Source of the DNA: an uncultured virus (IMG/VR IMGVR_UViG_3300049793_000365)
Lineage: Duplodnaviria; Heunggongvirae; Uroviricota; Caudoviricetes
Direction: 5' to 3' (one strand)
Length of the DNA stretch: 64,000 nt
Virus record (IMG/VR): IMGVR_UViG_3300049793_000365
Shown here in pieces: positions 1 to 64,000 of this stretch (position 1 is the stretch's first letter; the number at the start of each line of letters is the position of its first letter). The position numbers and the translations under genes are program-made. The notes beneath the pieces are model-generated. The model ran no database searches and was not told where the DNA came from. It was given only the letters and a program-made list of their open reading frames with translations.

Positions 1-1079
1 TCGCACTCGTGACAATCGAATGTACCTTCACCAGAACACTCAGAACAATTAATTTCACCGCGACCATCACAATCATCACAATCAATTGTACCTTCACCAT
101 CACATGGACCGCAATTAACAGTTGAGCTACCACCGCATGACTCACAAGAGCCATTACCACCATCGGTATCTTCTAATTTATATGTATAATCAAGTGAGTC
201 ACTATTTGATAGTTTACCATCATACGGTGAGTAATATTTAAGAGTATCTAAATATGGATAGTAACTGAATTCACCATGATATTCTAATTCAACAACTATG
301 ATACCTGGTTCAATGCTGTTACCATCAACTTCTCTTGATTCACCCTCAACGGCTACACCATCTTTAAGTATATTCGTATATTCAGAGCTATCTTGTTCTT
401 CTTTGTATATGTAACCATTTTGTTCAGCAAATTTAATAAACAGGTTTACATCAGAATCGTTTATTGTATAGACTCTATCCATAAATTTTCTACCATCAAT
501 ATCAGTCCATAATAATGCTCTTGCTCGAATTCTATCGCTATCATTCTTATAAACTATTAATGATACTTGATTTGGATTCTTAGTGTAAATATCAAAATAC
601 TTTTGACACTTTTTATATCTCATACAAGAGCCAAGAAGTGAACCACCTTCTCCTAAATCATAGTTATCTTCATCGTATGCTGATTTTATCTCTTCACCAC
701 TTAGTATTTCAAAGAATTCAAAAGCATCACCTTTTATTATCTTAACATTCGACTTAAAATCATTAACGAATAATTCTATATCTCTATCAGTTGTTTCTAT
801 ACCAACTTTATCTAATAATCTCTTAGCAAACCTACCAATTTTAATCTCACTTCTTTTATCATTCTTACTGTTTTCCGGTTTAAATGAGATAATATCATCC
901 TTAGATGTTATATTGATATAATTAGTATTAACATCCACTTCTGTATTGTTCAATTTAAGAATTTCATCAGCAAGTGGTGACTTCATATTTATAAGAATAT
1001 CTCTGAAATCGTTGGAATATGTCAATTTAGCTTCTAAAAGAAGCTGTTCTGTGATGAATTCGTAATATGGACTAATCAT
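1..1079 (-). CDS. Partial ORF (runs off the left edge): paralog of 6310..7689 with C-terminal CxxCxGxG zinc-finger repeats and N-terminal leader MISPYYEFITEQLLLE
   Basis: Manual translation from ATG at 1079; shares SCMRY, RALLW, FMDRVYT, YPYLDTLKYY and GGNGSCESCGG with 6310..7689; absent from the ORF track because it is truncated. Confidence 0.85.
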   Translation of the reverse strand, partial: MISPYYEFITEQLLLEAKLTYSNDFRDILINMKSPLADEILKLNNTEVDVNTNYINITSKDDIISFKPENSKNDKRSEIKIGRFAKRLLDKVGIETTDRDIELFVNDFKSNVKIIKGDAFEFFEILSGEEIKSAYDEDNYDLGEGGSLLGSCMRYKKCQKYFDIYTKNPNQVSLIVYKNDSDRIRARALLWTDIDGRKFMDRVYTINDSDVNLFIKFAEQNGYIYKEEQDSSEYTNILKDGVAVEGESREVDGNSIEPGIIVVELEYHGEFSYYPYLDTLKYYSPYDGKLSNSDSLDYTYKLEDTDGGNGSCESCGGSSTVNCGPCDGEGTIDCDDCDGRGEINCSECSGEGTFDCHEC

Positions 1080-1110
1080 TGAAGTCTGGTTCGTTTTTAC
1101 TATATATAAA

Positions 1111-1142
1111 TTTGCAAATTTGCCTATGAATCCGTATATTTA
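1111..1142 (+). promoter_or_regulatory. Bacteroidota-type promoter variant
   Basis: TTTG 1111-1114, 20-nt spacer, TATATTTA 1135-1142, ATG at 1147. Confidence 0.55.
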
Positions 1143-1146
1143 CGCT

Positions 1147-1713
1147 ATGGAAAACGAGGATATCAAATTCATCAAAAACTTTATCACAAGCGAGTTAGCA
1201 AATAATCTATTCACATCATTAATGTCCACCATTGAATGGCACAAGACACTATTGAATATGAAAGATGAACCAGTTGAGATAAATCGAAGAATGGCATATG
1301 TTTATGATACTCCAGTAATCTATAAATATGCTGGGTTACAGTTACAAGGTGCCACTTGGACTGATGAATTATTCTCTATTAAAACTATATTGGAAGATAA
1401 GACTGGGTATAAGTTTAACTCAGTTTTATTGAATCTATATGAGACTGGTAAAGATGAAATTAGATGGCATTCCGATAAGGAACCACAGTTGGGCGAGAAG
1501 CCAGTTATTGCTTGCTTAAACCTTGGAGCAGGTAGAACATTTCACTTCGCTAAAAAGGGTGAGAAAGACAGCAAAATAGGCTACTTTGTTGAGAATGGTG
1601 ACTTGTTAATTATGCTTGAAGATTGTCAAGATAAATGGTTACACGCAATCTTACCAGAGAAGTCAATAAAAGAACCAAGAATATCACTAACATTCAGGTG
1701 GGTATATGAGTAA
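1147..1713 (+). CDS. alkB: AlkB-family 2OG-Fe(II) dioxygenase (ALKBH2/3-like)
   Basis: NSVLLNLY..G.D.IRWHSD.E, HAI and PRISLTFR motifs; start moved to 1147 behind the promoter. Confidence 0.9.
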   Translation: MENEDIKFIKNFITSELANNLFTSLMSTIEWHKTLLNMKDEPVEINRRMAYVYDTPVIYKYAGLQLQGATWTDELFSIKTILEDKTGYKFNSVLLNLYETGKDEIRWHSDKEPQLGEKPVIACLNLGAGRTFHFAKKGEKDSKIGYFVENGDLLIMLEDCQDKWLHAILPEKSIKEPRISLTFRWVYE

Positions 1714-2011
1714 TATAAAACTTGTAAATATTAAGAAAGAACCTAAAGAATCGTATGATTTATACATAGGTCGTATCAATAGATGGCTTAATCTTCCTCA
1801 AAGTAAATGGCACAACCCATTTTTTATGAAGAACGAAGGGCAGAGAACGACTGTTTTGAAATTATATGAAGAACACATTAGGTCGAGACCAGATTTAATA
1901 GCGGCTTTACCTGAGTTAGAAGGTAAGGTACTTGGTTGTTATTGTGCGCCGAAGAGGTGTCACGGTAATGTGTTGATTGACCTATACGAAGAGTTCGTAG
2001 AAGGTAAGTAA
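1706..2011 (+). CDS. DUF4326-like protein
   Basis: YIGR, SKWHNPF, L.GKVLGCYCAPKRCHGNVL motifs. Confidence 0.8.
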   Translation: MSNIKLVNIKKEPKESYDLYIGRINRWLNLPQSKWHNPFFMKNEGQRTTVLKLYEEHIRSRPDLIAALPELEGKVLGCYCAPKRCHGNVLIDLYEEFVEGK

Positions 2012-2060
2012 ATTAGGTAAATTAATAAAAAAATAGTATATTTATCCAAAATTAAAGGAC

Positions 2061-2774
2061 ATGAAAGAAATACTTAAGAAATACATCCCAGGTTTACATA
2101 CGATAATTAAAATTACTGAAGATGAAGAGGAATATAATGTTCATCACATTTACTTCAACCCAGCACATCGTCAGAAATATGATGATACATACGTTCGACT
2201 TTCTAAAGATAGGTTAAAGGGCGATATGCGCGATTATAAATTAGATGATATTCTTTCTTTCGGTTTAAGCTTAGAAGAAGAGGATTCATTTGATGTTGAA
2301 TCGGTTATCTATAACGAAGAACAGAGAAAGAAATTAGATGAACTTCGTAAGAATAAATCAGTAACAGTACACGTTCGTAAATTAATTAACGAACTGAGAA
2401 AAGAATACACCGAACAGTTCAGAGTTGGGGATCCGGTGTTCTATAAAAACACACCAGGTAATATTACCTTCAAACACGAAGATAAAGACAACTCACTTAC
2501 TCGATGGACTGTGAAGATAAAAGACATTGAGTATCGCTATGTGTGTGGTTTAGAAATCGGTAAACGAAAAGTGGAAGATTTATCACACATACCTGTTGAT
2601 GAAAAGCTAAACAAGTTATCAACAGAGAAGCTTTTGAAGATGTATAAGCGCAGTCGTGTTAAAGGCGTTGGTAATCCTCTTATAAAGAGAATACTAAACG
2701 AAAGAGAACACGTTAAACTAACAGACGAAAAAGTTGTTATTGTTTCATCAGATTATATAAGTAATATTCGTTAA
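2061..2774 (+). CDS. Hypothetical protein with an internal RDYKLDDIL motif
   Basis: 237-aa ORF. Confidence 0.7.
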   Translation: MKEILKKYIPGLHTIIKITEDEEEYNVHHIYFNPAHRQKYDDTYVRLSKDRLKGDMRDYKLDDILSFGLSLEEEDSFDVESVIYNEEQRKKLDELRKNKSVTVHVRKLINELRKEYTEQFRVGDPVFYKNTPGNITFKHEDKDNSLTRWTVKIKDIEYRYVCGLEIGKRKVEDLSHIPVDEKLNKLSTEKLLKMYKRSRVKGVGNPLIKRILNEREHVKLTDEKVVIVSSDYISNIR

Positions 2775-2788
2775 TAAAAACTAACAAA

Positions 2789-2986
2789 ATGTTCAATTGG
2801 TTTAAAAATATTTTCAGTAATTTTGAATTTGACCCATTTGGTTTAAATGCAAGAAGAGACTCGTATTATAATCTTGATGAAATAATGAATCAAGATATAA
2901 ACGATGGATTCAAAAAGGACAGAGAAGCATTAGCTTCTGACTGGAGTGCTGTTATGGGTGATTTAAAGAACGCTACTAAAAAATGA
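2789..2986 (+). CDS. Hypothetical protein
   Basis: ORF in a co-oriented run. Confidence 0.6.
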   Translation: MFNWFKNIFSNFEFDPFGLNARRDSYYNLDEIMNQDINDGFKKDREALASDWSAVMGDLKNATKK

Positions 2987-3252
2987 GAATATACTACACT
3001 ACTGAATTATCTTCCTCTATGAGAAGACTGGCACTATTCACTGATATCATTCAGCACATAGCACAGTGTAACTTTGATAACAATGCAAGCACATTAAATG
3101 ACATCAGTGAATATGTTGATAAAAGAATATCAGGATTCACTGTGCATAAATTGGAACTAAAAGTAAATGATGATTTATTAACTGTTGAGAATGCAGTATC
3201 TCGCGATGTTGTACTTCGCGTTAGAGCTTTTACTGCTTTACAATTAAATTAA
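2983..3252 (+). CDS. Hypothetical protein
   Basis: ATGA overlap with the upstream stop. Confidence 0.6.
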   Translation: MRIYYTTELSSSMRRLALFTDIIQHIAQCNFDNNASTLNDISEYVDKRISGFTVHKLELKVNDDLLTVENAVSRDVVLRVRAFTALQLN

Positions 3253-3577
3253 TCTTGTGTTCTCTCACGAATGCTTTTAATTCGTTTTCACACTTTATAA
3301 TATCTTCTTTTGTTATACCAGAATGGTTATCCAAAGCTAGTTTGAAATTATAATAAGTATCAGTAGTGATTTCTTTTAAATCATGTGAGTTGTCACTATT
3401 ATCAAATGGTGTAGGACAAGAGCATCCTGAGTCAGAATCCCACCATATTGTTTTATCATCGAGCTTTTCCCAAACAACTAGCATATTAAATTCATACGAA
3501 TCAGCAGTATCTATATCATAGATAATTCTTAATCCGCATTTTTCTGGTGAGTAGTATGGGTTATTATCAAATTTCAT
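3230..3577 (-). CDS. Hypothetical phage protein (DSGCSCP motif)
   Basis: ORF coupled to the upstream gene. Confidence 0.65.
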   Translation of the reverse strand: MKFDNNPYYSPEKCGLRIIYDIDTADSYEFNMLVVWEKLDDKTIWWDSDSGCSCPTPFDNSDNSHDLKEITTDTYYNFKLALDNHSGITKEDIIKCENELKAFVREHKINLIVKQ

Positions 3578-3579
3578 TT

Positions 3580-4284
3580 CTATTGTTTTCTTTTTGGTGG
3601 ATCTGGGTTTCTAAATGACCATTTATCAAATCCTTTACTTTCTATTTTATTCTTCTCTGATATTTCAACAATTGGCTTTTCAGATATTCCTAATACACCT
3701 GAAATATAAGAGTATATATCTTGATATGCTGTGTAGACATCTTTTCTTGTTACGAAGTTGTAGTTTTTTAAAATTGGATTTAACGTCAATTCTATTTTTC
3801 TACTGCGTAGACTTTCTGTGTTCTCCAAAACAAATATCGGAATTGGCTTACCAGTTTCCTCTTTCAGCTTAATGAAGAAATCATCAATCTTTTGTTCCTC
3901 TGCCTTCTTAATGGTTTCGATATTGAATTCTCTCCAACCCCAATAGTAATATTTTTTCTTCTTAGAGTGAAACTTATCATAAAGACCTTGTACATCATAA
4001 CTAAGATGCTTTTCTTTTGTTTCTGGATCGACCCATGTATAACCATAGTAAACGCTACCACAAAATCCAACTAAGAAGAAATGGTATTCAATATCACCGA
4101 ATGTTTGATACATTGGTAAGGTGAATGGTAATTTGATTGATAGCTCTTTAGCTTTCAATTCATTGGAACCCCACTGTGATGTCACATCATACGTTACGGT
4201 ATCGCGATTGTAAACGCATGACTTATCAACACCCATGTTTTGAACAGTGTCGTAATAGTCTTTATAATCTGATACAATAAGCAT
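3580..4284 (-). CDS. Hypothetical phage protein
   Basis: 234 aa; KDYYD start and GFDKWSFR end. Confidence 0.7.
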   Translation of the reverse strand: MLIVSDYKDYYDTVQNMGVDKSCVYNRDTVTYDVTSQWGSNELKAKELSIKLPFTLPMYQTFGDIEYHFFLVGFCGSVYYGYTWVDPETKEKHLSYDVQGLYDKFHSKKKKYYYWGWREFNIETIKKAEEQKIDDFFIKLKEETGKPIPIFVLENTESLRSRKIELTLNPILKNYNFVTRKDVYTAYQDIYSYISGVLGISEKPIVEISEKNKIESKGFDKWSFRNPDPPKRKQ

Positions 4285-4289
4285 ATAAT

Positions 4290-4817
4290 TTAGTATAAAA
4301 TGTTTTTTATATATTTTGGTGGTACAAATTCCGTTAAATACACACCGTTATTCGATATGTAAAATTTATATCCATCCAGAGTCATTTGTTTTGTGTTAAT
4401 TACTAAAATAACACTCTTACCTTTTCGCGAACCGACATTCTTTGCGGTATCTTCATCCTTTGATAGATGAACATGAAGCCTTGACATTTTACTGATACCT
4501 TCTTTCATAATAATTTCAGATGTATCAACTGCGGTGCCGTGAAATAATTCATCTGGTGCTTCCACCTCGGTAAGCTGAACATCAACTTCCATTGAATGTC
4601 CTTGTCTTGCTCTGATTCTAATTTCGTGAGTATCGAACTCAAATCGTTTTTTGTTGTTTTCTTCAACAACTTGATTTAACTCTGATTTACTTATACCTAC
4701 CTTCTTTAGTAGAGCAGACACTTGAACCCAGCCATTTTTATCGACTGCTAAATCTTCTGGTTCATGCCTAAGTAGTTTAGAGATATATTTACTCTTTTTG
4801 GTTAATTCTTTATCCAT
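4290..4817 (-). CDS. kptA: RNA 2'-phosphotransferase, KptA/Tpt1 family
   Basis: SKLLRH, KKRFE, IRARQGHS, LFHGT, HVHLS and NGVYLT motifs; TATATTTG at 4829-4822. Confidence 0.93.
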   Translation of the reverse strand: MDKELTKKSKYISKLLRHEPEDLAVDKNGWVQVSALLKKVGISKSELNQVVEENNKKRFEFDTHEIRIRARQGHSMEVDVQLTEVEAPDELFHGTAVDTSEIIMKEGISKMSRLHVHLSKDEDTAKNVGSRKGKSVILVINTKQMTLDGYKFYISNNGVYLTEFVPPKYIKNILY

Positions 4818-4840
4818 GTCGCAAATATATGGAGAAAATG

Positions 4841-5074
4841 TTATATTTCCTCGGATTCTTCACCTAAATTATCCTGTTCGAATTCAGCTTCTTCTATATC
4901 AGAAGCAATTTCCTCCGAATTTTTATTACTATTAAGTAAATCTTTATGTTTCTCCATCATTTCAGTAGCCATTTTATTAGTATAACCAAGTGAAATTAGT
5001 GCTGATGTTATCGTTTCTGTGCTTGTATTCTCTACATTCTCATTGAAAGTAGCAAATCTTCTTAAATTTCTCAT
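4841..5074 (-). CDS. Small acidic protein with capsid-targeting-like leader (MRNLRRFATFNE)
   Basis: Leader motif; AATATATA just upstream. Confidence 0.65.
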   Translation of the reverse strand: MRNLRRFATFNENVENTSTETITSALISLGYTNKMATEMMEKHKDLLNSNKNSEEIASDIEEAEFEQDNLGEESEEI

Positions 5075-5187
5075 ATTCTATATATTAATTCCGGATATAA
5101 ACATATATTTGTTGATAATTTGTTTACAAATGATTGTATTGTTTGGATTTTTACAATACATTTGTCAAAATTTAAATACTATTCTAT

Positions 5188-5472
5188 ATGAAAATTAGAA
5201 TTAAAAATGGTCAAAAGACAAAGTTTGTAAACGGTGAATTAATGAGCGAACAGCTTATTAGTAATATACGTGACGACATGAGAGGCTTTGCGGTTAAAGG
5301 CTTAGATAAGGTCTACATGGTTGAACGCTTTCAAATTTCTTTCAAATCTGATGAAGAAGACATGATTACAGATATGGATATTATGAATGTATCTAATCCA
5401 ACTGAGTCTATGGATCAAGACGACTTTAACCGTTTGATTGATGGTGTTATGCCGGTTAATCTAAGCGTTTAA
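5188..5472 (+). CDS. Hypothetical protein
   Basis: Preceded by TACATTTG 5157-5164. Confidence 0.65.
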   Translation: MKIRIKNGQKTKFVNGELMSEQLISNIRDDMRGFAVKGLDKVYMVERFQISFKSDEEDMITDMDIMNVSNPTESMDQDDFNRLIDGVMPVNLSV

Positions 5473-5638
5473 GTAGTGTAAACTTCTCAACTTCGGTTTG
5501 ACATTTATCACATCTTAGATATATTTTCCCAAATTTAATTTCGTTGTACTTGTAAACGCCAGATTTACATGAGCCACAAAGTTTTCCAGTGTTATCGTAT
5601 TTGAGAAAATCACCTACGTAATCAGAGTTATGCGTCAT
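5456..5638 (-). CDS. Small zinc-ribbon protein
   Basis: CGSC...CDKC. Confidence 0.55.
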   Translation of the reverse strand: MTHNSDYVGDFLKYDNTGKLCGSCKSGVYKYNEIKFGKIYLRCDKCQTEVEKFTLLKRLD

Positions 5639-5773
5639 TCCTTTATTGCTGTTTTTTATTACTAATTGCTTATCTACACAATAGCAAATTTAGTGATAAC
5701 GAAACTAAATTGATTAATTATTTAATGTTGTTTATCAACATTGACTTACAATCTCTGCGTCTTAGAATTGGTG

Positions 5774-6211
5774 CTATATGTAGCTCATTTTTTCATACTT
5801 TTCAACAATATCATTGAATTCTTTTTCGAAAATTATATTCAATGGTATTTCACCTGATTCTGCGAACATCTTAGCCATATCTTCTGCGCTATAACTGTTG
5901 AGATTTACACCTTTTGTTGTATAAACTACATAAAAGTCTAACAGTGATGTTTTAGCATAGCTATATAACTTTCTCATTTCTTCTTTTATTTGCTCAGGAG
6001 TTCTACTTGGGTGTACTCTCTTGGTTAAATCTTTTGTTATAATAGCCCAACTACTACCTTGTAAGCCAGAAGCAACGCCATATATAGCACCAAAGCGTCT
6101 CAATGCTATTAGAGCCGAGCCTTTCCCATGTCTACCTTGCGTATTTGAACCAAATACGAATACGCCATGTGGTGGTAAATTGTTAATTACTCCTTGATAA
6201 GTTTTTCTCAT
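5774..6211 (-). CDS. Phage protein of the VFVFGSN..G.HG.G.A family (A1S_2505-like)
   Basis: VFVFGSNTQGRHGKGSA..A...FGA.YG...G.QG motif. Confidence 0.7.
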   Translation of the reverse strand: MRKTYQGVINNLPPHGVFVFGSNTQGRHGKGSALIALRRFGAIYGVASGLQGSSWAIITKDLTKRVHPSRTPEQIKEEMRKLYSYAKTSLLDFYVVYTTKGVNLNSYSAEDMAKMFAESGEIPLNIIFEKEFNDIVEKYEKMSYI

Positions 6212-6309
6212 ACACAAAAACAATCGTACTGATAAAACATATACGATATGATATTCAGTATATTAATTTTTTAACCGAGAGTTTTATCTCTTTTATTTCC
6301 GAGTCTAAT

Positions 6310-7689
6310 ATGATATTTTCTCAAGATTTAATTAAAGTATTATCCAAGATGGATAACAGCATCGCAATTGACTTTCTTTCACTTAGCGGAAAAGATATTG
6401 AAACTAATTATGACCACTTAGACTTAGTAAGTGATAAGGTAGATGTGTTGTCATTTATCCCTTCTAGTAAAATAAATAAAGCAGATACCAATAAATTCAT
6501 CATTGAGTCTAATGGATTTACTTATACAACCTATACTGAAATGTTTAGGCACTTTGGAATGTCTAAAGGGGAATATTCCTGTTTACCAAATGGTGTTGTT
6601 GGTAGAATTGCAAACTCAAGCAGAGTTCATAGTAGAGAGATAGTACATTTTATTGCAGATGATGGTGGTGAGTGTGTAATCGCAAAAGAAGGTTTATCAC
6701 CAATTGGAATAACTCACAAAAGAAATGAAATAAAAACTGGTAAACTTGTCAGGAAAATATTATCATCAATTGGAAAAGAAATATCTGATAAAGATTTAGA
6801 AAAATTTGTTAATGATTTCAAAGCTGGTATTGCTATATCGAGAGATATCTTCTCTGACTTCGAATTAGTAAAAGGTGAAGATATTAGACATTGGTATTTA
6901 GAAGAAAACTATGAAGATGGTGGTGGTTCCTTGAATAAATCATGTATGCGATATTCACAGTGCGGTAAATACCTTGATATCTATTGTAAAAACACGGATA
7001 AAATAAGTCTATTGATTCTTAAAGAGTCGCATAATAAAATATCAGGTAGAGCATTGGTTTGGAAGGTAGATAAACCAGAAGATGTTATCTTCATGGATAG
7101 AATATACACTAAGTCTGACTCAGATGTAGAGCTATTTAAGAAGTATGCTACAAGTAAGGGTTGGGTTTTTAAATCTGAACAGAATGCCGAACCAAAGTAT
7201 ATAAACAATTACTCTAAATATTTAGAAGTTTCTCTAAACCCAACTGACTATGGTCATTATCCCTACATGGATACCTTGAAATATTATAGACCATCAACGG
7301 GTATAATTCACAATAACGAAAAAGGTTCATTTGAATATACTCTTGAAGAAACAACTGGTGGTAATGGCTCTTGTAGTTCTTGTGGTGGCTCAGGGCATCA
7401 TCTTTGTGATGAGTGTAATGATGGTCAAGAAACGTGTCACCGTTGTGATGGTGATGGCCGAGCAACTTGTGATGAATGTGATGGTAGTGGTGATGTTAAT
7501 TGTGACGAGTGTGATGGTGATGGTACTGATGGTGAGGGAAAAGATTGCTCAATTTGTAGCGGAAATGGGACAATTCGGTGTGTAGAATGTGAGAATGGGC
7601 AAAGCACTTGTACTCGATGTGATGGGACCGGAAACACAAGCTGTGATAATTGCAGTAATGGTCAAATCCAATGTAGTAACTGTAACTAA
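6310..7689 (+). CDS. Hypothetical protein with C-terminal DnaJ-like CxxCxGxG zinc-finger repeats; paralog of 1..1079
   Basis: About ten CxxC units at the C-terminus; shared motifs with the left-edge ORF. Confidence 0.8.
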   Translation: MIFSQDLIKVLSKMDNSIAIDFLSLSGKDIETNYDHLDLVSDKVDVLSFIPSSKINKADTNKFIIESNGFTYTTYTEMFRHFGMSKGEYSCLPNGVVGRIANSSRVHSREIVHFIADDGGECVIAKEGLSPIGITHKRNEIKTGKLVRKILSSIGKEISDKDLEKFVNDFKAGIAISRDIFSDFELVKGEDIRHWYLEENYEDGGGSLNKSCMRYSQCGKYLDIYCKNTDKISLLILKESHNKISGRALVWKVDKPEDVIFMDRIYTKSDSDVELFKKYATSKGWVFKSEQNAEPKYINNYSKYLEVSLNPTDYGHYPYMDTLKYYRPSTGIIHNNEKGSFEYTLEETTGGNGSCSSCGGSGHHLCDECNDGQETCHRCDGDGRATCDECDGSGDVNCDECDGDGTDGEGKDCSICSGNGTIRCVECENGQSTCTRCDGTGNTSCDNCSNGQIQCSNCN

Positions 7690-7991
7690 TTGGTAATAAG
7701 TGCATTACTTATAAATGTTGCAAGTTTCACTCATTTGGTTGACAAACTATTCTGTCGGTATTATATTTGTATTATGATTTTTTAACATATTTTAAATTCT
7801 GGCTTAATATTTGAATATTAGCTATTTAGTATAGAAGACTTGAACTAATATACTATATTTGAATCATAACTTATTGTATATCAATTACTTAGAAGGATTA
7901 TTTGAAATTAAATTAGAGGATTAAAGTCAATAAATTTCGGATGATAAAATTACTTAAAACCTTCTCTCACAATAATAAATGATGAAAATAA

Positions 7992-8023
7992 TTTGGATTG
8001 TTTAATAAAAAGTTATATCTTTG
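7992..8023 (+). promoter_or_regulatory. Bacteroidota sigma-type promoter
   Basis: TTTG 7992-7995, N20, TATCTTTG 8016-8023. Confidence 0.75.
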
Positions 8024-8031
8024 TACAATAA

Positions 8032-8310
8032 ATGGAAAGAGCATTAACTATAGACGTAGCAATTGATATCATTTCAAAATTTGATTTTCAAAAGGTGAGA
8101 AATTACCTATTGACTCAGAATGATGTTGCTCCTACTTTAGAGGAAATGCGCTCTACAGCTTTACTTGTTCTACAAAGAGCTATTGATAACGGAGATAGTT
8201 GTCACAATGTAAGTAGTGGTGGTTTTCACGCCTACAAACTTGATAATAAACTCCTTTATTTAATGTTTAGTATAGAAACGAAATCACTAATAGATGAAAA
8301 AATCAGTTGA
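8032..8310 (+). CDS. Hypothetical phage protein
   Basis: FDFQKV...SSGGF pattern; promoter upstream. Confidence 0.7.
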   Translation: MERALTIDVAIDIISKFDFQKVRNYLLTQNDVAPTLEEMRSTALLVLQRAIDNGDSCHNVSSGGFHAYKLDNKLLYLMFSIETKSLIDEKIS

Positions 8311-8650
8311 AAAAGTAGAGAATCTGTATTTTAGAGCTTTTAAAAAGGATCAAAAGTACTTTATAAAAGCCACTAAAGGCGTTCATCAATGGTTGGTTGA
8401 AATACTTCAAGAGAAGAAGTATAAGATGGACAGAATTAACTCAGTGTTGTATTACGCACAAGTATTAAACAGTCAACGACTGTCTTCTGAAAACTTCGAA
8501 GAAATTGACGAGGCTTTCGACCCAGAAATTCAAACAGCGGAAATATCTTCTCAGAAGGATCTTAAATATTTCATAGACATTGATAACAATGGTTTTGATG
8601 CTATGGCTGAATCATACTCAATTTTCAAAAATAACTATCGAGTTAATTAA
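8294..8650 (+). CDS. Hypothetical protein
   Basis: Overlapping operon-like ORF. Confidence 0.65.
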   Translation: MKKSVEKVENLYFRAFKKDQKYFIKATKGVHQWLVEILQEKKYKMDRINSVLYYAQVLNSQRLSSENFEEIDEAFDPEIQTAEISSQKDLKYFIDIDNNGFDAMAESYSIFKNNYRVN

Positions 8651-8994
8651 TGAGTAACAATTCTGATAGAATTAAGAAAGAGTTATCAGAAGAAGAGAAC
8701 GATTTCAAAGCGTTCGGATTACACTGTAAACTTATCAGAGAAGAACGTTCAGATAAATTTGAAGATAGTTACCTACCTAAGCTAAAAGATTCGTTTAAAG
8801 TAGCTTTTGATGCGAATATGGGTAAATACTCTATTAGTACCGATGATGGAATTGTAGACTTTTATCCAAAAGCAAATAAACTTCTCATACGCAAGAGCAA
8901 CAAGTGGGTTAAGCCTGGTCTTAAATGGTTGTTGACTAACTTGTTGACTAAATCTCAAGCAAGAGATACACAAATCAATAAAATTTTAGATTAA
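8650..8994 (+). CDS. Hypothetical protein with C-terminal RDxKI tag (RDTQINKILD)
   Basis: ORF; terminal motif. Confidence 0.7.
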   Translation: MSNNSDRIKKELSEEENDFKAFGLHCKLIREERSDKFEDSYLPKLKDSFKVAFDANMGKYSISTDDGIVDFYPKANKLLIRKSNKWVKPGLKWLLTNLLTKSQARDTQINKILD

Positions 8995-9429
8995 AGAGAA
9001 TACACGTTTAAGTGTATAATCACGATATTCACGTTTGGTTGATATCGGCTTTGAAAAGATGCTTGTAAGTCTTTTCTTTTCTATACTCGTTGAGAAGAAG
9101 GGGAAATTTATAACCTCTGAATCAAATATACCATTCTTAACTTTCTCAATAAGAGCATCTGGTACTTTATGTAGAACTTTTATATTTTTGACCTCAAGAC
9201 AATTAGTTCCGTCATGTATATTCATCATGTAGTCTAATTTTCGATACGACTCTTTTATCAACCCATGCTCCAAATCTTTAACACTCAATTCTAAAAGGTC
9301 ATCCAATATCACTGAGCTATAATAGTGTACCCAGTAAGAGTTATCCCATGTTGGTTTGGTATCAACGTATTTAATTCTGATAAATCCTTGTGATTGGTCT
9401 TGAAAGAAATATATTTCGTCTTTACGCAT
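8986..9429 (-). CDS. Hypothetical protein with C-terminal tag (RDYTLKRVF)
   Basis: ORF behind promoter 9465-9434. Confidence 0.65.
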   Translation of the reverse strand: MRKDEIYFFQDQSQGFIRIKYVDTKPTWDNSYWVHYYSSVILDDLLELSVKDLEHGLIKESYRKLDYMMNIHDGTNCLEVKNIKVLHKVPDALIEKVKNGIFDSEVINFPFFSTSIEKKRLTSIFSKPISTKREYRDYTLKRVFSLI

Positions 9430-9433
9430 AATA

Positions 9434-9465
9434 CAAATATAGTAAATTCCGGATGATAATGCAAA
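9434..9465 (-). promoter_or_regulatory. Bacteroidota sigma-type promoter
   Basis: TTTG-N20-TATATTTG on the minus strand. Confidence 0.75.
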
Positions 9466-9466
9466 T

Positions 9467-9937
9467 TTATGGAAGTAGATTAGTAATATCTTCTGCGCGA
9501 ACAGCTAATATATCAACCATGCAAAACTCATATCGGTTTATTGTTTCTACATAGAAGTTACTGAGCAGAGTAACTTGAAATCTATCGTATAACATTTTTA
9601 ACAACTCACTATTTCTTTGGTCAAGTGCTTCTGTTATAAGATGTTTATTGTTTGTGTCAAACTTGAATCTAATTCTATACCCACCGATAGTATCATCACC
9701 TTTTAAATACCAAGGTATAACTTTTAAAAATAATCTATATCGATGATTCTCAAATGTGAAGAATCTAACACCATATGTATTAGATGGAGTTGGACAACAA
9801 TGTATATTGCAATCCAACTCCATCATTGGGTTTTGATTATCAATCGCGTCACCTAAATATTTATAGATAATGAATTTTAAATCATCAAGTTCAAATGGGA
9901 ATCTTCTTTTAGCTAAATACATCACCTTTATTTCCAC
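9467..9937 (-). CDS. Hypothetical protein with tag variant (RAEDITNLL)
   Basis: ORF. Confidence 0.6.
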   Translation of the reverse strand: MEIKVMYLAKRRFPFELDDLKFIIYKYLGDAIDNQNPMMELDCNIHCCPTPSNTYGVRFFTFENHRYRLFLKVIPWYLKGDDTIGGYRIRFKFDTNNKHLITEALDQRNSELLKMLYDRFQVTLLSNFYVETINRYEFCMVDILAVRAEDITNLLP

Positions 9938-10226
9938 CTAAGATAAGCGATGGGTTTACACCTTCGTTTAAGTGAATCATAGCCTGAGACATGAAGCCTC
10001 TGATTTCGCGTGGTGGTAAATCCATTACGAAAGTAGTTGTCTTACCAAGTAATTCATCTGGTGTGAATAATTCAGCAATAGCAGATACAACAGTGCGTGT
10101 TGTTTCTTCACCTGCATCTATCGTTAGCTTGTATGCCTTAACTGGATTTTCTTCCGAGAATTCCTTTTTTGGATTTTTAAGAATTGGTTCTACTGCTGTA
10201 ATCTCAGCAAATTTTATTTCGTTCAT
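9909..10226 (-). CDS. Stand-alone tRNA-binding OB domain (Trbp111/CsaA/MetRS C-terminal type)
   Basis: YKLTIDAG...RTVVSAI....PDELLGK...DLPPREIRGFMSQAMI. Confidence 0.85.
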   Translation of the reverse strand: MNEIKFAEITAVEPILKNPKKEFSEENPVKAYKLTIDAGEETTRTVVSAIAELFTPDELLGKTTTFVMDLPPREIRGFMSQAMIHLNEGVNPSLILGGNKGDVFS

Positions 10227-10243
10227 ATCTGTTGTTTTATTTT

Positions 10244-10735
10244 TTATACTAAAATGTTTAATTTATAATCTCTGTAAATTTCTTTATCTTCTAACCATGA
10301 ATCAACCTTTCTAATTATTAACGCATGAAGATGATTATATGGTTCGTTGTTTATTAAGTTTGGATCACCAACATTATCTCTGAATGCTGATACTAACTCA
10401 GTGGGAGACCATCTTCTGTGATGTTCATCTTCCGGAAAAAACCTAGAGTTGACGAGTAGTATGAAATTGATAATTTCCTTCACATCGTCATATTCAGTTT
10501 TTCTATGCCACAACCCAATCCAAAGAGTTAATTCTTCATTATAAAAATGTTTGTTTTTATTGATAGCATTAACAGTAGGAAGCTTTATTTTCTTCGGCTT
10601 CACACCAATATACTTTTCCCATTTCTCTAATATGTAATCAGCACTGTGATTTCTCAAAGGGAGATTCATAGTGCGGTGAAAGTTAAAAGAAAACCTGATT
10701 AAATTATCCAGTTGTACTTTGGTCATTCTTATCAA
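10244..10735 (-). CDS. Hypothetical protein with C-terminal tag (RDYKLNILV)
   Basis: ORF. Confidence 0.7.
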   Translation of the reverse strand: MIRMTKVQLDNLIRFSFNFHRTMNLPLRNHSADYILEKWEKYIGVKPKKIKLPTVNAINKNKHFYNEELTLWIGLWHRKTEYDDVKEIINFILLVNSRFFPEDEHHRRWSPTELVSAFRDNVGDPNLINNEPYNHLHALIIRKVDSWLEDKEIYRDYKLNILV

Positions 10736-11084
10736 TTAATTTATTAATCTGTTCATCGCGTATCTCAGAGATTGGTTTCCCAAACATTAATTCGAATTCA
10801 TCTGGTGCGTGTTCTGGTGATTCAATTTTAACAAATCCCATACCACCAACAGCGTAGTAAACACCTTTATAATCAGAAGTTGGTGTTACTAATTCTATAA
10901 CATCACCAACTGATACTGACCTTACATTCTTTGGTTGAAAATCGTTTTGTCCATATCTAAAGATAGCTTCTAATACCGAATCGACATCTTTGTGTGCTAC
11001 TTCTTGTATCGGTACTTCAACTTCGCGTATATTGTTTATGCTCCCTTTTAGTGCTAACATAAAAACTTTGTATATCTTTTTCAT
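10704..11084 (-). CDS. YodL-like domain protein with C-terminal tag (RDEQINKLI)
   Basis: RSVSVGDVIEL...YYAV...GF; promoter TATATTTG 11110-11103. Confidence 0.6.
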   Translation of the reverse strand: MKKIYKVFMLALKGSINNIREVEVPIQEVAHKDVDSVLEAIFRYGQNDFQPKNVRSVSVGDVIELVTPTSDYKGVYYAVGGMGFVKIESPEHAPDEFELMFGKPISEIRDEQINKLIDKNDQSTTG

Positions 11085-11156
11085 AGTATGTCCGTTTTGT
11101 GACAAATATAAGGATAAAAAAGTACAAATCAAAATAGGGTAAATATTTACCTGAAA

Positions 11157-11188
11157 TTTGGAAAATTCGTTGATTTTACTTATATTTG
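11157..11188 (+). promoter_or_regulatory. Bacteroidota sigma-type promoter
   Basis: TTTG-N20-TATATTTG. Confidence 0.75.
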
Positions 11189-11193
11189 TTGCT

Positions 11194-11481
11194 ATGATGA
11201 AAGAAGGTACAAAATTCGAAGTGACGAAATGTTGTGGTGCTACACCTACATTTTACATCAATGCTAATACGGGCAAAGCAAGACAATTAAAAATGTGTAC
11301 TGCTTGTAAAAAGCCAGCAGATGTTGAAAAAGTCATAATCGTAAGAGAAAAAACTATCAACGTGCTTAATAAATTTCTGTCAAAGAAATCGAATCAGCGT
11401 AAAATACCTGATATGATTGTTGCTGAATTTATTACGAAGTCACTTATTAAAGAAAAAAAGAACGATGAAGGAAACATCTAA
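11194..11481 (+). CDS. Hypothetical zinc-binding protein
   Basis: TKCCGA...CTAC. Confidence 0.65.
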   Translation: MMKEGTKFEVTKCCGATPTFYINANTGKARQLKMCTACKKPADVEKVIIVREKTINVLNKFLSKKSNQRKIPDMIVAEFITKSLIKEKKNDEGNI

Positions 11482-11971
11482 AGATATTGCTGAGAAAATA
11501 ACAAAAGCAGACGGGTTTGAATCAACCATTATCGCATTAATGGGTGTTAAAGCTACCTATGATAAAGATATGCTACTTGGTATTGAAAAATATATCAATG
11601 ATAGTTTTAGTGAGAATCATAAACCAATGCCAAGTACCTGTGTTATGTTAGGTATATTACTTGGTGAGACAATCGTTAGAAATATTAAAGGAGCAAAATG
11701 GAATACAAAAGAGGTTGATACTCTTTATGATATCACCGTTGGTTTAGAATTGGATAATTCACCAGGTGAAGTAATGATAAATCCTGTTATCAGAATTGAG
11801 AATTTCTTCAAAGACAAAGAAGATAGTATTGTAGCTATGTATTTAATGGCTGAATTAATGTCCAATTATGATATTTTCTCACAAGAGTTTAAAGATAAAT
11901 TTCTAAATGAGGAAGGTTGGATAACTATGCCTGATGGTTATCGCTTTAGATTCCGAGAGGTTAAAATTTAA
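11465..11971 (+). CDS. Hypothetical protein (resembles DUF3806/DUF6278-type helical domains)
   Basis: LGILLGETIVRN..GAKW...INP. Confidence 0.6.
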   Translation: MKETSKDIAEKITKADGFESTIIALMGVKATYDKDMLLGIEKYINDSFSENHKPMPSTCVMLGILLGETIVRNIKGAKWNTKEVDTLYDITVGLELDNSPGEVMINPVIRIENFFKDKEDSIVAMYLMAELMSNYDIFSQEFKDKFLNEEGWITMPDGYRFRFREVKI

Positions 11972-12014
11972 CCAAACTAAAACTTCTTATTCACTGAATA
12001 TATAACAGTCGTAT

Positions 12015-12096
12015 GCCCCGGTGGTGAAACTGGTAGACACGCAGGACTTAAAATCCTGTGGCTTTGGCTGTACGGGTTCGATTCCCGTCTGGGGTA
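12015..12096 (+). tRNA. trnL: tRNA-Leu (anticodon TAA); CCA not encoded
   Basis: Acceptor GCCCCGG/CTGGGGT, D-loop TGGTAGAC, anticodon arm CAGGA-CTTAAAA-TCCTG, long variable arm, GTTCGATTC T-loop. Confidence 0.95.
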
Positions 12097-12098
12097 CT

Positions 12099-12333
12099 AG
12101 CACAGATTGTAAGTCTAACTGGTAGGAACAAACCTCACAGGACAACTTATCCACATTCAGCGAGTCTAAATGGCATTAACTGATGGTGGTTGCTGATTAT
12201 ATTTGATGCGAGTAATGATGTTGTTGGGCTTACACCTTTGCGGTAGAGTTTCGTCTCTATTACGGGTGCAATGAGAGAGTAACAAAAAATCCTAAAACCG
12301 ATAGTGTCGTATAATCTATCGATGGGCTGTACT
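12099..12333 (+). ncRNA. Candidate structured ncRNA directly 3' of the tRNA
   Basis: No ORF in the track, higher GC; 12-bp helix 12108-12119/12223-12234 with two G-U pairs, end-to-end pairing AGCACAG/CTGTACT and several hairpins. Confidence 0.55.
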
Positions 12334-12352
12334 CAAAAATCCCCTATTTGGG

Positions 12353-12384
12353 TTTGCATTTTTCATATTAATTCCGTACATTTG
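12353..12384 (+). promoter_or_regulatory. Bacteroidota sigma-type promoter
   Basis: TTTG-N20-TACATTTG. Confidence 0.75.
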
Positions 12385-12391
12385 TGACCAT

Positions 12392-12634
12392 ATGAAATAT
12401 TACAGACTGTTTGACCCCGAAACTCCCCGTGTAATGGCTTCTGGTTATAATGAAACTGACTTAGATGATATACGTGAGTGTATCATCTGTTGGGCTAAGC
12501 CAACCAAAAGCGAAATGAAATTATTCTCAACGATGGATGCTAAAGAATTAGCAAAGCATTTCGATATCGAGATTCAAGAAAGTGATTCTGAATTTCCGGA
12601 AGATGAGGATCCTGTTAATTTAATTACTAAATAA
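12392..12634 (+). CDS. Hypothetical protein
   Basis: ORF after promoter. Confidence 0.65.
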   Translation: MKYYRLFDPETPRVMASGYNETDLDDIRECIICWAKPTKSEMKLFSTMDAKELAKHFDIEIQESDSEFPEDEDPVNLITK

Positions 12635-12635
12635 A

Positions 12636-13271
12636 ATGTTCACAGAAAGCTTAGATGATATTCTTTCTAAAAAGGAAGAATTGCACGAAGACCTCAAACC
12701 ATGTTTGAGTAAAAATCCATTTCCTATGTTGAGACATCCACTGATGTATCACATGATGTACACCGAACAAATGAACGCACTTATTAATAAACAATATGAG
12801 TATAAGAAACAAGCGTTGTTGAAGTACAAAGAACAGAAAGACTGGGCTGGTTGTGTATTCGTATATGAACGACCTTATCGACTTTCTGCCTTTTTAGAAG
12901 TTGAACGAAATTTATCTGATAAAGATTATTGGGAAATACTTAGTTCAATATGGATTGACTCTGAAAATATTTGGCAGAATAAGGAAACTTGGAAAAATCT
13001 CATAAAGAGTGATAGAGCTGAGAAGCAATTTTTTATGATAGAAGAAGAGCAAGAGTATTTGGCTAATCTTGCTGATGTTGTTACTGTATATCGCGGTTGT
13101 ATTAAGAATAAAAATAAAACTGGCTTGTCATATACTTTAAATAAAAGCAAAGCAGAGTGGTTCGCAAAGAGATTTGGTAAAGATGGTGTTGTGATTGAAA
13201 GAGAAGTTAAGAAATCAAAAATATTTGCGTATCTTAATGGTAGAAACGAAGACGAAGTAATTGTACTATGA
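12636..13271 (+). CDS. Putative ADP-ribosyltransferase-fold protein (R-S-E type)
   Basis: VTVYRG, GLSYT, A.WFA, NEDEVIV. Confidence 0.5.
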   Translation: MFTESLDDILSKKEELHEDLKPCLSKNPFPMLRHPLMYHMMYTEQMNALINKQYEYKKQALLKYKEQKDWAGCVFVYERPYRLSAFLEVERNLSDKDYWEILSSIWIDSENIWQNKETWKNLIKSDRAEKQFFMIEEEQEYLANLADVVTVYRGCIKNKNKTGLSYTLNKSKAEWFAKRFGKDGVVIEREVKKSKIFAYLNGRNEDEVIVL

Positions 13272-14116
13272 AATTAAATGATTCTTTTTTAGGGGTTCTC
13301 TATGAGACTGACCCGAAGAAAACTCTTAAGGATTTTTTTATAAAATCACACCTTGATGAAGGTGTGAAGGAGAAAGTTATGAACGACCAGGCGACTGCTC
13401 TACTACTCGATCCTGTTGGCTTTCATAAGAGGCTTAAAATGCAGGGTACTGATTGGTGGGGTGAGCGATGTCGAATAGCAACATCACTTGTTGATAGACC
13501 TAAATCTCATAAAACATTCTACTTAACACCAAAGGTTCAAGAAGAAGCTGAATTAATTAAATTTGATAAAATAGATTTAAAGTGGTTCAACGATTTAACA
13601 TCAAAAGAGTGTACATACATCACTGGTAAAAATGAATTCTATCGATTCAACATCGAAGAAAAAAATAGAATCAATGTATTGAACTATCGCTTAGAAGATG
13701 GTCCTTTTGGTTTACAATATTGGTACGATTCCTATTCTATATTACTTGGTACTGGTGAGTTAGCAACACTACCAACACAGAAGCAAGACCACGCTATGCG
13801 CTTTGTTAAGTATTTACTATACGTAGAACTTGCTGATGTAGAAACAGTATTTGTAAAAGCCAGATTGGGTAAATTCAAATATGGTAAGAAAGGTGATGAT
13901 AAGATTAAAAACGAATCAGACATCGATGTAGTGCTTGTAAATTCTAACTGGAATAGAGCATTGGTTATGGTTGGTGAATCAACAACATCTGGTCATTTCA
14001 GAGTTCAGCCATATGGACCCAGAGAAAATCCTTATTATAGAATAAAGTGGATTTCTGAATATACTCGTGGTTCTTTTGTTAAGAAGCCTGGTAAAGAAGG
14101 ACACGAGGATTTATAG
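13268..14116 (+). CDS. Hypothetical phage protein
   Basis: C-terminal GHFRVQPYG...KWI..Y.RG motif. Confidence 0.7.
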   Translation: MKLNDSFLGVLYETDPKKTLKDFFIKSHLDEGVKEKVMNDQATALLLDPVGFHKRLKMQGTDWWGERCRIATSLVDRPKSHKTFYLTPKVQEEAELIKFDKIDLKWFNDLTSKECTYITGKNEFYRFNIEEKNRINVLNYRLEDGPFGLQYWYDSYSILLGTGELATLPTQKQDHAMRFVKYLLYVELADVETVFVKARLGKFKYGKKGDDKIKNESDIDVVLVNSNWNRALVMVGESTTSGHFRVQPYGPRENPYYRIKWISEYTRGSFVKKPGKEGHEDL

Positions 14117-14374
14117 AAGTATATCTAATCTCAATTCTCTTATATCTTCTTTACTCCAAAATCTTTTAAGAAAGATACTCATATCAGCCCAATACACATA
14201 AGTGATGTGTTTATACTTGAATGTTATTTCGTGTTCACTTATTTCAACTACTTTTATTGGACTGGTAATATCTAACATAAAGTGATATCCTAAATTTCCA
14301 AGTGCGGCACATTCAATAGAGAATGTGTCTTTTGGTTTAAGCTCGTCTGTGAAACTTGTGTAAAAATTTTCCAT
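14111..14374 (-). CDS. Hypothetical protein with C-terminal tag (RELRLDILL)
   Basis: ORF. Confidence 0.6.
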   Translation of the reverse strand: MENFYTSFTDELKPKDTFSIECAALGNLGYHFMLDITSPIKVVEISEHEITFKYKHITYVYWADMSIFLKRFWSKEDIRELRLDILL

Positions 14375-14495
14375 GATGTTTATATTTAAAATAAACTCAG
14401 TTGTTGATAACTATCAATAGAATGAATATTTTGCCTATTTTTTTCAACTATAAAACTCTGACTATCAATAAGTTAAACGAGGTTTCGAGAAAATA

Positions 14496-14527
14496 TTTGC
14501 TCTGTTTATAATATTTAACTACTTTTG
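14496..14527 (+). promoter_or_regulatory. Bacteroidota sigma-type promoter
   Basis: TTTG-N20-TACTTTTG. Confidence 0.7.
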
Positions 14528-14569
14528 ATTCACATGGTAAATAATTAAGTTAAACAAATACGAAAACAA

Positions 14570-15334
14570 ATGAAAGAATCACTAATCAAATCTCTTATTA
14601 AAGAGAGTAGAGAAAAACGTGAACAAGCGGAGACGCTTACTAACGAAGCCAATGCTATCGATACTGTACTCGGTATGTTTGGTGCAAGTCCTGTTAAGTC
14701 TGCTAAAATTGGCAGACCAATTAATGAAGAAGTAGCGAAGAAGAAGAAAAGAAAATATTCTAACTCTCGTTCCAATTCATATCTTAGCCCAAGAATGGAT
14801 GTCATTGGAGCAAAGAGAAACAACATTGACTATCCTAAGTTTATTTTGGATTACATGGCTAACTCAAACAGAAATTTCTGTAAGACTACCGACATCTATT
14901 TGAAGCTCACTAAGAAATACGGTGATGTTGATAGAAATATGTATCAGAAGGTTCTTGAGACTATGAAAATTCTTAAGAAGAAAGCACAGGTTGAAATAAA
15001 AGTAGAAGGTAATAGTTACACTTGGAAAATTACCGACAGTGGTCGCAAAGCGATAAAAGCTGAGCCAGTTGTGAAAAGAAAGTATACCAAAAGAGCTAAA
15101 GCTAAACCAGCAAAATCTACTAAAGTGACTAAGAAGATTTCCAATAAGGAATTAAAAGGTCGCACCAATAAAATAACCATTGGTGGTATGAGCGTGAAAG
15201 AAATCGCGAGTAAATTAAAAGTTTCTGGTAGAACAATTCACCGTAAGGTTGAAGCACTTCGTAAAGAAGGTAAACCATTAACTGATATATTAGTTGGGAT
15301 TGAACAAAAGAATGGTCAAGCGGTTACTGCTTAA
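14570..15334 (+). CDS. Lys-rich putative DNA-binding protein (winged helix plus C-terminal HTH)
   Basis: WKITDSGRKA wing; MSVKEIASKLKVSGRTIHRKV helix-turn-helix. Confidence 0.6.
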   Translation: MKESLIKSLIKESREKREQAETLTNEANAIDTVLGMFGASPVKSAKIGRPINEEVAKKKKRKYSNSRSNSYLSPRMDVIGAKRNNIDYPKFILDYMANSNRNFCKTTDIYLKLTKKYGDVDRNMYQKVLETMKILKKKAQVEIKVEGNSYTWKITDSGRKAIKAEPVVKRKYTKRAKAKPAKSTKVTKKISNKELKGRTNKITIGGMSVKEIASKLKVSGRTIHRKVEALRKEGKPLTDILVGIEQKNGQAVTA

Positions 15335-15345
15335 TAAGAATAACT

Positions 15346-15378
15346 AAAAGTCCCTCTGATTCTAAGAGGGACTTTTTA
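15346..15378 (+). terminator. Rho-independent terminator
   Basis: AAAAGTCCCTCT-loop-AGAGGGACTTTT. Confidence 0.85.
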
Positions 15379-15388
15379 TTAAATCAAG

Positions 15389-15616
15389 ATGTATTCCAAA
15401 ATAGTTAAAGACGAGAGACGCAAATTAGGTAAAGAGCTTAGAAAACTGAGAGAACAGTCTAAGCTTTCTTTCTATCGAATACATCAAGAAATAAATATTC
15501 ACGCTAGTCAAATACGTGACATAGAATCCGGGTCAACCTCCTACACAATAGACTCGTATATAAAGCTAAAATATCTATATACTAAGGTGATTCAACAATC
15601 TGCTGAGAAAGTTTAA
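15389..15616 (+). CDS. XRE-family HTH regulator
   Basis: LGKELRKLRE..LS....I..IESG...TIDS. Confidence 0.75.
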   Translation: MYSKIVKDERRKLGKELRKLREQSKLSFYRIHQEINIHASQIRDIESGSTSYTIDSYIKLKYLYTKVIQQSAEKV

Positions 15617-15622
15617 ACTTTT

Positions 15623-15654
15623 TTTGCTTCTGATACAAATTGTCCGTAACTTTG
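15623..15654 (+). promoter_or_regulatory. Bacteroidota sigma-type promoter
   Basis: TTTG-N20-TAACTTTG. Confidence 0.75.
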
Positions 15655-15673
15655 TTTATCAAAATTTATACGG

Positions 15674-16393
15674 ATGCAAGTTAGATGTAAAAAAGGTACA
15701 AGAAAAATAGTAGCTGGTGTTGTTTACGAAGTAACTTCACTACACAATAGCTCTACTGATAGAAATAAAAAAATCTATATCAAAGGATTTAACTCTTCAT
15801 ATAGAGCTTGTAGTTTCACACAATTAGATGGATCTGATTTACCAACAATTAGTTGGAGTAGCAGAACTAATACAAATGTTTATGGTAAATTCGAAGCATC
15901 TGATATTAAAGTAGATGATATTTTGGTTTGTCAGTCAAACAATTATCAACACTTGATTGCTGGTGAGAAGTATAGAGTAGTTGAAACTAAAGTTAAGGAA
16001 CATAAATATACAAGCTCTGGTAACACCTATAAAAAATACTTAGTTAAGTTAGAGGGATATAACCGCTTTTTAGAAGTAAACAGTTGGCGTTTCAGATTAT
16101 TGGATAGGTCAGAGTCGAGAGAACTCAACTTAAATCATCTAATTAATGGTAGTAAAGGTACTACTGTTGTTGATACTTCCATACGAAAGTTAGATTTAGC
16201 AAACAGAAGAGAGTCTATCATTATATCTGCTTTGTGTAAAGCGGCCATAGATAAAAATCGACACGCGATGGATGTGGTTGATTGGTGTAGAAATCAAAGT
16301 AGTAGAGAACTTAGATTAGATAGAGACGATTTCTCAGAATTACTTAATCTTCCTTTGGGTGAGGTTCTTAAAAGATTAGAAGCCGCACAGTGA
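15674..16393 (+). CDS. Hypothetical protein with an internal RELNLNHLI motif
   Basis: ORF after promoter. Confidence 0.7.
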   Translation: MQVRCKKGTRKIVAGVVYEVTSLHNSSTDRNKKIYIKGFNSSYRACSFTQLDGSDLPTISWSSRTNTNVYGKFEASDIKVDDILVCQSNNYQHLIAGEKYRVVETKVKEHKYTSSGNTYKKYLVKLEGYNRFLEVNSWRFRLLDRSESRELNLNHLINGSKGTTVVDTSIRKLDLANRRESIIISALCKAAIDKNRHAMDVVDWCRNQSSRELRLDRDDFSELLNLPLGEVLKRLEAAQ

Positions 16394-16845
16394 AGATAAT
16401 ATTAGATATAGATGGTGTTTTGGTTACAACTCCAAGTTGGAAGAAAGCAGAGCTATTGGATGATGGGTTTCTTAAATTTGATAAAGAGGCTACTGATAAT
16501 TTAAATATCTTGTTGTTTGTAACAAATGCAACAATCGTATTAATATCAACTCACCGAATAAAATATAGCAATGATGAATTATCATTACTATTCAAGTCTC
16601 GTGGCATCAATGCTAATATAGAGAAGATAAACGATGTTGATGCTATACATCTAATAGATAAACCAAGCGAGATTATAAATTGGGTCAATACATCAAATAG
16701 TGAATACTTAATTATTGATGATGATTCATCGTTAGGTGTTCTTCCTAAAGACATTAAAATGCGTTGGATAAAACCAAGTCCTCTTATTGGATTCAGTGAA
16801 GATTATCTATGTAGCGCATTGAGCATTTTCAATAAACAAATTTGA
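16390..16845 (+). CDS. HAD-superfamily phosphatase (RNA-repair-associated HAD_SAK type)
   Basis: ILDIDGVL, IVLISTHR, YLIIDD. Confidence 0.8.
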   Translation: MKIILDIDGVLVTTPSWKKAELLDDGFLKFDKEATDNLNILLFVTNATIVLISTHRIKYSNDELSLLFKSRGINANIEKINDVDAIHLIDKPSEIINWVNTSNSEYLIIDDDSSLGVLPKDIKMRWIKPSPLIGFSEDYLCSALSIFNKQI

Positions 16846-16865
16846 GATATAAAACTATAACGTCT

Positions 16866-17174
16866 ATGAAACTATCAATGTCAGAAGCTTGTTTTGGTCC
16901 CAATGTATCAATAGATGATGAATCTCTATTTCAAGATGAGTATGACAATCGAAGTGATGATGAAATTCGTGAGCTTAGAATGAGATTGATAAATGAGTTA
17001 TCCGCTATTGTGAATAATCTTGATATGATGGATCTTAAAACAATTGGCGAAATTGTAGTATCAAGAAGTAATAGCTTCGAATATATTGAAGAAGAATCGA
17101 GTACCACTGATTGTGACCAATGTGGTAACTATAATACAAGAGAAACGTATGTTAAAAGAGATAATCAATCCTAA
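16866..17174 (+). CDS. Hypothetical protein with C-terminal CDQC
   Basis: ORF. Confidence 0.6.
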   Translation: MKLSMSEACFGPNVSIDDESLFQDEYDNRSDDEIRELRMRLINELSAIVNNLDMMDLKTIGEIVVSRSNSFEYIEEESSTTDCDQCGNYNTRETYVKRDNQS

Positions 17175-17613
17175 AGATTCACACATTGCTGAGTTAATAG
17201 AGACTGCTAAGAAGGCAACCTGTACACGTTCCAAGTGTGGTAGTATAATTATAAACGGTGATGATGTAATTGGTGTGGGTTATAATTCACAACCATGTGA
17301 TTTAATGGTATCTTGTTTCAAAGATTCATTAGCACCTACGTTTAAGAGTGATAAAACTTGTTGTGTTCATGCCGAACAAAGAGCTATAATGCAAGCACTC
17401 AAAAACCATCCTGATAAGATTGTCGGAAGTACATTATTATTCGTTAGGTTAGACGATAATGGCAATCCTAAGCGTTCCGGTTCACCTTACTGTACTATTT
17501 GTAGTAAAATGGCTTTAGATGCTGGTATTAAGTATTTCACATTATGGCATAATGAGGGATGGACTGCATACGAAGCTAATCATTATAACGAATTATCATT
17601 TAAATATGAATAA
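17149..17613 (+). CDS. dCMP/cytidine deaminase-like protein
   Basis: GYN, CVHAEQRAI, PYCTIC. Confidence 0.85.
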   Translation: MLKEIINPKDSHIAELIETAKKATCTRSKCGSIIINGDDVIGVGYNSQPCDLMVSCFKDSLAPTFKSDKTCCVHAEQRAIMQALKNHPDKIVGSTLLFVRLDDNGNPKRSGSPYCTICSKMALDAGIKYFTLWHNEGWTAYEANHYNELSFKYE

Positions 17614-17842
17614 AACAGATATGTGGATTATCGCCACTACTAAAATGACTTCTGGTCCACAGAAATGGGATGAGGGTCCAAATGATACTAAGTATTTTTA
17701 TCCCGAAACAACGTATGAACATTTTACGGATGAAGAAAAAGCAAATTCTAAATATGATGAGTTATCTTCAAAGACATACTTAGAATCAGTTAAACTTTAT
17801 CAATGTTCAGAGCTTAAACGAAAAGTGAAAGATAATATATAA
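17606..17842 (+). CDS. Hypothetical protein
   Basis: ORF. Confidence 0.6.
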   Translation: MNKTDMWIIATTKMTSGPQKWDEGPNDTKYFYPETTYEHFTDEEKANSKYDELSSKTYLESVKLYQCSELKRKVKDNI

Positions 17843-17845
17843 TGA

Positions 17846-18199
17846 ATGAAGCATCTTAAAACATTTGAAAGTCATTCTAAAGTAATTGGATATCACATCA
17901 CATTTAAACATCTGATTGATGTTATAAAGGAAGAAGGTCTTAAGCCACAAGTTCCATCTGATATGGAAGACATAGAAGCAGTTTATCTATTTAAAACAAT
18001 AGATGATGCTAAGAACGCATTGATGAATTGGCTTGGTGAGAGGATTGAGGAAATGGAAGAAGAGCAAGATATGACATTTGAAGAATTGTGCCTTGAGATT
18101 GACTTAACCGGGTTGGAAATAGTAGACACGGTTGAGTATGAATGGGCTTGTTTAGATTTAATTACACCTGATAGAATACTATCAATATTTGAGATATAA
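17846..18199 (+). CDS. Leader-bearing protein (MKHLKTFES) with an ART-like H-type fold signature
   Basis: GYHIT...IKEEGLKP...AVYL...EYEW...ITPDRI; AATATATA 17834-17841. Confidence 0.55.
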   Translation: MKHLKTFESHSKVIGYHITFKHLIDVIKEEGLKPQVPSDMEDIEAVYLFKTIDDAKNALMNWLGERIEEMEEEQDMTFEELCLEIDLTGLEIVDTVEYEWACLDLITPDRILSIFEI

Positions 18200-18513
18200 T
18201 GAGAGAAAATGATTTAGAATTTTTCAAGTCAATAGGCGTTACGCTGTATAATACAGATGGTAAGTATGACAGATACTCTGGATTCTGTTGTGAGGAAGCA
18301 ATTATGATAGCTATGATACTTGAAACAGAAGAGAAAATTATTGAATTCTCAAAGGCTGATAACGCAAGACAGAAGGAAATGGTTAGTTGTATAAGCGAAG
18401 AACATAGTGGTCACACATTTAATATGGCTTGTAAATTAGCAGTCGCATATTTACCTATGCTCAAAGTTAATATGAGGGATAATAAGATTAACGATATTGT
18501 AAAGCCTGATTAA
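18199..18513 (+). CDS. Hypothetical protein with C-terminal tag (RDNKINDIV)
   Basis: ORF. Confidence 0.7.
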   Translation: MRENDLEFFKSIGVTLYNTDGKYDRYSGFCCEEAIMIAMILETEEKIIEFSKADNARQKEMVSCISEEHSGHTFNMACKLAVAYLPMLKVNMRDNKINDIVKPD

Positions 18514-19271
18514 ATATCACCATAATCCCACGCATCTGGTGTGTGACGTTTGTAGAAATCATTATAGCCTTCTTCCGAATCAGCAAATACTTTACTTTCG
18601 AAATTTCCCCATACCTTACCATACTCTGGATGTGAAGCAACGAAGTCGCTTACCCATTCAAAATAATCTTCTGATACTATCCCAGTAATAGTCCATCCAT
18701 CTGGGTGAGTCTTAGTCAATTCGATTCCAGTTCTGCTATCATCATCGTCTCTTATTTCAGATGGGCTTAGTGTTAAAGCACCACCGTCTGAATTAAAATC
18801 TTCTTCGAACTTATACTGGTAAAATATGACCTGACCATCAACAATATCTTCTTTTAATACTTCCCATATACCACCCTCTTTTACTAAGTTTGGATTTTTA
18901 GCAATTATTAAATTTCCACCTATATTATTTGGTACATCATCGTATGTTAGTTTTGTTAGATTATTATTTGAGCAGTTATAATCACCATCAACGTATTTTG
19001 GTCCACCTTCTAATGATTCTAATTCACAACCTTCGCATATAAAAGATCCTGCTATGGATTCGAATCTGAATGGTAGTCTACCATTTGGACAATTTGCCTT
19101 CTCTATGAATACTGTGCTGTCTACACTAACTGATTTAGCATCATTTATGGTTATAGAAACAACCTTAACTATTTTCTTAATGTCAGCAATGGTATATGTT
19201 CTACCGTCTAAGCCTTCGACGTAAGCCCAGGATTCGTTAAATTTTGAAAAATTCTTAAGTATGTGTCCCAT
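18510..19271 (-). CDS. Leader-bearing protein (ILKNFSKFNES) with LRR-like repeats
   Basis: LESLEGGPKYVDGDYNCSNNNLTKL. Confidence 0.65.
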   Translation of the reverse strand: MGHILKNFSKFNESWAYVEGLDGRTYTIADIKKIVKVVSITINDAKSVSVDSTVFIEKANCPNGRLPFRFESIAGSFICEGCELESLEGGPKYVDGDYNCSNNNLTKLTYDDVPNNIGGNLIIAKNPNLVKEGGIWEVLKEDIVDGQVIFYQYKFEEDFNSDGGALTLSPSEIRDDDDSRTGIELTKTHPDGWTITGIVSEDYFEWVSDFVASHPEYGKVWGNFESKVFADSEEGYNDFYKRHTPDAWDYGDI

Positions 19272-19301
19272 GTGTCTTTATATATAAAAATAAAAATTCA
19301 C

Positions 19302-20030
19302 ATGAATATAACAACTGATGTTCTAAAAAGAACAGCCTCGAAACTGGGTTATAAGTGGTATACGGATAGACCAAATTTAATTGGTATAAGAACTACACTA
19401 CAAGTACCTGATGTTTTCAACGACTTATTTTGTTTAGTCTGGATTCAAGAGGCTATGCCTACTGGACTTGCTGCGTTACAACAACAGCAGTGGCTTAATA
19501 AAAACCTATTTGTTGGTGAAAATGGATTACCATTGAAAGAAGATGGTGACTTAGGTAACAATTCACAATTCGCGTTAACTCAATATACACAAGCTGTTGG
19601 TAAAGAACGAATTAAAATATGGACTATTACTTGCGACCCAGGTGCTTATTGGTTAAATCATCCATTGAGTACATTAGGTACTGCTGTGTTAAAACCAGGT
19701 CAATGGGTTGATTGTTGGGCATTAGCTAATCATCAAGGTAAAGCAGACCATCCAGCACTTTGTCAGGTTGGTAAGATTACCGTATATCGCGATAATGATA
19801 AGGATAATTTAGCAGAAGAAGCTAAAGAAGAAAGTGGTTTATTCGGTATCAATATTCACCGTTCAAATGCTAATGGTAGAACCATGGCTATCGGTAAATG
19901 GTCTGCTGGTTGTCAGGTTTTCCAAGTAAAGGCAGACCATGACCAGCTACTTTCTGTGTTAAATCAATATAAAACAAAAGTTGGTAATAAATTTACCTAT
20001 ACTTTATTGAGAGAAGCGCAGTTATCATAA
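19302..20030 (+). CDS. Putative cell-wall enzyme: YkuD/L,D-transpeptidase-like catalytic motif plus a peptidoglycan-binding-like insert
   Basis: GINIHR...WSAGCQV; LQQQ.L....DGDLG..SQFAL. Confidence 0.55.
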   Translation: MNITTDVLKRTASKLGYKWYTDRPNLIGIRTTLQVPDVFNDLFCLVWIQEAMPTGLAALQQQQWLNKNLFVGENGLPLKEDGDLGNNSQFALTQYTQAVGKERIKIWTITCDPGAYWLNHPLSTLGTAVLKPGQWVDCWALANHQGKADHPALCQVGKITVYRDNDKDNLAEEAKEESGLFGINIHRSNANGRTMAIGKWSAGCQVFQVKADHDQLLSVLNQYKTKVGNKFTYTLLREAQLS

Positions 20031-20077
20031 ATAATTCATAGTGGGGTTTAATATATACTAAAAAATTAAACCCCACC

Positions 20078-23000
20078 ATGTCTAAAGCATATAGTAATCT
20101 TTATATAATCGGCTCTGCCACTGGCTCAGCATTAACAGTACAAAATAATACTGGTGTTATATTAAATATTACCAGTTCTGGTTATGTTGGTATAGGAACT
20201 GCATCACCTTCTACAACTTTAGATGTTAATGGTATTTCCACGTTTAGAGGTGCGATAAAAAACTCAGCGGGTACCACTATTATCGATATTAATAGTGGAT
20301 ATACCATCAATGATAATGCTGGAAATCCTGTTATATATTTTGCTTCTAAAGCATTATATACTTCTGGTGGTTCTCCTGCTTTGAGTTGGTCAAATAGGCA
20401 ACTTATTAATTCATCATCTCAGATAACGGTAGGGTGGGAATCTTGTGTTATGAATGATGCCGCTGGAAACACGGCTGTAGAATGGTCAACTAGGAAATTA
20501 TATGCTAGTGATGGTACTACAAGAGTAGCTAATTGGCTTAATGGTAATTTAGCAGTTGGTTTAGATACTGGTACATCTAAACTTCATGTTGTTGCACCAA
20601 GTGGCACACCATTTATAGCAGAATCTACTATAGATGGTACTGGTGTGATTGCTAAATTCGTAAATAATGACGGTGGCTTCGATGCTAATCAGGAAATACA
20701 AATTGATATGAGTCAAGGAGCATCTACTGTTGGTAGAATGTCTTCATATTTCAGCGGTGGTCAAGCATGGGGATTCAAGTGGTATGGTCTTGATAATAGT
20801 GGGTTCTTCAATAGTGTTCCAATGTTGACATTAAGAGGTGATAAAATGAGTGGTGTTAATATAGCATCACCAAGTGCATCTTGGCACGTTAATAGTACGA
20901 GTGGTACTGCCTTTAGAGTTGATGTTTCTGGTTTAGGTAATGCGTTAAACGTAGACAGTACTGGTAATGTTGGTATAGGAACTGTACCAAGTTCATCATT
21001 CCCATTAGATGTTAGGTCAACTGGTGGTAGTCTTTATGCTAACTTTGATTTCACTGGTGTTGATAACGGTATTTTAATAAACGCTACTAGTAATACAACT
21101 CTTGCGATGAGAGAGGCTGGGGTTAATGAATATGTTGTTAAAATATCATCAGGATCAACATATATTGACACAAAGGGTGATTATTTATTGAGGTCAGTTA
21201 CGGCAAATCCATTACACGCGATTCAAAATGTAAATTCAATACCAACACACATATTATATGGCGATGTTTACTTTCAATACAATGCTGTTAATCACGGTAT
21301 CTTTACTGATACTGGTGAATTTGGTATTGGTACAATTAGTCCATCGGATTCTTTAACAATTAAAGCTACATCGAGTAAAGGTATCTCGATGTTCAATAAC
21401 TCAAATAATAGAACAGCGAGATTATTTACATATGATTCATTGGGTGGTAATCTATATTTAAATTCTGATGCAGGTGATGACTTAAAGATTGCTTTAGGTG
21501 CTGCTAATCCAAGTTGGGTTAATAATGGTCAGTTTTTCGGATTTCAAACAGCTACGCCAACTGATATAGTTGAAATTAATTCAGCTTTAGATTCAAAAGG
21601 TCTTTCTCTTACTAGGTCTGGGTCTAATAGAGGTAGATTATTTGCTTTTGATGGGTTTGGTGGTGTGTTTTATTTATATGATGACTCAGGAACAACACAG
21701 GTATCTCTTAGTGGTACGGGTAGTCAGTGTTTTATCGCTAATCAGAATTTCTCAATTGGTACTCAATCAGGAACAGCAAGATTACATATAGTTGGTGGTG
21801 GGACTTCATCTGGTCATGTATTTAAAGCAGAAAGCTTATCAGGTACTCCTATTTTATATGCTAAGAATGATGGTGGTATAACTATTAATTCAGCAACACT
21901 AAGTCAAGCTAATTTATTAAACATATTAGCTAAAGATGCTTTTAACGCCTCAGTTGTATTGAGAGATAGTACTGATTCATATAATATAATGGAATTAAAG
22001 GGTGATGGTTATTCTGTATTTAGAGCAATAACTATTAACGCACCATTATATCCTTCTCTAAATTTAACGAATGGTACAAATACACACACAATTCAGAATT
22101 CTGGTGGTGATTTATACGTAAGTGCGGGTGGTAGTGATAACTTAATATTGTATTCAACTGGCTCAGCACTATTAAAAGGTAATTTATTTGTTGGTAACTC
22201 AGTTGTTTCTGATAGTAGATTATACGTAAAAGGTGTTGATTCAACGTCAGCTAACTATGCTTTAAAAGTAGATAGTTCAACTGTTAATATACTATCAATT
22301 AGTAATAATGGGTTTAGTGGATTTGGTACAGCTAGTCCGGCAGCTCAAGTACATATTGAGAGACCAAATGATGGACAATATTTACTAAAAGTGACAAGTG
22401 ATGGAAACACTACATTGTCATCAAGATTAGCTTCCTTCGATACTACTGCCTTATCTCACACATTTGATGGAATTGGTGGTGGTAGTTATACATTCATTGC
22501 TGATGCCAATCCAACACTTATTTGGAATACAAGAGCCCTTGGTGAAACATTGACAATCGGTGGTTCGATACCAACATTGTCAACAACAAGACCAACATTA
22601 GTTATAGATGCACCGTTGGTTGGTGTTGGAATTTCATATCCAGCTACTACTGCTAAATTACACGTAAAAGCAAACGATTCTCTTGATTCTAGTTATGCTT
22701 TAAAAATAGATAATACAACTTCTAATATATTAACTGTTAGAAATGATGGTGTTTCCTACGTTAAACCAGTATCAGCATCGAGTAGCGTTTCATTGGGTGG
22801 TACGTTCTATGATTTTACAACTGGTGTATCAACTGCTACCTCAAGTGAGTCTACATTATATACAACGAGTGGTGTAGCACCTACATCTTATATGTTAGCA
22901 AGAGTTGGTGATAAGTTTAAGGGTAGATATAGTGGGTACTTTACAGGAGCAACAACATCTACTAAGACTATTAAATTTAAGTTCGGTGGTAATATTGAAT

Positions 23001-23278
23001 TCTCTAATAATGCGATAGGTAGTGATAAAAATTGGAGCTTAGACTTTACGATACTTTATATGAATAGTGGTACTATTAAAACCGATTTCAGATTTACTGT
23101 TGATGATTATACTAATGATACATCATATACAAATGTCTATGGTGGTCCTAGTGCTGGATATAACTTTACTATAGATAATGCTTTAGAAATAACTGGTGAA
23201 TCAACTGGTATTGGTGCTACTGCTGGTGACATAGTTGCTAATGTGGGTTGCTTGGAATATCTACCTGGTAGAGTATAA
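20078..23278 (+). CDS. Tail fibre / receptor-binding-like repeat protein
   Basis: Repeated G.VGIGT.SP...LHV units, Gly/Ser/Thr-rich, 1066 aa. Confidence 0.7.
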   Translation: MSKAYSNLYIIGSATGSALTVQNNTGVILNITSSGYVGIGTASPSTTLDVNGISTFRGAIKNSAGTTIIDINSGYTINDNAGNPVIYFASKALYTSGGSPALSWSNRQLINSSSQITVGWESCVMNDAAGNTAVEWSTRKLYASDGTTRVANWLNGNLAVGLDTGTSKLHVVAPSGTPFIAESTIDGTGVIAKFVNNDGGFDANQEIQIDMSQGASTVGRMSSYFSGGQAWGFKWYGLDNSGFFNSVPMLTLRGDKMSGVNIASPSASWHVNSTSGTAFRVDVSGLGNALNVDSTGNVGIGTVPSSSFPLDVRSTGGSLYANFDFTGVDNGILINATSNTTLAMREAGVNEYVVKISSGSTYIDTKGDYLLRSVTANPLHAIQNVNSIPTHILYGDVYFQYNAVNHGIFTDTGEFGIGTISPSDSLTIKATSSKGISMFNNSNNRTARLFTYDSLGGNLYLNSDAGDDLKIALGAANPSWVNNGQFFGFQTATPTDIVEINSALDSKGLSLTRSGSNRGRLFAFDGFGGVFYLYDDSGTTQVSLSGTGSQCFIANQNFSIGTQSGTARLHIVGGGTSSGHVFKAESLSGTPILYAKNDGGITINSATLSQANLLNILAKDAFNASVVLRDSTDSYNIMELKGDGYSVFRAITINAPLYPSLNLTNGTNTHTIQNSGGDLYVSAGGSDNLILYSTGSALLKGNLFVGNSVVSDSRLYVKGVDSTSANYALKVDSSTVNILSISNNGFSGFGTASPAAQVHIERPNDGQYLLKVTSDGNTTLSSRLASFDTTALSHTFDGIGGGSYTFIADANPTLIWNTRALGETLTIGGSIPTLSTTRPTLVIDAPLVGVGISYPATTAKLHVKANDSLDSSYALKIDNTTSNILTVRNDGVSYVKPVSASSSVSLGGTFYDFTTGVSTATSSESTLYTTSGVAPTSYMLARVGDKFKGRYSGYFTGATTSTKTIKFKFGGNIEFSNNAIGSDKNWSLDFTILYMNSGTIKTDFRFTVDDYTNDTSYTNVYGGPSAGYNFTIDNALEITGESTGIGATAGDIVANVGCLEYLPGRV

Positions 23279-23331
23279 ACTCACTAATTTTATTTGATAG
23301 TTTAATATATAGAGAAATCTAATGTTACACT

Positions 23332-26300
23332 ATGTCTAAAATATATGATAATCTTTATGTTGTTGGTTCTGGTGTTGGTTCTATTTTAAATATAGAATCT
23401 GACAGCAATAATCTTTTCGTTGTAAAATCAAACGGATATGTAGGTATCGGAACAGCTAATCCAACAGTTAAATTACATATAGATGGTGGTAGCAATCCAA
23501 ATACAAACTTACTTTTAAAGTCAACTGGTGTTGACTCAGGTATAATTATTGATTCTGGTGAATATCCATTCTTCGCATTGCGTTCATCCGGACAACAAAG
23601 CTTTTCAATGGTTGGTCTTGGCTCAAGTACCGTATTATTTAGACCTACTTCAGGTGTTCAGTGGAGGGACTATACTAATAATCCAGCATTTGGTACAGTT
23701 GGTTTAGATGCCCCTGGTCATTATTCATATTTCTATCACAATGTTTTGTTTGGTTCTGGTGGTACACCAAATGCCAGAGTAGTAATTAATAGTGCTGGTA
23801 CACAATCTGGTTATTCATTATTGGTGAATAATGGAGCTAGTAGCAATTTAGTTTATATAAAGGATAATGGTGAAGCTGGATTTAGCAGTAATACTGGTAG
23901 CAATGAAACTAGTTTTGTTATTAGTAATACTGGTACTGGTAATTCACTAAGAGTTGATTCATATTATGGTAGAATTTATATGGGGTCTAGTCCACCTACA
24001 GGAGGACAATATGCAACGTTGACTTTAGGTCATTATGGCGTACAAGCGTTTTTAAACTTTGGACAAGATGGTGCTTTTGGTTCTATTGGTCCATATGGTG
24101 GTCAGGGAATTCTATTCGTTGGTAAAAATAGCTCCGATGTGAGTACTGAGTTTCTTTTAACTTCTGAGCCTGGGTACTATGCTCTAAATAACAATACAAC
24201 GGCATATTTTAAAAGAAATGTTTGTATTGGTGGTACTATGGATGGTTCTGCAAGACTCATAGTAGCTGGTGCCAGTGCGTCATCTTCTACATCTGCCTTA
24301 AAGGTACTTAATGTAAACAATACACAATTACTCTCAATTAAAGATGATGGTACTAGTAAATTTATTGGTAATTTGGAAATTGGAACAAATGCAGCATATG
24401 TGTTTAACGGAACATCCTCAATATTTAAGGTAACAAACACTAATGGTGCTTTGATAAATCTTTTTGACGGTGGTGGTTTAGAACTTAATAATTTTCAGAA
24501 TAATCTAGGTAGTGATAACAGTAATCAAGATTTCAAATCTTATTTCAGACACTATTCTATTATGTCACCAGTGAATGCGGCAAGTACTTCTGGTAATACA
24601 TATTTTCATGTTACAAATAACCTTAGTTGGAATGGCGCTCCTTATATCAGAGCTGGATTAAACACACTCAATACTGACCAATTTACGGTTTTTAAAGTAG
24701 GTTTAAATTTGGGTGGAGCAGCTGGTTCTGGTACAAATACTATTGTAGAACTAGAAGATAACTATGGAACTTACTCAACAAGTGATGTAACTACTTATTA
24801 TAAGACTGGTTTAAAGGTAATACTTAATGATTCTTTCACTAATGTAGGTGCAGGTGACGCTGTTTCAAGAGGTCTATATGTTGACGTTACAAATGCTGAT
24901 ATAAATAATGCTATACAAACAGTTGGTGGTAATGTTATTGTTGGTGATAATATTGGTGTGGGACTTACTACACCATCTGAGAAGATAGACGTATATGGTA
25001 ATATTAAAGCCTTTGGTGCCTTAGTTGACGGGGGTACTTATAATGGTATTAGATTTAATAGTAGTGGATTTTCAAGAATAGCAATATCTGGTGATTATAA
25101 GTTCGATGGAGCTTTTGTTGAAGGTTTTAAGTTCTGGAATGGCACATATGATTTTATAAATTATGACCAATCAGGTAATAGTGGTGATACCATGCAAATG
25201 GTTGATAACTTCATCAAGGTTAAAAACGGTGGTTTAGATTTATCTGCTTACTTAGGTGTTGGTTTAACGAATAGTACACCAACATCTGTATTACAGGTAA
25301 AACACGGGGCTTCTAATTCACTCACAACTTCATTTAGAGTTGATAATGCAATCTCATCAGCATTCAGAGTAGCTTATAACGGTAATGTTGGTGTCGGAAC
25401 ATCAAATCCTGTTGTAGCACTACACGTAGAGAGAACTGGATCTGCTGCTACGATGGCTGTTGGTTCTGATGTTGTATCTAAAATATCAGTTGATAATATA
25501 AATACTGGTTCCGAAATAGCATTGGTATTAGAGGCCGGATTTGATAGATTTCAGTTTGCTAATCTAAATCAACCATTTTACTTTTCAACAACTGGGTCTG
25601 GGTCTGGTGCTTTTGCTAAAATAACTGGTACAAATGGTAACTGGACATTTGGTCAATTAGGAAATGTATATTCTGCTTCTAACTCAGCTAAAGTTACTAT
25701 AAACGGAAATGATGATTTAGTTAGCGGTTATGCTTTAAAAGTCCAAAATAGCTCAGAGGTTCAATTATTAACAGTTGATAATAATGGTGGTGTTAATATG
25801 AGACAAATAGGGCATCCAGATGGTACAGGTAGTGATATCCTTATATCACAGTCTGGTACTTTCTTCTCATTTAATGGTGGTGGTGTTAAGAATGGTGTAT
25901 TGAGTAATATGTTGGTATCACCTGGTGATTTAGATTTCAATACGGGTGCTGGTGCTGGTATTAAAAATGCGGCACATCTTAAACTTGCAACTACTGATGG
26001 TTTAGCAACTGATGGTGGTGGTGTTGAGTGCTTTATAATGATGCCTAAGGCTACTGGTAATTCTAACTACAATCTTTATAACTTCACAGCACCATCTTCT
26101 GGTGGAGCTATATTCTTTACTAATTATACTGACTCACCTAATAGACTTGCTGTTGTGAGTGCTATTGGTAAATATCAGTTGTTCAATAATACGGGTTGGG
26201 TTATGCCTATTGGTACAGCAAGTAAAGATTTAGGAGATGTTGATGCTAATACTACTGCTTCTGTTGGGTATAATCAATCAGAAGTACAAGAAATTGCTGA

Positions 26301-26622
26301 TAGATTAAGAGATACGAGAAAAGTATTAAAAGCTGTATTAGAACAATTAGGTAATTATGTTTATTCCGTAACTGCTGATAACACAACCGATGTAATTAAC
26401 TTCACATCACATGGTTTAACTAATAATCATCGAGTTAAGATAATATCTGGTACGATACCAACTGGATTAACACTGAATCAATATTACTTCATTGTAAATA
26501 AGACAGCTAATGATTTTCAATTAGCTACTGGTGCAGGAGGCGCGGCAATTGATTTCACGACAGACGGTGCTAACCTTGTATTACAAGTTGAATATTCTGG
26601 TATGAATATACTAACAGACTAA
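23332..26622 (+). CDS. Tail fibre / receptor-binding-like repeat protein; paralog of 20078..23278
   Basis: Shared N-terminus MSK.Y.NLY..GS; G.VGIGT.NP repeats. Confidence 0.7.
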   Translation: MSKIYDNLYVVGSGVGSILNIESDSNNLFVVKSNGYVGIGTANPTVKLHIDGGSNPNTNLLLKSTGVDSGIIIDSGEYPFFALRSSGQQSFSMVGLGSSTVLFRPTSGVQWRDYTNNPAFGTVGLDAPGHYSYFYHNVLFGSGGTPNARVVINSAGTQSGYSLLVNNGASSNLVYIKDNGEAGFSSNTGSNETSFVISNTGTGNSLRVDSYYGRIYMGSSPPTGGQYATLTLGHYGVQAFLNFGQDGAFGSIGPYGGQGILFVGKNSSDVSTEFLLTSEPGYYALNNNTTAYFKRNVCIGGTMDGSARLIVAGASASSSTSALKVLNVNNTQLLSIKDDGTSKFIGNLEIGTNAAYVFNGTSSIFKVTNTNGALINLFDGGGLELNNFQNNLGSDNSNQDFKSYFRHYSIMSPVNAASTSGNTYFHVTNNLSWNGAPYIRAGLNTLNTDQFTVFKVGLNLGGAAGSGTNTIVELEDNYGTYSTSDVTTYYKTGLKVILNDSFTNVGAGDAVSRGLYVDVTNADINNAIQTVGGNVIVGDNIGVGLTTPSEKIDVYGNIKAFGALVDGGTYNGIRFNSSGFSRIAISGDYKFDGAFVEGFKFWNGTYDFINYDQSGNSGDTMQMVDNFIKVKNGGLDLSAYLGVGLTNSTPTSVLQVKHGASNSLTTSFRVDNAISSAFRVAYNGNVGVGTSNPVVALHVERTGSAATMAVGSDVVSKISVDNINTGSEIALVLEAGFDRFQFANLNQPFYFSTTGSGSGAFAKITGTNGNWTFGQLGNVYSASNSAKVTINGNDDLVSGYALKVQNSSEVQLLTVDNNGGVNMRQIGHPDGTGSDILISQSGTFFSFNGGGVKNGVLSNMLVSPGDLDFNTGAGAGIKNAAHLKLATTDGLATDGGGVECFIMMPKATGNSNYNLYNFTAPSSGGAIFFTNYTDSPNRLAVVSAIGKYQLFNNTGWVMPIGTASKDLGDVDANTTASVGYNQSEVQEIADRLRDTRKVLKAVLEQLGNYVYSVTADNTTDVINFTSHGLTNNHRVKIISGTIPTGLTLNQYYFIVNKTANDFQLATGAGGAAIDFTTDGANLVLQVEYSGMNILTD

Positions 26623-26638
26623 AAATAATATATAATAA

Positions 26639-27118
26639 ATGTTAAAACGATTTTCAGAATTACCACCAGTTGAAAAAAAGATATTTGAGGAAATATCCAT
26701 GATAGCTGAACCAATAGCACAAGAAGAAGTAGCTGAACCAACAGGTGTAGTTGCTCTATTCTCAAAGTTATTCGAATCTAAAGAGCTTTCAAGGGTTTAT
26801 CACTTACAAGTAAGAGGTGAAGAAGGATCTTATGCTACCCATGTAGCATTAGGAATTTACTATGAAGCAATTGCTCCATTAGTTGACGACTTAGTTGAGA
26901 TTTATCAAGGTCAGTATGATATTGTAGAAGGATATACACCTATTCAATCTGATACTGGTGGTAAACCGCCAATTGAATATTTCAACGAATTAGCAGCTTA
27001 TATAAAAGCTGTTAGATTTACATTGTTATCTCAGGAAGATACACATTTACAAAATATTGTAGATGAAATTGTCGCGTTGATTTATAAAACTCTTTACAGA
27101 CTTAAATTTAATAAATAA
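26639..27118 (+). CDS. Ferritin/Dps-like protein (DUF5856-like)
   Basis: HLQ....SYATHVALG.YYE....DDLVE.YQG...LQNIVDEI..LI.KTLY.L. Confidence 0.75.
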   Translation: MLKRFSELPPVEKKIFEEISMIAEPIAQEEVAEPTGVVALFSKLFESKELSRVYHLQVRGEEGSYATHVALGIYYEAIAPLVDDLVEIYQGQYDIVEGYTPIQSDTGGKPPIEYFNELAAYIKAVRFTLLSQEDTHLQNIVDEIVALIYKTLYRLKFNK

Positions 27119-27638
27119 TTTTATTAATTTGAAATTCCCTATTGAATTGAATTAATGGCTTATCGGATTCCGTTAAGCCATTTCTGTTTTTAACTATTGA
27201 GTAATAGTATTTATCGCCCTCTTTATTAAAGATAATAACTATGTCTGCTGCGTACATCGGTGTTTGACCACCTATCATACTCATAGACCTTATATCGCTG
27301 TTAGCCATTCGCCTATATGTTGATCCGGATAGTATAAACCTATTATTATCAGACGCATAACTTTGTATTCTTCTGACTGTGTGTTGTATAACTTTAGACC
27401 TTTCTAAACCATCACCAACTTTAGTTATAGGCATCATCATTGTGTCTAAATGATAGTATTGTTTAAGATTGGTAGCCTCGTTTATATTCATATCCCTTTT
27501 CATTTGCTTATCGCTAAATGTAGTGATGTCAATTGGTGAAAATTGAGATATTAAATACTCTTTAATATGCTCAGAACTCGTATCACTTAGTATTAGCGAC
27601 ATACGTGAGTCATATATAAAATCAATTAGTTCTATCAT
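27108..27638 (-). CDS. Degenerate RecA/DnaB C-terminal-like domain with C-terminal tag (REFQINKII)
   Basis: GG...MYAADIVI...IVKNRNG; no Walker A. Confidence 0.5.
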   Translation of the reverse strand: MIELIDFIYDSRMSLILSDTSSEHIKEYLISQFSPIDITTFSDKQMKRDMNINEATNLKQYYHLDTMMMPITKVGDGLERSKVIQHTVRRIQSYASDNNRFILSGSTYRRMANSDIRSMSMIGGQTPMYAADIVIIFNKEGDKYYYSIVKNRNGLTESDKPLIQFNREFQINKIIY

Positions 27639-27967
27639 GTTTCGCTTATGAGTCCTATCTTATAGTCACGTAACCATAATTGGTACTCAATATTACTAAC
27701 ATATAGTATTGCGTTACTGCGAAGTTGATATGGCTTATCGGAATTTTTTAATCTATTGAATAGGTTATATGTGATACAAAAGTCATATGAACTTTTATTA
27801 CCCCATGTACTATCCACTTCTTCTACAATTAATATTTGAGCCGCTAAGTTTAAATCCTCACAGTATCTAAAGTCTGATTGTATAGCCAATACTAAATTAT
27901 CGCGCTGTTTAATATTATCTACTAAATACTTGGATAATTCACTTTTTGGTGATAAATGATAATTCAT
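27635..27967 (-). CDS. Hypothetical protein with C-terminal tag (RDYKIGLI)
   Basis: ORF. Confidence 0.6.
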   Translation of the reverse strand: MNYHLSPKSELSKYLVDNIKQRDNLVLAIQSDFRYCEDLNLAAQILIVEEVDSTWGNKSSYDFCITYNLFNRLKNSDKPYQLRSNAILYVSNIEYQLWLRDYKIGLISET

Positions 27968-28027
27968 TTTATAAAGATACAAACTATTTTAATTTGGACA
28001 TATATAATTTTATATTATTTTTGTAAT

Positions 28028-28297
28028 ATGAAATATGATAATTTTACATACGGTGAGCTTTTAGAGCTAATTGACTATTGTACAAGCCAATGTCCGGAAA
28101 AAATGAACTATCCGTATATTGGTAATTCTATCCGAGAGACATATCATGGTGCTACAAAAACAACTTATCCACCAAAAGGTGATGATGATGTTCTAACGAG
28201 TGTAGAAATGCTTCGTTTAAAGTTTTTTGGGTTAGATGAGTTACTGGTTGATTGGAGAAGATGGTATGGTCTCAATAAGCTCATAACAAGCGTATAG
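28028..28297 (+). CDS. Hypothetical protein
   Basis: After promoter TTTG-N19-TATTTTTG 27993-28023. Confidence 0.6.
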   Translation: MKYDNFTYGELLELIDYCTSQCPEKMNYPYIGNSIRETYHGATKTTYPPKGDDDVLTSVEMLRLKFFGLDELLVDWRRWYGLNKLITSV

Positions 28298-28494
28298 TGG
28301 GAGAGCGTTGGGAGATACAAGAAGAATGCTGTCAGTGTAGCTCGTCAATTACAGTATGGTTTGACCCTGAGTGGCCAGAACAACCATTTTGTGACTCTGA
28401 TTGTGCGATGGAATACTACTCACCGCAAAATATACAGATAAGAAAATCTCAATATAGAGATATAAAAATAGATAATATATTAAATGACGTTTAG
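28297..28494 (+). CDS. Small zinc-finger protein with C-terminal tag (RDIKIDNIL)
   Basis: CCQC...FCDSDC. Confidence 0.6.
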   Translation: MGERWEIQEECCQCSSSITVWFDPEWPEQPFCDSDCAMEYYSPQNIQIRKSQYRDIKIDNILNDV

Positions 28495-28771
28495 TACTTC
28501 CGAATTGAACTATGTTCAACCAAATGCTCTTCAAATAAATGGTAAAAATGGCGAAGCCATTATGATTGTGGGTGCTGATGGTAGCCTACAATATCGCTCA
28601 GATGGTGAATTAAAAATAGTGGAGTGTGATAAGGAATTATCTCTATTGTTTGTAACAGCGATATCTGGTATCACTGGCTTCAGCTTCATTGATAAAGAAG
28701 AGCTATATAAAACAATATCTCAAAACTTTCGCAATGGGCGAATTGATGATATTTTTAATAAAAATTCTTAA
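28484..28771 (+). CDS. Hypothetical protein with C-terminal tag (RNGRIDDIF)
   Basis: ORF. Confidence 0.6.
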   Translation: MTFSTSELNYVQPNALQINGKNGEAIMIVGADGSLQYRSDGELKIVECDKELSLLFVTAISGITGFSFIDKEELYKTISQNFRNGRIDDIFNKNS

Positions 28772-28773
28772 AC

Positions 28774-29244
28774 ATGATATTAACACACCCACCAAGTAAC
28801 GCAAAGAGCGAAGAGATATTTTCTTTTCCAATTGGGCGTGTTATGAATTTCATAACTGATAGTATGATATCAGTCGGTATAGAGTTTAGAAAAGTTGATA
28901 GTACATATGGATGGAGTAATGAGATAATTCATATGGGTGGTAAGTATTATGATGGTGACGTATATAAACTTTGCTTTCATCCAATTAAGACATTAAGCGT
29001 ATCTCAAGCAAGATATATAACAAGTCTCTTTTGTTGTCACGATGAATATGATAATATCGATATAAACAATGATGTTATTGCTCCAAAAGAATGGGTTAAT
29101 TATCTAACCTTTCAAACATCTATTACAGAAGAATCAAAACCATATGATGATGGCGTTCTATCTGGGAGAATTATAGTACAAATTAGGTTATATGGAGCAT
29201 ATATGTTAATTTTGGACGAAAAAATAAATAGTATCTTATGTTAA
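28774..29244 (+). CDS. Hypothetical protein with tag variant (LDEKINSIL)
   Basis: ORF. Confidence 0.6.
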   Translation: MILTHPPSNAKSEEIFSFPIGRVMNFITDSMISVGIEFRKVDSTYGWSNEIIHMGGKYYDGDVYKLCFHPIKTLSVSQARYITSLFCCHDEYDNIDINNDVIAPKEWVNYLTFQTSITEESKPYDDGVLSGRIIVQIRLYGAYMLILDEKINSILC

Positions 29245-29405
29245 TGATTGTACTTTACATATATCTTGCGATAGGATTCGTATTATCCATATTGGGTTTG
29301 GGATTTATGGCTAATTTTACATTCTGGAAAAAGATTGCTGGTATGGGTATGTGGGTTATACTTTGGTTCCCAATACTAATTAGCTTTTTTGCTCGGAAGA
29401 AGTAA
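29238..29405 (+). CDS. Small two-helix membrane protein (55 aa)
   Basis: Manual translation MLMIVLYIYLAIGFVLSILGLG...MWVILWFPILISFFARK. Confidence 0.5.
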   Translation: MLMIVLYIYLAIGFVLSILGLGFMANFTFWKKIAGMGMWVILWFPILISFFARKK

Positions 29406-30014
29406 GTTATGACCAATTATTTTATTTAATTCCTTTAGTGTTACTAATTTAACCGTAGCATTGTCTGTATTAGTAAACAATAAGACATATAGAACCTTAT
29501 ATCGTGTATAAGAATATACTACTTTCCAACATTTATCCGGTACATATACACCTTTACCAATTTTCTTACTCTTAGCGTTAAATGTTCCACCGCATATAAT
29601 TAATAACGAGTCTGTTTGTGAGATATCCCTTATTTTAGTTTCCCAAACTTTCCATATACCTCTATTTAAATTTGGTGTCTGTGGTAAGCAATTGTAGTAT
29701 CTAAATGTTAGCTCATCTTTTATACAATCATTAGCAAAGTCTTCTGAATTAGCTAAATGACCCTTATCATAACCGCTTTTATTATAATCAGAAGCAGTGG
29801 CCATCGGTATTTTAGTGTCATTCTTGAAATTAAAATTCAATGAATCTCTATCACAATCACCACCAGCTTTAAATAGTGTGTATTCTACATACATTGGTTC
29901 TTTGTATTTGATTGAGTAGTGTGATGTATATATACCTTTCTTTATAATTGTATCAACCTGAGCAAAACCTACATAGCTTATTAAGATTAATAATATTGTT
30001 AATATCTTTTTCAT
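29376..30014 (-). CDS. DNA/RNA non-specific endonuclease (NucA/EndoG family) with signal peptide
   Basis: DY..SGYDKGHLA, N..PQ.P.LNRG.W...E; MKKILTILLILISYVGFAQ. Confidence 0.9.
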   Translation of the reverse strand: MKKILTILLILISYVGFAQVDTIIKKGIYTSHYSIKYKEPMYVEYTLFKAGGDCDRDSLNFNFKNDTKIPMATASDYNKSGYDKGHLANSEDFANDCIKDELTFRYYNCLPQTPNLNRGIWKVWETKIRDISQTDSLLIICGGTFNAKSKKIGKGVYVPDKCWKVVYSYTRYKVLYVLLFTNTDNATVKLVTLKELNKIIGHNLLLPSKKAN

Positions 30015-30036
30015 ACCATATATATCTGGTCAAAAA

Positions 30037-30068
30037 TTTGTATTTAACAATTAAATTCATTATATTTG
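30037..30068 (+). promoter_or_regulatory. Bacteroidota sigma-type promoter
   Basis: TTTG-N20-TATATTTG. Confidence 0.75.
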
Positions 30069-30072
30069 TATC

Positions 30073-30648
30073 ATGTTCTATTTCATAATATCAATATTGG
30101 TAATAGCCAACTTAGTGGTTAGTGGCTATCTATACACACAAGTGAATAAGAAAAATGAGGGTATTCGTAAAGAAATTTGCGAATCTAATGTCATTCTTTC
30201 TAAGCCACCACCACTTCCTAAGATTAAAGACATAGATCCTGAATACACTATGCTTAAGAATGTTATCGAGTCTATTAAATTGGAAGGTTGGGATAGCACT
30301 GTTACTGATGATAGAAGAATGCAGTGTTATGATGTCGTATTGATTAACCCTATGTCTACTATAACAGTCAAAGCAAGAATGCGATTGAATGATATCTACC
30401 CTGATACTATACACTTAGCTTGGTTTCATATAATGGTTGATGATGGTGTAACTAAAGACACTAATACCTTTGATAATGATGATAGATTTGTGAAATTCTT
30501 GGTTATAAAACTAATGTGGGATTATGTTCTAAACTATCATGAGAATGAGAATGAGAAAAGAAAGAGAGAACTTTCTAATTTTAAAGATGCTATCAACGAA
30601 CAACTTAAAACTCTATTGAGAGATAATAAATTAAACACGTTATTTTAA
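30073..30648 (+). CDS. N-terminally membrane-anchored protein with C-terminal tag (RDNKLNTLF)
   Basis: Hydrophobic N-terminus. Confidence 0.7.
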   Translation: MFYFIISILVIANLVVSGYLYTQVNKKNEGIRKEICESNVILSKPPPLPKIKDIDPEYTMLKNVIESIKLEGWDSTVTDDRRMQCYDVVLINPMSTITVKARMRLNDIYPDTIHLAWFHIMVDDGVTKDTNTFDNDDRFVKFLVIKLMWDYVLNYHENENEKRKRELSNFKDAINEQLKTLLRDNKLNTLF

Positions 30649-30992
30649 TGTTTCTTATTCTTAAGATATTAATGATATTTGGACCAATTTGCTTTGGTGC
30701 TTATATATTTTTCTCGATGATAATTACACATAGGGTACACAAGAGGAATATAAATACCTGGTCTAACTTCAATTCGCAATTATTAGAGTGGGCAAACGAA
30801 ATAACAGACCCTATGATGAAGCAAGAGTATCTAATATACGCATCCAGCTTTGTTATAGGAACTCTTTCTGATGCGATTGATAGTAAGTCTAAGATAGCTG
30901 AGTATAGGGCTGTCATATATCGAAAATGGGGTAGTCACATTCCATCACTTAAACAAGAGCTTAGAAGCGAAAAGCTTAAAAAACTTATTTAA
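30648..30992 (+). CDS. N-terminally membrane-anchored protein with C-terminal tag (RSEKLKKLI)
   Basis: Hydrophobic N-terminus. Confidence 0.65.
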   Translation: MFLILKILMIFGPICFGAYIFFSMIITHRVHKRNINTWSNFNSQLLEWANEITDPMMKQEYLIYASSFVIGTLSDAIDSKSKIAEYRAVIYRKWGSHIPSLKQELRSEKLKKLI

Positions 30993-31065
30993 GTAATTAA
31001 ACATTTCACCTTTTTAAATTATAATGTGTTAGCAAGTTAATATTGCAAAAAACTAATACAATGTA

Positions 31066-31755
31066 ATGATCCACATATTATGGTGTACACTACGACCTGA
31101 GCAATTTAAACAGATGCATTCTGTCTGGATGCAAAGAGCTAAGAATCCTTCGAATATAAAAACACACGTAGGTGTAAATTGGGATAAAGATGTTCAAGCT
31201 TTATCGAGTTATCTTAAATCAACTGACCGCTGTATTATAACTGATACACAAGGCAAAATAGGAGTTTGCCTACCCTCTTATTTATTATCATCATCATTTG
31301 AATATGATGAAAACGATATCATCGTATTTGCTTCTGATGATTTCTCAGCACCACAAGATTGGGATGAATACCTAATCAATAAACTTAGTGGAAAACAAGG
31401 TGGATTATTCGTTAGGGATGGTTATCAAATGCCTGACTCATCGAATATGCTTCACCCAGCTATCACCATTCCAATTATGACTGGTGGTTGTCTAACTGCT
31501 TTAAATAAAGCAATCTATCACCCAGCATATTCACATATGTTCAGTGATTGTGAGTTGTATATGAATGTTAAAGACTTGGGTATGTTAATCGATGATAGAT
31601 TAGCTGATACTACAACATTTGAACATCATCATTATGCTGCTGGTAAAAGAAATCCTGACCAAGCCGATGCTGCTTATAATAAAAATTGGGCAACTGATTC
31701 GGCAACATGGGATAGTAGAAAAAATATGCCCTTACAGGAGAGGTTGAAAGTTTAA
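31066..31755 (+). CDS. GT-A fold glycosyltransferase (GT2-like)
   Basis: IIVFASDDF..PQDWD, IYHPAY.HMFSD.E, FEHHH. Confidence 0.7.
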   Translation: MIHILWCTLRPEQFKQMHSVWMQRAKNPSNIKTHVGVNWDKDVQALSSYLKSTDRCIITDTQGKIGVCLPSYLLSSSFEYDENDIIVFASDDFSAPQDWDEYLINKLSGKQGGLFVRDGYQMPDSSNMLHPAITIPIMTGGCLTALNKAIYHPAYSHMFSDCELYMNVKDLGMLIDDRLADTTTFEHHHYAAGKRNPDQADAAYNKNWATDSATWDSRKNMPLQERLKV

Positions 31756-31756
31756 T

Positions 31757-32581
31757 ATGAAGAAAACTATTAAAATTGATTTTAGTGACTTCTGGGGTGG
31801 CTTTGATAAAACAAATAACTACTTCTATAATCTACTAAAGGATGAATTTGATGTCGTGATATCAAATAATCCAGACTATTTATTCTTCTCTGTGTTTGGT
31901 AACAATCATCAAAATTATAATTGTGTTAAGATAGCTTACTTTGCTGAGAATATACCGGCACCATTAGGATATTGTCAATGGGCATTTTCGAATGACTATT
32001 TAACCGATTCGAGAAATTATAGATTACCACATTATCTACTATATGATGGGTATTATGAGCTTGAAAGAGAAAAAATTATCGAAGATAGTTTAGCAAATAG
32101 AAAGTTCTGTAACTTCGTTGTATCTAATGGTGCTTGTGTTGAACGAAATAACTTCTTCAATAGATTATCTCAGTATAAAAAGGTTGATTCCGGTGGTCGT
32201 TGGTTAAATAATTTAGGCGCACCAGTTCCGGATAAAAGAAAATTCCAATCGGAATATAAGTTCTCAATTGCTTTTGAAAACAACGCATACAGACCTCAGT
32301 TTCCTGGATATACAACAGAAAAAATAATGGAACCAATGACAGTGAATTCAATTCCTATCTATTGGGGCAATCCTGTTATTGATAGAGAGTTCAATACTAA
32401 ATCATTTATTAACTATTATGACTTTAATGATGTAGATAAAGTTATTGAATACATAATAGAACTTGATAAAGATGATACGAAATATCTTGAAAAATTAAGG
32501 GAACCATGGTTTAATAATGGAATACCTGATCCTAATAAGGTTGATAATATCAAATCATTCTTATATAAAATTTTTGAATAA
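31757..32581 (+). CDS. GT10 alpha-1,3-fucosyltransferase-like protein
   Basis: KFCNFVVSN, YKKVDSGG, YKFSIAFEN, GYTTEKI, IPIYWG. Confidence 0.9.
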   Translation: MKKTIKIDFSDFWGGFDKTNNYFYNLLKDEFDVVISNNPDYLFFSVFGNNHQNYNCVKIAYFAENIPAPLGYCQWAFSNDYLTDSRNYRLPHYLLYDGYYELEREKIIEDSLANRKFCNFVVSNGACVERNNFFNRLSQYKKVDSGGRWLNNLGAPVPDKRKFQSEYKFSIAFENNAYRPQFPGYTTEKIMEPMTVNSIPIYWGNPVIDREFNTKSFINYYDFNDVDKVIEYIIELDKDDTKYLEKLREPWFNNGIPDPNKVDNIKSFLYKIFE

Positions 32582-32584
32582 TGA

Positions 32585-33133
32585 ATGAAATTACACTTGG
32601 GATGTGGGCATAAGAAGCTCGACGGATTTGTAAACATCGATACTCGAAATATCGAAGGTGTTGTTGACGTTGTTGACGATATCGGAAAACTAACCTCTTT
32701 CGAAAATAATACAGTTTCATTAATTTATTGTAGTCATGTATTAGAACATATTGGTAGACATGAGTATATGGTCATTTTACAAAGGTGGTATGAATTACTT
32801 GATAATGGTGGTACGCTTAGATTGGCTATACCTGATTTTGAAAAAGTAGTTGAACACTATAATAAATTTAAAGATATAGATACCATTCGTGGATTTTTAT
32901 ATGGTGGTCAAAATTATAAAGAGAACTATCATTACTGTGCTTGGGACTTCAATAAGATAAAGTTAGATTTAGAGTCAATCGGATTTTCTGAAGTTAAGAG
33001 ATACGATTGGAAAACAACAGAACATAGTCACATTGATGATTATAGCCAGTGCTACTTACCACATATGGATAAGGAGAATGGTATGTTGATGAGCCTGAAT
33101 GTTGAGGCAAAAAAATACACAAAAGGTTTATGA
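32585..33133 (+). CDS. Class I SAM-dependent methyltransferase
   Basis: KLHLGCG, IYCSHVLEH, GG.LRLAIPD. Confidence 0.85.
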   Translation: MKLHLGCGHKKLDGFVNIDTRNIEGVVDVVDDIGKLTSFENNTVSLIYCSHVLEHIGRHEYMVILQRWYELLDNGGTLRLAIPDFEKVVEHYNKFKDIDTIRGFLYGGQNYKENYHYCAWDFNKIKLDLESIGFSEVKRYDWKTTEHSHIDDYSQCYLPHMDKENGMLMSLNVEAKKYTKGL

Positions 33134-33816
33134 AAAATGTAATAGCTTATTCGATATGGGGTGAACACCCTATGTATTGGGTTGGTGCTGTTAGAAATAT
33201 CGAAGCAGCTCAGAAGTATTTTCCAGGATGGGTATGTAGATTCTATGTTGATAATACATCAAGACCAGATTTTATAGAAATGTTGAAGGGTGATAATGTT
33301 GAAATAGTAATGATTGACCCAACAGAGGCTTTCGCTGGTATGTTTTGGAGGTTCTGGGCGGCATCTGATAGTGATGTTGATATAATGTTGTCAAGAGATT
33401 GTGATTCTCGTTTAGGTGAGAGGGAAATAGCGGCTGTTACTGAATGGTTAAACTCTGATAAAGACTTTCATATAATGAGAGACCACCCTTATCATACAGT
33501 ACCAATACTTGGTGGTATGTGGGGTGTGAGAAATGGACTCTTGAGACCAAACAACATAGATATTGTTTCTATGATTAGTCAATGGACTCATTATTCGATA
33601 AAAGGATGTGACCAAGACTTCTTAGGACAGGTTATTTATCCTTTAGTTAAGAATAACTCAATGGAACATTCAGAATTTAATTTACAATATGGCGGAACAA
33701 TTAGACCATTTCCGACTACAAGGATAGATTATGAATTTATCGGTGATGTCTTTGACGAAAACGATATAAGACATCCTGATTATTGGCAGTTAATAAAAAG
33801 ATTCTATGGTCACTAA
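33130..33816 (+). CDS. Putative glycosyltransferase-like protein
   Basis: YSIWG, GMFWRF, SRDCDSR, FHIMRDHPYH, ILGGMWG, DQDFL. Confidence 0.6.
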   Translation: MKNVIAYSIWGEHPMYWVGAVRNIEAAQKYFPGWVCRFYVDNTSRPDFIEMLKGDNVEIVMIDPTEAFAGMFWRFWAASDSDVDIMLSRDCDSRLGEREIAAVTEWLNSDKDFHIMRDHPYHTVPILGGMWGVRNGLLRPNNIDIVSMISQWTHYSIKGCDQDFLGQVIYPLVKNNSMEHSEFNLQYGGTIRPFPTTRIDYEFIGDVFDENDIRHPDYWQLIKRFYGH

Positions 33817-33832
33817 AAATAAATTATAAAAA

Positions 33833-34378
33833 ATGATATTCAGATTTGATGATGTTTGTATCAACGCTAATATGGAGTTGATAAACGATATGACAAACTT
33901 TTTGTTTGATAGATTTCCGAATTGTACTGTACTTTGGGGTGTGTCTCCATTAGTACATGATATGTCAAGTACAACTGGTAAAACTTCTGAGAGAATTTTC
34001 CCTCAGATTCTAAACGCACACTCCGACCACAGGTTGTTTTTCAATGTTGACTTTGCTGGTATTCCAGCACTTCACCCTAAAGCAACTATGGCTGGTCATG
34101 GTTTGATACACGTTGACCATAGATTACTAACTTATGAGCAACAAGAAATGTCGATTATAATATCAGCAAGTCTTGTTAAGTCAAAAATATTCATACCACC
34201 ATTCAATAAGTGGAACTATGCTACCGATGCTATTTGTAAAGAACATGGTATCGAACTTATAAAATTCGAAGATGGATGGCTAAGTATGGAACACAATTCT
34301 TTTAACGATAAACATGATATGTGGTATTTACACGCTCGTGAGTTTAAGTTTGAAGATTTTAAAAAATGGTTTAATTAA
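33833..34378 (+). CDS. Polysaccharide deacetylase-like protein (DUF2334-like)
   Basis: IFRFDD, GHG..H, FIPPFN. Confidence 0.65.
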   Translation: MIFRFDDVCINANMELINDMTNFLFDRFPNCTVLWGVSPLVHDMSSTTGKTSERIFPQILNAHSDHRLFFNVDFAGIPALHPKATMAGHGLIHVDHRLLTYEQQEMSIIISASLVKSKIFIPPFNKWNYATDAICKEHGIELIKFEDGWLSMEHNSFNDKHDMWYLHAREFKFEDFKKWFN

Positions 34379-34379
34379 T

Positions 34380-34859
34380 ATGGGATTAGAAAAAGTAGTA
34401 TGGGGTGGCTCAGGTATTGAAAAATGTTTATTCGATTTCATCGCGGCTAAAATACCTGCTGGGTCAACAGTAATAGAACTTGGTAGTGGTGCTTGTAGTA
34501 CACAAGCATTGTCATCTATTTATACATTATACTCAATTGAAGATAATGGTAAATTCGTGAATGCTTATAATGGTAGCACATATATAAACGCACCGTTAGT
34601 AAATGGTTGGTATGATAGAGATATCGTTACTAAAAATATTCCGAGTAGTTACTCACTCGTGTTTGTTGATGGTCCAGCTGGAGAGGGTAATCGTTCTGGG
34701 TTATTGAATAATCTTGATTTATTTGACAGCAATGCTGTTTTTATCTTTCATGATATTTATAGAGCGCCAGAAAGACAATTGGCAATTGATGTTGCTAATA
34801 AATTAAATAAATCAGTTACCTTCTATGAAGAAGGTGATTACTGGGCAGTAGTAGAATAA
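34380..34859 (+). CDS. SAM-dependent methyltransferase-like protein
   Basis: VIELGSG.ST, VFVDGP, IFHD. Confidence 0.75.
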   Translation: MGLEKVVWGGSGIEKCLFDFIAAKIPAGSTVIELGSGACSTQALSSIYTLYSIEDNGKFVNAYNGSTYINAPLVNGWYDRDIVTKNIPSSYSLVFVDGPAGEGNRSGLLNNLDLFDSNAVFIFHDIYRAPERQLAIDVANKLNKSVTFYEEGDYWAVVE

Positions 34860-35428
34860 TGATAGTAACAGCGCATCAACCAAACTTTTTCCCGTTCTAT
34901 CCAATCTTTCAAAAGATGATAGAGTCTGACGTATTTGTTATAATTGAGAATTGTCAATTTGAAAAAAACAATTATCAAAATAGGTTTCACATAGGTGATA
35001 TCTGGTATACAATGTCAGTTAATAAGGGATTGGATCCAATACACACAAAGAAATATGTTTTCTTCGAAAAGGATTGGAATAGAATTAAAAGTTCTCTACC
35101 TAAATATAAAAATGTATTGAGCTTATTTGATGATTGTCTTTCCGATAATCTATCAGAGATGAATTCTAACATTATTAGAAAGTCTGCTTCTATACTTGGT
35201 ATAGAAACTAAGATAGTAGTTGATTATCCTACTGATTTAGTAGGTACTGATAGATTAGTAGACATCTGTGTTAGAAACAACGCTACTACTTATCTATCTG
35301 GAATATCGGGTAGTAAATATTTAGAACTTGATAAGTTTAAAGAACACAATATTGATGTTATTTTTCAGAATGAAAGTAACATGATTAAAAGACCATTGGT
35401 CGATATATTATTAGAAAAAATAAATTAA
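34859..35428 (+). CDS. WbqC-like protein
   Basis: AHQPNFFP, NYQNR, RLVDIC....TTYLSG.SG..Y. Confidence 0.85.
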   Translation: MIVTAHQPNFFPFYPIFQKMIESDVFVIIENCQFEKNNYQNRFHIGDIWYTMSVNKGLDPIHTKKYVFFEKDWNRIKSSLPKYKNVLSLFDDCLSDNLSEMNSNIIRKSASILGIETKIVVDYPTDLVGTDRLVDICVRNNATTYLSGISGSKYLELDKFKEHNIDVIFQNESNMIKRPLVDILLEKIN

Positions 35429-35431
35429 AAT

Positions 35432-36247
35432 ATGTTTGATAGAATAATAGTAAGTACAGATGATAGCCACTTTAAAGAATACTGGCCAATTGTAGCTACC
35501 GCATGGAAGAAGTTTTTTCCAAGTAAAAAAATATCATTAGCGTTTGTAACTAATAGAAATGAAGATGATGCTCTTGTTGTCAAAATGAGAGAGTATGGTG
35601 AAGTAGTTTTATACCCAGTTATCAACGGTATACCAACACCAAACCAAGCTAAGATGGCGAGGCATATTTTAGCTGGTACGTATGGTTCTGATGTTTGTAT
35701 GATTGAAGATATAGACACTGTTCCTTTACAAGCTGATTTTGTTGAACGAGTAACAGACCAAAAGGTAAGTGATAAACTACTAACCGTTGGTGTTGAGGTT
35801 TATAAGGGCAGTCCACATGAAGGTAAATTCCCTATAAGTAACATAACAGCAGAATCAAATATATTCAGCGAGATAATAAATCCTGATAATTTATCATTAT
35901 TAGAGTTATATAAGAGTTGGACTACTATGTATATATTCGACCACAAAGAAGCAGTCGTAAACAGCCCTGATGTATTCTCTGATGAGTCTTTAATGAGAGC
36001 ATTAATCACTAAATGGAATCCTGATAGAAGTAGAATAACTGATGCTGAAAGAAATGCTAATGTTCAAGTTGATTGGATTGACCGCTCATGGTGGAGAATA
36101 GATAATACTCGATTAAATAACGGTGAGTATTTTATTTGTAATTTCTTAAGACCATTTAGTGTTAATTACGCACACATAGAACCAATTGTACATTATATCT
36201 ACGGTAGAACCGATATATCAAAAGATGAAGTTGTTCTTAATGGATAG
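35432..36247 (+). CDS. Putative glycosyltransferase-like protein
   Basis: EDID DxD motif, FSDE, cluster context. Confidence 0.55.
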   Translation: MFDRIIVSTDDSHFKEYWPIVATAWKKFFPSKKISLAFVTNRNEDDALVVKMREYGEVVLYPVINGIPTPNQAKMARHILAGTYGSDVCMIEDIDTVPLQADFVERVTDQKVSDKLLTVGVEVYKGSPHEGKFPISNITAESNIFSEIINPDNLSLLELYKSWTTMYIFDHKEAVVNSPDVFSDESLMRALITKWNPDRSRITDAERNANVQVDWIDRSWWRIDNTRLNNGEYFICNFLRPFSVNYAHIEPIVHYIYGRTDISKDEVVLNG

Positions 36248-36803
36248 TTTAGATGATATATACAAACGAAAGTTTGGTAACACAGAAGAGATAACATCGT
36301 TGGGTTGGGGAAGTACTACCTCACAAGAGATAAGATTTTTAATGTTGATGGATATCAATGGGTTTAAAAGCGGCGATAGTGTACTGGATGTGGGATGTGG
36401 TCATGGTGATTTATCCTATTATATAAATAACTATACTGGTGTAGATATTAGAGAACACGCGATAAAAGTTGCTAATAAGAAATTCCAGAAAGCTAAGTTT
36501 ATACACGGTTCAATGAGCGATATCAATAATAATTTTGATTGGATATTTGCTTCTGGTATTTTTTGTTTTAAATCAGATAATTGGCACCGTGAAACAAATA
36601 AATTGCTTATGGAGATGTATAACAAATCTAATAAGGGAGTGGCTGTGAACTTTTTATCAAATCTATCTGATGGTAACAGAGACCCTGAGATGATGTATGC
36701 ATCAATAAGCGATGTATTCATGGCTATTGATGGTATCACAAAAAAGTTTAACATCAGACACGATTATAGACCAAACGATTGTACGGTTTATTTATATAAG
36801 TAA
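36240..36803 (+). CDS. Class I SAM-dependent methyltransferase
   Basis: SLGWGS..SQ.IRF, SVLDVGCGHG, FASGIF, RHDY. Confidence 0.85.
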   Translation: MDSLDDIYKRKFGNTEEITSLGWGSTTSQEIRFLMLMDINGFKSGDSVLDVGCGHGDLSYYINNYTGVDIREHAIKVANKKFQKAKFIHGSMSDINNNFDWIFASGIFCFKSDNWHRETNKLLMEMYNKSNKGVAVNFLSNLSDGNRDPEMMYASISDVFMAIDGITKKFNIRHDYRPNDCTVYLYK

Positions 36804-36804
36804 G

Positions 36805-37035
36805 ATGAATCAAATACCAAATCCAACAAGTGAAGATTTAAAGTCACCATTATTTTTAGCAATATGGGATGTCATTAAAACATGGGATATAAAAGCACCA
36901 GAATATCACGATGGTTATTGTGGTGGTAATGGTTCCCACGTTATGTTGATATTGAATGCAGTTAAAGAAGAGATAAGGGAATCAAAAATAGAAAATATAC
37001 TAAATGAAAATAGTAATAATACAGGAAGCAGGTAG
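36805..37035 (+). CDS. Small protein with tag (RESKIENIL) lying inside the glycosylation cluster
   Basis: ORF; FLAIWDVIKTWDI..P...GYCG.NGSHV. Confidence 0.65.
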   Translation: MNQIPNPTSEDLKSPLFLAIWDVIKTWDIKAPEYHDGYCGGNGSHVMLILNAVKEEIRESKIENILNENSNNTGSR

Positions 37036-37864
37036 GCACGAAGCCAACAAAGAATTCAGAGAAGCATTAAATCTAAAACGTGCATTGGATAGAATTCCCG
37101 GTGTTGAAACAATTGTTTGGGGATTAAATTATCCAAACTATACTACACCATTTAACGAAATTGAAAAGTGGTGTGATGTTATATTTCTTATAGAGAATTA
37201 TACAAGTGGATGGATACCTGATGTTATAGCATATTCTAATAAGTTAAAGATTTATTGGAGCATAGATAGTCACTGTGTTTTAGACCAACACGTACAGATG
37301 TCAAAATTATTTAAGATTAATATACATCTTAATTCTACTGAGAGTTATATACCGCACTTTTCTTTCTGTGATAAATCTTATTGGTTCCCTAACGCATACC
37401 CAGATGATTTAATTTATCATATGCCTGAGGTAGCTAAATCACATGACATTGGATTCTGTGGTAACTATCTAAATCGTGCTGACCATGTTAATTTCTTATC
37501 AAAGTATAATATACAAAAAGACATATTCGTTATTGGTGAGGCTATGGTGCGTTCTATAAACTCATATAAGATTCACTTCAATAGAAATATATCAAATGAT
37601 ATTAACTATCGCACATTCGAAACGACTGGTTGTAAAACATTACTTATGACTAACCACACACCTGGATTGGAAACATTATTCAAAGCTGGTGAAGAAATAA
37701 TTGTATATGATAGTATTCAGGATCTCGATGAAAAGGTTCAATACTATTTAGATAATGAAGCAGAAAGAAATAAGATTGAAACTGCTGGTTGGGAGAGAGC
37801 TAAGAAAGACCACACGTATTACGAGAGAGCTAAGACATTAGTTAATATAATTAATGAATACTAA
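37004..37864 (+). CDS. CgeB-like glycosyltransferase (GT-B)
   Basis: IGFCG, KIHFN, INYRTFE..GC..LLMT, DHTY..RA. Confidence 0.8.
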   Translation: MKIVIIQEAGRHEANKEFREALNLKRALDRIPGVETIVWGLNYPNYTTPFNEIEKWCDVIFLIENYTSGWIPDVIAYSNKLKIYWSIDSHCVLDQHVQMSKLFKINIHLNSTESYIPHFSFCDKSYWFPNAYPDDLIYHMPEVAKSHDIGFCGNYLNRADHVNFLSKYNIQKDIFVIGEAMVRSINSYKIHFNRNISNDINYRTFETTGCKTLLMTNHTPGLETLFKAGEEIIVYDSIQDLDEKVQYYLDNEAERNKIETAGWERAKKDHTYYERAKTLVNIINEY

Positions 37865-38082
37865 TGACACAAAGCTTTGGGATTGATGCATCTAAGATGA
37901 TGGAAGATTTACTTGTTGATGAGTTATCAAAGTCGATAAATGAAATGATTATACTTGATTTAATTTCACCAGAGACTAAACATATAACTGATACTAAGCT
38001 TAGACGAGCTATGATAGAAAGAGATAAAAAGATTAATACAATATTAGGAAATGACGATAATAAATTTAATTTCGATATTTAA
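37864..38082 (+). CDS. Small protein with tag (RDKKINTIL)
   Basis: ORF. Confidence 0.65.
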   Translation: MTQSFGIDASKMMEDLLVDELSKSINEMIILDLISPETKHITDTKLRRAMIERDKKINTILGNDDNKFNFDI

Positions 38083-38458
38083 AGATTACGGATATGCTCA
38101 TAGAGTTGAGCAAATGCCAAACATAGGTTTCAATCTCAAATTGGGTGACATTAATAGTAAAACGTGTAGTGAGTTTTATAACGTGCATCACTTTACCTGG
38201 AACTCAGATAGAAGGTCTGATAAGAACTTCTGTATATTTGAAGAACATGAGGTTTATGACTCAATGAATAAGAGGTGGTGTAATGAGAAAGGAGTTATGT
38301 ATTACTTCACTGATATAACAAGTGATAGTGGAAGTTATGATATATTTTCAGATGATAAATTGTCTGATTTTTTATCTTTTCTATATACCAACCACCTATG
38401 CAATGTATTTGGTAAACAAGCATTGCGAGACATGAAATTAAATTCATTAGAAATATAG
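38051..38458 (+). CDS. Hypothetical protein with C-terminal tag (RDMKLNSL)
   Basis: ORF. Confidence 0.65.
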   Translation: MTIINLISIFKDYGYAHRVEQMPNIGFNLKLGDINSKTCSEFYNVHHFTWNSDRRSDKNFCIFEEHEVYDSMNKRWCNEKGVMYYFTDITSDSGSYDIFSDDKLSDFLSFLYTNHLCNVFGKQALRDMKLNSLEI

Positions 38459-38554
38459 TTTTGTGTGAACTTCCGTTTCTAAAACGCCTATAATTCATTA
38501 CTTCTACGAAACACTTTACTTTGAGTAGAATATAATTAAAAATTAAATAAATGA

Positions 38555-39907
38555 ATGACGGTATCTTTAGAAAAGTTGTTTTTTGCTTACATACTTGAGA
38601 ATAAAAAATATTTTGAAATAGTAAAGCCATTTTTCTTTAAGAATAGTGAAATAAGATTTGTTTACGATGTAATTCGTAAATACATTCTTTCTAACTCAGA
38701 AGCCTTAGTCCCATCTCCGAAGCAAATACTTGAGATGGTAGCTTTGGAAGATAAAGAAAAGATAATCACCAAGGACATACTTAAAGCAATCCTAAAACCT
38801 GATTCTGAATTTTCAGAAGAATCATGGCAAACTAACTTTTTAGTTCCAAAATTTAATGGGTGGATATTAGCGAATAAATTAAAAGCTGGTACATCTGATA
38901 TTATCGAACATACAAGAGATTTAGATAGTATAGCTGATATCGATGATGCTATGCAATCCGCATCTAAGATAAAAGAGATAATCGATGAAGCATCTCGTAC
39001 AAATTTTATGACGGATGATGACGATTTTGGTTCTGATTTCGATATTGCTGAATTACACTCACAAGATAGTTCAACACTTAAAGTTAGAACAGGATTTACT
39101 ACATTAGACCACATACTTGGTGGTGGTTGGGATGTATCTACATTGAATATGATAATGGCAGAAACAAATGGTGGTAAATCATTGTGGATGCAAAACTTCG
39201 CTGTATTATCGGCTAATCTTGGATATAATGTTTTATATGTTACATTAGAGATGTCAGAGAAGAAAGTATTGAAACGTATGGGTTCCATGCGATTGAAAAT
39301 TCCGATTGATAAATACGATGACGTATCTAAAAATTCGGAAGCTATTAAACAAAGAATTCAACAATTAAAACGTTCAGAAGCAGTAGATAACTTATTTGAT
39401 AATAAAGTAGGTAAAATATTTGTTAAGTTCTGGGCTGCTGGTACAACCACAGTAAATGAAATTGATGCTTTCTTAGAGAAGATGAAAGACAAGAGAGGCA
39501 TTAAAATGGATCTTGTTATAGTTGACTACATTACATTATTAGCGCCATTAAAAGGCTCTGGTATTGATAATAACCTTTACCTTAAAGGTAAACATTTTGC
39601 TGAGGGTTTACGAGCTATCGGCTCTAAATATAAATGTCCTATGATATCAGCTATTCAGGTAGCGAAAGATGCGTGGAACAATGCCGATATTACATTGGCT
39701 AATATACCTGAGTCAAAAGCAATAGCCGAAACTGCTGATACATTCTTCGCTTTAATAAGAACTGAAGAAATGAAGAGACAGAATATATATCGACTAAAAC
39801 TTTTGAAGCAAAGAGATGGAGATTTTTCTAGGTCACAAGTAAAATTTGACTTAAATCCCACCTACCTAACCATTGAAAACGATGCTTTCGTTGACGTTGG
39901 TCTATAA
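38555..39907 (+). CDS. Replicative DNA helicase, DnaB / T4 gp41-like
   Basis: Walker A AETNGGKS, YVTLEMSE, IVDY, ES.AIAETAD, LKQRDG. Confidence 0.9.
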   Translation: MTVSLEKLFFAYILENKKYFEIVKPFFFKNSEIRFVYDVIRKYILSNSEALVPSPKQILEMVALEDKEKIITKDILKAILKPDSEFSEESWQTNFLVPKFNGWILANKLKAGTSDIIEHTRDLDSIADIDDAMQSASKIKEIIDEASRTNFMTDDDDFGSDFDIAELHSQDSSTLKVRTGFTTLDHILGGGWDVSTLNMIMAETNGGKSLWMQNFAVLSANLGYNVLYVTLEMSEKKVLKRMGSMRLKIPIDKYDDVSKNSEAIKQRIQQLKRSEAVDNLFDNKVGKIFVKFWAAGTTTVNEIDAFLEKMKDKRGIKMDLVIVDYITLLAPLKGSGIDNNLYLKGKHFAEGLRAIGSKYKCPMISAIQVAKDAWNNADITLANIPESKAIAETADTFFALIRTEEMKRQNIYRLKLLKQRDGDFSRSQVKFDLNPTYLTIENDAFVDVGL

Positions 39908-39926
39908 AAAACATTCTAAATGCAAA

Positions 39927-40850
39927 ATGGCAAAGAAGAATAAAGTTGTCAATGATGACGACGAAGAGATTAATGACGAAACTCTTAATGAAGTAAAAGA
40001 TGAAAAAGAAGAAGCTGAGTCAGACGTATCGGACGATGTAGCTGATATTATATCCGATGATGATTTTGCTGATGATATAGTCATTGAGGTCGATGATGAG
40101 GATTTGGCTGATATCTCGCCTGTCGAGGTTTCAGAAGTTGCTCCTGATGAGGTTGTTCTATCTAAACATAAACAGAATGGTAAACACGCTTTAAAGTATG
40201 ATACCATTTTTAAGGGAAAGAAAGAAGATCCATTAGATGAGTCAACCGATATGGGTGGTTCATCCAGTTACTTCAATGAATCATTTGACCTTGACCGTTC
40301 ATCACACTTTGCTCACGATGATGAAGTTTATCAAAAGGAGAAAAGATTAAGAGAAAAGGTCTATGAAGTATTATTGGGTAATACCGATATCAACTTCCTT
40401 AATAATAGAAGAAAACCATCGAGAACAGACTTTAATCAATATTATTATTTATTGAAGACTCACTTGAAGGATGAAAACTTCACCAACATTGAATTGTTTA
40501 ACGAGTTATCTGTTTACTTCTCTGATAATTTATTCAATATGTTTAAGTTATTAGATACTAAATGGCGAAATCTTATAATCAATGAATTACAAGACCACAT
40601 TGGTAAGTCTGAAAATTCTAAAGAAGTGAAGAATAGAAACATCTTCGTTGGTACTGAAGTAGAGTTTATCGGTGCTGATAACAAAATCGTTACTGGTGTT
40701 GTTGTTGAGTGTGATTACCCTAATTCTGAATTCAAAATTGATTCATATGAAAACATTTACACCATATCATTAGCTGATGTAACTGAAATTTTAAATAATA
40801 CAAAGTTTAAGTATAATTTAAATAAATTGAACAATATAGATTTCCTATAA
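39927..40850 (+). CDS. Hypothetical protein with an acidic N-terminal region
   Basis: Long ORF following the helicase. Confidence 0.75.
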   Translation: MAKKNKVVNDDDEEINDETLNEVKDEKEEAESDVSDDVADIISDDDFADDIVIEVDDEDLADISPVEVSEVAPDEVVLSKHKQNGKHALKYDTIFKGKKEDPLDESTDMGGSSSYFNESFDLDRSSHFAHDDEVYQKEKRLREKVYEVLLGNTDINFLNNRRKPSRTDFNQYYYLLKTHLKDENFTNIELFNELSVYFSDNLFNMFKLLDTKWRNLIINELQDHIGKSENSKEVKNRNIFVGTEVEFIGADNKIVTGVVVECDYPNSEFKIDSYENIYTISLADVTEILNNTKFKYNLNKLNNIDFL

Positions 40851-40868
40851 AAAAATTAAAAAATAATA

Positions 40869-41582
40869 ATGAACCAGACTATAACAACTTCATATAATGT
40901 ATTCTTAACTCAGAAAAATACAAAAGAACTAATTACTGAAATCCTTGATGGCGTTCTATCATATGATATAAATAACAATGTCGCAAGAATTGATATTCTT
41001 AAAGATGAGCCATCTAAGATGGAAGAAGTAAAGTCAGCATTTTTCAGAGCATTAGTTGAACTGGATATTGTAGATACCAGTTATGTTAGTAGTAAAACAG
41101 TAGATTCCTACCTATATTACTTATTGAGAAATGGTAGCATTGAGTTTGTATTCTATAATAACAAATACTACCTTAAAAATTCTACGAATGAGCATATCAC
41201 TAGTGGTAAAAACTTCGGGATTGAGCTTCTTGTAAATGGGGAAGCTTATCTTAAAGGTTTACATAAAACATGGAACCCAGAAAATGGCTATGTTTTAGAT
41301 ACTACTATCGTAAACTCATTGAAGAAAAAATTAATAGAGTTACTTGATGTCGCAATTAAGAATAACCTAAATATTAAGAAAAAAGACACATGGTTTACTA
41401 GGCTCTTAACCTTCTTAAAAATCAGAAGCGTTTTTTCTTATAAATACCGCATTGTTTTGAATGATAAACAAACATTGGTTAACGATATGGAACATCTTGA
41501 AAAAGGTTTCCAAGAAACTTTCAAAGAGGCCATCGACCAGGTCGAGCGTTCAGCTCATGGTGAAAAAGAAATTACTGAATAG
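40869..41582 (+). CDS. Hypothetical protein
   Basis: 237-aa ORF. Confidence 0.7.
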   Translation: MNQTITTSYNVFLTQKNTKELITEILDGVLSYDINNNVARIDILKDEPSKMEEVKSAFFRALVELDIVDTSYVSSKTVDSYLYYLLRNGSIEFVFYNNKYYLKNSTNEHITSGKNFGIELLVNGEAYLKGLHKTWNPENGYVLDTTIVNSLKKKLIELLDVAIKNNLNIKKKDTWFTRLLTFLKIRSVFSYKYRIVLNDKQTLVNDMEHLEKGFQETFKEAIDQVERSAHGEKEITE

Positions 41583-41686
41583 TAAAATTTTTTTTAAAGT
41601 CGCACTTGAAAATTTTTAAAAAATAAAAATTTTTGGAAATAATTGCATTTATCGCGCAATATATAAATATCTATCAAAAAAAATTT

Positions 41687-44257
41687 ATGGCAAATAATAT
41701 GATTAAAGTAAAAAAGAGAAATGGGAAGAAGGAACCTTTAATGCTCGATAAAATTCTGGAAAGAATAAACCAACAAACTTACGGCTTAGACCAAAGATGG
41801 ATAGTACCATTTGAAGTCGCACAGAAAGTAATAGAAGGTATTACACCTGATATTGAAACAAGAACCCTTGATGAGTTGGCAATGGAAACCGCAGCATCAC
41901 TGGCTACTAAACACCCTGACTATTCAACATTAGCGGCACGTTTAGCAATTACCGCATTACACAAAGAAACTAAGAAGAGTTTTTCTGAAACAATTAATGA
42001 CTTGTATAACTATGTTAATCCAAGAACTGGGCAAAAAGCCAATATCGTTTCTAAAACATTCAATGAATTAGTTCAAAAACACGCTGATGAATTAGATTCA
42101 GCTATTGTTCACTCAAGAGACCACAATTTTGACTACTTCGGTTATAAGACTCTTGAAAAATCTTACTTATTGAAGATTAACAATAAGGTAGCAGAAAGAC
42201 CTCAGTATATGTACATGAGAACTGCTTTACAGATTTGGCCAAATGATATGCAAAAGGCTATCGAGACATATAATACAATGTCAGAAGGATTATACACACA
42301 CGCTACACCTACATTATTTAATTCGGGTACTATCAGACCACAGTTATCAAGCTGTTTCTTATTAGACATGAAAGATGATAGCATTGAGGGTATCTTTGAT
42401 ACACTTAAAGAGTCTGCTCAGATTTCTAAAAATGCTGGTGGTATTGGTATCGCGGCATCTAAGATTAGAGCAACTGGTACTTACATTAAAGGTACAAACG
42501 GATTTTCAAATGGATTAATACCATTCTTGAAAATTTACAATGAAACAGCTCGCGCAGTTGACCAAGGTGGTGGTAAACGTAAAGGATCTATCTCAATTTA
42601 TATTGAGCCTTGGCACGCCGATATTATGGAATTCCTTGACTTACGTAAGAACCAAGGTAAGGAAGAATTAAGAGCAAGAGATTTATTCTTAGCTATGTGG
42701 ATGAATGATGTATTTATGGAAAGAGTTCAACTTGATTCTGATTGGTCATTGATGTGTCCACACGAATGCCCAAGATTATTAGAATCTTATGGTGCTGAGT
42801 TCAGAACACTTTACAACAAGTATGAAAGTGAAGGTAGAGTTAAACGTGTTGTTAAAGCAAGAGAAGTATGGAATAAAATTCTTGATTCTCAAATCGAAAC
42901 TGGTACACCTTATATCTTATATAAAGATGCTATTAACTTAAAATCAAACCAAGCTAACATTGGTCCAATTAAGTCATCTAATCTATGTGCTGAGATTGTT
43001 GAAGCTACTGGTATTACTAAGTCACAGAAAGATATCTTAAATAATGAAGAATTGCTTAAGAGTTTAGGTCTTGGTGAGTTCTTTGGAAGAGAAGAAGTTA
43101 ACGAAACTGCTGTTTGTAATTTAGCATCAATCGCATTACCAAAATTTGTTAATAAGAATAAGACATATAACTTTAAAAATTTATATGACGTATCATACAA
43201 AGCGGCTATCAATTTAAATAGAGTAATTGATACGAACTTCTATCCAACTGAGGCTGGTAAATTCTCAAACTTAATTCACAGACCAATTGGTTTAGGTGTT
43301 CAGGGATTAGCTGATGTATTCTTTATACTTGGTATTGCTTATGATTCAGAGAAAGCAAAACAATTAAATAAAGAAATTTTCGAAACCATCTATTATGCTG
43401 CTCTTAGAGCATCATGTGATATGGCTAAGATTGAAGGAGCTTATACAACATTTGTTGGTTCTCCTTTGTCAGAGGGTAAATTCCAATTTGATTTATGGGG
43501 TACTACACCAACTGACCGTTGGGATTGGAGTAAGCTAAAAGAAGATATTAAGAAGTATGGTGTTAGAAACTCATTAACTACTTGTATCATGCCTACTGCT
43601 TCTACTGCATCTATATTAGGTAACGAAGCTTCTTGTGAAGCACAGACTTCTAATATGTACACACGCGGTGTTTTATCTGGTACATTTATTATGGTTAATA
43701 AATACTTAGTAAAAGAGTTAGTTAAGCTTGGTATTTGGTCTGACGCGATTAGAACTAAAGTAATTAAAGACAATGGTTCAATTCAAAACATTCCTGAGAT
43801 ACCAACTGAATTAAAAGAAATCTTTAAAACTGTTTGGGAAATTAAGCAGAGAGATGTAATTGATATGGCTGCTGATAGAGGTGCTTTCATTGACCAGACT
43901 CAATCTATGAACATTTTTATGGAAAATCCTAACTTCGCAAAGCTTACCGCAATGCACTTCTACGGATGGGGTATGCGTTCTTTTATGAAGGATGATAGTG
44001 GTAAAGACATAGTTCCACCAGCGGATGATAATATTGAAATAGTATGTGATTCTGAGGGAAGACCTAAGTTTTATCGCGATAGACGCTTCAACTTAAAGAC
44101 TGGTATGTATTATTTACGTGGAAAGTCTTCTGCTGATGCTGTTAAATTCACTGTTCAAGACTCTGCTAATCAAGCAGTTAAGACAGATGAAGAGAAAATG
44201 TCCGAAATTAGCTGTTCACTTGATGATCCGGATTCTTGTGTAGCTTGTTCAGCCTAA
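41687..44257 (+). CDS. nrdA: Ribonucleotide reductase class Ia alpha subunit with ATP cone
   Basis: VKKRNG, TPTLFN, QLSSCF, SNLCAEI, AVCNLAS, MPTAS, KTGMYY, C-terminal CVAC. Confidence 0.96.
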   Translation: MANNMIKVKKRNGKKEPLMLDKILERINQQTYGLDQRWIVPFEVAQKVIEGITPDIETRTLDELAMETAASLATKHPDYSTLAARLAITALHKETKKSFSETINDLYNYVNPRTGQKANIVSKTFNELVQKHADELDSAIVHSRDHNFDYFGYKTLEKSYLLKINNKVAERPQYMYMRTALQIWPNDMQKAIETYNTMSEGLYTHATPTLFNSGTIRPQLSSCFLLDMKDDSIEGIFDTLKESAQISKNAGGIGIAASKIRATGTYIKGTNGFSNGLIPFLKIYNETARAVDQGGGKRKGSISIYIEPWHADIMEFLDLRKNQGKEELRARDLFLAMWMNDVFMERVQLDSDWSLMCPHECPRLLESYGAEFRTLYNKYESEGRVKRVVKAREVWNKILDSQIETGTPYILYKDAINLKSNQANIGPIKSSNLCAEIVEATGITKSQKDILNNEELLKSLGLGEFFGREEVNETAVCNLASIALPKFVNKNKTYNFKNLYDVSYKAAINLNRVIDTNFYPTEAGKFSNLIHRPIGLGVQGLADVFFILGIAYDSEKAKQLNKEIFETIYYAALRASCDMAKIEGAYTTFVGSPLSEGKFQFDLWGTTPTDRWDWSKLKEDIKKYGVRNSLTTCIMPTASTASILGNEASCEAQTSNMYTRGVLSGTFIMVNKYLVKELVKLGIWSDAIRTKVIKDNGSIQNIPEIPTELKEIFKTVWEIKQRDVIDMAADRGAFIDQTQSMNIFMENPNFAKLTAMHFYGWGMRSFMKDDSGKDIVPPADDNIEIVCDSEGRPKFYRDRRFNLKTGMYYLRGKSSADAVKFTVQDSANQAVKTDEEKMSEISCSLDDPDSCVACSA

Positions 44258-44264
44258 CTAATTG

Positions 44265-44292
44265 ATACTCCGATTTCTCGGAGTATTTTTTT
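44265..44292 (+). terminator. Rho-independent terminator
   Basis: ATACTCCGA-TTTC-TCGGAGTAT then a T run. Confidence 0.85.
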
Positions 44293-44321
44293 GGATAAAA
44301 GTGAAAAAAAGATCCGAAAAA

Positions 44322-44353
44322 TTTGCATTTTAATAAAAAAGATCCTATATTTG
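44322..44353 (+). promoter_or_regulatory. Bacteroidota sigma-type promoter
   Basis: TTTG-N20-TATATTTG. Confidence 0.75.
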
Positions 44354-44357
44354 TACC

Positions 44358-44801
44358 ATGACAATTACAAACAGATTTATAAAAGTTACTACCAACTTAA
44401 GCAAAGCTGAAGTTGATGCTATTTTAACTGCTCTTTCAACAGAGGAAAAACAAGAAATCATTTCTTTGTATGATAACTTCTCACACGTTGAAACAATCGA
44501 AGCTGATGGAACTGTTTCTATGTTCGCATCGATTCACCAGAATGTAATTGCTGACGTTTTTGACCTATATGTTAAGATGGGTATCGACTTCAAATATGAA
44601 GATATCACTGAACGTGTACTTTTCAGTTGTTTTGAATCAACTGGGTACCCGGAAGTGAGTACTCAATTGGATGACTTAGCAAAGAGCTACGTTGATAACA
44701 ACCTTGATGTTGATACAGTTCTTGATAAAATCAACAAGGTTGGTAATGGTAGTACTACTTGTTTAAATGATAAGGATCGCGAAGTATTAGCAACTATGTA
44801 A
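44358..44801 (+). CDS. Hypothetical protein
   Basis: C-terminal LDVDTVLDKINKVG..L...DREVL motif. Confidence 0.7.
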   Translation: MTITNRFIKVTTNLSKAEVDAILTALSTEEKQEIISLYDNFSHVETIEADGTVSMFASIHQNVIADVFDLYVKMGIDFKYEDITERVLFSCFESTGYPEVSTQLDDLAKSYVDNNLDVDTVLDKINKVGNGSTTCLNDKDREVLATM

Positions 44802-44803
44802 TT

Positions 44804-45057
44804 ATGAAGTGTTTGTGTATTGATGATTTTTTAACACATTTTAAAAAGGGTGTGGCCTATAATTCTCTTTTACTAATGAGAATTTTATAAACAATACTAT
44901 TAATCTTAGTACTGATAGAAACTATTTAGTAAATGACACTGTTTTTAAACCACACTTGTTTATGAGACATTTTGCTGACTTAGCCGATAATAGAGAAGAC
45001 AAGATAAATCAATTGATTGACTTCCGAGAAGACCAGATAAATCAATTATTATCATAA
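44804..45057 (+). pseudogene. Frameshifted small ORF ending in a duplicated tag (REDKINQLI-DF-REDQINQLL)
   Basis: ATG 44804 frame stops near 44888; a second frame continues to TAA 45057; 33-nt-period duplication. Confidence 0.5.
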
Positions 45058-45081
45058 AAAAACCCTCTTTCGAGGGTTTTT
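45056..45081. terminator. Bidirectional terminator
   Basis: AAAAACCCTC-TTTC-GAGGGTTTTT between convergent genes. Confidence 0.85.
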
Positions 45082-45106
45082 ACATTTTCTATAATTCTTA
45101 AGGATA

Positions 45107-45445
45107 TTAAGCAGTTAATGAATTACCAGCCGCAGATGCTAGTTTTTGCATTCCAGTTGCTTTAGGTGTATAAACTATAATAGTCTTACCTGTGCTTCTT
45201 GCTTTAGTTACTGAGAAAGTACCTCTGTAATTATCTTCTGTTGCTCTTTCAAGATATTTATCTTTATTACCAGCAAGGTCTGGATATTTAGCCAAAAGGT
45301 CTTCTAATTGCTTAGTACAAGCTCCCTTAGCAGCTTCTTTGTCTTCGCCAGACTCATGACCTGTAAAGAATTTTTTAGCAGTGCCAAATATTTCTTCGTT
45401 AACTGGTCCTGCTGAGTGTTGTTCGAATGATTTAAGATGTTTCAT
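45107..45445 (-). CDS. Leader-bearing protein (MKHLKSFEQH...VNEE)
   Basis: Leader motif; AATATATA upstream. Confidence 0.7.
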   Translation of the reverse strand: MKHLKSFEQHSAGPVNEEIFGTAKKFFTGHESGEDKEAAKGACTKQLEDLLAKYPDLAGNKDKYLERATEDNYRGTFSVTKARSTGKTIIVYTPKATGMQKLASAAGNSLTA

Positions 45446-45500
45446 ATCCTTTAATTTCTATATTTTTATGATATATATATTAAAGACTAAAACTCGTTTT

Positions 45501-45890
45501 TTAACTTTCTGTATCAGATAAGAGATTATCTAATTGATTATACCTACGCCAGACCTGCCTTGCCTTTTCTTCATCGTCCTTTTTGTAGTAATCTGGACTC
45601 ATATAGTCACCAGTGTGAGCAATAGTACCATCCAGTTGTTTCTTTCTCGTACAATCATCACAGATAGCTAAAACATAAACACCACCATCTAATGTACTAC
45701 CATAACCAGCACTGATATTAGCAACGATGCCATTATTCCACATTCTGTTCTCGGCACGTATGTACGTTTTTTTACCATCTTCATATTCACGCACTTCTGT
45801 TATGAATATAGCATCCTCTTCTGTCTTTATTTCACCAGCGGAATTATGAATAGATGCTTTAACATTAGTATCACAGCATATGCATTTCAT
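45501..45890 (-). CDS. Zinc-binding protein with tag variant (RYNQLDNLL)
   Basis: CICC...ICDDC. Confidence 0.65.
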   Translation of the reverse strand: MKCICCDTNVKASIHNSAGEIKTEEDAIFITEVREYEDGKKTYIRAENRMWNNGIVANISAGYGSTLDGGVYVLAICDDCTRKKQLDGTIAHTGDYMSPDYYKKDDEEKARQVWRRYNQLDNLLSDTES

Positions 45891-47311
45891 AATCGATTGA
45901 ATAATATTTGTTTTTTACCACTAGCTATTGCTTCATCTACCTGCTTACATTTATCCGGAAAAACAGGAAGATATAATGAGTTTATTCTTTTGAGTGCCGC
46001 TAATAAGTTTGACAATTCAATCTCATAGCTTTCAGAAGACCACGGTTTAGTATCATTGATATACTTATTCGCGAACTTAACAAACTCGTTAGTTTTTTGA
46101 AGAGCATCTTTGACTTTATATTTTGACCAAGCAGTATTAACATTGGTTGTGAATTCTTCTATCTGTGTATTGAATTCATCTGATGATGATACACTAACCG
46201 AACCATCACACTTGGTATCAATAAGATGTAGTACTCTAGCTATAAGATTACCCCAATCATTATTAATTTCGTTATTCCACGCTAATTTTAAATCATCTTC
46301 ACTCCAACAAGCATTTGAGTATGTGTTTAATCCAGCAAGTGTGTAATACTTAACAGCATCAAGTCCGTATTTTTCTAATTGGTCAAATGGATCTACGGTG
46401 TTACCCAAAGTCTTTGACATTTTTCGACCATCCTTATCGAGTATAGTACCGTGTACTAATAGTTTGTCTGTCTTTCTAATACCTTCTGACTCAAGAAATG
46501 CTTGAAATATCACAGCCTGAAATCTTAAGTTATCGGGTCCGCATAATTGTATGACATTATCCCAATTGAAGTTATCAGTCAAATAACCAGCGGCAAAAAT
46601 ATAGTTTAATAGGGCATCAAACCACACGTAAATTACTTGTGAATCATCACCTGGTACGGAAACACCCCAGGGGCAGTTCTCTACCTTACGAGAAATAGAT
46701 ATATCTTCCGCGCCAATAATTAAATTACGAAGTTCTTCTAATTTATTCTGTGGTTCTAAGAACTCAGTATTCTCATTTAACCATTTTAATAATGTATCTC
46801 TGTGTGCCGATAACTTAAAGAAGTAATTCTCTTCTTCAACTTCCTTTATTTCCGTTGTTGGGTGGTCAGGGCATTTTCCGTCAACTAATTCAGAATCTTG
46901 TTTGTGTGATTCACAACCAACACAGTATTTACCCTTGTAGTGACCTTTGTAGATATCACCCTTTTCATAAAATCTGTTCCAGATAACTTTAACTTTATCG
47001 TGGTGAGACTTATCTGATGTTTTGTAGAAAGAGTCATATGATATATTAAACTTAGTACAGAAGTCAATCCATACTTCGGTTAAGTTTTTAATATGTGCCT
47101 CTGGTGTGATACCAAGTTCATTAGCTTTAGACCAAACTTTTAAACCATGTTCATCCAAACCAACATTGAAGTGTACGCTATTACCGCTTGATTTTAACCA
47201 ACGAGTAATAGCATCTGCTAAGATGAATTCAAATGAGTGACCTATATGTGGAGCTGAGTTCACATACGGTAATGTTGTTGTTAAAAATATTTTCTTATTG
47301 AAGATTTCCAA
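45887..47311 (-). CDS. metG: Methionyl-tRNA synthetase, short form (probable TTG start)
   Basis: TTTLPYVN..PHIGH, GLDEHG, YCVGCE, YVWFDALLNY, KMSKT; promoter 47361-47330. Confidence 0.93.
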   Translation of the reverse strand: MEIFNKKIFLTTTLPYVNSAPHIGHSFEFILADAITRWLKSSGNSVHFNVGLDEHGLKVWSKANELGITPEAHIKNLTEVWIDFCTKFNISYDSFYKTSDKSHHDKVKVIWNRFYEKGDIYKGHYKGKYCVGCESHKQDSELVDGKCPDHPTTEIKEVEEENYFFKLSAHRDTLLKWLNENTEFLEPQNKLEELRNLIIGAEDISISRKVENCPWGVSVPGDDSQVIYVWFDALLNYIFAAGYLTDNFNWDNVIQLCGPDNLRFQAVIFQAFLESEGIRKTDKLLVHGTILDKDGRKMSKTLGNTVDPFDQLEKYGLDAVKYYTLAGLNTYSNACWSEDDLKLAWNNEINNDWGNLIARVLHLIDTKCDGSVSVSSSDEFNTQIEEFTTNVNTAWSKYKVKDALQKTNEFVKFANKYINDTKPWSSESYEIELSNLLAALKRINSLYLPVFPDKCKQVDEAIASGKKQILFNRL

Positions 47312-47377
47312 ATTTTTAAAGTTAAGATACAAATATACGGATTTATTTATGAATATCCAAAATATTATATATAGTGA

Positions 47378-47812
47378 ATGAAACATCTTAGAAGGCTTAA
47401 TGAATCAACTGAGCAGGCTCAATCAATACTAAAGGAAGTCGAAGAATGTTCAGCATCTTTATATGATTATCTGGAAGATATTGGTATAGAACCATTAACT
47501 GATTTAGTTATTAACCAACACTTGGATTCTACTGGTGGTGATAGTTTTATAACCATAGATATAAATGATATCAATAAGTATAAGGGTGATAGACAACACG
47601 TAGGTGTTAGAATATATTTCGTATTGGATAAAAATAAAAAGGATTCATCAACTATAACTTGGATGGGTGATGATTTGGATAAGTTTTCTAAAATATTAGG
47701 TCATATAAATCTTATGTCTAAAAAGTTAAGAGGTTATTACTTTAAAGTGAGTCAATCCACGCCACTTAGTTGGCCAGGTGTAACATTTGAAATATTAGTT
47801 ACGATAGAATGA
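47378..47812 (+). CDS. Leader-bearing protein (MKHLRRLNES)
   Basis: Leader; TATATATA 47366-47373. Confidence 0.7.
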   Translation: MKHLRRLNESTEQAQSILKEVEECSASLYDYLEDIGIEPLTDLVINQHLDSTGGDSFITIDINDINKYKGDRQHVGVRIYFVLDKNKKDSSTITWMGDDLDKFSKILGHINLMSKKLRGYYFKVSQSTPLSWPGVTFEILVTIE

Positions 47813-48369
47813 GACATTTAAAAACATTTAAATTATTCGAGTCGATAGACAATATCGATGATATACTACAAGCCTTGGTGGATTCTTCATCTATACCTGA
47901 TATAGATAACGAAACAACATATAACGTTTCTGGTTATAACATTTTACACTATGGGTTTGAGGATGTTAGACTGGATGAGCCTGAGATAAACAAAGAGCTT
48001 AAGAGAATTGAAGCTAAAATATATGAGCATGGATATTTCTTAATGAGCGACTACGACAAAGATAACAATAGATTATTTGTAGCTTTCGTACCAAATGAAT
48101 TGAATAGAAACTTCATAGGTATTTCTAAGCTAAATAGTACTGATGATGATGTTAAATCTTATTACAGATTCGATAATGGTAATAGCATATTCGTTTGGGA
48201 TTTGGATAAAGATACCAACTTTCATATGAACAGCGATGAGCGTTTTGAAGTCGAAGATGATTTATCATACGACCTGTGGAGAACTAATTCTAAATTATTA
48301 ATAACATTCTGTATGTGGAATAACCAATTACATAAGCTAAATGATAAAAATCGTTTCACTAAACACTAA
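47809..48369 (+). CDS. Leader-bearing protein (MRHLKTFKLFES)
   Basis: Leader motif. Confidence 0.7.
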   Translation: MRHLKTFKLFESIDNIDDILQALVDSSSIPDIDNETTYNVSGYNILHYGFEDVRLDEPEINKELKRIEAKIYEHGYFLMSDYDKDNNRLFVAFVPNELNRNFIGISKLNSTDDDVKSYYRFDNGNSIFVWDLDKDTNFHMNSDERFEVEDDLSYDLWRTNSKLLITFCMWNNQLHKLNDKNRFTKH

Positions 48370-48421
48370 ACATTTTTCTAATTAACCATATACTAATTCA
48401 AAGATAAATTTTAATTAGACA

Positions 48422-49381
48422 ATGGAACACATTTTACAAGAAAACAAAGACCGATTTGTATTATTTCCGTTAAAGTATAACGATATATGGGAGATGTACA
48501 AAACCGCTGAACACGCATTCTGGACAGCAGAAGAGATTGATTTAGCACAAGATTTACAGGATTGGGATGCCAAGTTAAACGATGATGAAAGACATTTCAT
48601 TAAGATGGTACTTGCTTTCTTTGCGGCTTCTGATGGTATCGTTAATGAGAACTTAGCAGAAAACTTCTTAAAAGAAGTTCAATATCCAGAAGCAAAATGC
48701 TTTTATGGTTTTCAAATCGCAATGGAGAATGTTCACTCAGAAACATATTCATTACTAATTGATACTTACATTAAAGATGCTAAAGAAAAAGATACACTTT
48801 TTCATGCTATTGATAACTTTCCTTCTATTAAGGAGAAAGCTGATTGGGCTTTGAAGTGGATTGGAAACGGTTCATTTGCTGAGAGATTAATCGCGTTTGC
48901 CGCAGTTGAGGGTATATTCTTCTCCGGTTCATTCTGCTCTATCTTCTGGCTTAAAAAGAGAGGACTTATGCCAGGATTAACTTTTTCAAATGAATTAATT
49001 TCAAGAGACGAAGGATTACACTGTCAATTTGCTTGCTTGTTATATAACAAGTATATTAAGGATAAGATGAGTGAAGAAAGAGTTAAAGAAATTATCTGCT
49101 CTGCTGTTGATATTGAAAGAGTTTTCATCACTGAGTCTTTACCAGTATCATTAATTGGTATGAATTCAAAACTTATGATTCAGTATATCGAGTATGTTGC
49201 TGACTTCTGGTTACAACAATTGGGTTGTCCTAAGGTATACGGTGTTAGTAATCCGTTTGATTTCATGGACATGATTTCACTTCAAGGTAAAACTAACTTC
49301 TTCGAAAAAAGAGTTGGTGAATACAAGAAGTCCACTGATAAGTCAGTTGATTGGACAAATATGGAAGATACTGATTTTTAA
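48422..49381 (+). CDS. nrdB: Ribonucleotide reductase class Ia beta subunit
   Basis: [56 protein letters not shown]. Confidence 0.96.
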
Positions 49382-49400
49382 TATTTTAGTAATTTTAATA

Positions 49401-49450
49401 AAAAAGATAGAAAAAGATAGAAAAAGATAGCATATTTGTTATCTTTTTCT
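49401..49450 (+). terminator. Terminator-like hairpin with three tandem AAAAAGATAG repeats
   Basis: Repeat 49401-49430; AGAAAAAGATAGCA pairs with TGTTATCTTTTTCT. Confidence 0.55.
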
Positions 49451-49463
49451 TATTTTTGGTCAT

Positions 49464-49808
49464 ATGCCTACATTTAATTCGTTTAAGGAATGGTACAGTG
49501 AGAACGGTACTAAAGAAGAACTAAGTCAATTGAGTAATCTTGAAGTACTCAATGGTTTGAAATCAATAGTGGATATAAAGTCAGCTTTAATCCAATCTCA
49601 GAAATATGAAATGGCGGCTAGAGCCAGGGATTTAGAAAAAACATTATACGACTACATCAACGAACATTACTGTAAACTCGGACTTGGGTTTACTTGTTAT
49701 AATATGACTGATGTACAGTCTATTATTAAATATGAGCTTAAGATAGTTAACCGAAATGAAAGTATCGATAGAATAACAAAAAATGGGTTGTCAGAAGAAG
49801 AAGATTGA
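49464..49808 (+). CDS. Protein with UVR-like helix pair and tag variant (RNESIDRI)
   Basis: K.ALIQSQKYEMAARARDLEK. Confidence 0.6.
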   Translation: MPTFNSFKEWYSENGTKEELSQLSNLEVLNGLKSIVDIKSALIQSQKYEMAARARDLEKTLYDYINEHYCKLGLGFTCYNMTDVQSIIKYELKIVNRNESIDRITKNGLSEEED

Positions 49809-49956
49809 TAAAATAAAAGCTATGTTAATCATAGCCAACGCGAATAAACCAACACAAAAGAGCTTCAAAAGAAGAGAAATTAATTATTATTTCTGTACGG
49901 AGTGTAAGTCATATCACACTACATCACAGAAGCGCAGAAATAGCTCTGTCTCTTAG
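49783..49956 (+). CDS. Small zinc-finger protein (57 aa)
   Basis: Manual translation ending ...YYFCTECKSYHTTS. Confidence 0.6.
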   Translation: MGCQKKKIDKIKAMLIIANANKPTQKSFKRREINYYFCTECKSYHTTSQKRRNSSVS

Positions 49957-50478
49957 TTGTTCTTGGTCTGTATAAAACCAAATGGTTTTCTCATAAGCCA
50001 TTTTCATTTGCTTCCAATCTGGAACTGATGTCCACTTACCAAATATATAAACTTCACATGAACCCCAAGGTATCACTGAGTTTATTTCAGAACCTCTTTC
50101 AATAATTGAGCAATAAATACCGTCTTTGCTATATTTAGGATTAGCATTACATAGATATTCAACATTCCACATCCATGTGCGTGGTCTATCTACAAATCTA
50201 AACTCAACTGTTTGGTCACACGGTAGAGTTTCTACGTGCATTGCTATTTTTGGATATGAGATTTTGTGTATTTTTCTATCATTATCCCAGTGAGATACTT
50301 GGTATAAAAATGTTTCACCGAAACTAAGATTGAATAATTTTGGAATAGTATTTTTACCCCAGAAACTATTCTTATCGAAGATAGGATCTATATCAGCTAA
50401 TTCAATATATTTGTTTTTACTTTCGAGGGCTTTGTTGTATGCGTCTTTCGACATTTTACTATATTCTTCGTCACTCAT
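49924..50478 (-). CDS. Hypothetical protein with C-terminal tag (RDRAISALL)
   Basis: ORF. Confidence 0.65.
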   Translation of the reverse strand: MSDEEYSKMSKDAYNKALESKNKYIELADIDPIFDKNSFWGKNTIPKLFNLSFGETFLYQVSHWDNDRKIHKISYPKIAMHVETLPCDQTVEFRFVDRPRTWMWNVEYLCNANPKYSKDGIYCSIIERGSEINSVIPWGSCEVYIFGKWTSVPDWKQMKMAYEKTIWFYTDQEQLRDRAISALL

Positions 50479-50924
50479 ATTATCTCATTCAATTTTATAT
50501 CCCTAAATTTACTTCTAACGCTGGGTAAGTCGTTAAAGCACACTTTCTTTCCCTTGTCCGGGTTAATTGCAAAGAATGGTTGACCCCATTCTCTATATTC
50601 ACTATCTGTACATAAGAAGCGATGCCAATATGTATATAAGTTATTACCACAATCGTTTAGATATCTACCAACAATTCCTTGTCTGTGTACCTTTTCTTCG
50701 AGAAAAATATCTTGTTTCAAAACCTCATAACAATATTGAAGAAAGAGCTTTTGACACTTTTCTACTACCTCAGGACTGTGTTGAATATACCCGGAACCAT
50801 TCGCAAAACTTGGTGTATCGGATTTATTTAAATCACTGTCGATTAATGATGTCAGACCTATAACCATTGGTGCTAATATCTCACAACATCTTTTATCTAT
50901 CTCTTTGTTATCAATTTTTTGCAT
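50475..50924 (-). CDS. Hypothetical protein with C-terminal tag (RDIKLNEII)
   Basis: ORF. Confidence 0.65.
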   Translation of the reverse strand: MQKIDNKEIDKRCCEILAPMVIGLTSLIDSDLNKSDTPSFANGSGYIQHSPEVVEKCQKLFLQYCYEVLKQDIFLEEKVHRQGIVGRYLNDCGNNLYTYWHRFLCTDSEYREWGQPFFAINPDKGKKVCFNDLPSVRSKFRDIKLNEII

Positions 50925-51349
50925 AATTCTATATTTATGTTCTGAAATTCATTTAAAACAGGGGTAGCTTCTTCGAGAGTAACCCATTTAAAGTCATCCA
51001 TTTCGTGAAATACTGCTTTACCATCGCGATATACCCAAGAGTGACACTTGAGTTCATGTTTGTCAAAAGAATCGTTTACCTTAACTAAAAATCCCTTTAG
51101 ATACTTATTAGTATTTCTATATCTGACATAATCAAATGGGACTACCGTTTCAATTTTAGAACTGAAGTCTTTTAAATCAACGTTTGTCTCTTCCCATAAT
51201 TCTCTCACTGCTACTTCATACTCAGAAGTTTCACCATCATCAATTCTACCTTTTGGTATTGACCAAACATTTGGACCATGATTCGTAGGATGAGCAATAA
51301 GTAGCTTATTCTCATTATTGAACAAATATATACCGCAACTAATCTTCAT
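50897..51349 (-). CDS. Nudix hydrolase
   Basis: WSIPKG.IDDGE....VAVRELWEET. Confidence 0.9.
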   Translation of the reverse strand: MKISCGIYLFNNENKLLIAHPTNHGPNVWSIPKGRIDDGETSEYEVAVRELWEETNVDLKDFSSKIETVVPFDYVRYRNTNKYLKGFLVKVNDSFDKHELKCHSWVYRDGKAVFHEMDDFKWVTLEEATPVLNEFQNINIELCKKLITKR

Positions 51350-51878
51350 CTATTATACTGTTTACTTTTAATTCTCTTAACAATGCTTCAAGGTTGACTT
51401 TATATGAGTCAACTGGTATGTCATTTCTGTACATATATATCGTTAATAGCTTATCGTCACTATATGTACTTACAACATTTATATCCTTCTCAAATGGTGG
51501 ATAGTGCCAATTGAATGTATAGTCAAATTTTTCATCAAGTTTTTTAACTACATATTTAAATACAGACCTCAGACCACCAAATGCTAAATCATTATCTACA
51601 AGTGTTATAAACCCACCAACGGTTTCGTCTATATAATCTGTTATTTGTAATTCTCTCATTATTTTTGAATTATGTTTCTTTACCCATCCCAACGTTTCGA
51701 ATTTACTATTGAGCAACATATCCAAACTATATTTATATGGCGTTGCCATTTGAGTATCTTTGAAAGAATACGTTTCATCCGGATTCATAAATAATATAGA
51801 GCCATCAGATATCCTTCGTATCTGTGCCGCTACATATCCGAATTTCTCGGCTTCTTCTTTAGATTTAAACCCACTCAT
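51339..51878 (-). CDS. Hypothetical protein with C-terminal tag (RELKVNSII)
   Basis: ORF; start probably MSGFKS. Confidence 0.6.
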   Translation of the reverse strand: MSGFKSKEEAEKFGYVAAQIRRISDGSILFMNPDETYSFKDTQMATPYKYSLDMLLNSKFETLGWVKKHNSKIMRELQITDYIDETVGGFITLVDNDLAFGGLRSVFKYVVKKLDEKFDYTFNWHYPPFEKDINVVSTYSDDKLLTIYMYRNDIPVDSYKVNLEALLRELKVNSIIDED

Positions 51879-52035
51879 TCTTGTGTTTTGGTTTACGTGT
51901 ATATGTTTTGGCACTTTTGTGTACGCGATTCATATTACAACGTGTACCTTCTTCTATTTCAATGTTTCGCCTAACAGTACGCTCTATATTGAGAATTTGG
52001 TCTTTTGTTATTTTTATATTTTTGAGCTTTTTCAT
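51865..52035 (-). CDS. Small basic protein (56 aa) ending RVHKSAKTYTRKPKHK
   Basis: Manual translation; CCGTATATTTACG promoter variant upstream. Confidence 0.6.
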   Translation of the reverse strand: MKKLKNIKITKDQILNIERTVRRNIEIEEGTRCNMNRVHKSAKTYTRKPKHKNEWV

Positions 52036-52145
52036 ATCTCACCTTTTATTTCGTAAATATACGGATTTTATTTAAAATAACCAAGATTCTTTAGTAAACA
52101 AACAGCGAATATTCTAATATATAAAGAAAAATAACACTGAATCCA

Positions 52146-52547
52146 ATGATTAAGGTAAAGAATTCACAATTAGACAGCGAAACATTAGACGTAATCAATA
52201 AAATTATTGACCAGAAAATAAAAGCCTCTGCTGCTTTCAAGTTAGCTCGAATAGTTAAAGATTTGTCTTCTATTGTTGAAGAGAAGATGAAGCAAGAAAA
52301 GCGCATTCTTGAGAAATGGGCAGAAAAAGATGCTGATGGTACAATTTTATCGCCACAAGATGCTGATGGTAAGGTAATCCCTAACTCAGTTAAGATTATG
52401 GATATGAACGCATTCAACCAGGATATGATTGATTTGATGGAAGTTGAAAATGAACTTACTCACACATTATTAAAATTTGATGAGCTTGGTTTAGAAACAG
52501 ATATCACAACAAAAGAATTACTTAAAATTGACTTTTTATTTGAATAA
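52146..52547 (+). CDS. Hypothetical phage protein
   Basis: ORF; AATATATA 52116-52123. Confidence 0.7.
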   Translation: MIKVKNSQLDSETLDVINKIIDQKIKASAAFKLARIVKDLSSIVEEKMKQEKRILEKWAEKDADGTILSPQDADGKVIPNSVKIMDMNAFNQDMIDLMEVENELTHTLLKFDELGLETDITTKELLKIDFLFE

Positions 52548-53011
52548 TGAATCAAATATTATCTACTTATGAGAAGCATAGGGATGATGTCTACAAAGCA
52601 ATGAATAAGAATCCAGATGCCGTCTATTATTTTAAAGACGGCATTCTTTTTTTGATACTTCATTCTGAACACTCATCTAATCGAAAATATGGTTTTACAA
52701 AGGTTCCATTGTCGGAGTATTTCGATGATTGGTACAATACCGTTAATGGTATGATTGATTATATATGTACATCAAGTGTTGTTTCGCAATTCGGTGGTGT
52801 TCATAAATACACTACCTACGATTTTGACTCACTTGTTGAACTTGAATCATTTCTTAAAGAGAAATATATGACACATAATATAACCATATCATATTTTGAC
52901 TGTCTAAAACACAATGATGTACAAGATATTATACAATATCGAATAGTAGCAAATCTATTTGAGACCAAACAGAAAACCAGAAAGGTTAAACTGGAAGACT
53001 TATTGAGTTGA
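52547..53011 (+). CDS. Hypothetical protein with tag variant (RKVKLEDLL)
   Basis: ORF. Confidence 0.65.
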   Translation: MNQILSTYEKHRDDVYKAMNKNPDAVYYFKDGILFLILHSEHSSNRKYGFTKVPLSEYFDDWYNTVNGMIDYICTSSVVSQFGGVHKYTTYDFDSLVELESFLKEKYMTHNITISYFDCLKHNDVQDIIQYRIVANLFETKQKTRKVKLEDLLS

Positions 53012-53049
53012 CAAAAATAATATATACTTAAAATCTTTAAAGTGTATTA

Positions 53050-54486
53050 ATGTCAACATATAGTATAAATAATGGTCAAATCACAGAAGCAGTAAAACTG
53101 AACAATTTACAAGATGTATTTATTGGTTTACCTGATAATACCTCTAAGTTAATTGCTCCAGTTGATGTTAGAAATGCTGTTTACACAACATGGGAGAATA
53201 TCTTATTGAAGTCAACCATAGTTGGTTCTTCATCTGTTGTATATACTGGCTATGATTTATCTAATCTGAGACAGAAATTTTACTTCGGTAAAAAGACTAA
53301 CTTGGGTATGGATATTATGACCAATACTTTATTAAGTGGTACTATATCAGATGTTGACGTATTTTTTTACAATAATAAATCTGATGTTGATACAAATCAG
53401 AATACTAAGATTGCTTTCTTAGCTGGTACAACATCTTATAACTTTGCTAATGCTCCATATATCGAAGCAAGACAAGTTACTTTCCCATCTTCTATCGATT
53501 TATACATAAATAACACTGGTTATATCGGATTCGGTATGACTGCTGGTAAGATTGATATTGATGCGGCTTTGGTAAGCATAAAGGGTGTTAGATATCCAGT
53601 TGCTCCTACTAGTAGTAGTTTGTTTTTAACAACGGACATTGCTGGTAATGCTTTTTGGGCATCACCTACTATCACAAATATTAGTAATCCAGGCGCAACA
53701 GTTTCAATTGTTGGTTCTCCTGTTTTAGTTAATGGTTATCCATTAGAATATACAAACGCATTTCCGTCACAAGTTACGGTTGGTGGTATACCAGCGGGTA
53801 CTACATTTAGTAATGTATCTGTTTCACAGATGTTTGATAGTATTTTCTATCCTTACTTAACACCAATTATATCATTGAACACAAGTACATTGGTTTATGA
53901 ATATGGTTCATCTTTTGCACCACAATTATTCTGGTCAATACAAGCAAGAACTTTAGATGTTACATCAGCTACGTTAAGTGGTGCTGTATCTCCTATATTA
54001 CCTGGTGTTTCAGCGTCAAGTACGTTATCAGGAACATCGTCATCATTGAGTATAACAACTACTAACCCAACAGCAAGTTGGACGTTAGACGTATCTGATG
54101 GTACTGTTTCAGTTGCTACAACAATCGTAGCTACAAGAGTATTTCCATTCTTTTATGGTATGACATCAGCCGCTACAATGAGTGGTGTTACATTATACAC
54201 TAATTTAACAAAAGATATAGATGGCTTTAGTGATAAAGCATATTTATATAGTGGTATAAATGAGTTTATGTATTTTGCATATCCATCAACATATGGTACT
54301 GTATCTGAAATATTTGACCAGAACTTATATCAAGTGTATAATCATGCTGGTGGTGGAGCATTCACATATTCATTATCAACAGTAGCAAGTACAGGATTAG
54401 GTAGTAACTGGTCTACAAGCTTTTATGTATATAAAACAAATTTATCAACATCTAACTACGGATACCAATTCCAGTTTGTGTTTTAA
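53050..54486 (+). CDS. Putative virion structural protein
   Basis: Ser/Thr-rich beta-type sequence, VGGIPAGTTF, YFAYP..YG; AATATATA upstream. Confidence 0.6.
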   Translation: MSTYSINNGQITEAVKLNNLQDVFIGLPDNTSKLIAPVDVRNAVYTTWENILLKSTIVGSSSVVYTGYDLSNLRQKFYFGKKTNLGMDIMTNTLLSGTISDVDVFFYNNKSDVDTNQNTKIAFLAGTTSYNFANAPYIEARQVTFPSSIDLYINNTGYIGFGMTAGKIDIDAALVSIKGVRYPVAPTSSSLFLTTDIAGNAFWASPTITNISNPGATVSIVGSPVLVNGYPLEYTNAFPSQVTVGGIPAGTTFSNVSVSQMFDSIFYPYLTPIISLNTSTLVYEYGSSFAPQLFWSIQARTLDVTSATLSGAVSPILPGVSASSTLSGTSSSLSITTTNPTASWTLDVSDGTVSVATTIVATRVFPFFYGMTSAATMSGVTLYTNLTKDIDGFSDKAYLYSGINEFMYFAYPSTYGTVSEIFDQNLYQVYNHAGGGAFTYSLSTVASTGLGSNWSTSFYVYKTNLSTSNYGYQFQFVF

Positions 54487-54499
54487 AAATAATTAAGTT

Positions 54500-55924
54500 A
54501 TGGCAGGAATTAATATAATAGATGGATTTAATGTAAACGCTTCTTCCCCGGTAGATTATAGGATAGTTGCGTCAAATTCTACTGACCGTGATGCTATTTT
54601 TTACAAGTATGATGGTTTGAAAGTTTTCCAATTAACAGATAGAAGAACATATACTTATAATTCAATAAGTGCTACATGGAGTACTGATATTGTTGGTACT
54701 GGTAATACATTAGCCATGTTTGGTGCGAGTGGTTCAAGTCTAATTAACTCAGTAGTAAGTCAATCTGTAAGTGGTGTTAATTCAACTCTAACAGTCAGTG
54801 GTGTTAATACAACATTGATGTCAACTGGTACTGTTTCTATAATAGGTTCTGCCGGACTTTTCAATTTAGTAAGTTTGTTTCCTCTTGTTATTACTTATAC
54901 TAGAGGTGGTAACGTTAGGTTAATTGGTGGTTCAGCATTTAATGCTAGTTACTCTGGTCATGCTTACGTTTGTGGTGGTGGTCCAAGTGGTAATGTTTAT
55001 ATTGGTTATGATGGTGCTTCATTTATTGGTAAAATTGGTATTAAAACATCAACATTTGATGCTGGTATTGATTATCAAATTGCTCCAACGACTGCATTCA
55101 ATAGCTTCGTTAGATTTAAACAATATACTGAAACTACTGCTAATGCGTATTTCTATAATAGCACAACAAGTTTAACATCTTCTGCTTATATCAGAAGTAC
55201 TAATAATTATTCTACACATTTGGTTCCTGATTATACATGGTATAACAATGACCAAGTAGGTATATTTCACCCAGCAGCTAATACAATGGGTTTCTCTATT
55301 GCTGGTGCTACTGCGGCTGTAATTAATGCTAATAGACAAATTGAAATAAACAGATCCACTGTTGCTTTACCATCCCTTGCTATTAGCGGAGATTTAAATA
55401 CTGGTATAACCCAACTTACATCTGATGGTGGTGATACATTAGCATTGGTAGTAGGTGGTGCTACTAAAATTAAATTACATACATTTGAATTAAGTGCTAC
55501 GATACATAATACAAGTGGTGCTACTGGTAGTAATTTGAATCCAGCTATTGGTTCTGGTACATATATACCAGTTGTGTCATCTACTGCAAATATAGACGCA
55601 ACATCAGTTGGTGCTTTTCAATGGTCTCGTGTTGGTAACGTAGTAACTGTATCTGGTCAAGTCGATATTACACCGACTGCTACATCTACAACAACATCAC
55701 TTTTATTAAGTTTACCAGTTGGGTCAGCAATGGCATCATTTGGTAGATTAGCTGGATGTGCTACATCAATAGATGCTTTCACAACTGCTCCGACAAACAT
55801 TGCGGCTGCTGTATATGCTGAAACAAGCAAGGCTAGAGTAAAATTTAGTTCTACTACAACTACTATGTGGTCTTGGTTTGTACACTACACATATTGCGTA
55901 GTTGATGAAAGCTTATTATTCTAA
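54500..55924 (+). CDS. Putative tail/fibre structural protein
   Basis: GTYIP...WSRVGNVVTVSG tail-fibre-like C-terminus. Confidence 0.6.
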   Translation: MAGINIIDGFNVNASSPVDYRIVASNSTDRDAIFYKYDGLKVFQLTDRRTYTYNSISATWSTDIVGTGNTLAMFGASGSSLINSVVSQSVSGVNSTLTVSGVNTTLMSTGTVSIIGSAGLFNLVSLFPLVITYTRGGNVRLIGGSAFNASYSGHAYVCGGGPSGNVYIGYDGASFIGKIGIKTSTFDAGIDYQIAPTTAFNSFVRFKQYTETTANAYFYNSTTSLTSSAYIRSTNNYSTHLVPDYTWYNNDQVGIFHPAANTMGFSIAGATAAVINANRQIEINRSTVALPSLAISGDLNTGITQLTSDGGDTLALVVGGATKIKLHTFELSATIHNTSGATGSNLNPAIGSGTYIPVVSSTANIDATSVGAFQWSRVGNVVTVSGQVDITPTATSTTTSLLLSLPVGSAMASFGRLAGCATSIDAFTTAPTNIAAAVYAETSKARVKFSSTTTTMWSWFVHYTYCVVDESLLF

Positions 55925-56608
55925 TTAATCGTCGATTTTTTCAAACCACCAATTGAAGTAAATCCAATTGCTACCAACTAACTGATAATATTTATTAGAG
56001 ATTGAAAATACGATTCTATTATCGAAAGCTCTTTCGAGTTTAATAGCCGTACCACTACTTAGAATTTTCTCTTCACCTGTATTTATGTCTATGGCAATAA
56101 TCTCTTTCAGAGAACGCCATTCACCTGCTACTGGTGTTAAGAATTTTTTAATAGTTTTTAGAATAATTCCTTTGGTTCTGATTATCCATTCCTTTGTAAT
56201 ATGAAGATTGTTTTGGTCTTTGAATACTTCACTTGTCAATGATGCGTCTCTTGTTGTGATATTTCTAATAACACCCCAATAGTCATTCTCATCAATTATA
56301 AATTCTATGTAAACATCCCAATCACCAGCATTATTTGGTAATATTCTTAATATTTTAAGCGCAGAAATTTCTTGTCTATCTGACATCATAGCTTTTCGTA
56401 AAGCCGCCCATGATTGTGTGTTCATAACACCACCCATAATTGAATTAAGTCTTGCGTTAGCTTGTCTAATTAAATCTTGATGCTTATCAAAAGCATCCGC
56501 TGATAGTTGTGCATCATCTACATGAGTAGAAGCTTGAACTGAATCGGAATTCATTCTTTGGTTGTTAAACTCAGTAAATTCGAGTATCAGATTAGGTTTG
56601 CGTTTCAT
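55925..56608 (-). CDS. Hypothetical protein with leader-like N-terminus (LILEFTEFN)
   Basis: ORF from the palindromic TATATA box. Confidence 0.7.
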   Translation of the reverse strand: MKRKPNLILEFTEFNNQRMNSDSVQASTHVDDAQLSADAFDKHQDLIRQANARLNSIMGGVMNTQSWAALRKAMMSDRQEISALKILRILPNNAGDWDVYIEFIIDENDYWGVIRNITTRDASLTSEVFKDQNNLHITKEWIIRTKGIILKTIKKFLTPVAGEWRSLKEIIAIDINTGEEKILSSGTAIKLERAFDNRIVFSISNKYYQLVGSNWIYFNWWFEKIDD

Positions 56609-56611
56609 AGG

Positions 56612-56627
56612 TTTAATATATATTAAA
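56612..56627. promoter_or_regulatory. Palindromic putative late promoter serving two divergent genes
   Basis: TTTAATATATATTAAA fills the 20-bp gap between two ATGs. Confidence 0.6.
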
Positions 56628-56628
56628 T

Positions 56629-57435
56629 ATGCTCAAGCGATATTTCGACTTTATAAATGAATCTTTAATCACTGGTGAATTACCACGCGATTATGAGTTG
56701 GATTTAGACTTCATAAAACATTCATTTGAAGATTTTGAGATAAAAGTTAGAATTATGGATGATTCATACCATGATAATGAAGGTAGATTAGTACACGAAG
56801 GTGATAAAAAGTATATAGACCGAACGGATGTATATGTAACGAAAGACATATTCATAGATGGTGCTGATATAAATAGAGATGAAGTTAAATCAATTGTCGT
56901 AAAGCTACTTAGAAGATTAGAAATAGATGGATATAGAGTAAATAGATTTAATGGGACTATTGGTGGTGATACGATAAACTACATAAGATTGGTTATCTAT
57001 CCAAAAGTAACTCCAGTAAAAGAAGCAATTGAAGTACCGAGTATTACACCCATTAAAGGGGAATTGCCAACTACTGAATATTTACGTGCCTTAACTACTG
57101 AAATAGAAGATGAAGGTGTGTATGTTAATTTCTCTAATCCAATACATTCTTCTGATGGTATGACTGTTGATTTGAATAGAGTTAATAGGTTACTAATGAA
57201 TGGTGAGTATGCTGGTACGCAGAAGAGAGACATTTTATCTCGTAAATACTACTTGTGTTATAATGTTATGTTTTCAGTTGATTCACCAGAGGATATTAAT
57301 TCATATAATACATACATTAATAAAATTATTAAAAAGCTTGAACATGATGGCTTTAAATGTGCGTTTTATAATGATTTGGGTAGTGGTATTAAGGATTTAT
57401 TGAAGACAGTTATAATTTACCCGAAAGTAAAATAA
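56629..57435 (+). CDS. Leader-bearing protein (MLKRYFDFINES) with an internal domain duplication
   Basis: GELP...LE.DG...IYPKV occurs twice. Confidence 0.7.
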   Translation: MLKRYFDFINESLITGELPRDYELDLDFIKHSFEDFEIKVRIMDDSYHDNEGRLVHEGDKKYIDRTDVYVTKDIFIDGADINRDEVKSIVVKLLRRLEIDGYRVNRFNGTIGGDTINYIRLVIYPKVTPVKEAIEVPSITPIKGELPTTEYLRALTTEIEDEGVYVNFSNPIHSSDGMTVDLNRVNRLLMNGEYAGTQKRDILSRKYYLCYNVMFSVDSPEDINSYNTYINKIIKKLEHDGFKCAFYNDLGSGIKDLLKTVIIYPKVK

Positions 57436-57445
57436 TATATAAGAT

Positions 57446-57772
57446 ATGAAAAACATCAAGAAATTTAAAACATTCGAATCATCTGCCGCTGAGATAGATC
57501 CAACAAGGGTAAACGAAATAATGGATGACCTAACGGCTGCTATTTCAGACTTATCTAAGTATCGCGACAAGTTTATTAACTACTCAAAGGAGTTATCTAA
57601 CTTCCAAAACAAGTCAGATGAGAAGGGTAATGACCAAATTGATGACGCTGTATTAAATTTAGCAGAATCACATGATGATGTTGATGCATTAATAGCGAAA
57701 ATTGATAATATCAATACTGTTCTAAGAGATTATTTAGATAATGGTAGACAATATTTATATACCGGAAAATGA
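57446..57772 (+). CDS. Leader-bearing coiled-coil protein (MKNIKKFKTFES)
   Basis: Leader; AATATATA 57434-57441. Confidence 0.7.
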   Translation: MKNIKKFKTFESSAAEIDPTRVNEIMDDLTAAISDLSKYRDKFINYSKELSNFQNKSDEKGNDQIDDAVLNLAESHDDVDALIAKIDNINTVLRDYLDNGRQYLYTGK

Positions 57773-59061
57773 GATTAAAACGATATCACAATTTTAAATT
57801 AAATGAGGCATTGGATGAGAAGTACATCACAGAAGATGAACTTGAATATGCATTGCAGGGAATTAGAGATATCGATGATGATATAACTGACGTTGATGTT
57901 TCTTTTAAATTAATAAAAGAATTAGATGGTGTTCAGAAAGATTCACAATACGTTATGAATTTTCCTGGTCATCAGGATAAAGAAACAGAATTGAAGTATG
58001 ACTTCTATGATTCGGTTGTACCAGGTACAGAAGGTTATATAGCATATGAAGTTACTATAACATACGATTATATTTCAAAAAGTAAACCATCCGACACTTT
58101 CATAATTAGTGATGATGACTTTGATTTATCTGAGGAAATGGAATCTGAGGTTAATCGTTTTATAAAAAGAGTTAGAGCTGATTTTAAAGTTAATTTACTT
58201 GATTGGTATATAAAAGACACGAGTAATTTATCTAGTGATATTCATCCAGTAATAACAGTATATTTCTATAAGCCTTTTCAGATTAAAATTACAGTAGAAG
58301 ATTTTGTTAAATTCTATGACATAACTAATTATGTAGTTGAGAATAATAAACTATACATGGATGTATTATTATCAGATGTAGTTCCTGTTTTTATTAAAGA
58401 TGATAAGCAAGAAGAGTGGTTATGTAAACGAGTTATTGATGATGATTATTTTTGGGATTACACTACCAGCGCGAGTGATGTTGAATATGCTTTGAATAAA
58501 GAACACACTGAAATGTTGATTAAGTATTTCGCTGATACATACTTTGATGGTAGTATTGAAGCACTGAACGAAGAGTTTGATAGCGACTTTGAAAAAATGC
58601 TTGAGGAATATAGTTCAAGTGGGGATTCTAATGTAGAAGTATTATTTGATACGTATAGGAATATGTATTGTGATTCGTTACAAAATAAACATACCGAAGA
58701 ATTAGAAACTGAATTTTTTAGATACATTGAAAAGAATTATAGCTTAAACGGTAGAATTATTGAAAAGGATATCGAACAAACTATTGAGGTTAAATATAAA
58801 ACCAAGGATGATAATGGTAAACTTATCGACAAATGGCATAAAGAAACAGTTTATACAGACAAATATAGATTTGAATTTGATTTTGATTCACTTAAATATT
58901 ATGATATGGATAGAATAAAGGGTGATGGTCTAAGCCTATGGGAAGTATGGCGCGAAGCAAACGACCCAGAAAGAACTACATTAGAACCTTATTACTCAGA
59001 CCACGGTGATGTAAACTATCCTGACTTTAACACAGAGATTGCATACATTTTTAAAGAATAG
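57769..59061 (+). CDS. Leader-bearing acidic protein (MRLKRYHNFKLNE)
   Basis: Leader motif, 430 aa. Confidence 0.7.
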   Translation: MRLKRYHNFKLNEALDEKYITEDELEYALQGIRDIDDDITDVDVSFKLIKELDGVQKDSQYVMNFPGHQDKETELKYDFYDSVVPGTEGYIAYEVTITYDYISKSKPSDTFIISDDDFDLSEEMESEVNRFIKRVRADFKVNLLDWYIKDTSNLSSDIHPVITVYFYKPFQIKITVEDFVKFYDITNYVVENNKLYMDVLLSDVVPVFIKDDKQEEWLCKRVIDDDYFWDYTTSASDVEYALNKEHTEMLIKYFADTYFDGSIEALNEEFDSDFEKMLEEYSSSGDSNVEVLFDTYRNMYCDSLQNKHTEELETEFFRYIEKNYSLNGRIIEKDIEQTIEVKYKTKDDNGKLIDKWHKETVYTDKYRFEFDFDSLKYYDMDRIKGDGLSLWEVWREANDPERTTLEPYYSDHGDVNYPDFNTEIAYIFKE

Positions 59062-59114
59062 GTATAAACTATTTATCATCGGCTAATATAAATTGAAAAT
59101 AAAATTTAGCCGAA

Positions 59115-61043
59115 ATGAGTCTACTAGAAAAAATTAAGAAAAACTGGTCTGAAGGTCACAAAGATATGACTATTCAGGAGTACCTTGAGCTTTGTAAAAA
59201 AGATAAGGATATATATGCTTCTCCCGCAGAGAGAATGTTACGTACAATTGGGGAACCAGAACTAATTGATACCAAAAGTGATCCAAGACTGAGCCGAATT
59301 TTCTCAAATAAGCTCATTAAACGCTACCCAGCATTTGCTGAATTTTATGGAATGGAAGATACAATCGAACAAATCGTATCTTTCTTCAAACACGCATCAC
59401 AGGGCTTAGAAGAAAAGAAACAAATTCTTTATTTACTAGGACCAGTAGGTGGTGGTAAGTCATCATTAGCTGAGAAGTTGAAACAGTTAATGGCTGATTC
59501 ACATTTATACGCACTTGTAGGTGAAGATGGTGAAGTTTCTCCAATTTGGGAATCACCGCTTGGTCTATTTTCAGATTATAGAGAATTATTATTAGAAGAA
59601 TACGGAATCGAAAAACGTTATATCCCATCTTGTCCATCTCCTTGGGCGGTTAAAAGATTAAAAGAATATAATGGCGACCTTACTAAGTTCAAAGTTAGAA
59701 AACTTAAATCTTCAATCCAAGAACAAATTGGTATTGCTAAGACAGAACCAGGTGATGATAACAATCAGGATATATCAGCATTAGTTGGTAAGATTGATGT
59801 TAGAAAACTTGGTCAGTTTGCTCAGAACGACCCGGATGCTTATAACTTCTCTGGTGCTTTATGTAAAGCAAACCAAGGTGTTATGGAATTCGTAGAGATG
59901 TTCAAGGCACCTATAAAAATGTTACACCCGTTGTTAACAGCAACACAAGAAGGTAACTATAATGGTACAGAAGCATTATCAGCTATTCCATTTCAAGGAA
60001 TTATCTTAGCTCACTCAAATGAATCAGAGTGGGAATCATTTTCAAATGATAAAAAGAACGAAGCCTTTTTAGACAGGGTTTACATCGTTCGCGTTCCATA
60101 TTGCTTACGCTTAACAGAAGAGGTAGAAATTTACAAAAAGTTATTACGTAGTTCTTCATTAGGCAACGCGGCTTGCGCTCCACAGACACTTGATTTGTTG
60201 GCACAGTTCACAGTAATGACTCGTTTAAAAAGACCGGAGAACTCATTATTATCATCTAAGATGAGAGTTTACAATGGTGAGTCATTAAAAGAAACGGATC
60301 CTCAAGCTAAATCATTACAAGAATATCGTGATGATGGTGGTATCACTGAGGGTATGAATGGTATTTCTACACGTTTTGCTTTCAAAGTATTATCTAAAGT
60401 TTTCAACTACGATAATGAAGAGATAGCAGCTAATCCAATACATTTAATGTATGTACTTGAACAAGAAATTATCAAGTTACAATTAAATAAGGATCTTGAA
60501 GATTACTACATCGCAATTCTTAAAGATAACATCAAGACAAAATATGCTGAGTTCATCGGTGAAGAAATTCAAAAAGCATACGTTGATTCATACCAAGAGT
60601 ATGGTCAGAATATGTTCGAGAAATACTTCTTATACGCTGACCACTGGTGTCGTGACGAAGATTACCGCGATGGTAATACAGGTGAAACATTTGACCGTCA
60701 GGTTTTAAATGCTGAACTTGAAAAGGTTGAAAAGTCTGCTGGTATTTCTAATCCTAAGGATTTCAGAAATGATATCACTCAGTTTGTTTGGAGAACAAAA
60801 GCTTCTAACAATGGTAAAATGCCACGTTGGGATGCTTATGAGAAAATTAGAAATGTAATTGAGAAAAGATTATTTTCTAAAACAGAAGATATTATTCCTG
60901 TTATCTCTTTCGCTACAAAATCTTCTAAGGATGAAGAAAAGAAACACGCTGATTTCATAAATCGCATGGAAGAAAGAGGATATACTCGTAAACAAATTCA
61001 ACTTGTTGTTGAGTGGTATTTAAGAGTTAGAAAAAATTCATAA
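59115..61043 (+). CDS. prkA: PrkA/YeaG-family AAA+ serine kinase-like protein
   Basis: LEEKKQILYLLGPVGGGKSS, KTEPGDDNNQDIS, EFVEMFKAPIK.LHPLLTATQEG, AHSNESEW. Confidence 0.95.
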   Translation: MSLLEKIKKNWSEGHKDMTIQEYLELCKKDKDIYASPAERMLRTIGEPELIDTKSDPRLSRIFSNKLIKRYPAFAEFYGMEDTIEQIVSFFKHASQGLEEKKQILYLLGPVGGGKSSLAEKLKQLMADSHLYALVGEDGEVSPIWESPLGLFSDYRELLLEEYGIEKRYIPSCPSPWAVKRLKEYNGDLTKFKVRKLKSSIQEQIGIAKTEPGDDNNQDISALVGKIDVRKLGQFAQNDPDAYNFSGALCKANQGVMEFVEMFKAPIKMLHPLLTATQEGNYNGTEALSAIPFQGIILAHSNESEWESFSNDKKNEAFLDRVYIVRVPYCLRLTEEVEIYKKLLRSSSLGNAACAPQTLDLLAQFTVMTRLKRPENSLLSSKMRVYNGESLKETDPQAKSLQEYRDDGGITEGMNGISTRFAFKVLSKVFNYDNEEIAANPIHLMYVLEQEIIKLQLNKDLEDYYIAILKDNIKTKYAEFIGEEIQKAYVDSYQEYGQNMFEKYFLYADHWCRDEDYRDGNTGETFDRQVLNAELEKVEKSAGISNPKDFRNDITQFVWRTKASNNGKMPRWDAYEKIRNVIEKRLFSKTEDIIPVISFATKSSKDEEKKHADFINRMEERGYTRKQIQLVVEWYLRVRKNS

Positions 61044-61050
61044 TAATATA

Positions 61051-61440
61051 ATGGGTGAGATTCGTAAATCAGATATTGTAAATGGTGATGTAGCTAAGTA
61101 TGCTGATTACATAACCGATGCCGCTAATAACGCTCTTCAATATTGTGACTATTTGGTACATATTAATTTAAGTGTTAAGGACTTTATCGTAAAATATCAC
61201 GATAAGGCAATGAGTGAGACTATAAGAACGATGTCACCAACTGAACTCGAAGAATATGCCGCTTTATTAAATGATATGATAACATTTCAAGAGATTACTG
61301 CCGGTAAGTTGGATAAACTTATCGGTACTCTTGATAAAGATTTATATAATGATTTTAGAGAAGCATATATGGATGAACAATCAGCTCTTAAGAAATACAA
61401 AAGAGATGTTAAAATTAACAAACTAACGGATGGCGACTAA
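61051..61440 (+). CDS. Hypothetical protein with C-terminal tag (RDVKINKL), between prkA and yeaH
   Basis: ORF. Confidence 0.65.
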   Translation: MGEIRKSDIVNGDVAKYADYITDAANNALQYCDYLVHINLSVKDFIVKYHDKAMSETIRTMSPTELEEYAALLNDMITFQEITAGKLDKLIGTLDKDLYNDFREAYMDEQSALKKYKRDVKINKLTDGD

Positions 61441-62698
61441 TATAGTAGATAGAAGAAAAAATCCATCGGGTAAATCGGTTCCTAATCGTCAAAAATTCTT
61501 GAAAAGAATTGAAGACCAAATAAAGAAAGCTATACCAAATATTGTTGATTCAAATTCAATAGATGAGATAACTAAGGGTAAGGGTAGCATTAAAATTCCA
61601 GTTAAGGGTATCTCTGAGCCGGAATTTGGCTATGACCATTCAAGTGGTGATAAGAAATATGTACATCCCGGTAATAAGAAATATAGTGAAGGAGATAAGA
61701 TAAAGAAACCACAAGGTGGTCAAGGTAAGGGTGGTCGTCAAGGCTCACGCGATGCTGGTGCGACAGAAGATGAGTTTACGGTATCTATATCACGAGATGA
61801 GTTTCTTGATTTCTTTTTTAAAGATTTAGAATTACCAGATATGGTAAGAAAGCAGTTGACTAAAGTAGTTGATTGGAAACAAAAGAGAGCAGGGTACACC
61901 ACTGTTGGTAATCCGTCTCGATTGAATATTGTTAAATCCTATACCAAGTCATTGACGAGGCGCATAGCTATGTGTTCTTATTATGACTCTGAAATTAAAA
62001 GAATAGAAGATAAATTAAAAACAAAAGGTTTATCAAGCGATGAGATATTAAAGTTAGAACAACAGTTAGAAGACTTTAAAAGATTGAAGTTGGCTATTCC
62101 ATTTATGGATGACATTGACTTACGTTACAATAACTTTGATAAATTTCCTGTTCCAAGTACACAAGCAGTAATGTTTTGTATAATGGATGTATCTGGTTCA
62201 ATGGGTCAAAACGAAAAGGATATAGCTAAAAGATTTTTCTTATTGTTGTATATGTTCTTGATGAAAGAATATGAAAAGATAGAGATAGTTTATATTAGAC
62301 ATCACACAGAAGCAAAGGAAGTATCTGAACAAGAATTCTTTGATTCGAGAGAGTCGGGTGGTACCGAAGTATTACCAGCCTTAGAAATGATGAATAATAT
62401 TATCAACGAAAGATATAGTGGTGGTTGGAATATTTACGCATCTCAAATTTCTGATGGTGATGTATGGGGTAGACAAGATGCTGATGATTGTGCTAAATTC
62501 CTTAATTCGGAAGTACTTAAGAAAGTACAGTACATGATTTATGTAGAAGTTTGTAGAGAGAGTATGGGAGATTTATGGATGACATACTCCGATGTTAAGG
62601 GTAAAAATTCAAACTTTGAAATGGGTAAAATTAATAAGGTTAATGAAATATGGCAAGTCTTCCAAGACTTCTTTAGAAAAAAAGTAACTACCAAGTGA
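61430..62698 (+). CDS. yeaH: YeaH/YhbH (DUF444) family protein
   Basis: IVDRR.N..GKS..NRQKF, VHPGN, AVMFCIMDVSGSM, IRHHT, ESGGT, SDGD. Confidence 0.93.
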   Translation: MATNIVDRRKNPSGKSVPNRQKFLKRIEDQIKKAIPNIVDSNSIDEITKGKGSIKIPVKGISEPEFGYDHSSGDKKYVHPGNKKYSEGDKIKKPQGGQGKGGRQGSRDAGATEDEFTVSISRDEFLDFFFKDLELPDMVRKQLTKVVDWKQKRAGYTTVGNPSRLNIVKSYTKSLTRRIAMCSYYDSEIKRIEDKLKTKGLSSDEILKLEQQLEDFKRLKLAIPFMDDIDLRYNNFDKFPVPSTQAVMFCIMDVSGSMGQNEKDIAKRFFLLLYMFLMKEYEKIEIVYIRHHTEAKEVSEQEFFDSRESGGTEVLPALEMMNNIINERYSGGWNIYASQISDGDVWGRQDADDCAKFLNSEVLKKVQYMIYVEVCRESMGDLWMTYSDVKGKNSNFEMGKINKVNEIWQVFQDFFRKKVTTK

Positions 62699-63018
62699 TG
62701 GCTATGACACCCTTTTATATAAGACCAAATCCTGGTTACAGTTATGATCCATGTGAATCAGATAGATATGAGTTCACTCAAGCTATTAAAAAACTTGGAT
62801 TTGAATTAACTAATCCGGAAGTGGATCTTATGAATTTTACATCAGAATGTACGGCGTTATATGTTACTGAGAATAACTTCGATGCTATATTGGTTGAGAA
62901 GAATAAGTACACTTATATAAATATAGGTAGTAAACGCATAGAGAGTGGTGAATTTAAAAATAGCAGAATATTTTTAAGAGATTTAAAGTTGAAGAAATTA
63001 ATAAATGAGCAAGCTTGA
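62695..63018 (+). CDS. Hypothetical protein with C-terminal tag (RDLKLKKLI)
   Basis: ORF. Confidence 0.65.
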   Translation: MMAMTPFYIRPNPGYSYDPCESDRYEFTQAIKKLGFELTNPEVDLMNFTSECTALYVTENNFDAILVEKNKYTYINIGSKRIESGEFKNSRIFLRDLKLKKLINEQA

Positions 63019-63208
63019 TTTACATGGGGTTAGACACATTGATGTGGATGAGTTGGTTGAAGATTTTATATTAACCAATGAATTACCACTCTATATCATA
63101 ACTGGTAACTCACACGTAATGAAAGATAAAGTTATACGCTTATTGGATAAACATAATTTTAAATATGTAATTCGAGCGCATAATTTAGGAGAAATAGTTG
63201 TATTATAA
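63005..63208 (+). CDS. Stand-alone Smr-like domain
   Basis: LDLHG, IITGNS, NLG. Confidence 0.7.
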   Translation: MSKLDLHGVRHIDVDELVEDFILTNELPLYIITGNSHVMKDKVIRLLDKHNFKYVIRAHNLGEIVVL

Positions 63209-63450
63209 TGGCAAATATACCAGGTAGTATTTTAGTAACAGGATTAGCAGCACCATCTGATAATATAATGATGTGTGACTCAACGGGTAATATATCTTGG
63301 GGTAGACCAAGTAATAACTTACTAATGCGTGATGAGATTACGGGTGAGATATATGAATTGATTGTAAGCAACGGTAAATTAGATATAAGAGCTACTTCTA
63401 AGCAAGGCATTAGACAACAAAAGATTGATAAAATAGTAGAAGATGAGTAA
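63208..63450 (+). CDS. Hypothetical protein with C-terminal tag (RQQKIDKIV)
   Basis: ORF. Confidence 0.6.
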   Translation: MANIPGSILVTGLAAPSDNIMMCDSTGNISWGRPSNNLLMRDEITGEIYELIVSNGKLDIRATSKQGIRQQKIDKIVEDE

Positions 63451-63694
63451 GAGTGGTTACCATTTAGCTAAAATTCAGAAAGGTAAATTGGGCGAAATCT
63501 CAAAGATACAAGAAGAATTAGATGAGCTTAAAGATGCTGAGTTACAGGAGTCAAAGGTAATGATTTCAGTAGAGTTATCTGATTTATATGGCGCACTAGA
63601 AGCTTACGCAATTAAACAAGGTTTAACAATGGATGATTTGAAAAAGTTTTCCATAATAACAAAAAGAGCATTCACAAATGGCAAAAGGAAATGA
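63443..63694 (+). CDS. MazG-like nucleotide pyrophosphatase fold protein
   Basis: KIQEELDEL.DA...ELSDLYGA. Confidence 0.6.
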   Translation: MSKSGYHLAKIQKGKLGEISKIQEELDELKDAELQESKVMISVELSDLYGALEAYAIKQGLTMDDLKKFSIITKRAFTNGKRK

Positions 63695-63893
63695 TGATAA
63701 GAGACAACGTGAGCTTGTAAATAAATTGATACAAGCGGCTAATCAGCTTAGTAAACAAAATGAGGGAAAGGCTGACCACGTTATTGTTTCTCCTGATTTA
63801 TATGAGAAGATAGAAGAAATGAAAGAGTATATTGAAATTCTTGAGCGAATGAAAAATCGTAATAAAGGAATTGATGATGTACTTAACGGTTAA
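63678..63893 (+). CDS. Hypothetical protein with C-terminal tag (RNKGIDDVL)
   Basis: ORF. Confidence 0.6.
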   Translation: MAKGNDDKRQRELVNKLIQAANQLSKQNEGKADHVIVSPDLYEKIEEMKEYIEILERMKNRNKGIDDVLNG

Positions 63894-64000
63894 GGTCTAA
63901 TCGCAAATGTTTCACCTTCTTCTAATTGAAATTCTAATATAACTTTGGTATCTTGAATATTGATATCAATGATTCTATTATTAGACTTCAACTCTTTTTC
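63890..64000 (-). CDS. 3' end of an ORF entering from the right edge
   Basis: Open frame ...EKELKSNNRIIDINIQDTKVILEFQLEEGETFAIRP*. Confidence 0.5.
   Translation of the reverse strand, partial: EKELKSNNRIIDINIQDTKVILEFQLEEGETFAIRP

Follow-up and report, generated by a model that had tools for sequence, protein, structure and literature searches.

A recurrent C-terminal peptide on small, otherwise unrelated proteins of huge phages looks like an address label for one putative partner

About one-quarter of the genes in the window, the whole 64,000-nucleotide stretch of uncultured virus DNA analyzed here, encode small, otherwise unrelated proteins that carry the same short C-terminal peptide. The full motif of this tag is K-x-x-h-R-[DE]-x-[KQ]-[IL]-[ND]-x-[IL]-[LIV], located 0-12 residues before the stop. 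Window counts refer to 98 curated ORFs. Bit scores come from an independent profile that was trained on 90 instances from the related phage LR756502.1 and on none from the window, with a cut-off of at least 4 bits for window matches.

The leftmost carrier, 3230..3577 (minus strand; 115 aa; REHKINLIV at 3239-3265, 2 aa before the stop; 6.0 bits), ends in REHKINLIVKQ and was absent from the first-pass annotation; Pfam DUF7574 covers residues 6-74 of its body. It is followed by 8650..8994 (plus; 114 aa; RDTQINKIL at 8962-8988; 12.2 bits) and 8986..9429 (minus; 147 aa; RDYTLKRVF at 8998-9024; 6.0 bits). The ORF at 10244..10735 (minus; RDYKLNILV at 10247-10273, adjoining the stop; 11.9 bits) probably starts at 10669, giving 141 aa, and its family keeps the tag in 9 of 9 members at 38-69% identity. 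Next to it, 10704..11132 (minus; 142 aa; RDEQINKLI at 10734-10760, 9 aa before the stop; 14.5 bits) weakly matches YodL (E 0.038). Further along lie 14111..14374 (minus; 87 aa; RELRLDILL at 14114-14140; 4.2 bits) and 18199..18513 (plus; 104 aa; RDNKINDIV at 18475-18501; 15.6 bits).

A run of carriers begins with 27108..27638 (minus; 176 aa; REFQINKII at 27114-27140; 8.5 bits), which has a second, weak internal copy (4.1 bits) and a homologue in LR756502.1 (w366984, E 1e-9). By eye, the end of its body resembles the C-terminal part of a RecA/DnaB-type ATPase. The run continues with 27635..27982 (minus; 115 aa; RDYKIGLIS at 27644-27670; 4.7 bits), the Cys-rich 28297..28494 (plus; 65 aa; RDIKIDNIL at 28456-28482; 14.9 bits), 28484..28771 (plus; 95 aa; RNGRIDDIF at 28730-28756; 5.1 bits) and 28774..29244 (plus; 156 aa; 5.2 bits), where the variant LDEKINSIL (29212-29238) has Leu for Arg. 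Two carriers with an N-terminal membrane-like segment follow: 30073..30648 (plus; 191 aa; RDNKLNTLF at 30619-30645; 9.6 bits), whose hydrophobic segment scores 2.17 at residues 2-20, and 30648..30992 (plus; 114 aa; RSEKLKKLI at 30963-30989; 10.2 bits), whose orthologue w135583 is also tagged.

The remaining well-scoring carriers are 36712..37035 (plus; 107 aa; RESKIENIL at 36976-37002, 10 aa before the stop; 12.2 bits), 37864..38082 (plus; 72 aa; RDKKINTIL at 38020-38046; 13.2 bits), 38051..38458 (plus; 135 aa; RDMKLNSLE at 38426-38452; 9.3 bits), 49464..49808 (plus; 114 aa; RNESIDRIT at 49752-49778; 4.9 bits), 50475..50924 (minus; 149 aa; RDIKLNEII at 50478-50504; 12.5 bits), 51339..51914 (minus; 191 aa; RELKVNSII at 51351-51377; 4.1 bits), 61051..61440 (plus; 129 aa; RDVKINKLT at 61402-61428; 9.2 bits), 62695..63018 (plus; 107 aa; RDLKLKKLI at 62977-63003; 9.1 bits) and 63208..63450 (plus; 80 aa; RQQKIDKIV at 63412-63438; 8.4 bits).

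The first-pass annotation had listed 29 tagged ORFs, 28 of which are in the gene set; 22 score at least 4 bits. Three are weak: 52547..53011 (plus; 154 aa; RKVKLEDLL at 52979-53005; 3.2 bits), 63678..63893 (plus; 71 aa; RNKGIDDVL at 63858-63884; 1.8 bits) and 49924..50478 (minus; 184 aa; RDRAISALL at 49927-49953; 0.8 bits), the latter two having tagged LR756502.1 orthologues (w501868, 7.2 bits, and w381224, 10 bits). Three others are doubtful and find no support from the profile: 9467..9937 (minus; 156 aa; RAEDITNLL at 9473-9499; <0 bits, loose regex only), 27956..28297, listed as 28028 (plus; 113 aa; RWYGLNKLI at 28259-28285; -2.7 bits), and 45501..45890 (minus; 129 aa; RYNQLDNLL at 45519-45545; -1.1 bits), whose LR756502.1 homologue is not flagged as tagged. 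The item at 44804 stands as two tandem strict-regex copies, REDKINQLI (44992-45018) and REDQINQLL (45025-45051), but the ATG at 44804 is in a different frame; the copies belong to a short plus-strand frame (44962..45057) that is open from 44863 with its first ATG at 44962. Of two proposed internal copies, RDYKLDDIL in the 237-aa ORF 2061..2774 (plus; from 2229, 172 aa before the end; strict regex; 12.2 bits) holds, and that in 15674 (1.0 bit) does not.

The tag is real and anchored at the C-terminus. The strict regex (R[DE].[KQR][ILV][NDKEGS].[ILV][ILVF]) matched 18 times in all six frames of the window: 16 matches sit 0-12 residues ahead of a stop, one spans a stop and one is the internal copy at 2229. 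Among the 98 ORFs, the loose regex (R...[ILV]..[ILV][ILVFTSE]) matched at 30 of 1666 C-terminal start positions versus 16 of 18082 at internal sites (Fisher p = 1.2e-21; odds ratio 20.7). Counted by ORF, 30 have the loose motif within the last 25 aa versus 1.53 +/- 1.18 (maximum 6) in 1000 residue shuffles, and the first 25 aa and the reversed sequences gave two each; these controls bear out the positions and the C-terminal excess claimed earlier. The strict regex found 14 of 98 in the last 25 aa versus 0.01 in shuffles. Of the 25 window matches to the independent profile, 23 lie no farther than 11 aa from the C-terminus and two are internal. Furthermore, 7 of the 29 carriers terminate at convergent gene junctions, and therefore the tag sequence is not explained by a downstream gene.

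Selection on the tag acts at the protein level, because its Arg codons (AGA 15, AGG 5, CGT 3, CGC 3, CGA 2) come from both codon families close to background frequencies (62, 9, 12, 8 and 9% in the same order), as the remark that codons vary had implied, and because third positions are near the compositional expectation (pairwise identity 0.38, expected 0.31; 0.74 at position 2). The bodies are unrelated at the sequence level, as no pair among the 29 carriers matched in BLASTP at E <= 0.01. Across three genomes, just 66 of 268 tagged bodies had any phmmer match. Two modelled bodies differ in fold, one all-helical and one beta-rich, and in both, including the AF2 model of 10244..10735, the tail is a low-confidence appendage (pLDDT < 50). 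Of 7 homologue pairs shared by the window and LR756502.1, 5 retain the tag. Curated families do not cover it: a single one of the 29 window carriers had a match in Pfam and PHROGs, on the body rather than the tail, and Pfam matched 4 of 99 LR756502.1 carriers. A literature search found no description of the tag.

This tag is characteristic of huge phages. With a generic regex applied to the last 24 aa and expected numbers taken from the internal match rate, it was found in 22 of 98 window ORFs (0.1 expected), 141 of 976 in LR756502.1 (6.6), 105 of 928 in LR756504.1 (4.3) and 35 of 226 in G009, an IMG/VR fragment (1.5). Thus, the label is phage-wide as proposed: two complete relatives have it on 11-15% of their ORFs. 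Among exact Arg-type matches in IMG/VR, 23 of 37 are no more than 16 aa away from a stop, and 19 of these 23 have an open frame of at least 50 aa upstream; in cellular genomes, 4 of 120 combine both features, and the tag is rare at ORF ends. Carriers are small: 109 of 483 LR756502.1 ORFs below 150 aa are tagged versus 2 of 156 of at least 300 aa. None of the 32 window ORFs of at least 200 aa matches the generic regex, so the earlier observation that enzymes and virion proteins lack the tag holds in the window.

The position after the Arg (+1) differs between the two relatives. It is acidic or amide in 121 LR756502.1 tags and basic in 3, versus 8 and 61 in LR756504.1 (p = 2.4e-37). In other words, LR756504.1 uses a dialect with Lys for Asp, concerted over ~100 proteins. 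Such a concerted change is expected if one shared, co-evolving reader exists, and it argues for a single putative reader. The switch is known from one lineage only, so phylogeny or a new host could also explain it. The putative Bacteroidota host rests on passages of PMC7162821. Among the tagged proteins of the window and LR756502.1, just one has an LR756504.1 homologue, so the tag class outlasts individual carriers.

What reads the tag? Judged from these patterns, it looks like an address label for one partner, and we lean somewhat towards an amphipathic C-terminal helix that would serve as a docking tail for one common hub. Arg0, Asp/Glu1, Lys3, Ile/Leu4, Asn/Asp5, Ile/Leu7 and Leu8 would share one face of a helical wheel. 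Its carriers would form a large and rapidly changing pool of small proteins, either cytoplasmic or anchored in the membrane; each variable body would provide a separate target or activity, while the constant tail would connect the carrier to the hub. The earlier proposal of a label for one hub thus stands as to its C-terminal, protein-level and phage-wide nature, and the dialect fits a single reader. Phage PrkA, one hub it had named, is disfavoured by absence of the gene from two tag-rich genomes (CheckV 97% complete). Carrier 61051..61440 is flanked by PrkA and DUF444/YeaH genes (by Pfam). A compartment-import or capsid-loading label is weakened because some carriers have an N-terminal membrane-like segment, at a rate equal to that of untagged small proteins.

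Six tagged mini-proteins copy fragments of larger phage proteins. Four copy the capsid protein, which speaks for the head more than for a protease; residues 6-30 of 37864..38082 reproduce part of the T4-type major capsid protein (BLASTP to residues 344-368 of the LR756502.1 protein, E 2e-5; Pfam Gp23, E 0.01). A host protein is an equally plausible reader. Two mini-proteins copy the UVR stretch of ClpC; in 49464..49808, residues 9-61 reproduce the UVR/middle-domain stretch found in a phage ClpC-like ATPase (BLASTP to residues 277-333 of the contig G008 protein, E 9e-6).

For the docking-tail reading, the phage Clp machine, a ClpC-like unfoldase that may lack an N-terminal adaptor-binding domain plus ClpP, is tentatively the most likely candidate hub. 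In a search that covered tag-bearing phages, the ClpC-like ATPase occurs in 4 of 4 long genomes, namely LR756502.1, LR756504.1 and two contigs of 97% CheckV completeness, and ClpP occurs in 5 of 5 records. The ATPase carries a UVR motif as well as a G-V-G-F loop, and its listed Pfam matches do not include Clp_N. In two phages, the gene directly upstream ends in a conserved tag-like helix, R-E-E-I-I-D-E-V-L. However, this helix has no Lys at +3 and reaches only 5 bits, and a fold search with the protein gave weak tail-tube/Hcp-like matches (TM 0.4-0.5) and no SspB-, MecA- or ClpS-like adaptor fold. Moreover, a tagged neighbour is unremarkable where 12-15% of genes are tagged, and Clp genes occur in many huge phages. 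The argument comes from the presence of the genes, the pair of mimic mini-proteins and a single neighbouring gene, and a tail that acts as a Clp-adaptor-like tether or as a degron for ClpC-like/ClpP is a possibility on the doubtful side. For the degron form, the position of the tag is a further difficulty. Known ClpX and ClpA degrons occupy the extreme C-terminus, whereas the tag is trailed by 0-12 residues and a few strong copies are internal.

Enrichment of the tag at C-termini, as claimed in the first-pass annotation, held up against controls in a hand-curated set of 98 ORFs from the window. A loose regular expression (Arg, then Ile/Leu/Val at +4 and +7 counted from the Arg, and Ile/Leu/Val/Phe/Thr/Ser/Glu at +8) matched the last 25 residues of 30 of the 98 ORFs, as against 1.53 +/- 1.18 in shuffled sequences (maximum 6, n=1000). 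Counted by start position, there were 30 matches among 1666 C-terminal starts versus 16 among 18082 internal starts (odds ratio 20.7, p = 1.2e-21). The first 25 residues and the reversed sequences yielded two matches each. A strict expression matched the last 25 residues of 14 of the 98 ORFs, compared with 0.01 in shuffles, and none of the first 25. When the six frames of the window were scanned with the strict expression, 16 of 18 matches lay 0-12 residues before a stop, one was internal, and one contained a stop. Loose matches in 37004-37864 and 63005-63208 were judged to be due to chance and were left out of the motif alignment.

Further evidence comes from a profile that was built, against circularity, from 90 instances of the complete relative LR756502.1 only. 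At a threshold of at least 4 bits, it gave 25 matches in the window, 23 of which were within 11 residues of a C-terminus and two of which were internal. The gene set contained 28 of the ORFs listed as carriers in the first-pass annotation; 22 of them were recovered at this threshold, three were weak (two of these have clearly tagged orthologues), and three (9467, 27956, and 45501) found no support. One carrier, 3230-3577 on the minus strand, had been overlooked. Internal copies had been reported in ORFs 2061 and 15674, and the independent profile found the former but not the latter. Likewise, the tag had been reported twice in the ORF at 44804; two tandem copies are present, but in a frame that differs from that of the ATG at 44804. 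This ATG opens a frame of 28 codons ending at a stop at 44888-44890, and the tandem tags are read in frame -1, open from 44863. The stretch 44804-45057 may represent a frameshifted gene, a sequencing error, or programmed slippage. It also holds a GC-rich inverted repeat after the stop that is terminator-like by eye.

Alignment on the Arg showed that the motif is longer than nine residues, with a Lys at -4 in 15 of 29 instances and a hydrophobic residue common at -1. From the Arg on, it reads R, D/E, x, K/Q, I/L, N/D, x, I/L, L/I/V, and the consensus compared with known Clp signals is R-[DNE]-x-K-[IL]-[NDK]-x-[IL]-[LG]. The Arg was present in all 123 LR756502.1 profile matches, and +1 was Asp, Asn, or Glu in 113 of them. 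Gln at +3 is a minor residue (7/141 in LR756502.1 and 4/22 in the window). Position +8 in LR756502.1 was occupied by Leu in 76, Gly in 37, Ile in 13, and Phe in 5 of 141 instances, and a sub-variant ending in L/I-G-I/L at the very C-terminus made up 18 of the 123 profile matches, or 37 of 141 by regular expression. The distance from the tag to the end of the protein was mostly 0-3 residues, reached up to 12, and was at least 50 in a few cases. The extensions of 52-55 aa that follow internal tags in four ORFs showed no likeness among them.

On a helical wheel, Arg0, Asp1, Lys3, Ile4, Asn5, Ile7, and Leu8 would fall on one face of the helix, and positions -5, -1, and +2 on the other. Is the tag then a membrane-binding amphipathic helix of the MinD/FtsA type? 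Its terminal position, amphipathic character, and basic residues agree with this. However, unlike in those helices, the predicted hydrophobic face contains conserved polar residues, namely a near-invariant Arg in its middle together with conserved Asp and Asn, and the tag also occurs on carriers that already have a membrane-like anchor elsewhere. A membrane helix is a highly improbable explanation.

At what level is the motif selected? It had been noted that its codons vary, and both Arg codon families do occur at background rates (AGA 15, AGG 5, CGT 3, CGC 3, CGA 2), in line with background usage. The Ile/Leu/Val positions +4 and +7 each draw on 8-9 different codons. Pairwise identity was 0.74 at codon position 2 and 0.38 at codon position 3, with 0.31 expected from composition. 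The Arg codon use and the codon-position identities therefore indicate selection on the peptide. In addition, 7 of the 29 carriers end at a convergent junction, which rules out a coupling or promoter signal for the downstream gene. An exact degenerate DNA pattern, which covers the RDxKINKI[LF] form only, gave 37 Arg-type matches in IMG/VR, 23 of them within 16 residues of a stop; among the 120 matches listed from cellular genomes, four combined a frame of at least 50 aa with a position no more than 16 aa from its end. The idea that the tag mimics a host protein was dropped, the cellular matches listed being mostly in very short open frames.

One such frame recurs in Bacteroidota MAGs, mostly of Chitinophagaceae and Saprospiraceae, and always reads T-R-D-[QR]-K-I-N-K-I-F (DNA records L135, L147, L148, L172, L180, L188, L208, L220, L221, L225, L227, and L249). 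It looks like a conserved non-coding element or repeat rather than a protein tag.

The carriers had been called unrelated, and in an all-versus-all BLASTP of the 98 ORFs no carrier matched another carrier at E <= 0.01. After removal of the tails, 66 of the 268 tagged bodies from the window, LR756502.1, and the second complete relative LR756504.1 had any phmmer match, and 41 tagged proteins of this three-genome set had a tagged paralogue in their own genome. It had also been remarked that no named family was known for the tag. Pfam at E <= 0.001 indeed matched only one of the 29 window carriers, in the body only (DUF7574, residues 6-74), and the same protein was the only one of the 29 matched by PHROGs. 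In LR756502.1, Pfam matched 4 of 99 carriers, all in the body. In AF2 models, the body of one carrier family was helical (pLDDT 70-83), whereas its tag residues stayed below 50; the body of a second, tag-like protein was rich in beta structure, and its terminal helix was likewise of low confidence.

Carriers range from 52 to 622 aa. In LR756502.1, the tag was present on 58 of 250 ORFs of 50-100 aa, 51 of 233 ORFs of 100-150 aa, and 2 of 156 ORFs of at least 300 aa. A rare large carrier is a conserved acidic protein of 583-622 aa that is coiled-coil-like by eye and has a canonical tag at its end (LR756502.1 606188-608056 on the minus strand; DNA records L303 250-1998 and L304 274-2082); its sole Pfam match was a weak TacA1-like stretch. 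An N-terminal membrane-like segment was present in 11 of 123 tagged proteins versus 66 of 660 untagged small ORFs, and in 2 of the 29 window carriers. Carriers cluster in small-gene arrays near both ends of the LR756502.1 record, and 70% of the tagged genes in this record have an upstream gap of at most 10 nt.

These tight arrays, together with the A/T-rich coding sequence, could be taken to mean that the motif is a nucleotide element at gene ends, such as a promoter, terminator, or coupling site, and the 41 proteins with tagged paralogues could be taken to mean that it is the conserved end of one diverged paralogous family. The non-protein signal is already contradicted by the codon and junction data. 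Moreover, the strict expression gave a single, stop-containing match in non-coding frames, and the DNA pattern was rarely at ORF ends among the cellular matches listed. The paralogue variant is opposed by the fact that most bodies are unrelated, differ widely in length, and in the two modelled cases differ in fold. We regard this explanation, in either form, as scarcely credible.

The tag had been proposed to be phage-wide, and searches of related genomes bear this out. With a generic expression, tags were found on 22 of 98 ORFs in the window (0.1 expected from the internal rate), 141 of 976 in LR756502.1 (6.6 expected), 105 of 928 in LR756504.1 (4.3 expected), 35 of 226 in a 155-kb IMG/VR fragment, G009 (1.5 expected), and 4 of 119 in a 118-kb fragment, G001, of 49.5% G+C (0.8 expected). 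For the relatives, ORFs were called greedily with a minimum length of 50 aa, and these denominators are approximate. In other words, 11-15% of the ORFs in LR756504.1 and LR756502.1 are tagged. At a cut-off of 6 bits, a profile trained on the window matched 99 LR756502.1 ORFs, and in 87 of these the match lay no more than 16 residues from the end. The tag also occurs on further IMG/VR contigs, including two (508 and 476 kb) with a CheckV completeness of 97%. Short tag-bearing contigs were rated 7-24% complete, indicating that they are fragments of large genomes.

The window itself (32% G+C, densely coding on both strands) has Pfam matches typical of a very large phage, including the large and small subunits of ribonucleotide reductase, a DnaB-type helicase, glycosyl- and methyltransferases, PrkA (59115-61043), and DUF444/YeaH (61430-62698). 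The closest records in the phage collection were uncultured phages of 642,428, 634,780, and 636,363 bp, with PrkA proteins 77%, 75%, and 64% identical to that of the window, respectively. The protein of 10244-10669 is on record on a 711,805-bp contig. Within 59115-63893, a tagged 129-aa gene lies between PrkA and DUF444/YeaH, and after these two come several small genes in a row, of which four are tagged, and a short Smr-like ORF. A set of RNA and tRNA upkeep genes (1120-2011, 4290-4817, 9909-10226, 16390-16845, and 45887-47386) comprises a 2OG-Fe(II) oxygenase, DUF4326, Tpt1/KptA 2'-phosphotransferase, a tRNA-binding domain protein, HAD_SAK_2, methionyl-tRNA synthetase, and one tRNA-Leu(TAA), which ARAGORN placed at 12015-12097 as the one tRNA-Leu of the window. 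In LR756502.1, 44 of 46 tRNA genes form four clusters within ~50 kb (373-423 kb), many of them duplicated with the same anticodon. Two adjacent large proteins of the window (20078-23278 and 23332-26622, ~1,070-1,100 aa) share their first 52 residues at 46% identity and a later stretch of ~240 residues, and had tail-fibre and tail-needle matches in PHROGs; the region 20078-26622 had no megablast match in the phage collection. The proteins of 3-1079 on the minus strand and 6310-7689 on the plus strand are paralogues (42% identity over 295 residues), and the C-terminal end of the latter is Cys-rich and B-box-like.

The tag is retained as the bodies diverge. It was kept in 9 of 9 members of the family of window ORF 10244, which are 38-69% identical, and in 5 of the 7 pairs of homologues shared by the window and LR756502.1. 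LR756504.1 (636 kb, 26% G+C) at first appeared nearly tag-free by profile. De novo enrichment of C-terminal patterns revealed that it has a dialect of its own, R-K-x-[KR]-I-x-x-L-L, mostly ending exactly at the C-terminus. LR756502.1 has an acidic or amide residue at +1 in 121 tags and a basic one in 3, whereas the corresponding counts in LR756504.1 are 8 and 61 (p = 2.4e-37). Of the tagged proteins in the window and LR756502.1, a single one had a homologue in LR756504.1; as a class, the tag therefore predates the proteins that now carry it.

A concerted change at +1 over ~100 unrelated proteins is what would be expected from one co-evolving reader, as far as the sequences of a single lineage can tell. 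The switch, seen in that one lineage, may alternatively have come about through phylogeny or a change of host. Another model dispenses with a separate hub, the tails pairing with each other as short coiled coils to form homo- or hetero-oligomers. Two features fit this model, namely the spacing of the hydrophobic residues (i, i+3, and i+4) in the amphipathic helix and the ORF with two tandem copies. However, nine to thirteen residues are short for a stable coiled coil, and a lineage-wide charge reversal is easier to picture with a complementary reader; the latter is a weak argument, as a self-pairing helix could drift likewise. Self-association seems very unlikely to us.

If there is one co-evolving reader, which protein might it be? 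PrkA had been put forward as a possible partner of the peptide, but it is disfavored because its gene is absent from two tag-rich contigs (476 and 508 kb) rated 97% complete by CheckV. ClpP (PF00574, E 1e-55 to 1e-78) was found in all five tag-bearing records, and a ClpC-like AAA_2 protein of ~710 aa in four of the five, namely LR756502.1, LR756504.1, and both 97%-complete contigs. The lack of a ClpC-like gene in G009 was dropped as counter-evidence to Clp, this contig being a fragment syntenic with LR756502.1 87-160 kb. The Pfam matches of the ClpC-like protein were AAA, AAA_lid_9, UVR, AAA_2, and ClpB_D2-small, and Clp_N was not among them. The protein has an acidic low-complexity N-terminus and a G-V-G-F loop, which we take to be of the kind that docks ClpC on ClpP.

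Directly upstream of the ClpC-like gene in two phages is a gene for a beta-rich protein of 115-129 aa with a tag-like C-terminal helix, S-E-R-R-E-E-I-I-D-E-V-L-N-N, which is its most conserved part (the two genes are at 1129-1476 and 1495-3627 in DNA record L253, and at 440128-442667 in LR756502.1). A fold search with this protein returned weak tail-tube/Hcp-like matches only and no known adaptor fold. Complex prediction for the ClpC-like protein of the IMG/VR contig G008 with a 37-aa tagged tail gave a score of 0.00 in a run without controls, which speaks neither for binding nor against it. A phage tmRNA encoding a motif-like tag peptide was considered and rejected, as ARAGORN found 46 tRNA genes and no tmRNA in LR756502.1.

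The phage-encoded ClpP and ClpC-like genes would also suit a pure degron. The tag would then have no adaptor role and serve only to have a host or phage protease destroy a set of (early) proteins at the right time. The C-terminal position of the tag, mostly 0-3 residues from the end, and the location of the carriers in small-gene arrays near both LR756502.1 ends agree with this model. The residues that follow the tag in other carriers, up to 12 and in a few cases at least 50, argue against it, and the conserved polar Arg, Asp, Lys, and Asn on one predicted face would favor specific docking over a greasy tail. Nor do promoter motifs tell tagged and untagged operons apart. Among 22 tagged-first genes, the T4-late TATAAATA box preceded 0 and the Bacteroidota -7 box 6; among 257 untagged-first genes, the numbers were 24 and 43, respectively. 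No 7-mer discriminated between the two groups. A pure degron is, in our view, rather unlikely.

While most tagged bodies are still orphans, a few resemble pieces of the phages' own proteins. The capsid protein of LR756502.1 (571 aa) belongs to the Gp23 family (Pfam 3.7e-28), and tagged proteins of 61 aa and 261 aa in the same genome match its residues 513-546 and 343-506. In LR756504.1, a tagged 178-aa protein matches residues 124-284 of its own capsid protein (E 3e-15), and a 65-aa protein does so weakly. Window ORF 37864-38082 matches capsid residues 344-368 (E 2e-5). Window ORF 49464-49808 and a 71-aa LR756502.1 protein match the UVR/middle-domain stretch of a phage ClpC-like ATPase. Such tagged copies of capsid and ClpC fragments suggest a logic of mimicry or bait, which to our knowledge has not been described for phages.

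The capsid pieces could instead point to capsid loading. In this model, the tail attaches small proteins to the scaffold or the inside of a T4-type capsid, and they travel with the DNA during packaging and injection. The tag would correspond, at the C-terminus, to the T4 capsid-targeting sequence or to the peptides that load cargo into encapsulins. The Gp23-family capsid protein of the relatives, the tagged capsid copies (two in LR756502.1, two in LR756504.1, and one in the window), and the small size of the carriers are consistent with it. On the other hand, more than 100 cargo species per genome would be unprecedented, and the T4 signal is N-terminal, whereas here the motif is at the N-terminus of only 0-2 of 98 ORFs. 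Membrane-like proteins are unlikely capsid cargo; that they are as common among carriers as among untagged small ORFs favors a reader in the cytoplasm over loading into a capsid or a closed shell. Capsid loading is an explanation that we consider rather improbable.

A bolder reading, to which we also give only a small chance, is that huge phages possess a programmable targeting system in which tagged receptors or baits are plugged into their own ClpC-ClpP. Each of the more than 100 small, quickly replaced proteins would be a receptor or bait, some with bodies that would be copied interface pieces of the capsid protein, the Clp ATPase, or a RecA/DnaB-like ATPase. One C-terminal helix would plug all of them into the N-domain-less ClpC-ClpP protease of the phage, the tag standing in for the missing adaptor-binding domain in feeding the machine, and tag and reader would co-evolve (Asp versus Lys dialect). 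Possible uses would be the removal of host defense sensors that recognize those phage proteins, or the timing of assembly.

Why does the tag matter? Only a handful of small protein groups are known to share a terminal address peptide (T4 internal proteins, encapsulin cargo, Clp adaptors, and clamp partners). The tag described here marks about a quarter of the genes in a 64-kb window and 11-15% of the ORFs of the largest known phages, and nearly all of its carriers are orphans without a predicted function. If one reader exists, hundreds of "hypothetical" proteins would at once gain a common pathway, which could explain part of the large genome size. The Asp and Lys dialects offer a ready test of specificity by charge swap. 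In practice, this phage group could be recognized in sequence data by the tag, which could also be used as a pull-down handle. No description of it was found in the literature searched; the main text of PMC7162821 contains 0 occurrences of "C-terminal" and 0 of "Clp".

We rate the tag as resembling known terminal address peptides in the way it may work and as a member of none of them; position, consensus, and scale all differ. Among known Clp tails and degrons are the C-terminal ClpX-binding "XB" peptide of SspB, the LAA-type end of ssrA, and the basic end of the MuA type. The tag is like SspB-type adaptor tails and ssrA in that a variable body would be joined by a short C-terminal peptide to one AAA+ protease, and tag phages do encode ClpP and a ClpC-like unfoldase. 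Unlike XB, ssrA, and MuA ends, to which its consensus bears no resemblance by eye, it is carried by more than 100 proteins per genome, whereas Clp adaptors come in a handful. The N-domain is the usual receiver of adaptors in Clp proteins, and the phage ClpC-like protein differs from the usual ClpC in having none.

Clamp-binding tails (the PIP box, the bacterial beta-clamp motif QL[SD]LF, and the C-termini that bind T4 gp45) are similar in being short linear motifs with similar hydrophobic spacing, placed at the C-terminus of many partners of a hub ring. The tag differs from them in lacking a Gln at the first position and an aromatic pair. Also, clamp partners are replication and repair enzymes, while the carriers are orphan mini-proteins and far more numerous. 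In encapsulins and microcompartments, unrelated cargo proteins bear short terminal peptides or amphipathic helices that bind the inside of the shell, and the encapsulin shell has the phage-capsid fold. The encapsulin cargo-loading consensus is of a Gly/Ser-Leu type, and the cargo gene adjoins the shell gene. Unlike these peptides, the tag has another consensus, and its membrane-anchored carriers argue against loading into a closed shell. The ORF at 63678-63893 showed a sub-threshold Linocin_M18 match (E 0.008).

The T4 capsid-targeting sequence is removed by the head protease. It is described as a short conserved N-terminal peptide that gives otherwise unrelated small proteins one address (PMC3012670). 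The tag is like it in that diverse small proteins of a T4-type phage lineage have just a brief terminal peptide in common, and is unlike it in being C-terminal, in occurring on 11-15% of ORFs, and in being present on membrane-anchored proteins as well.

At the level of logic, there are parallels outside phages. F-box proteins, SOCS-box proteins, and poxviral ankyrin proteins with a PRANC/F-box-like end combine variable bodies with a constant C-terminal module that recruits a degradation machine. The tag is likewise one constant C-terminal module on many variable bodies, in a family expanded by a virus. It differs in being a phage helix of 9-13 residues, whereas the eukaryotic modules are folded domains of 40-50 residues. 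If the programmable-targeting reading were true, the tagged proteins would be to phages what the F-box or SOCS-box receptor families are to eukaryotes.
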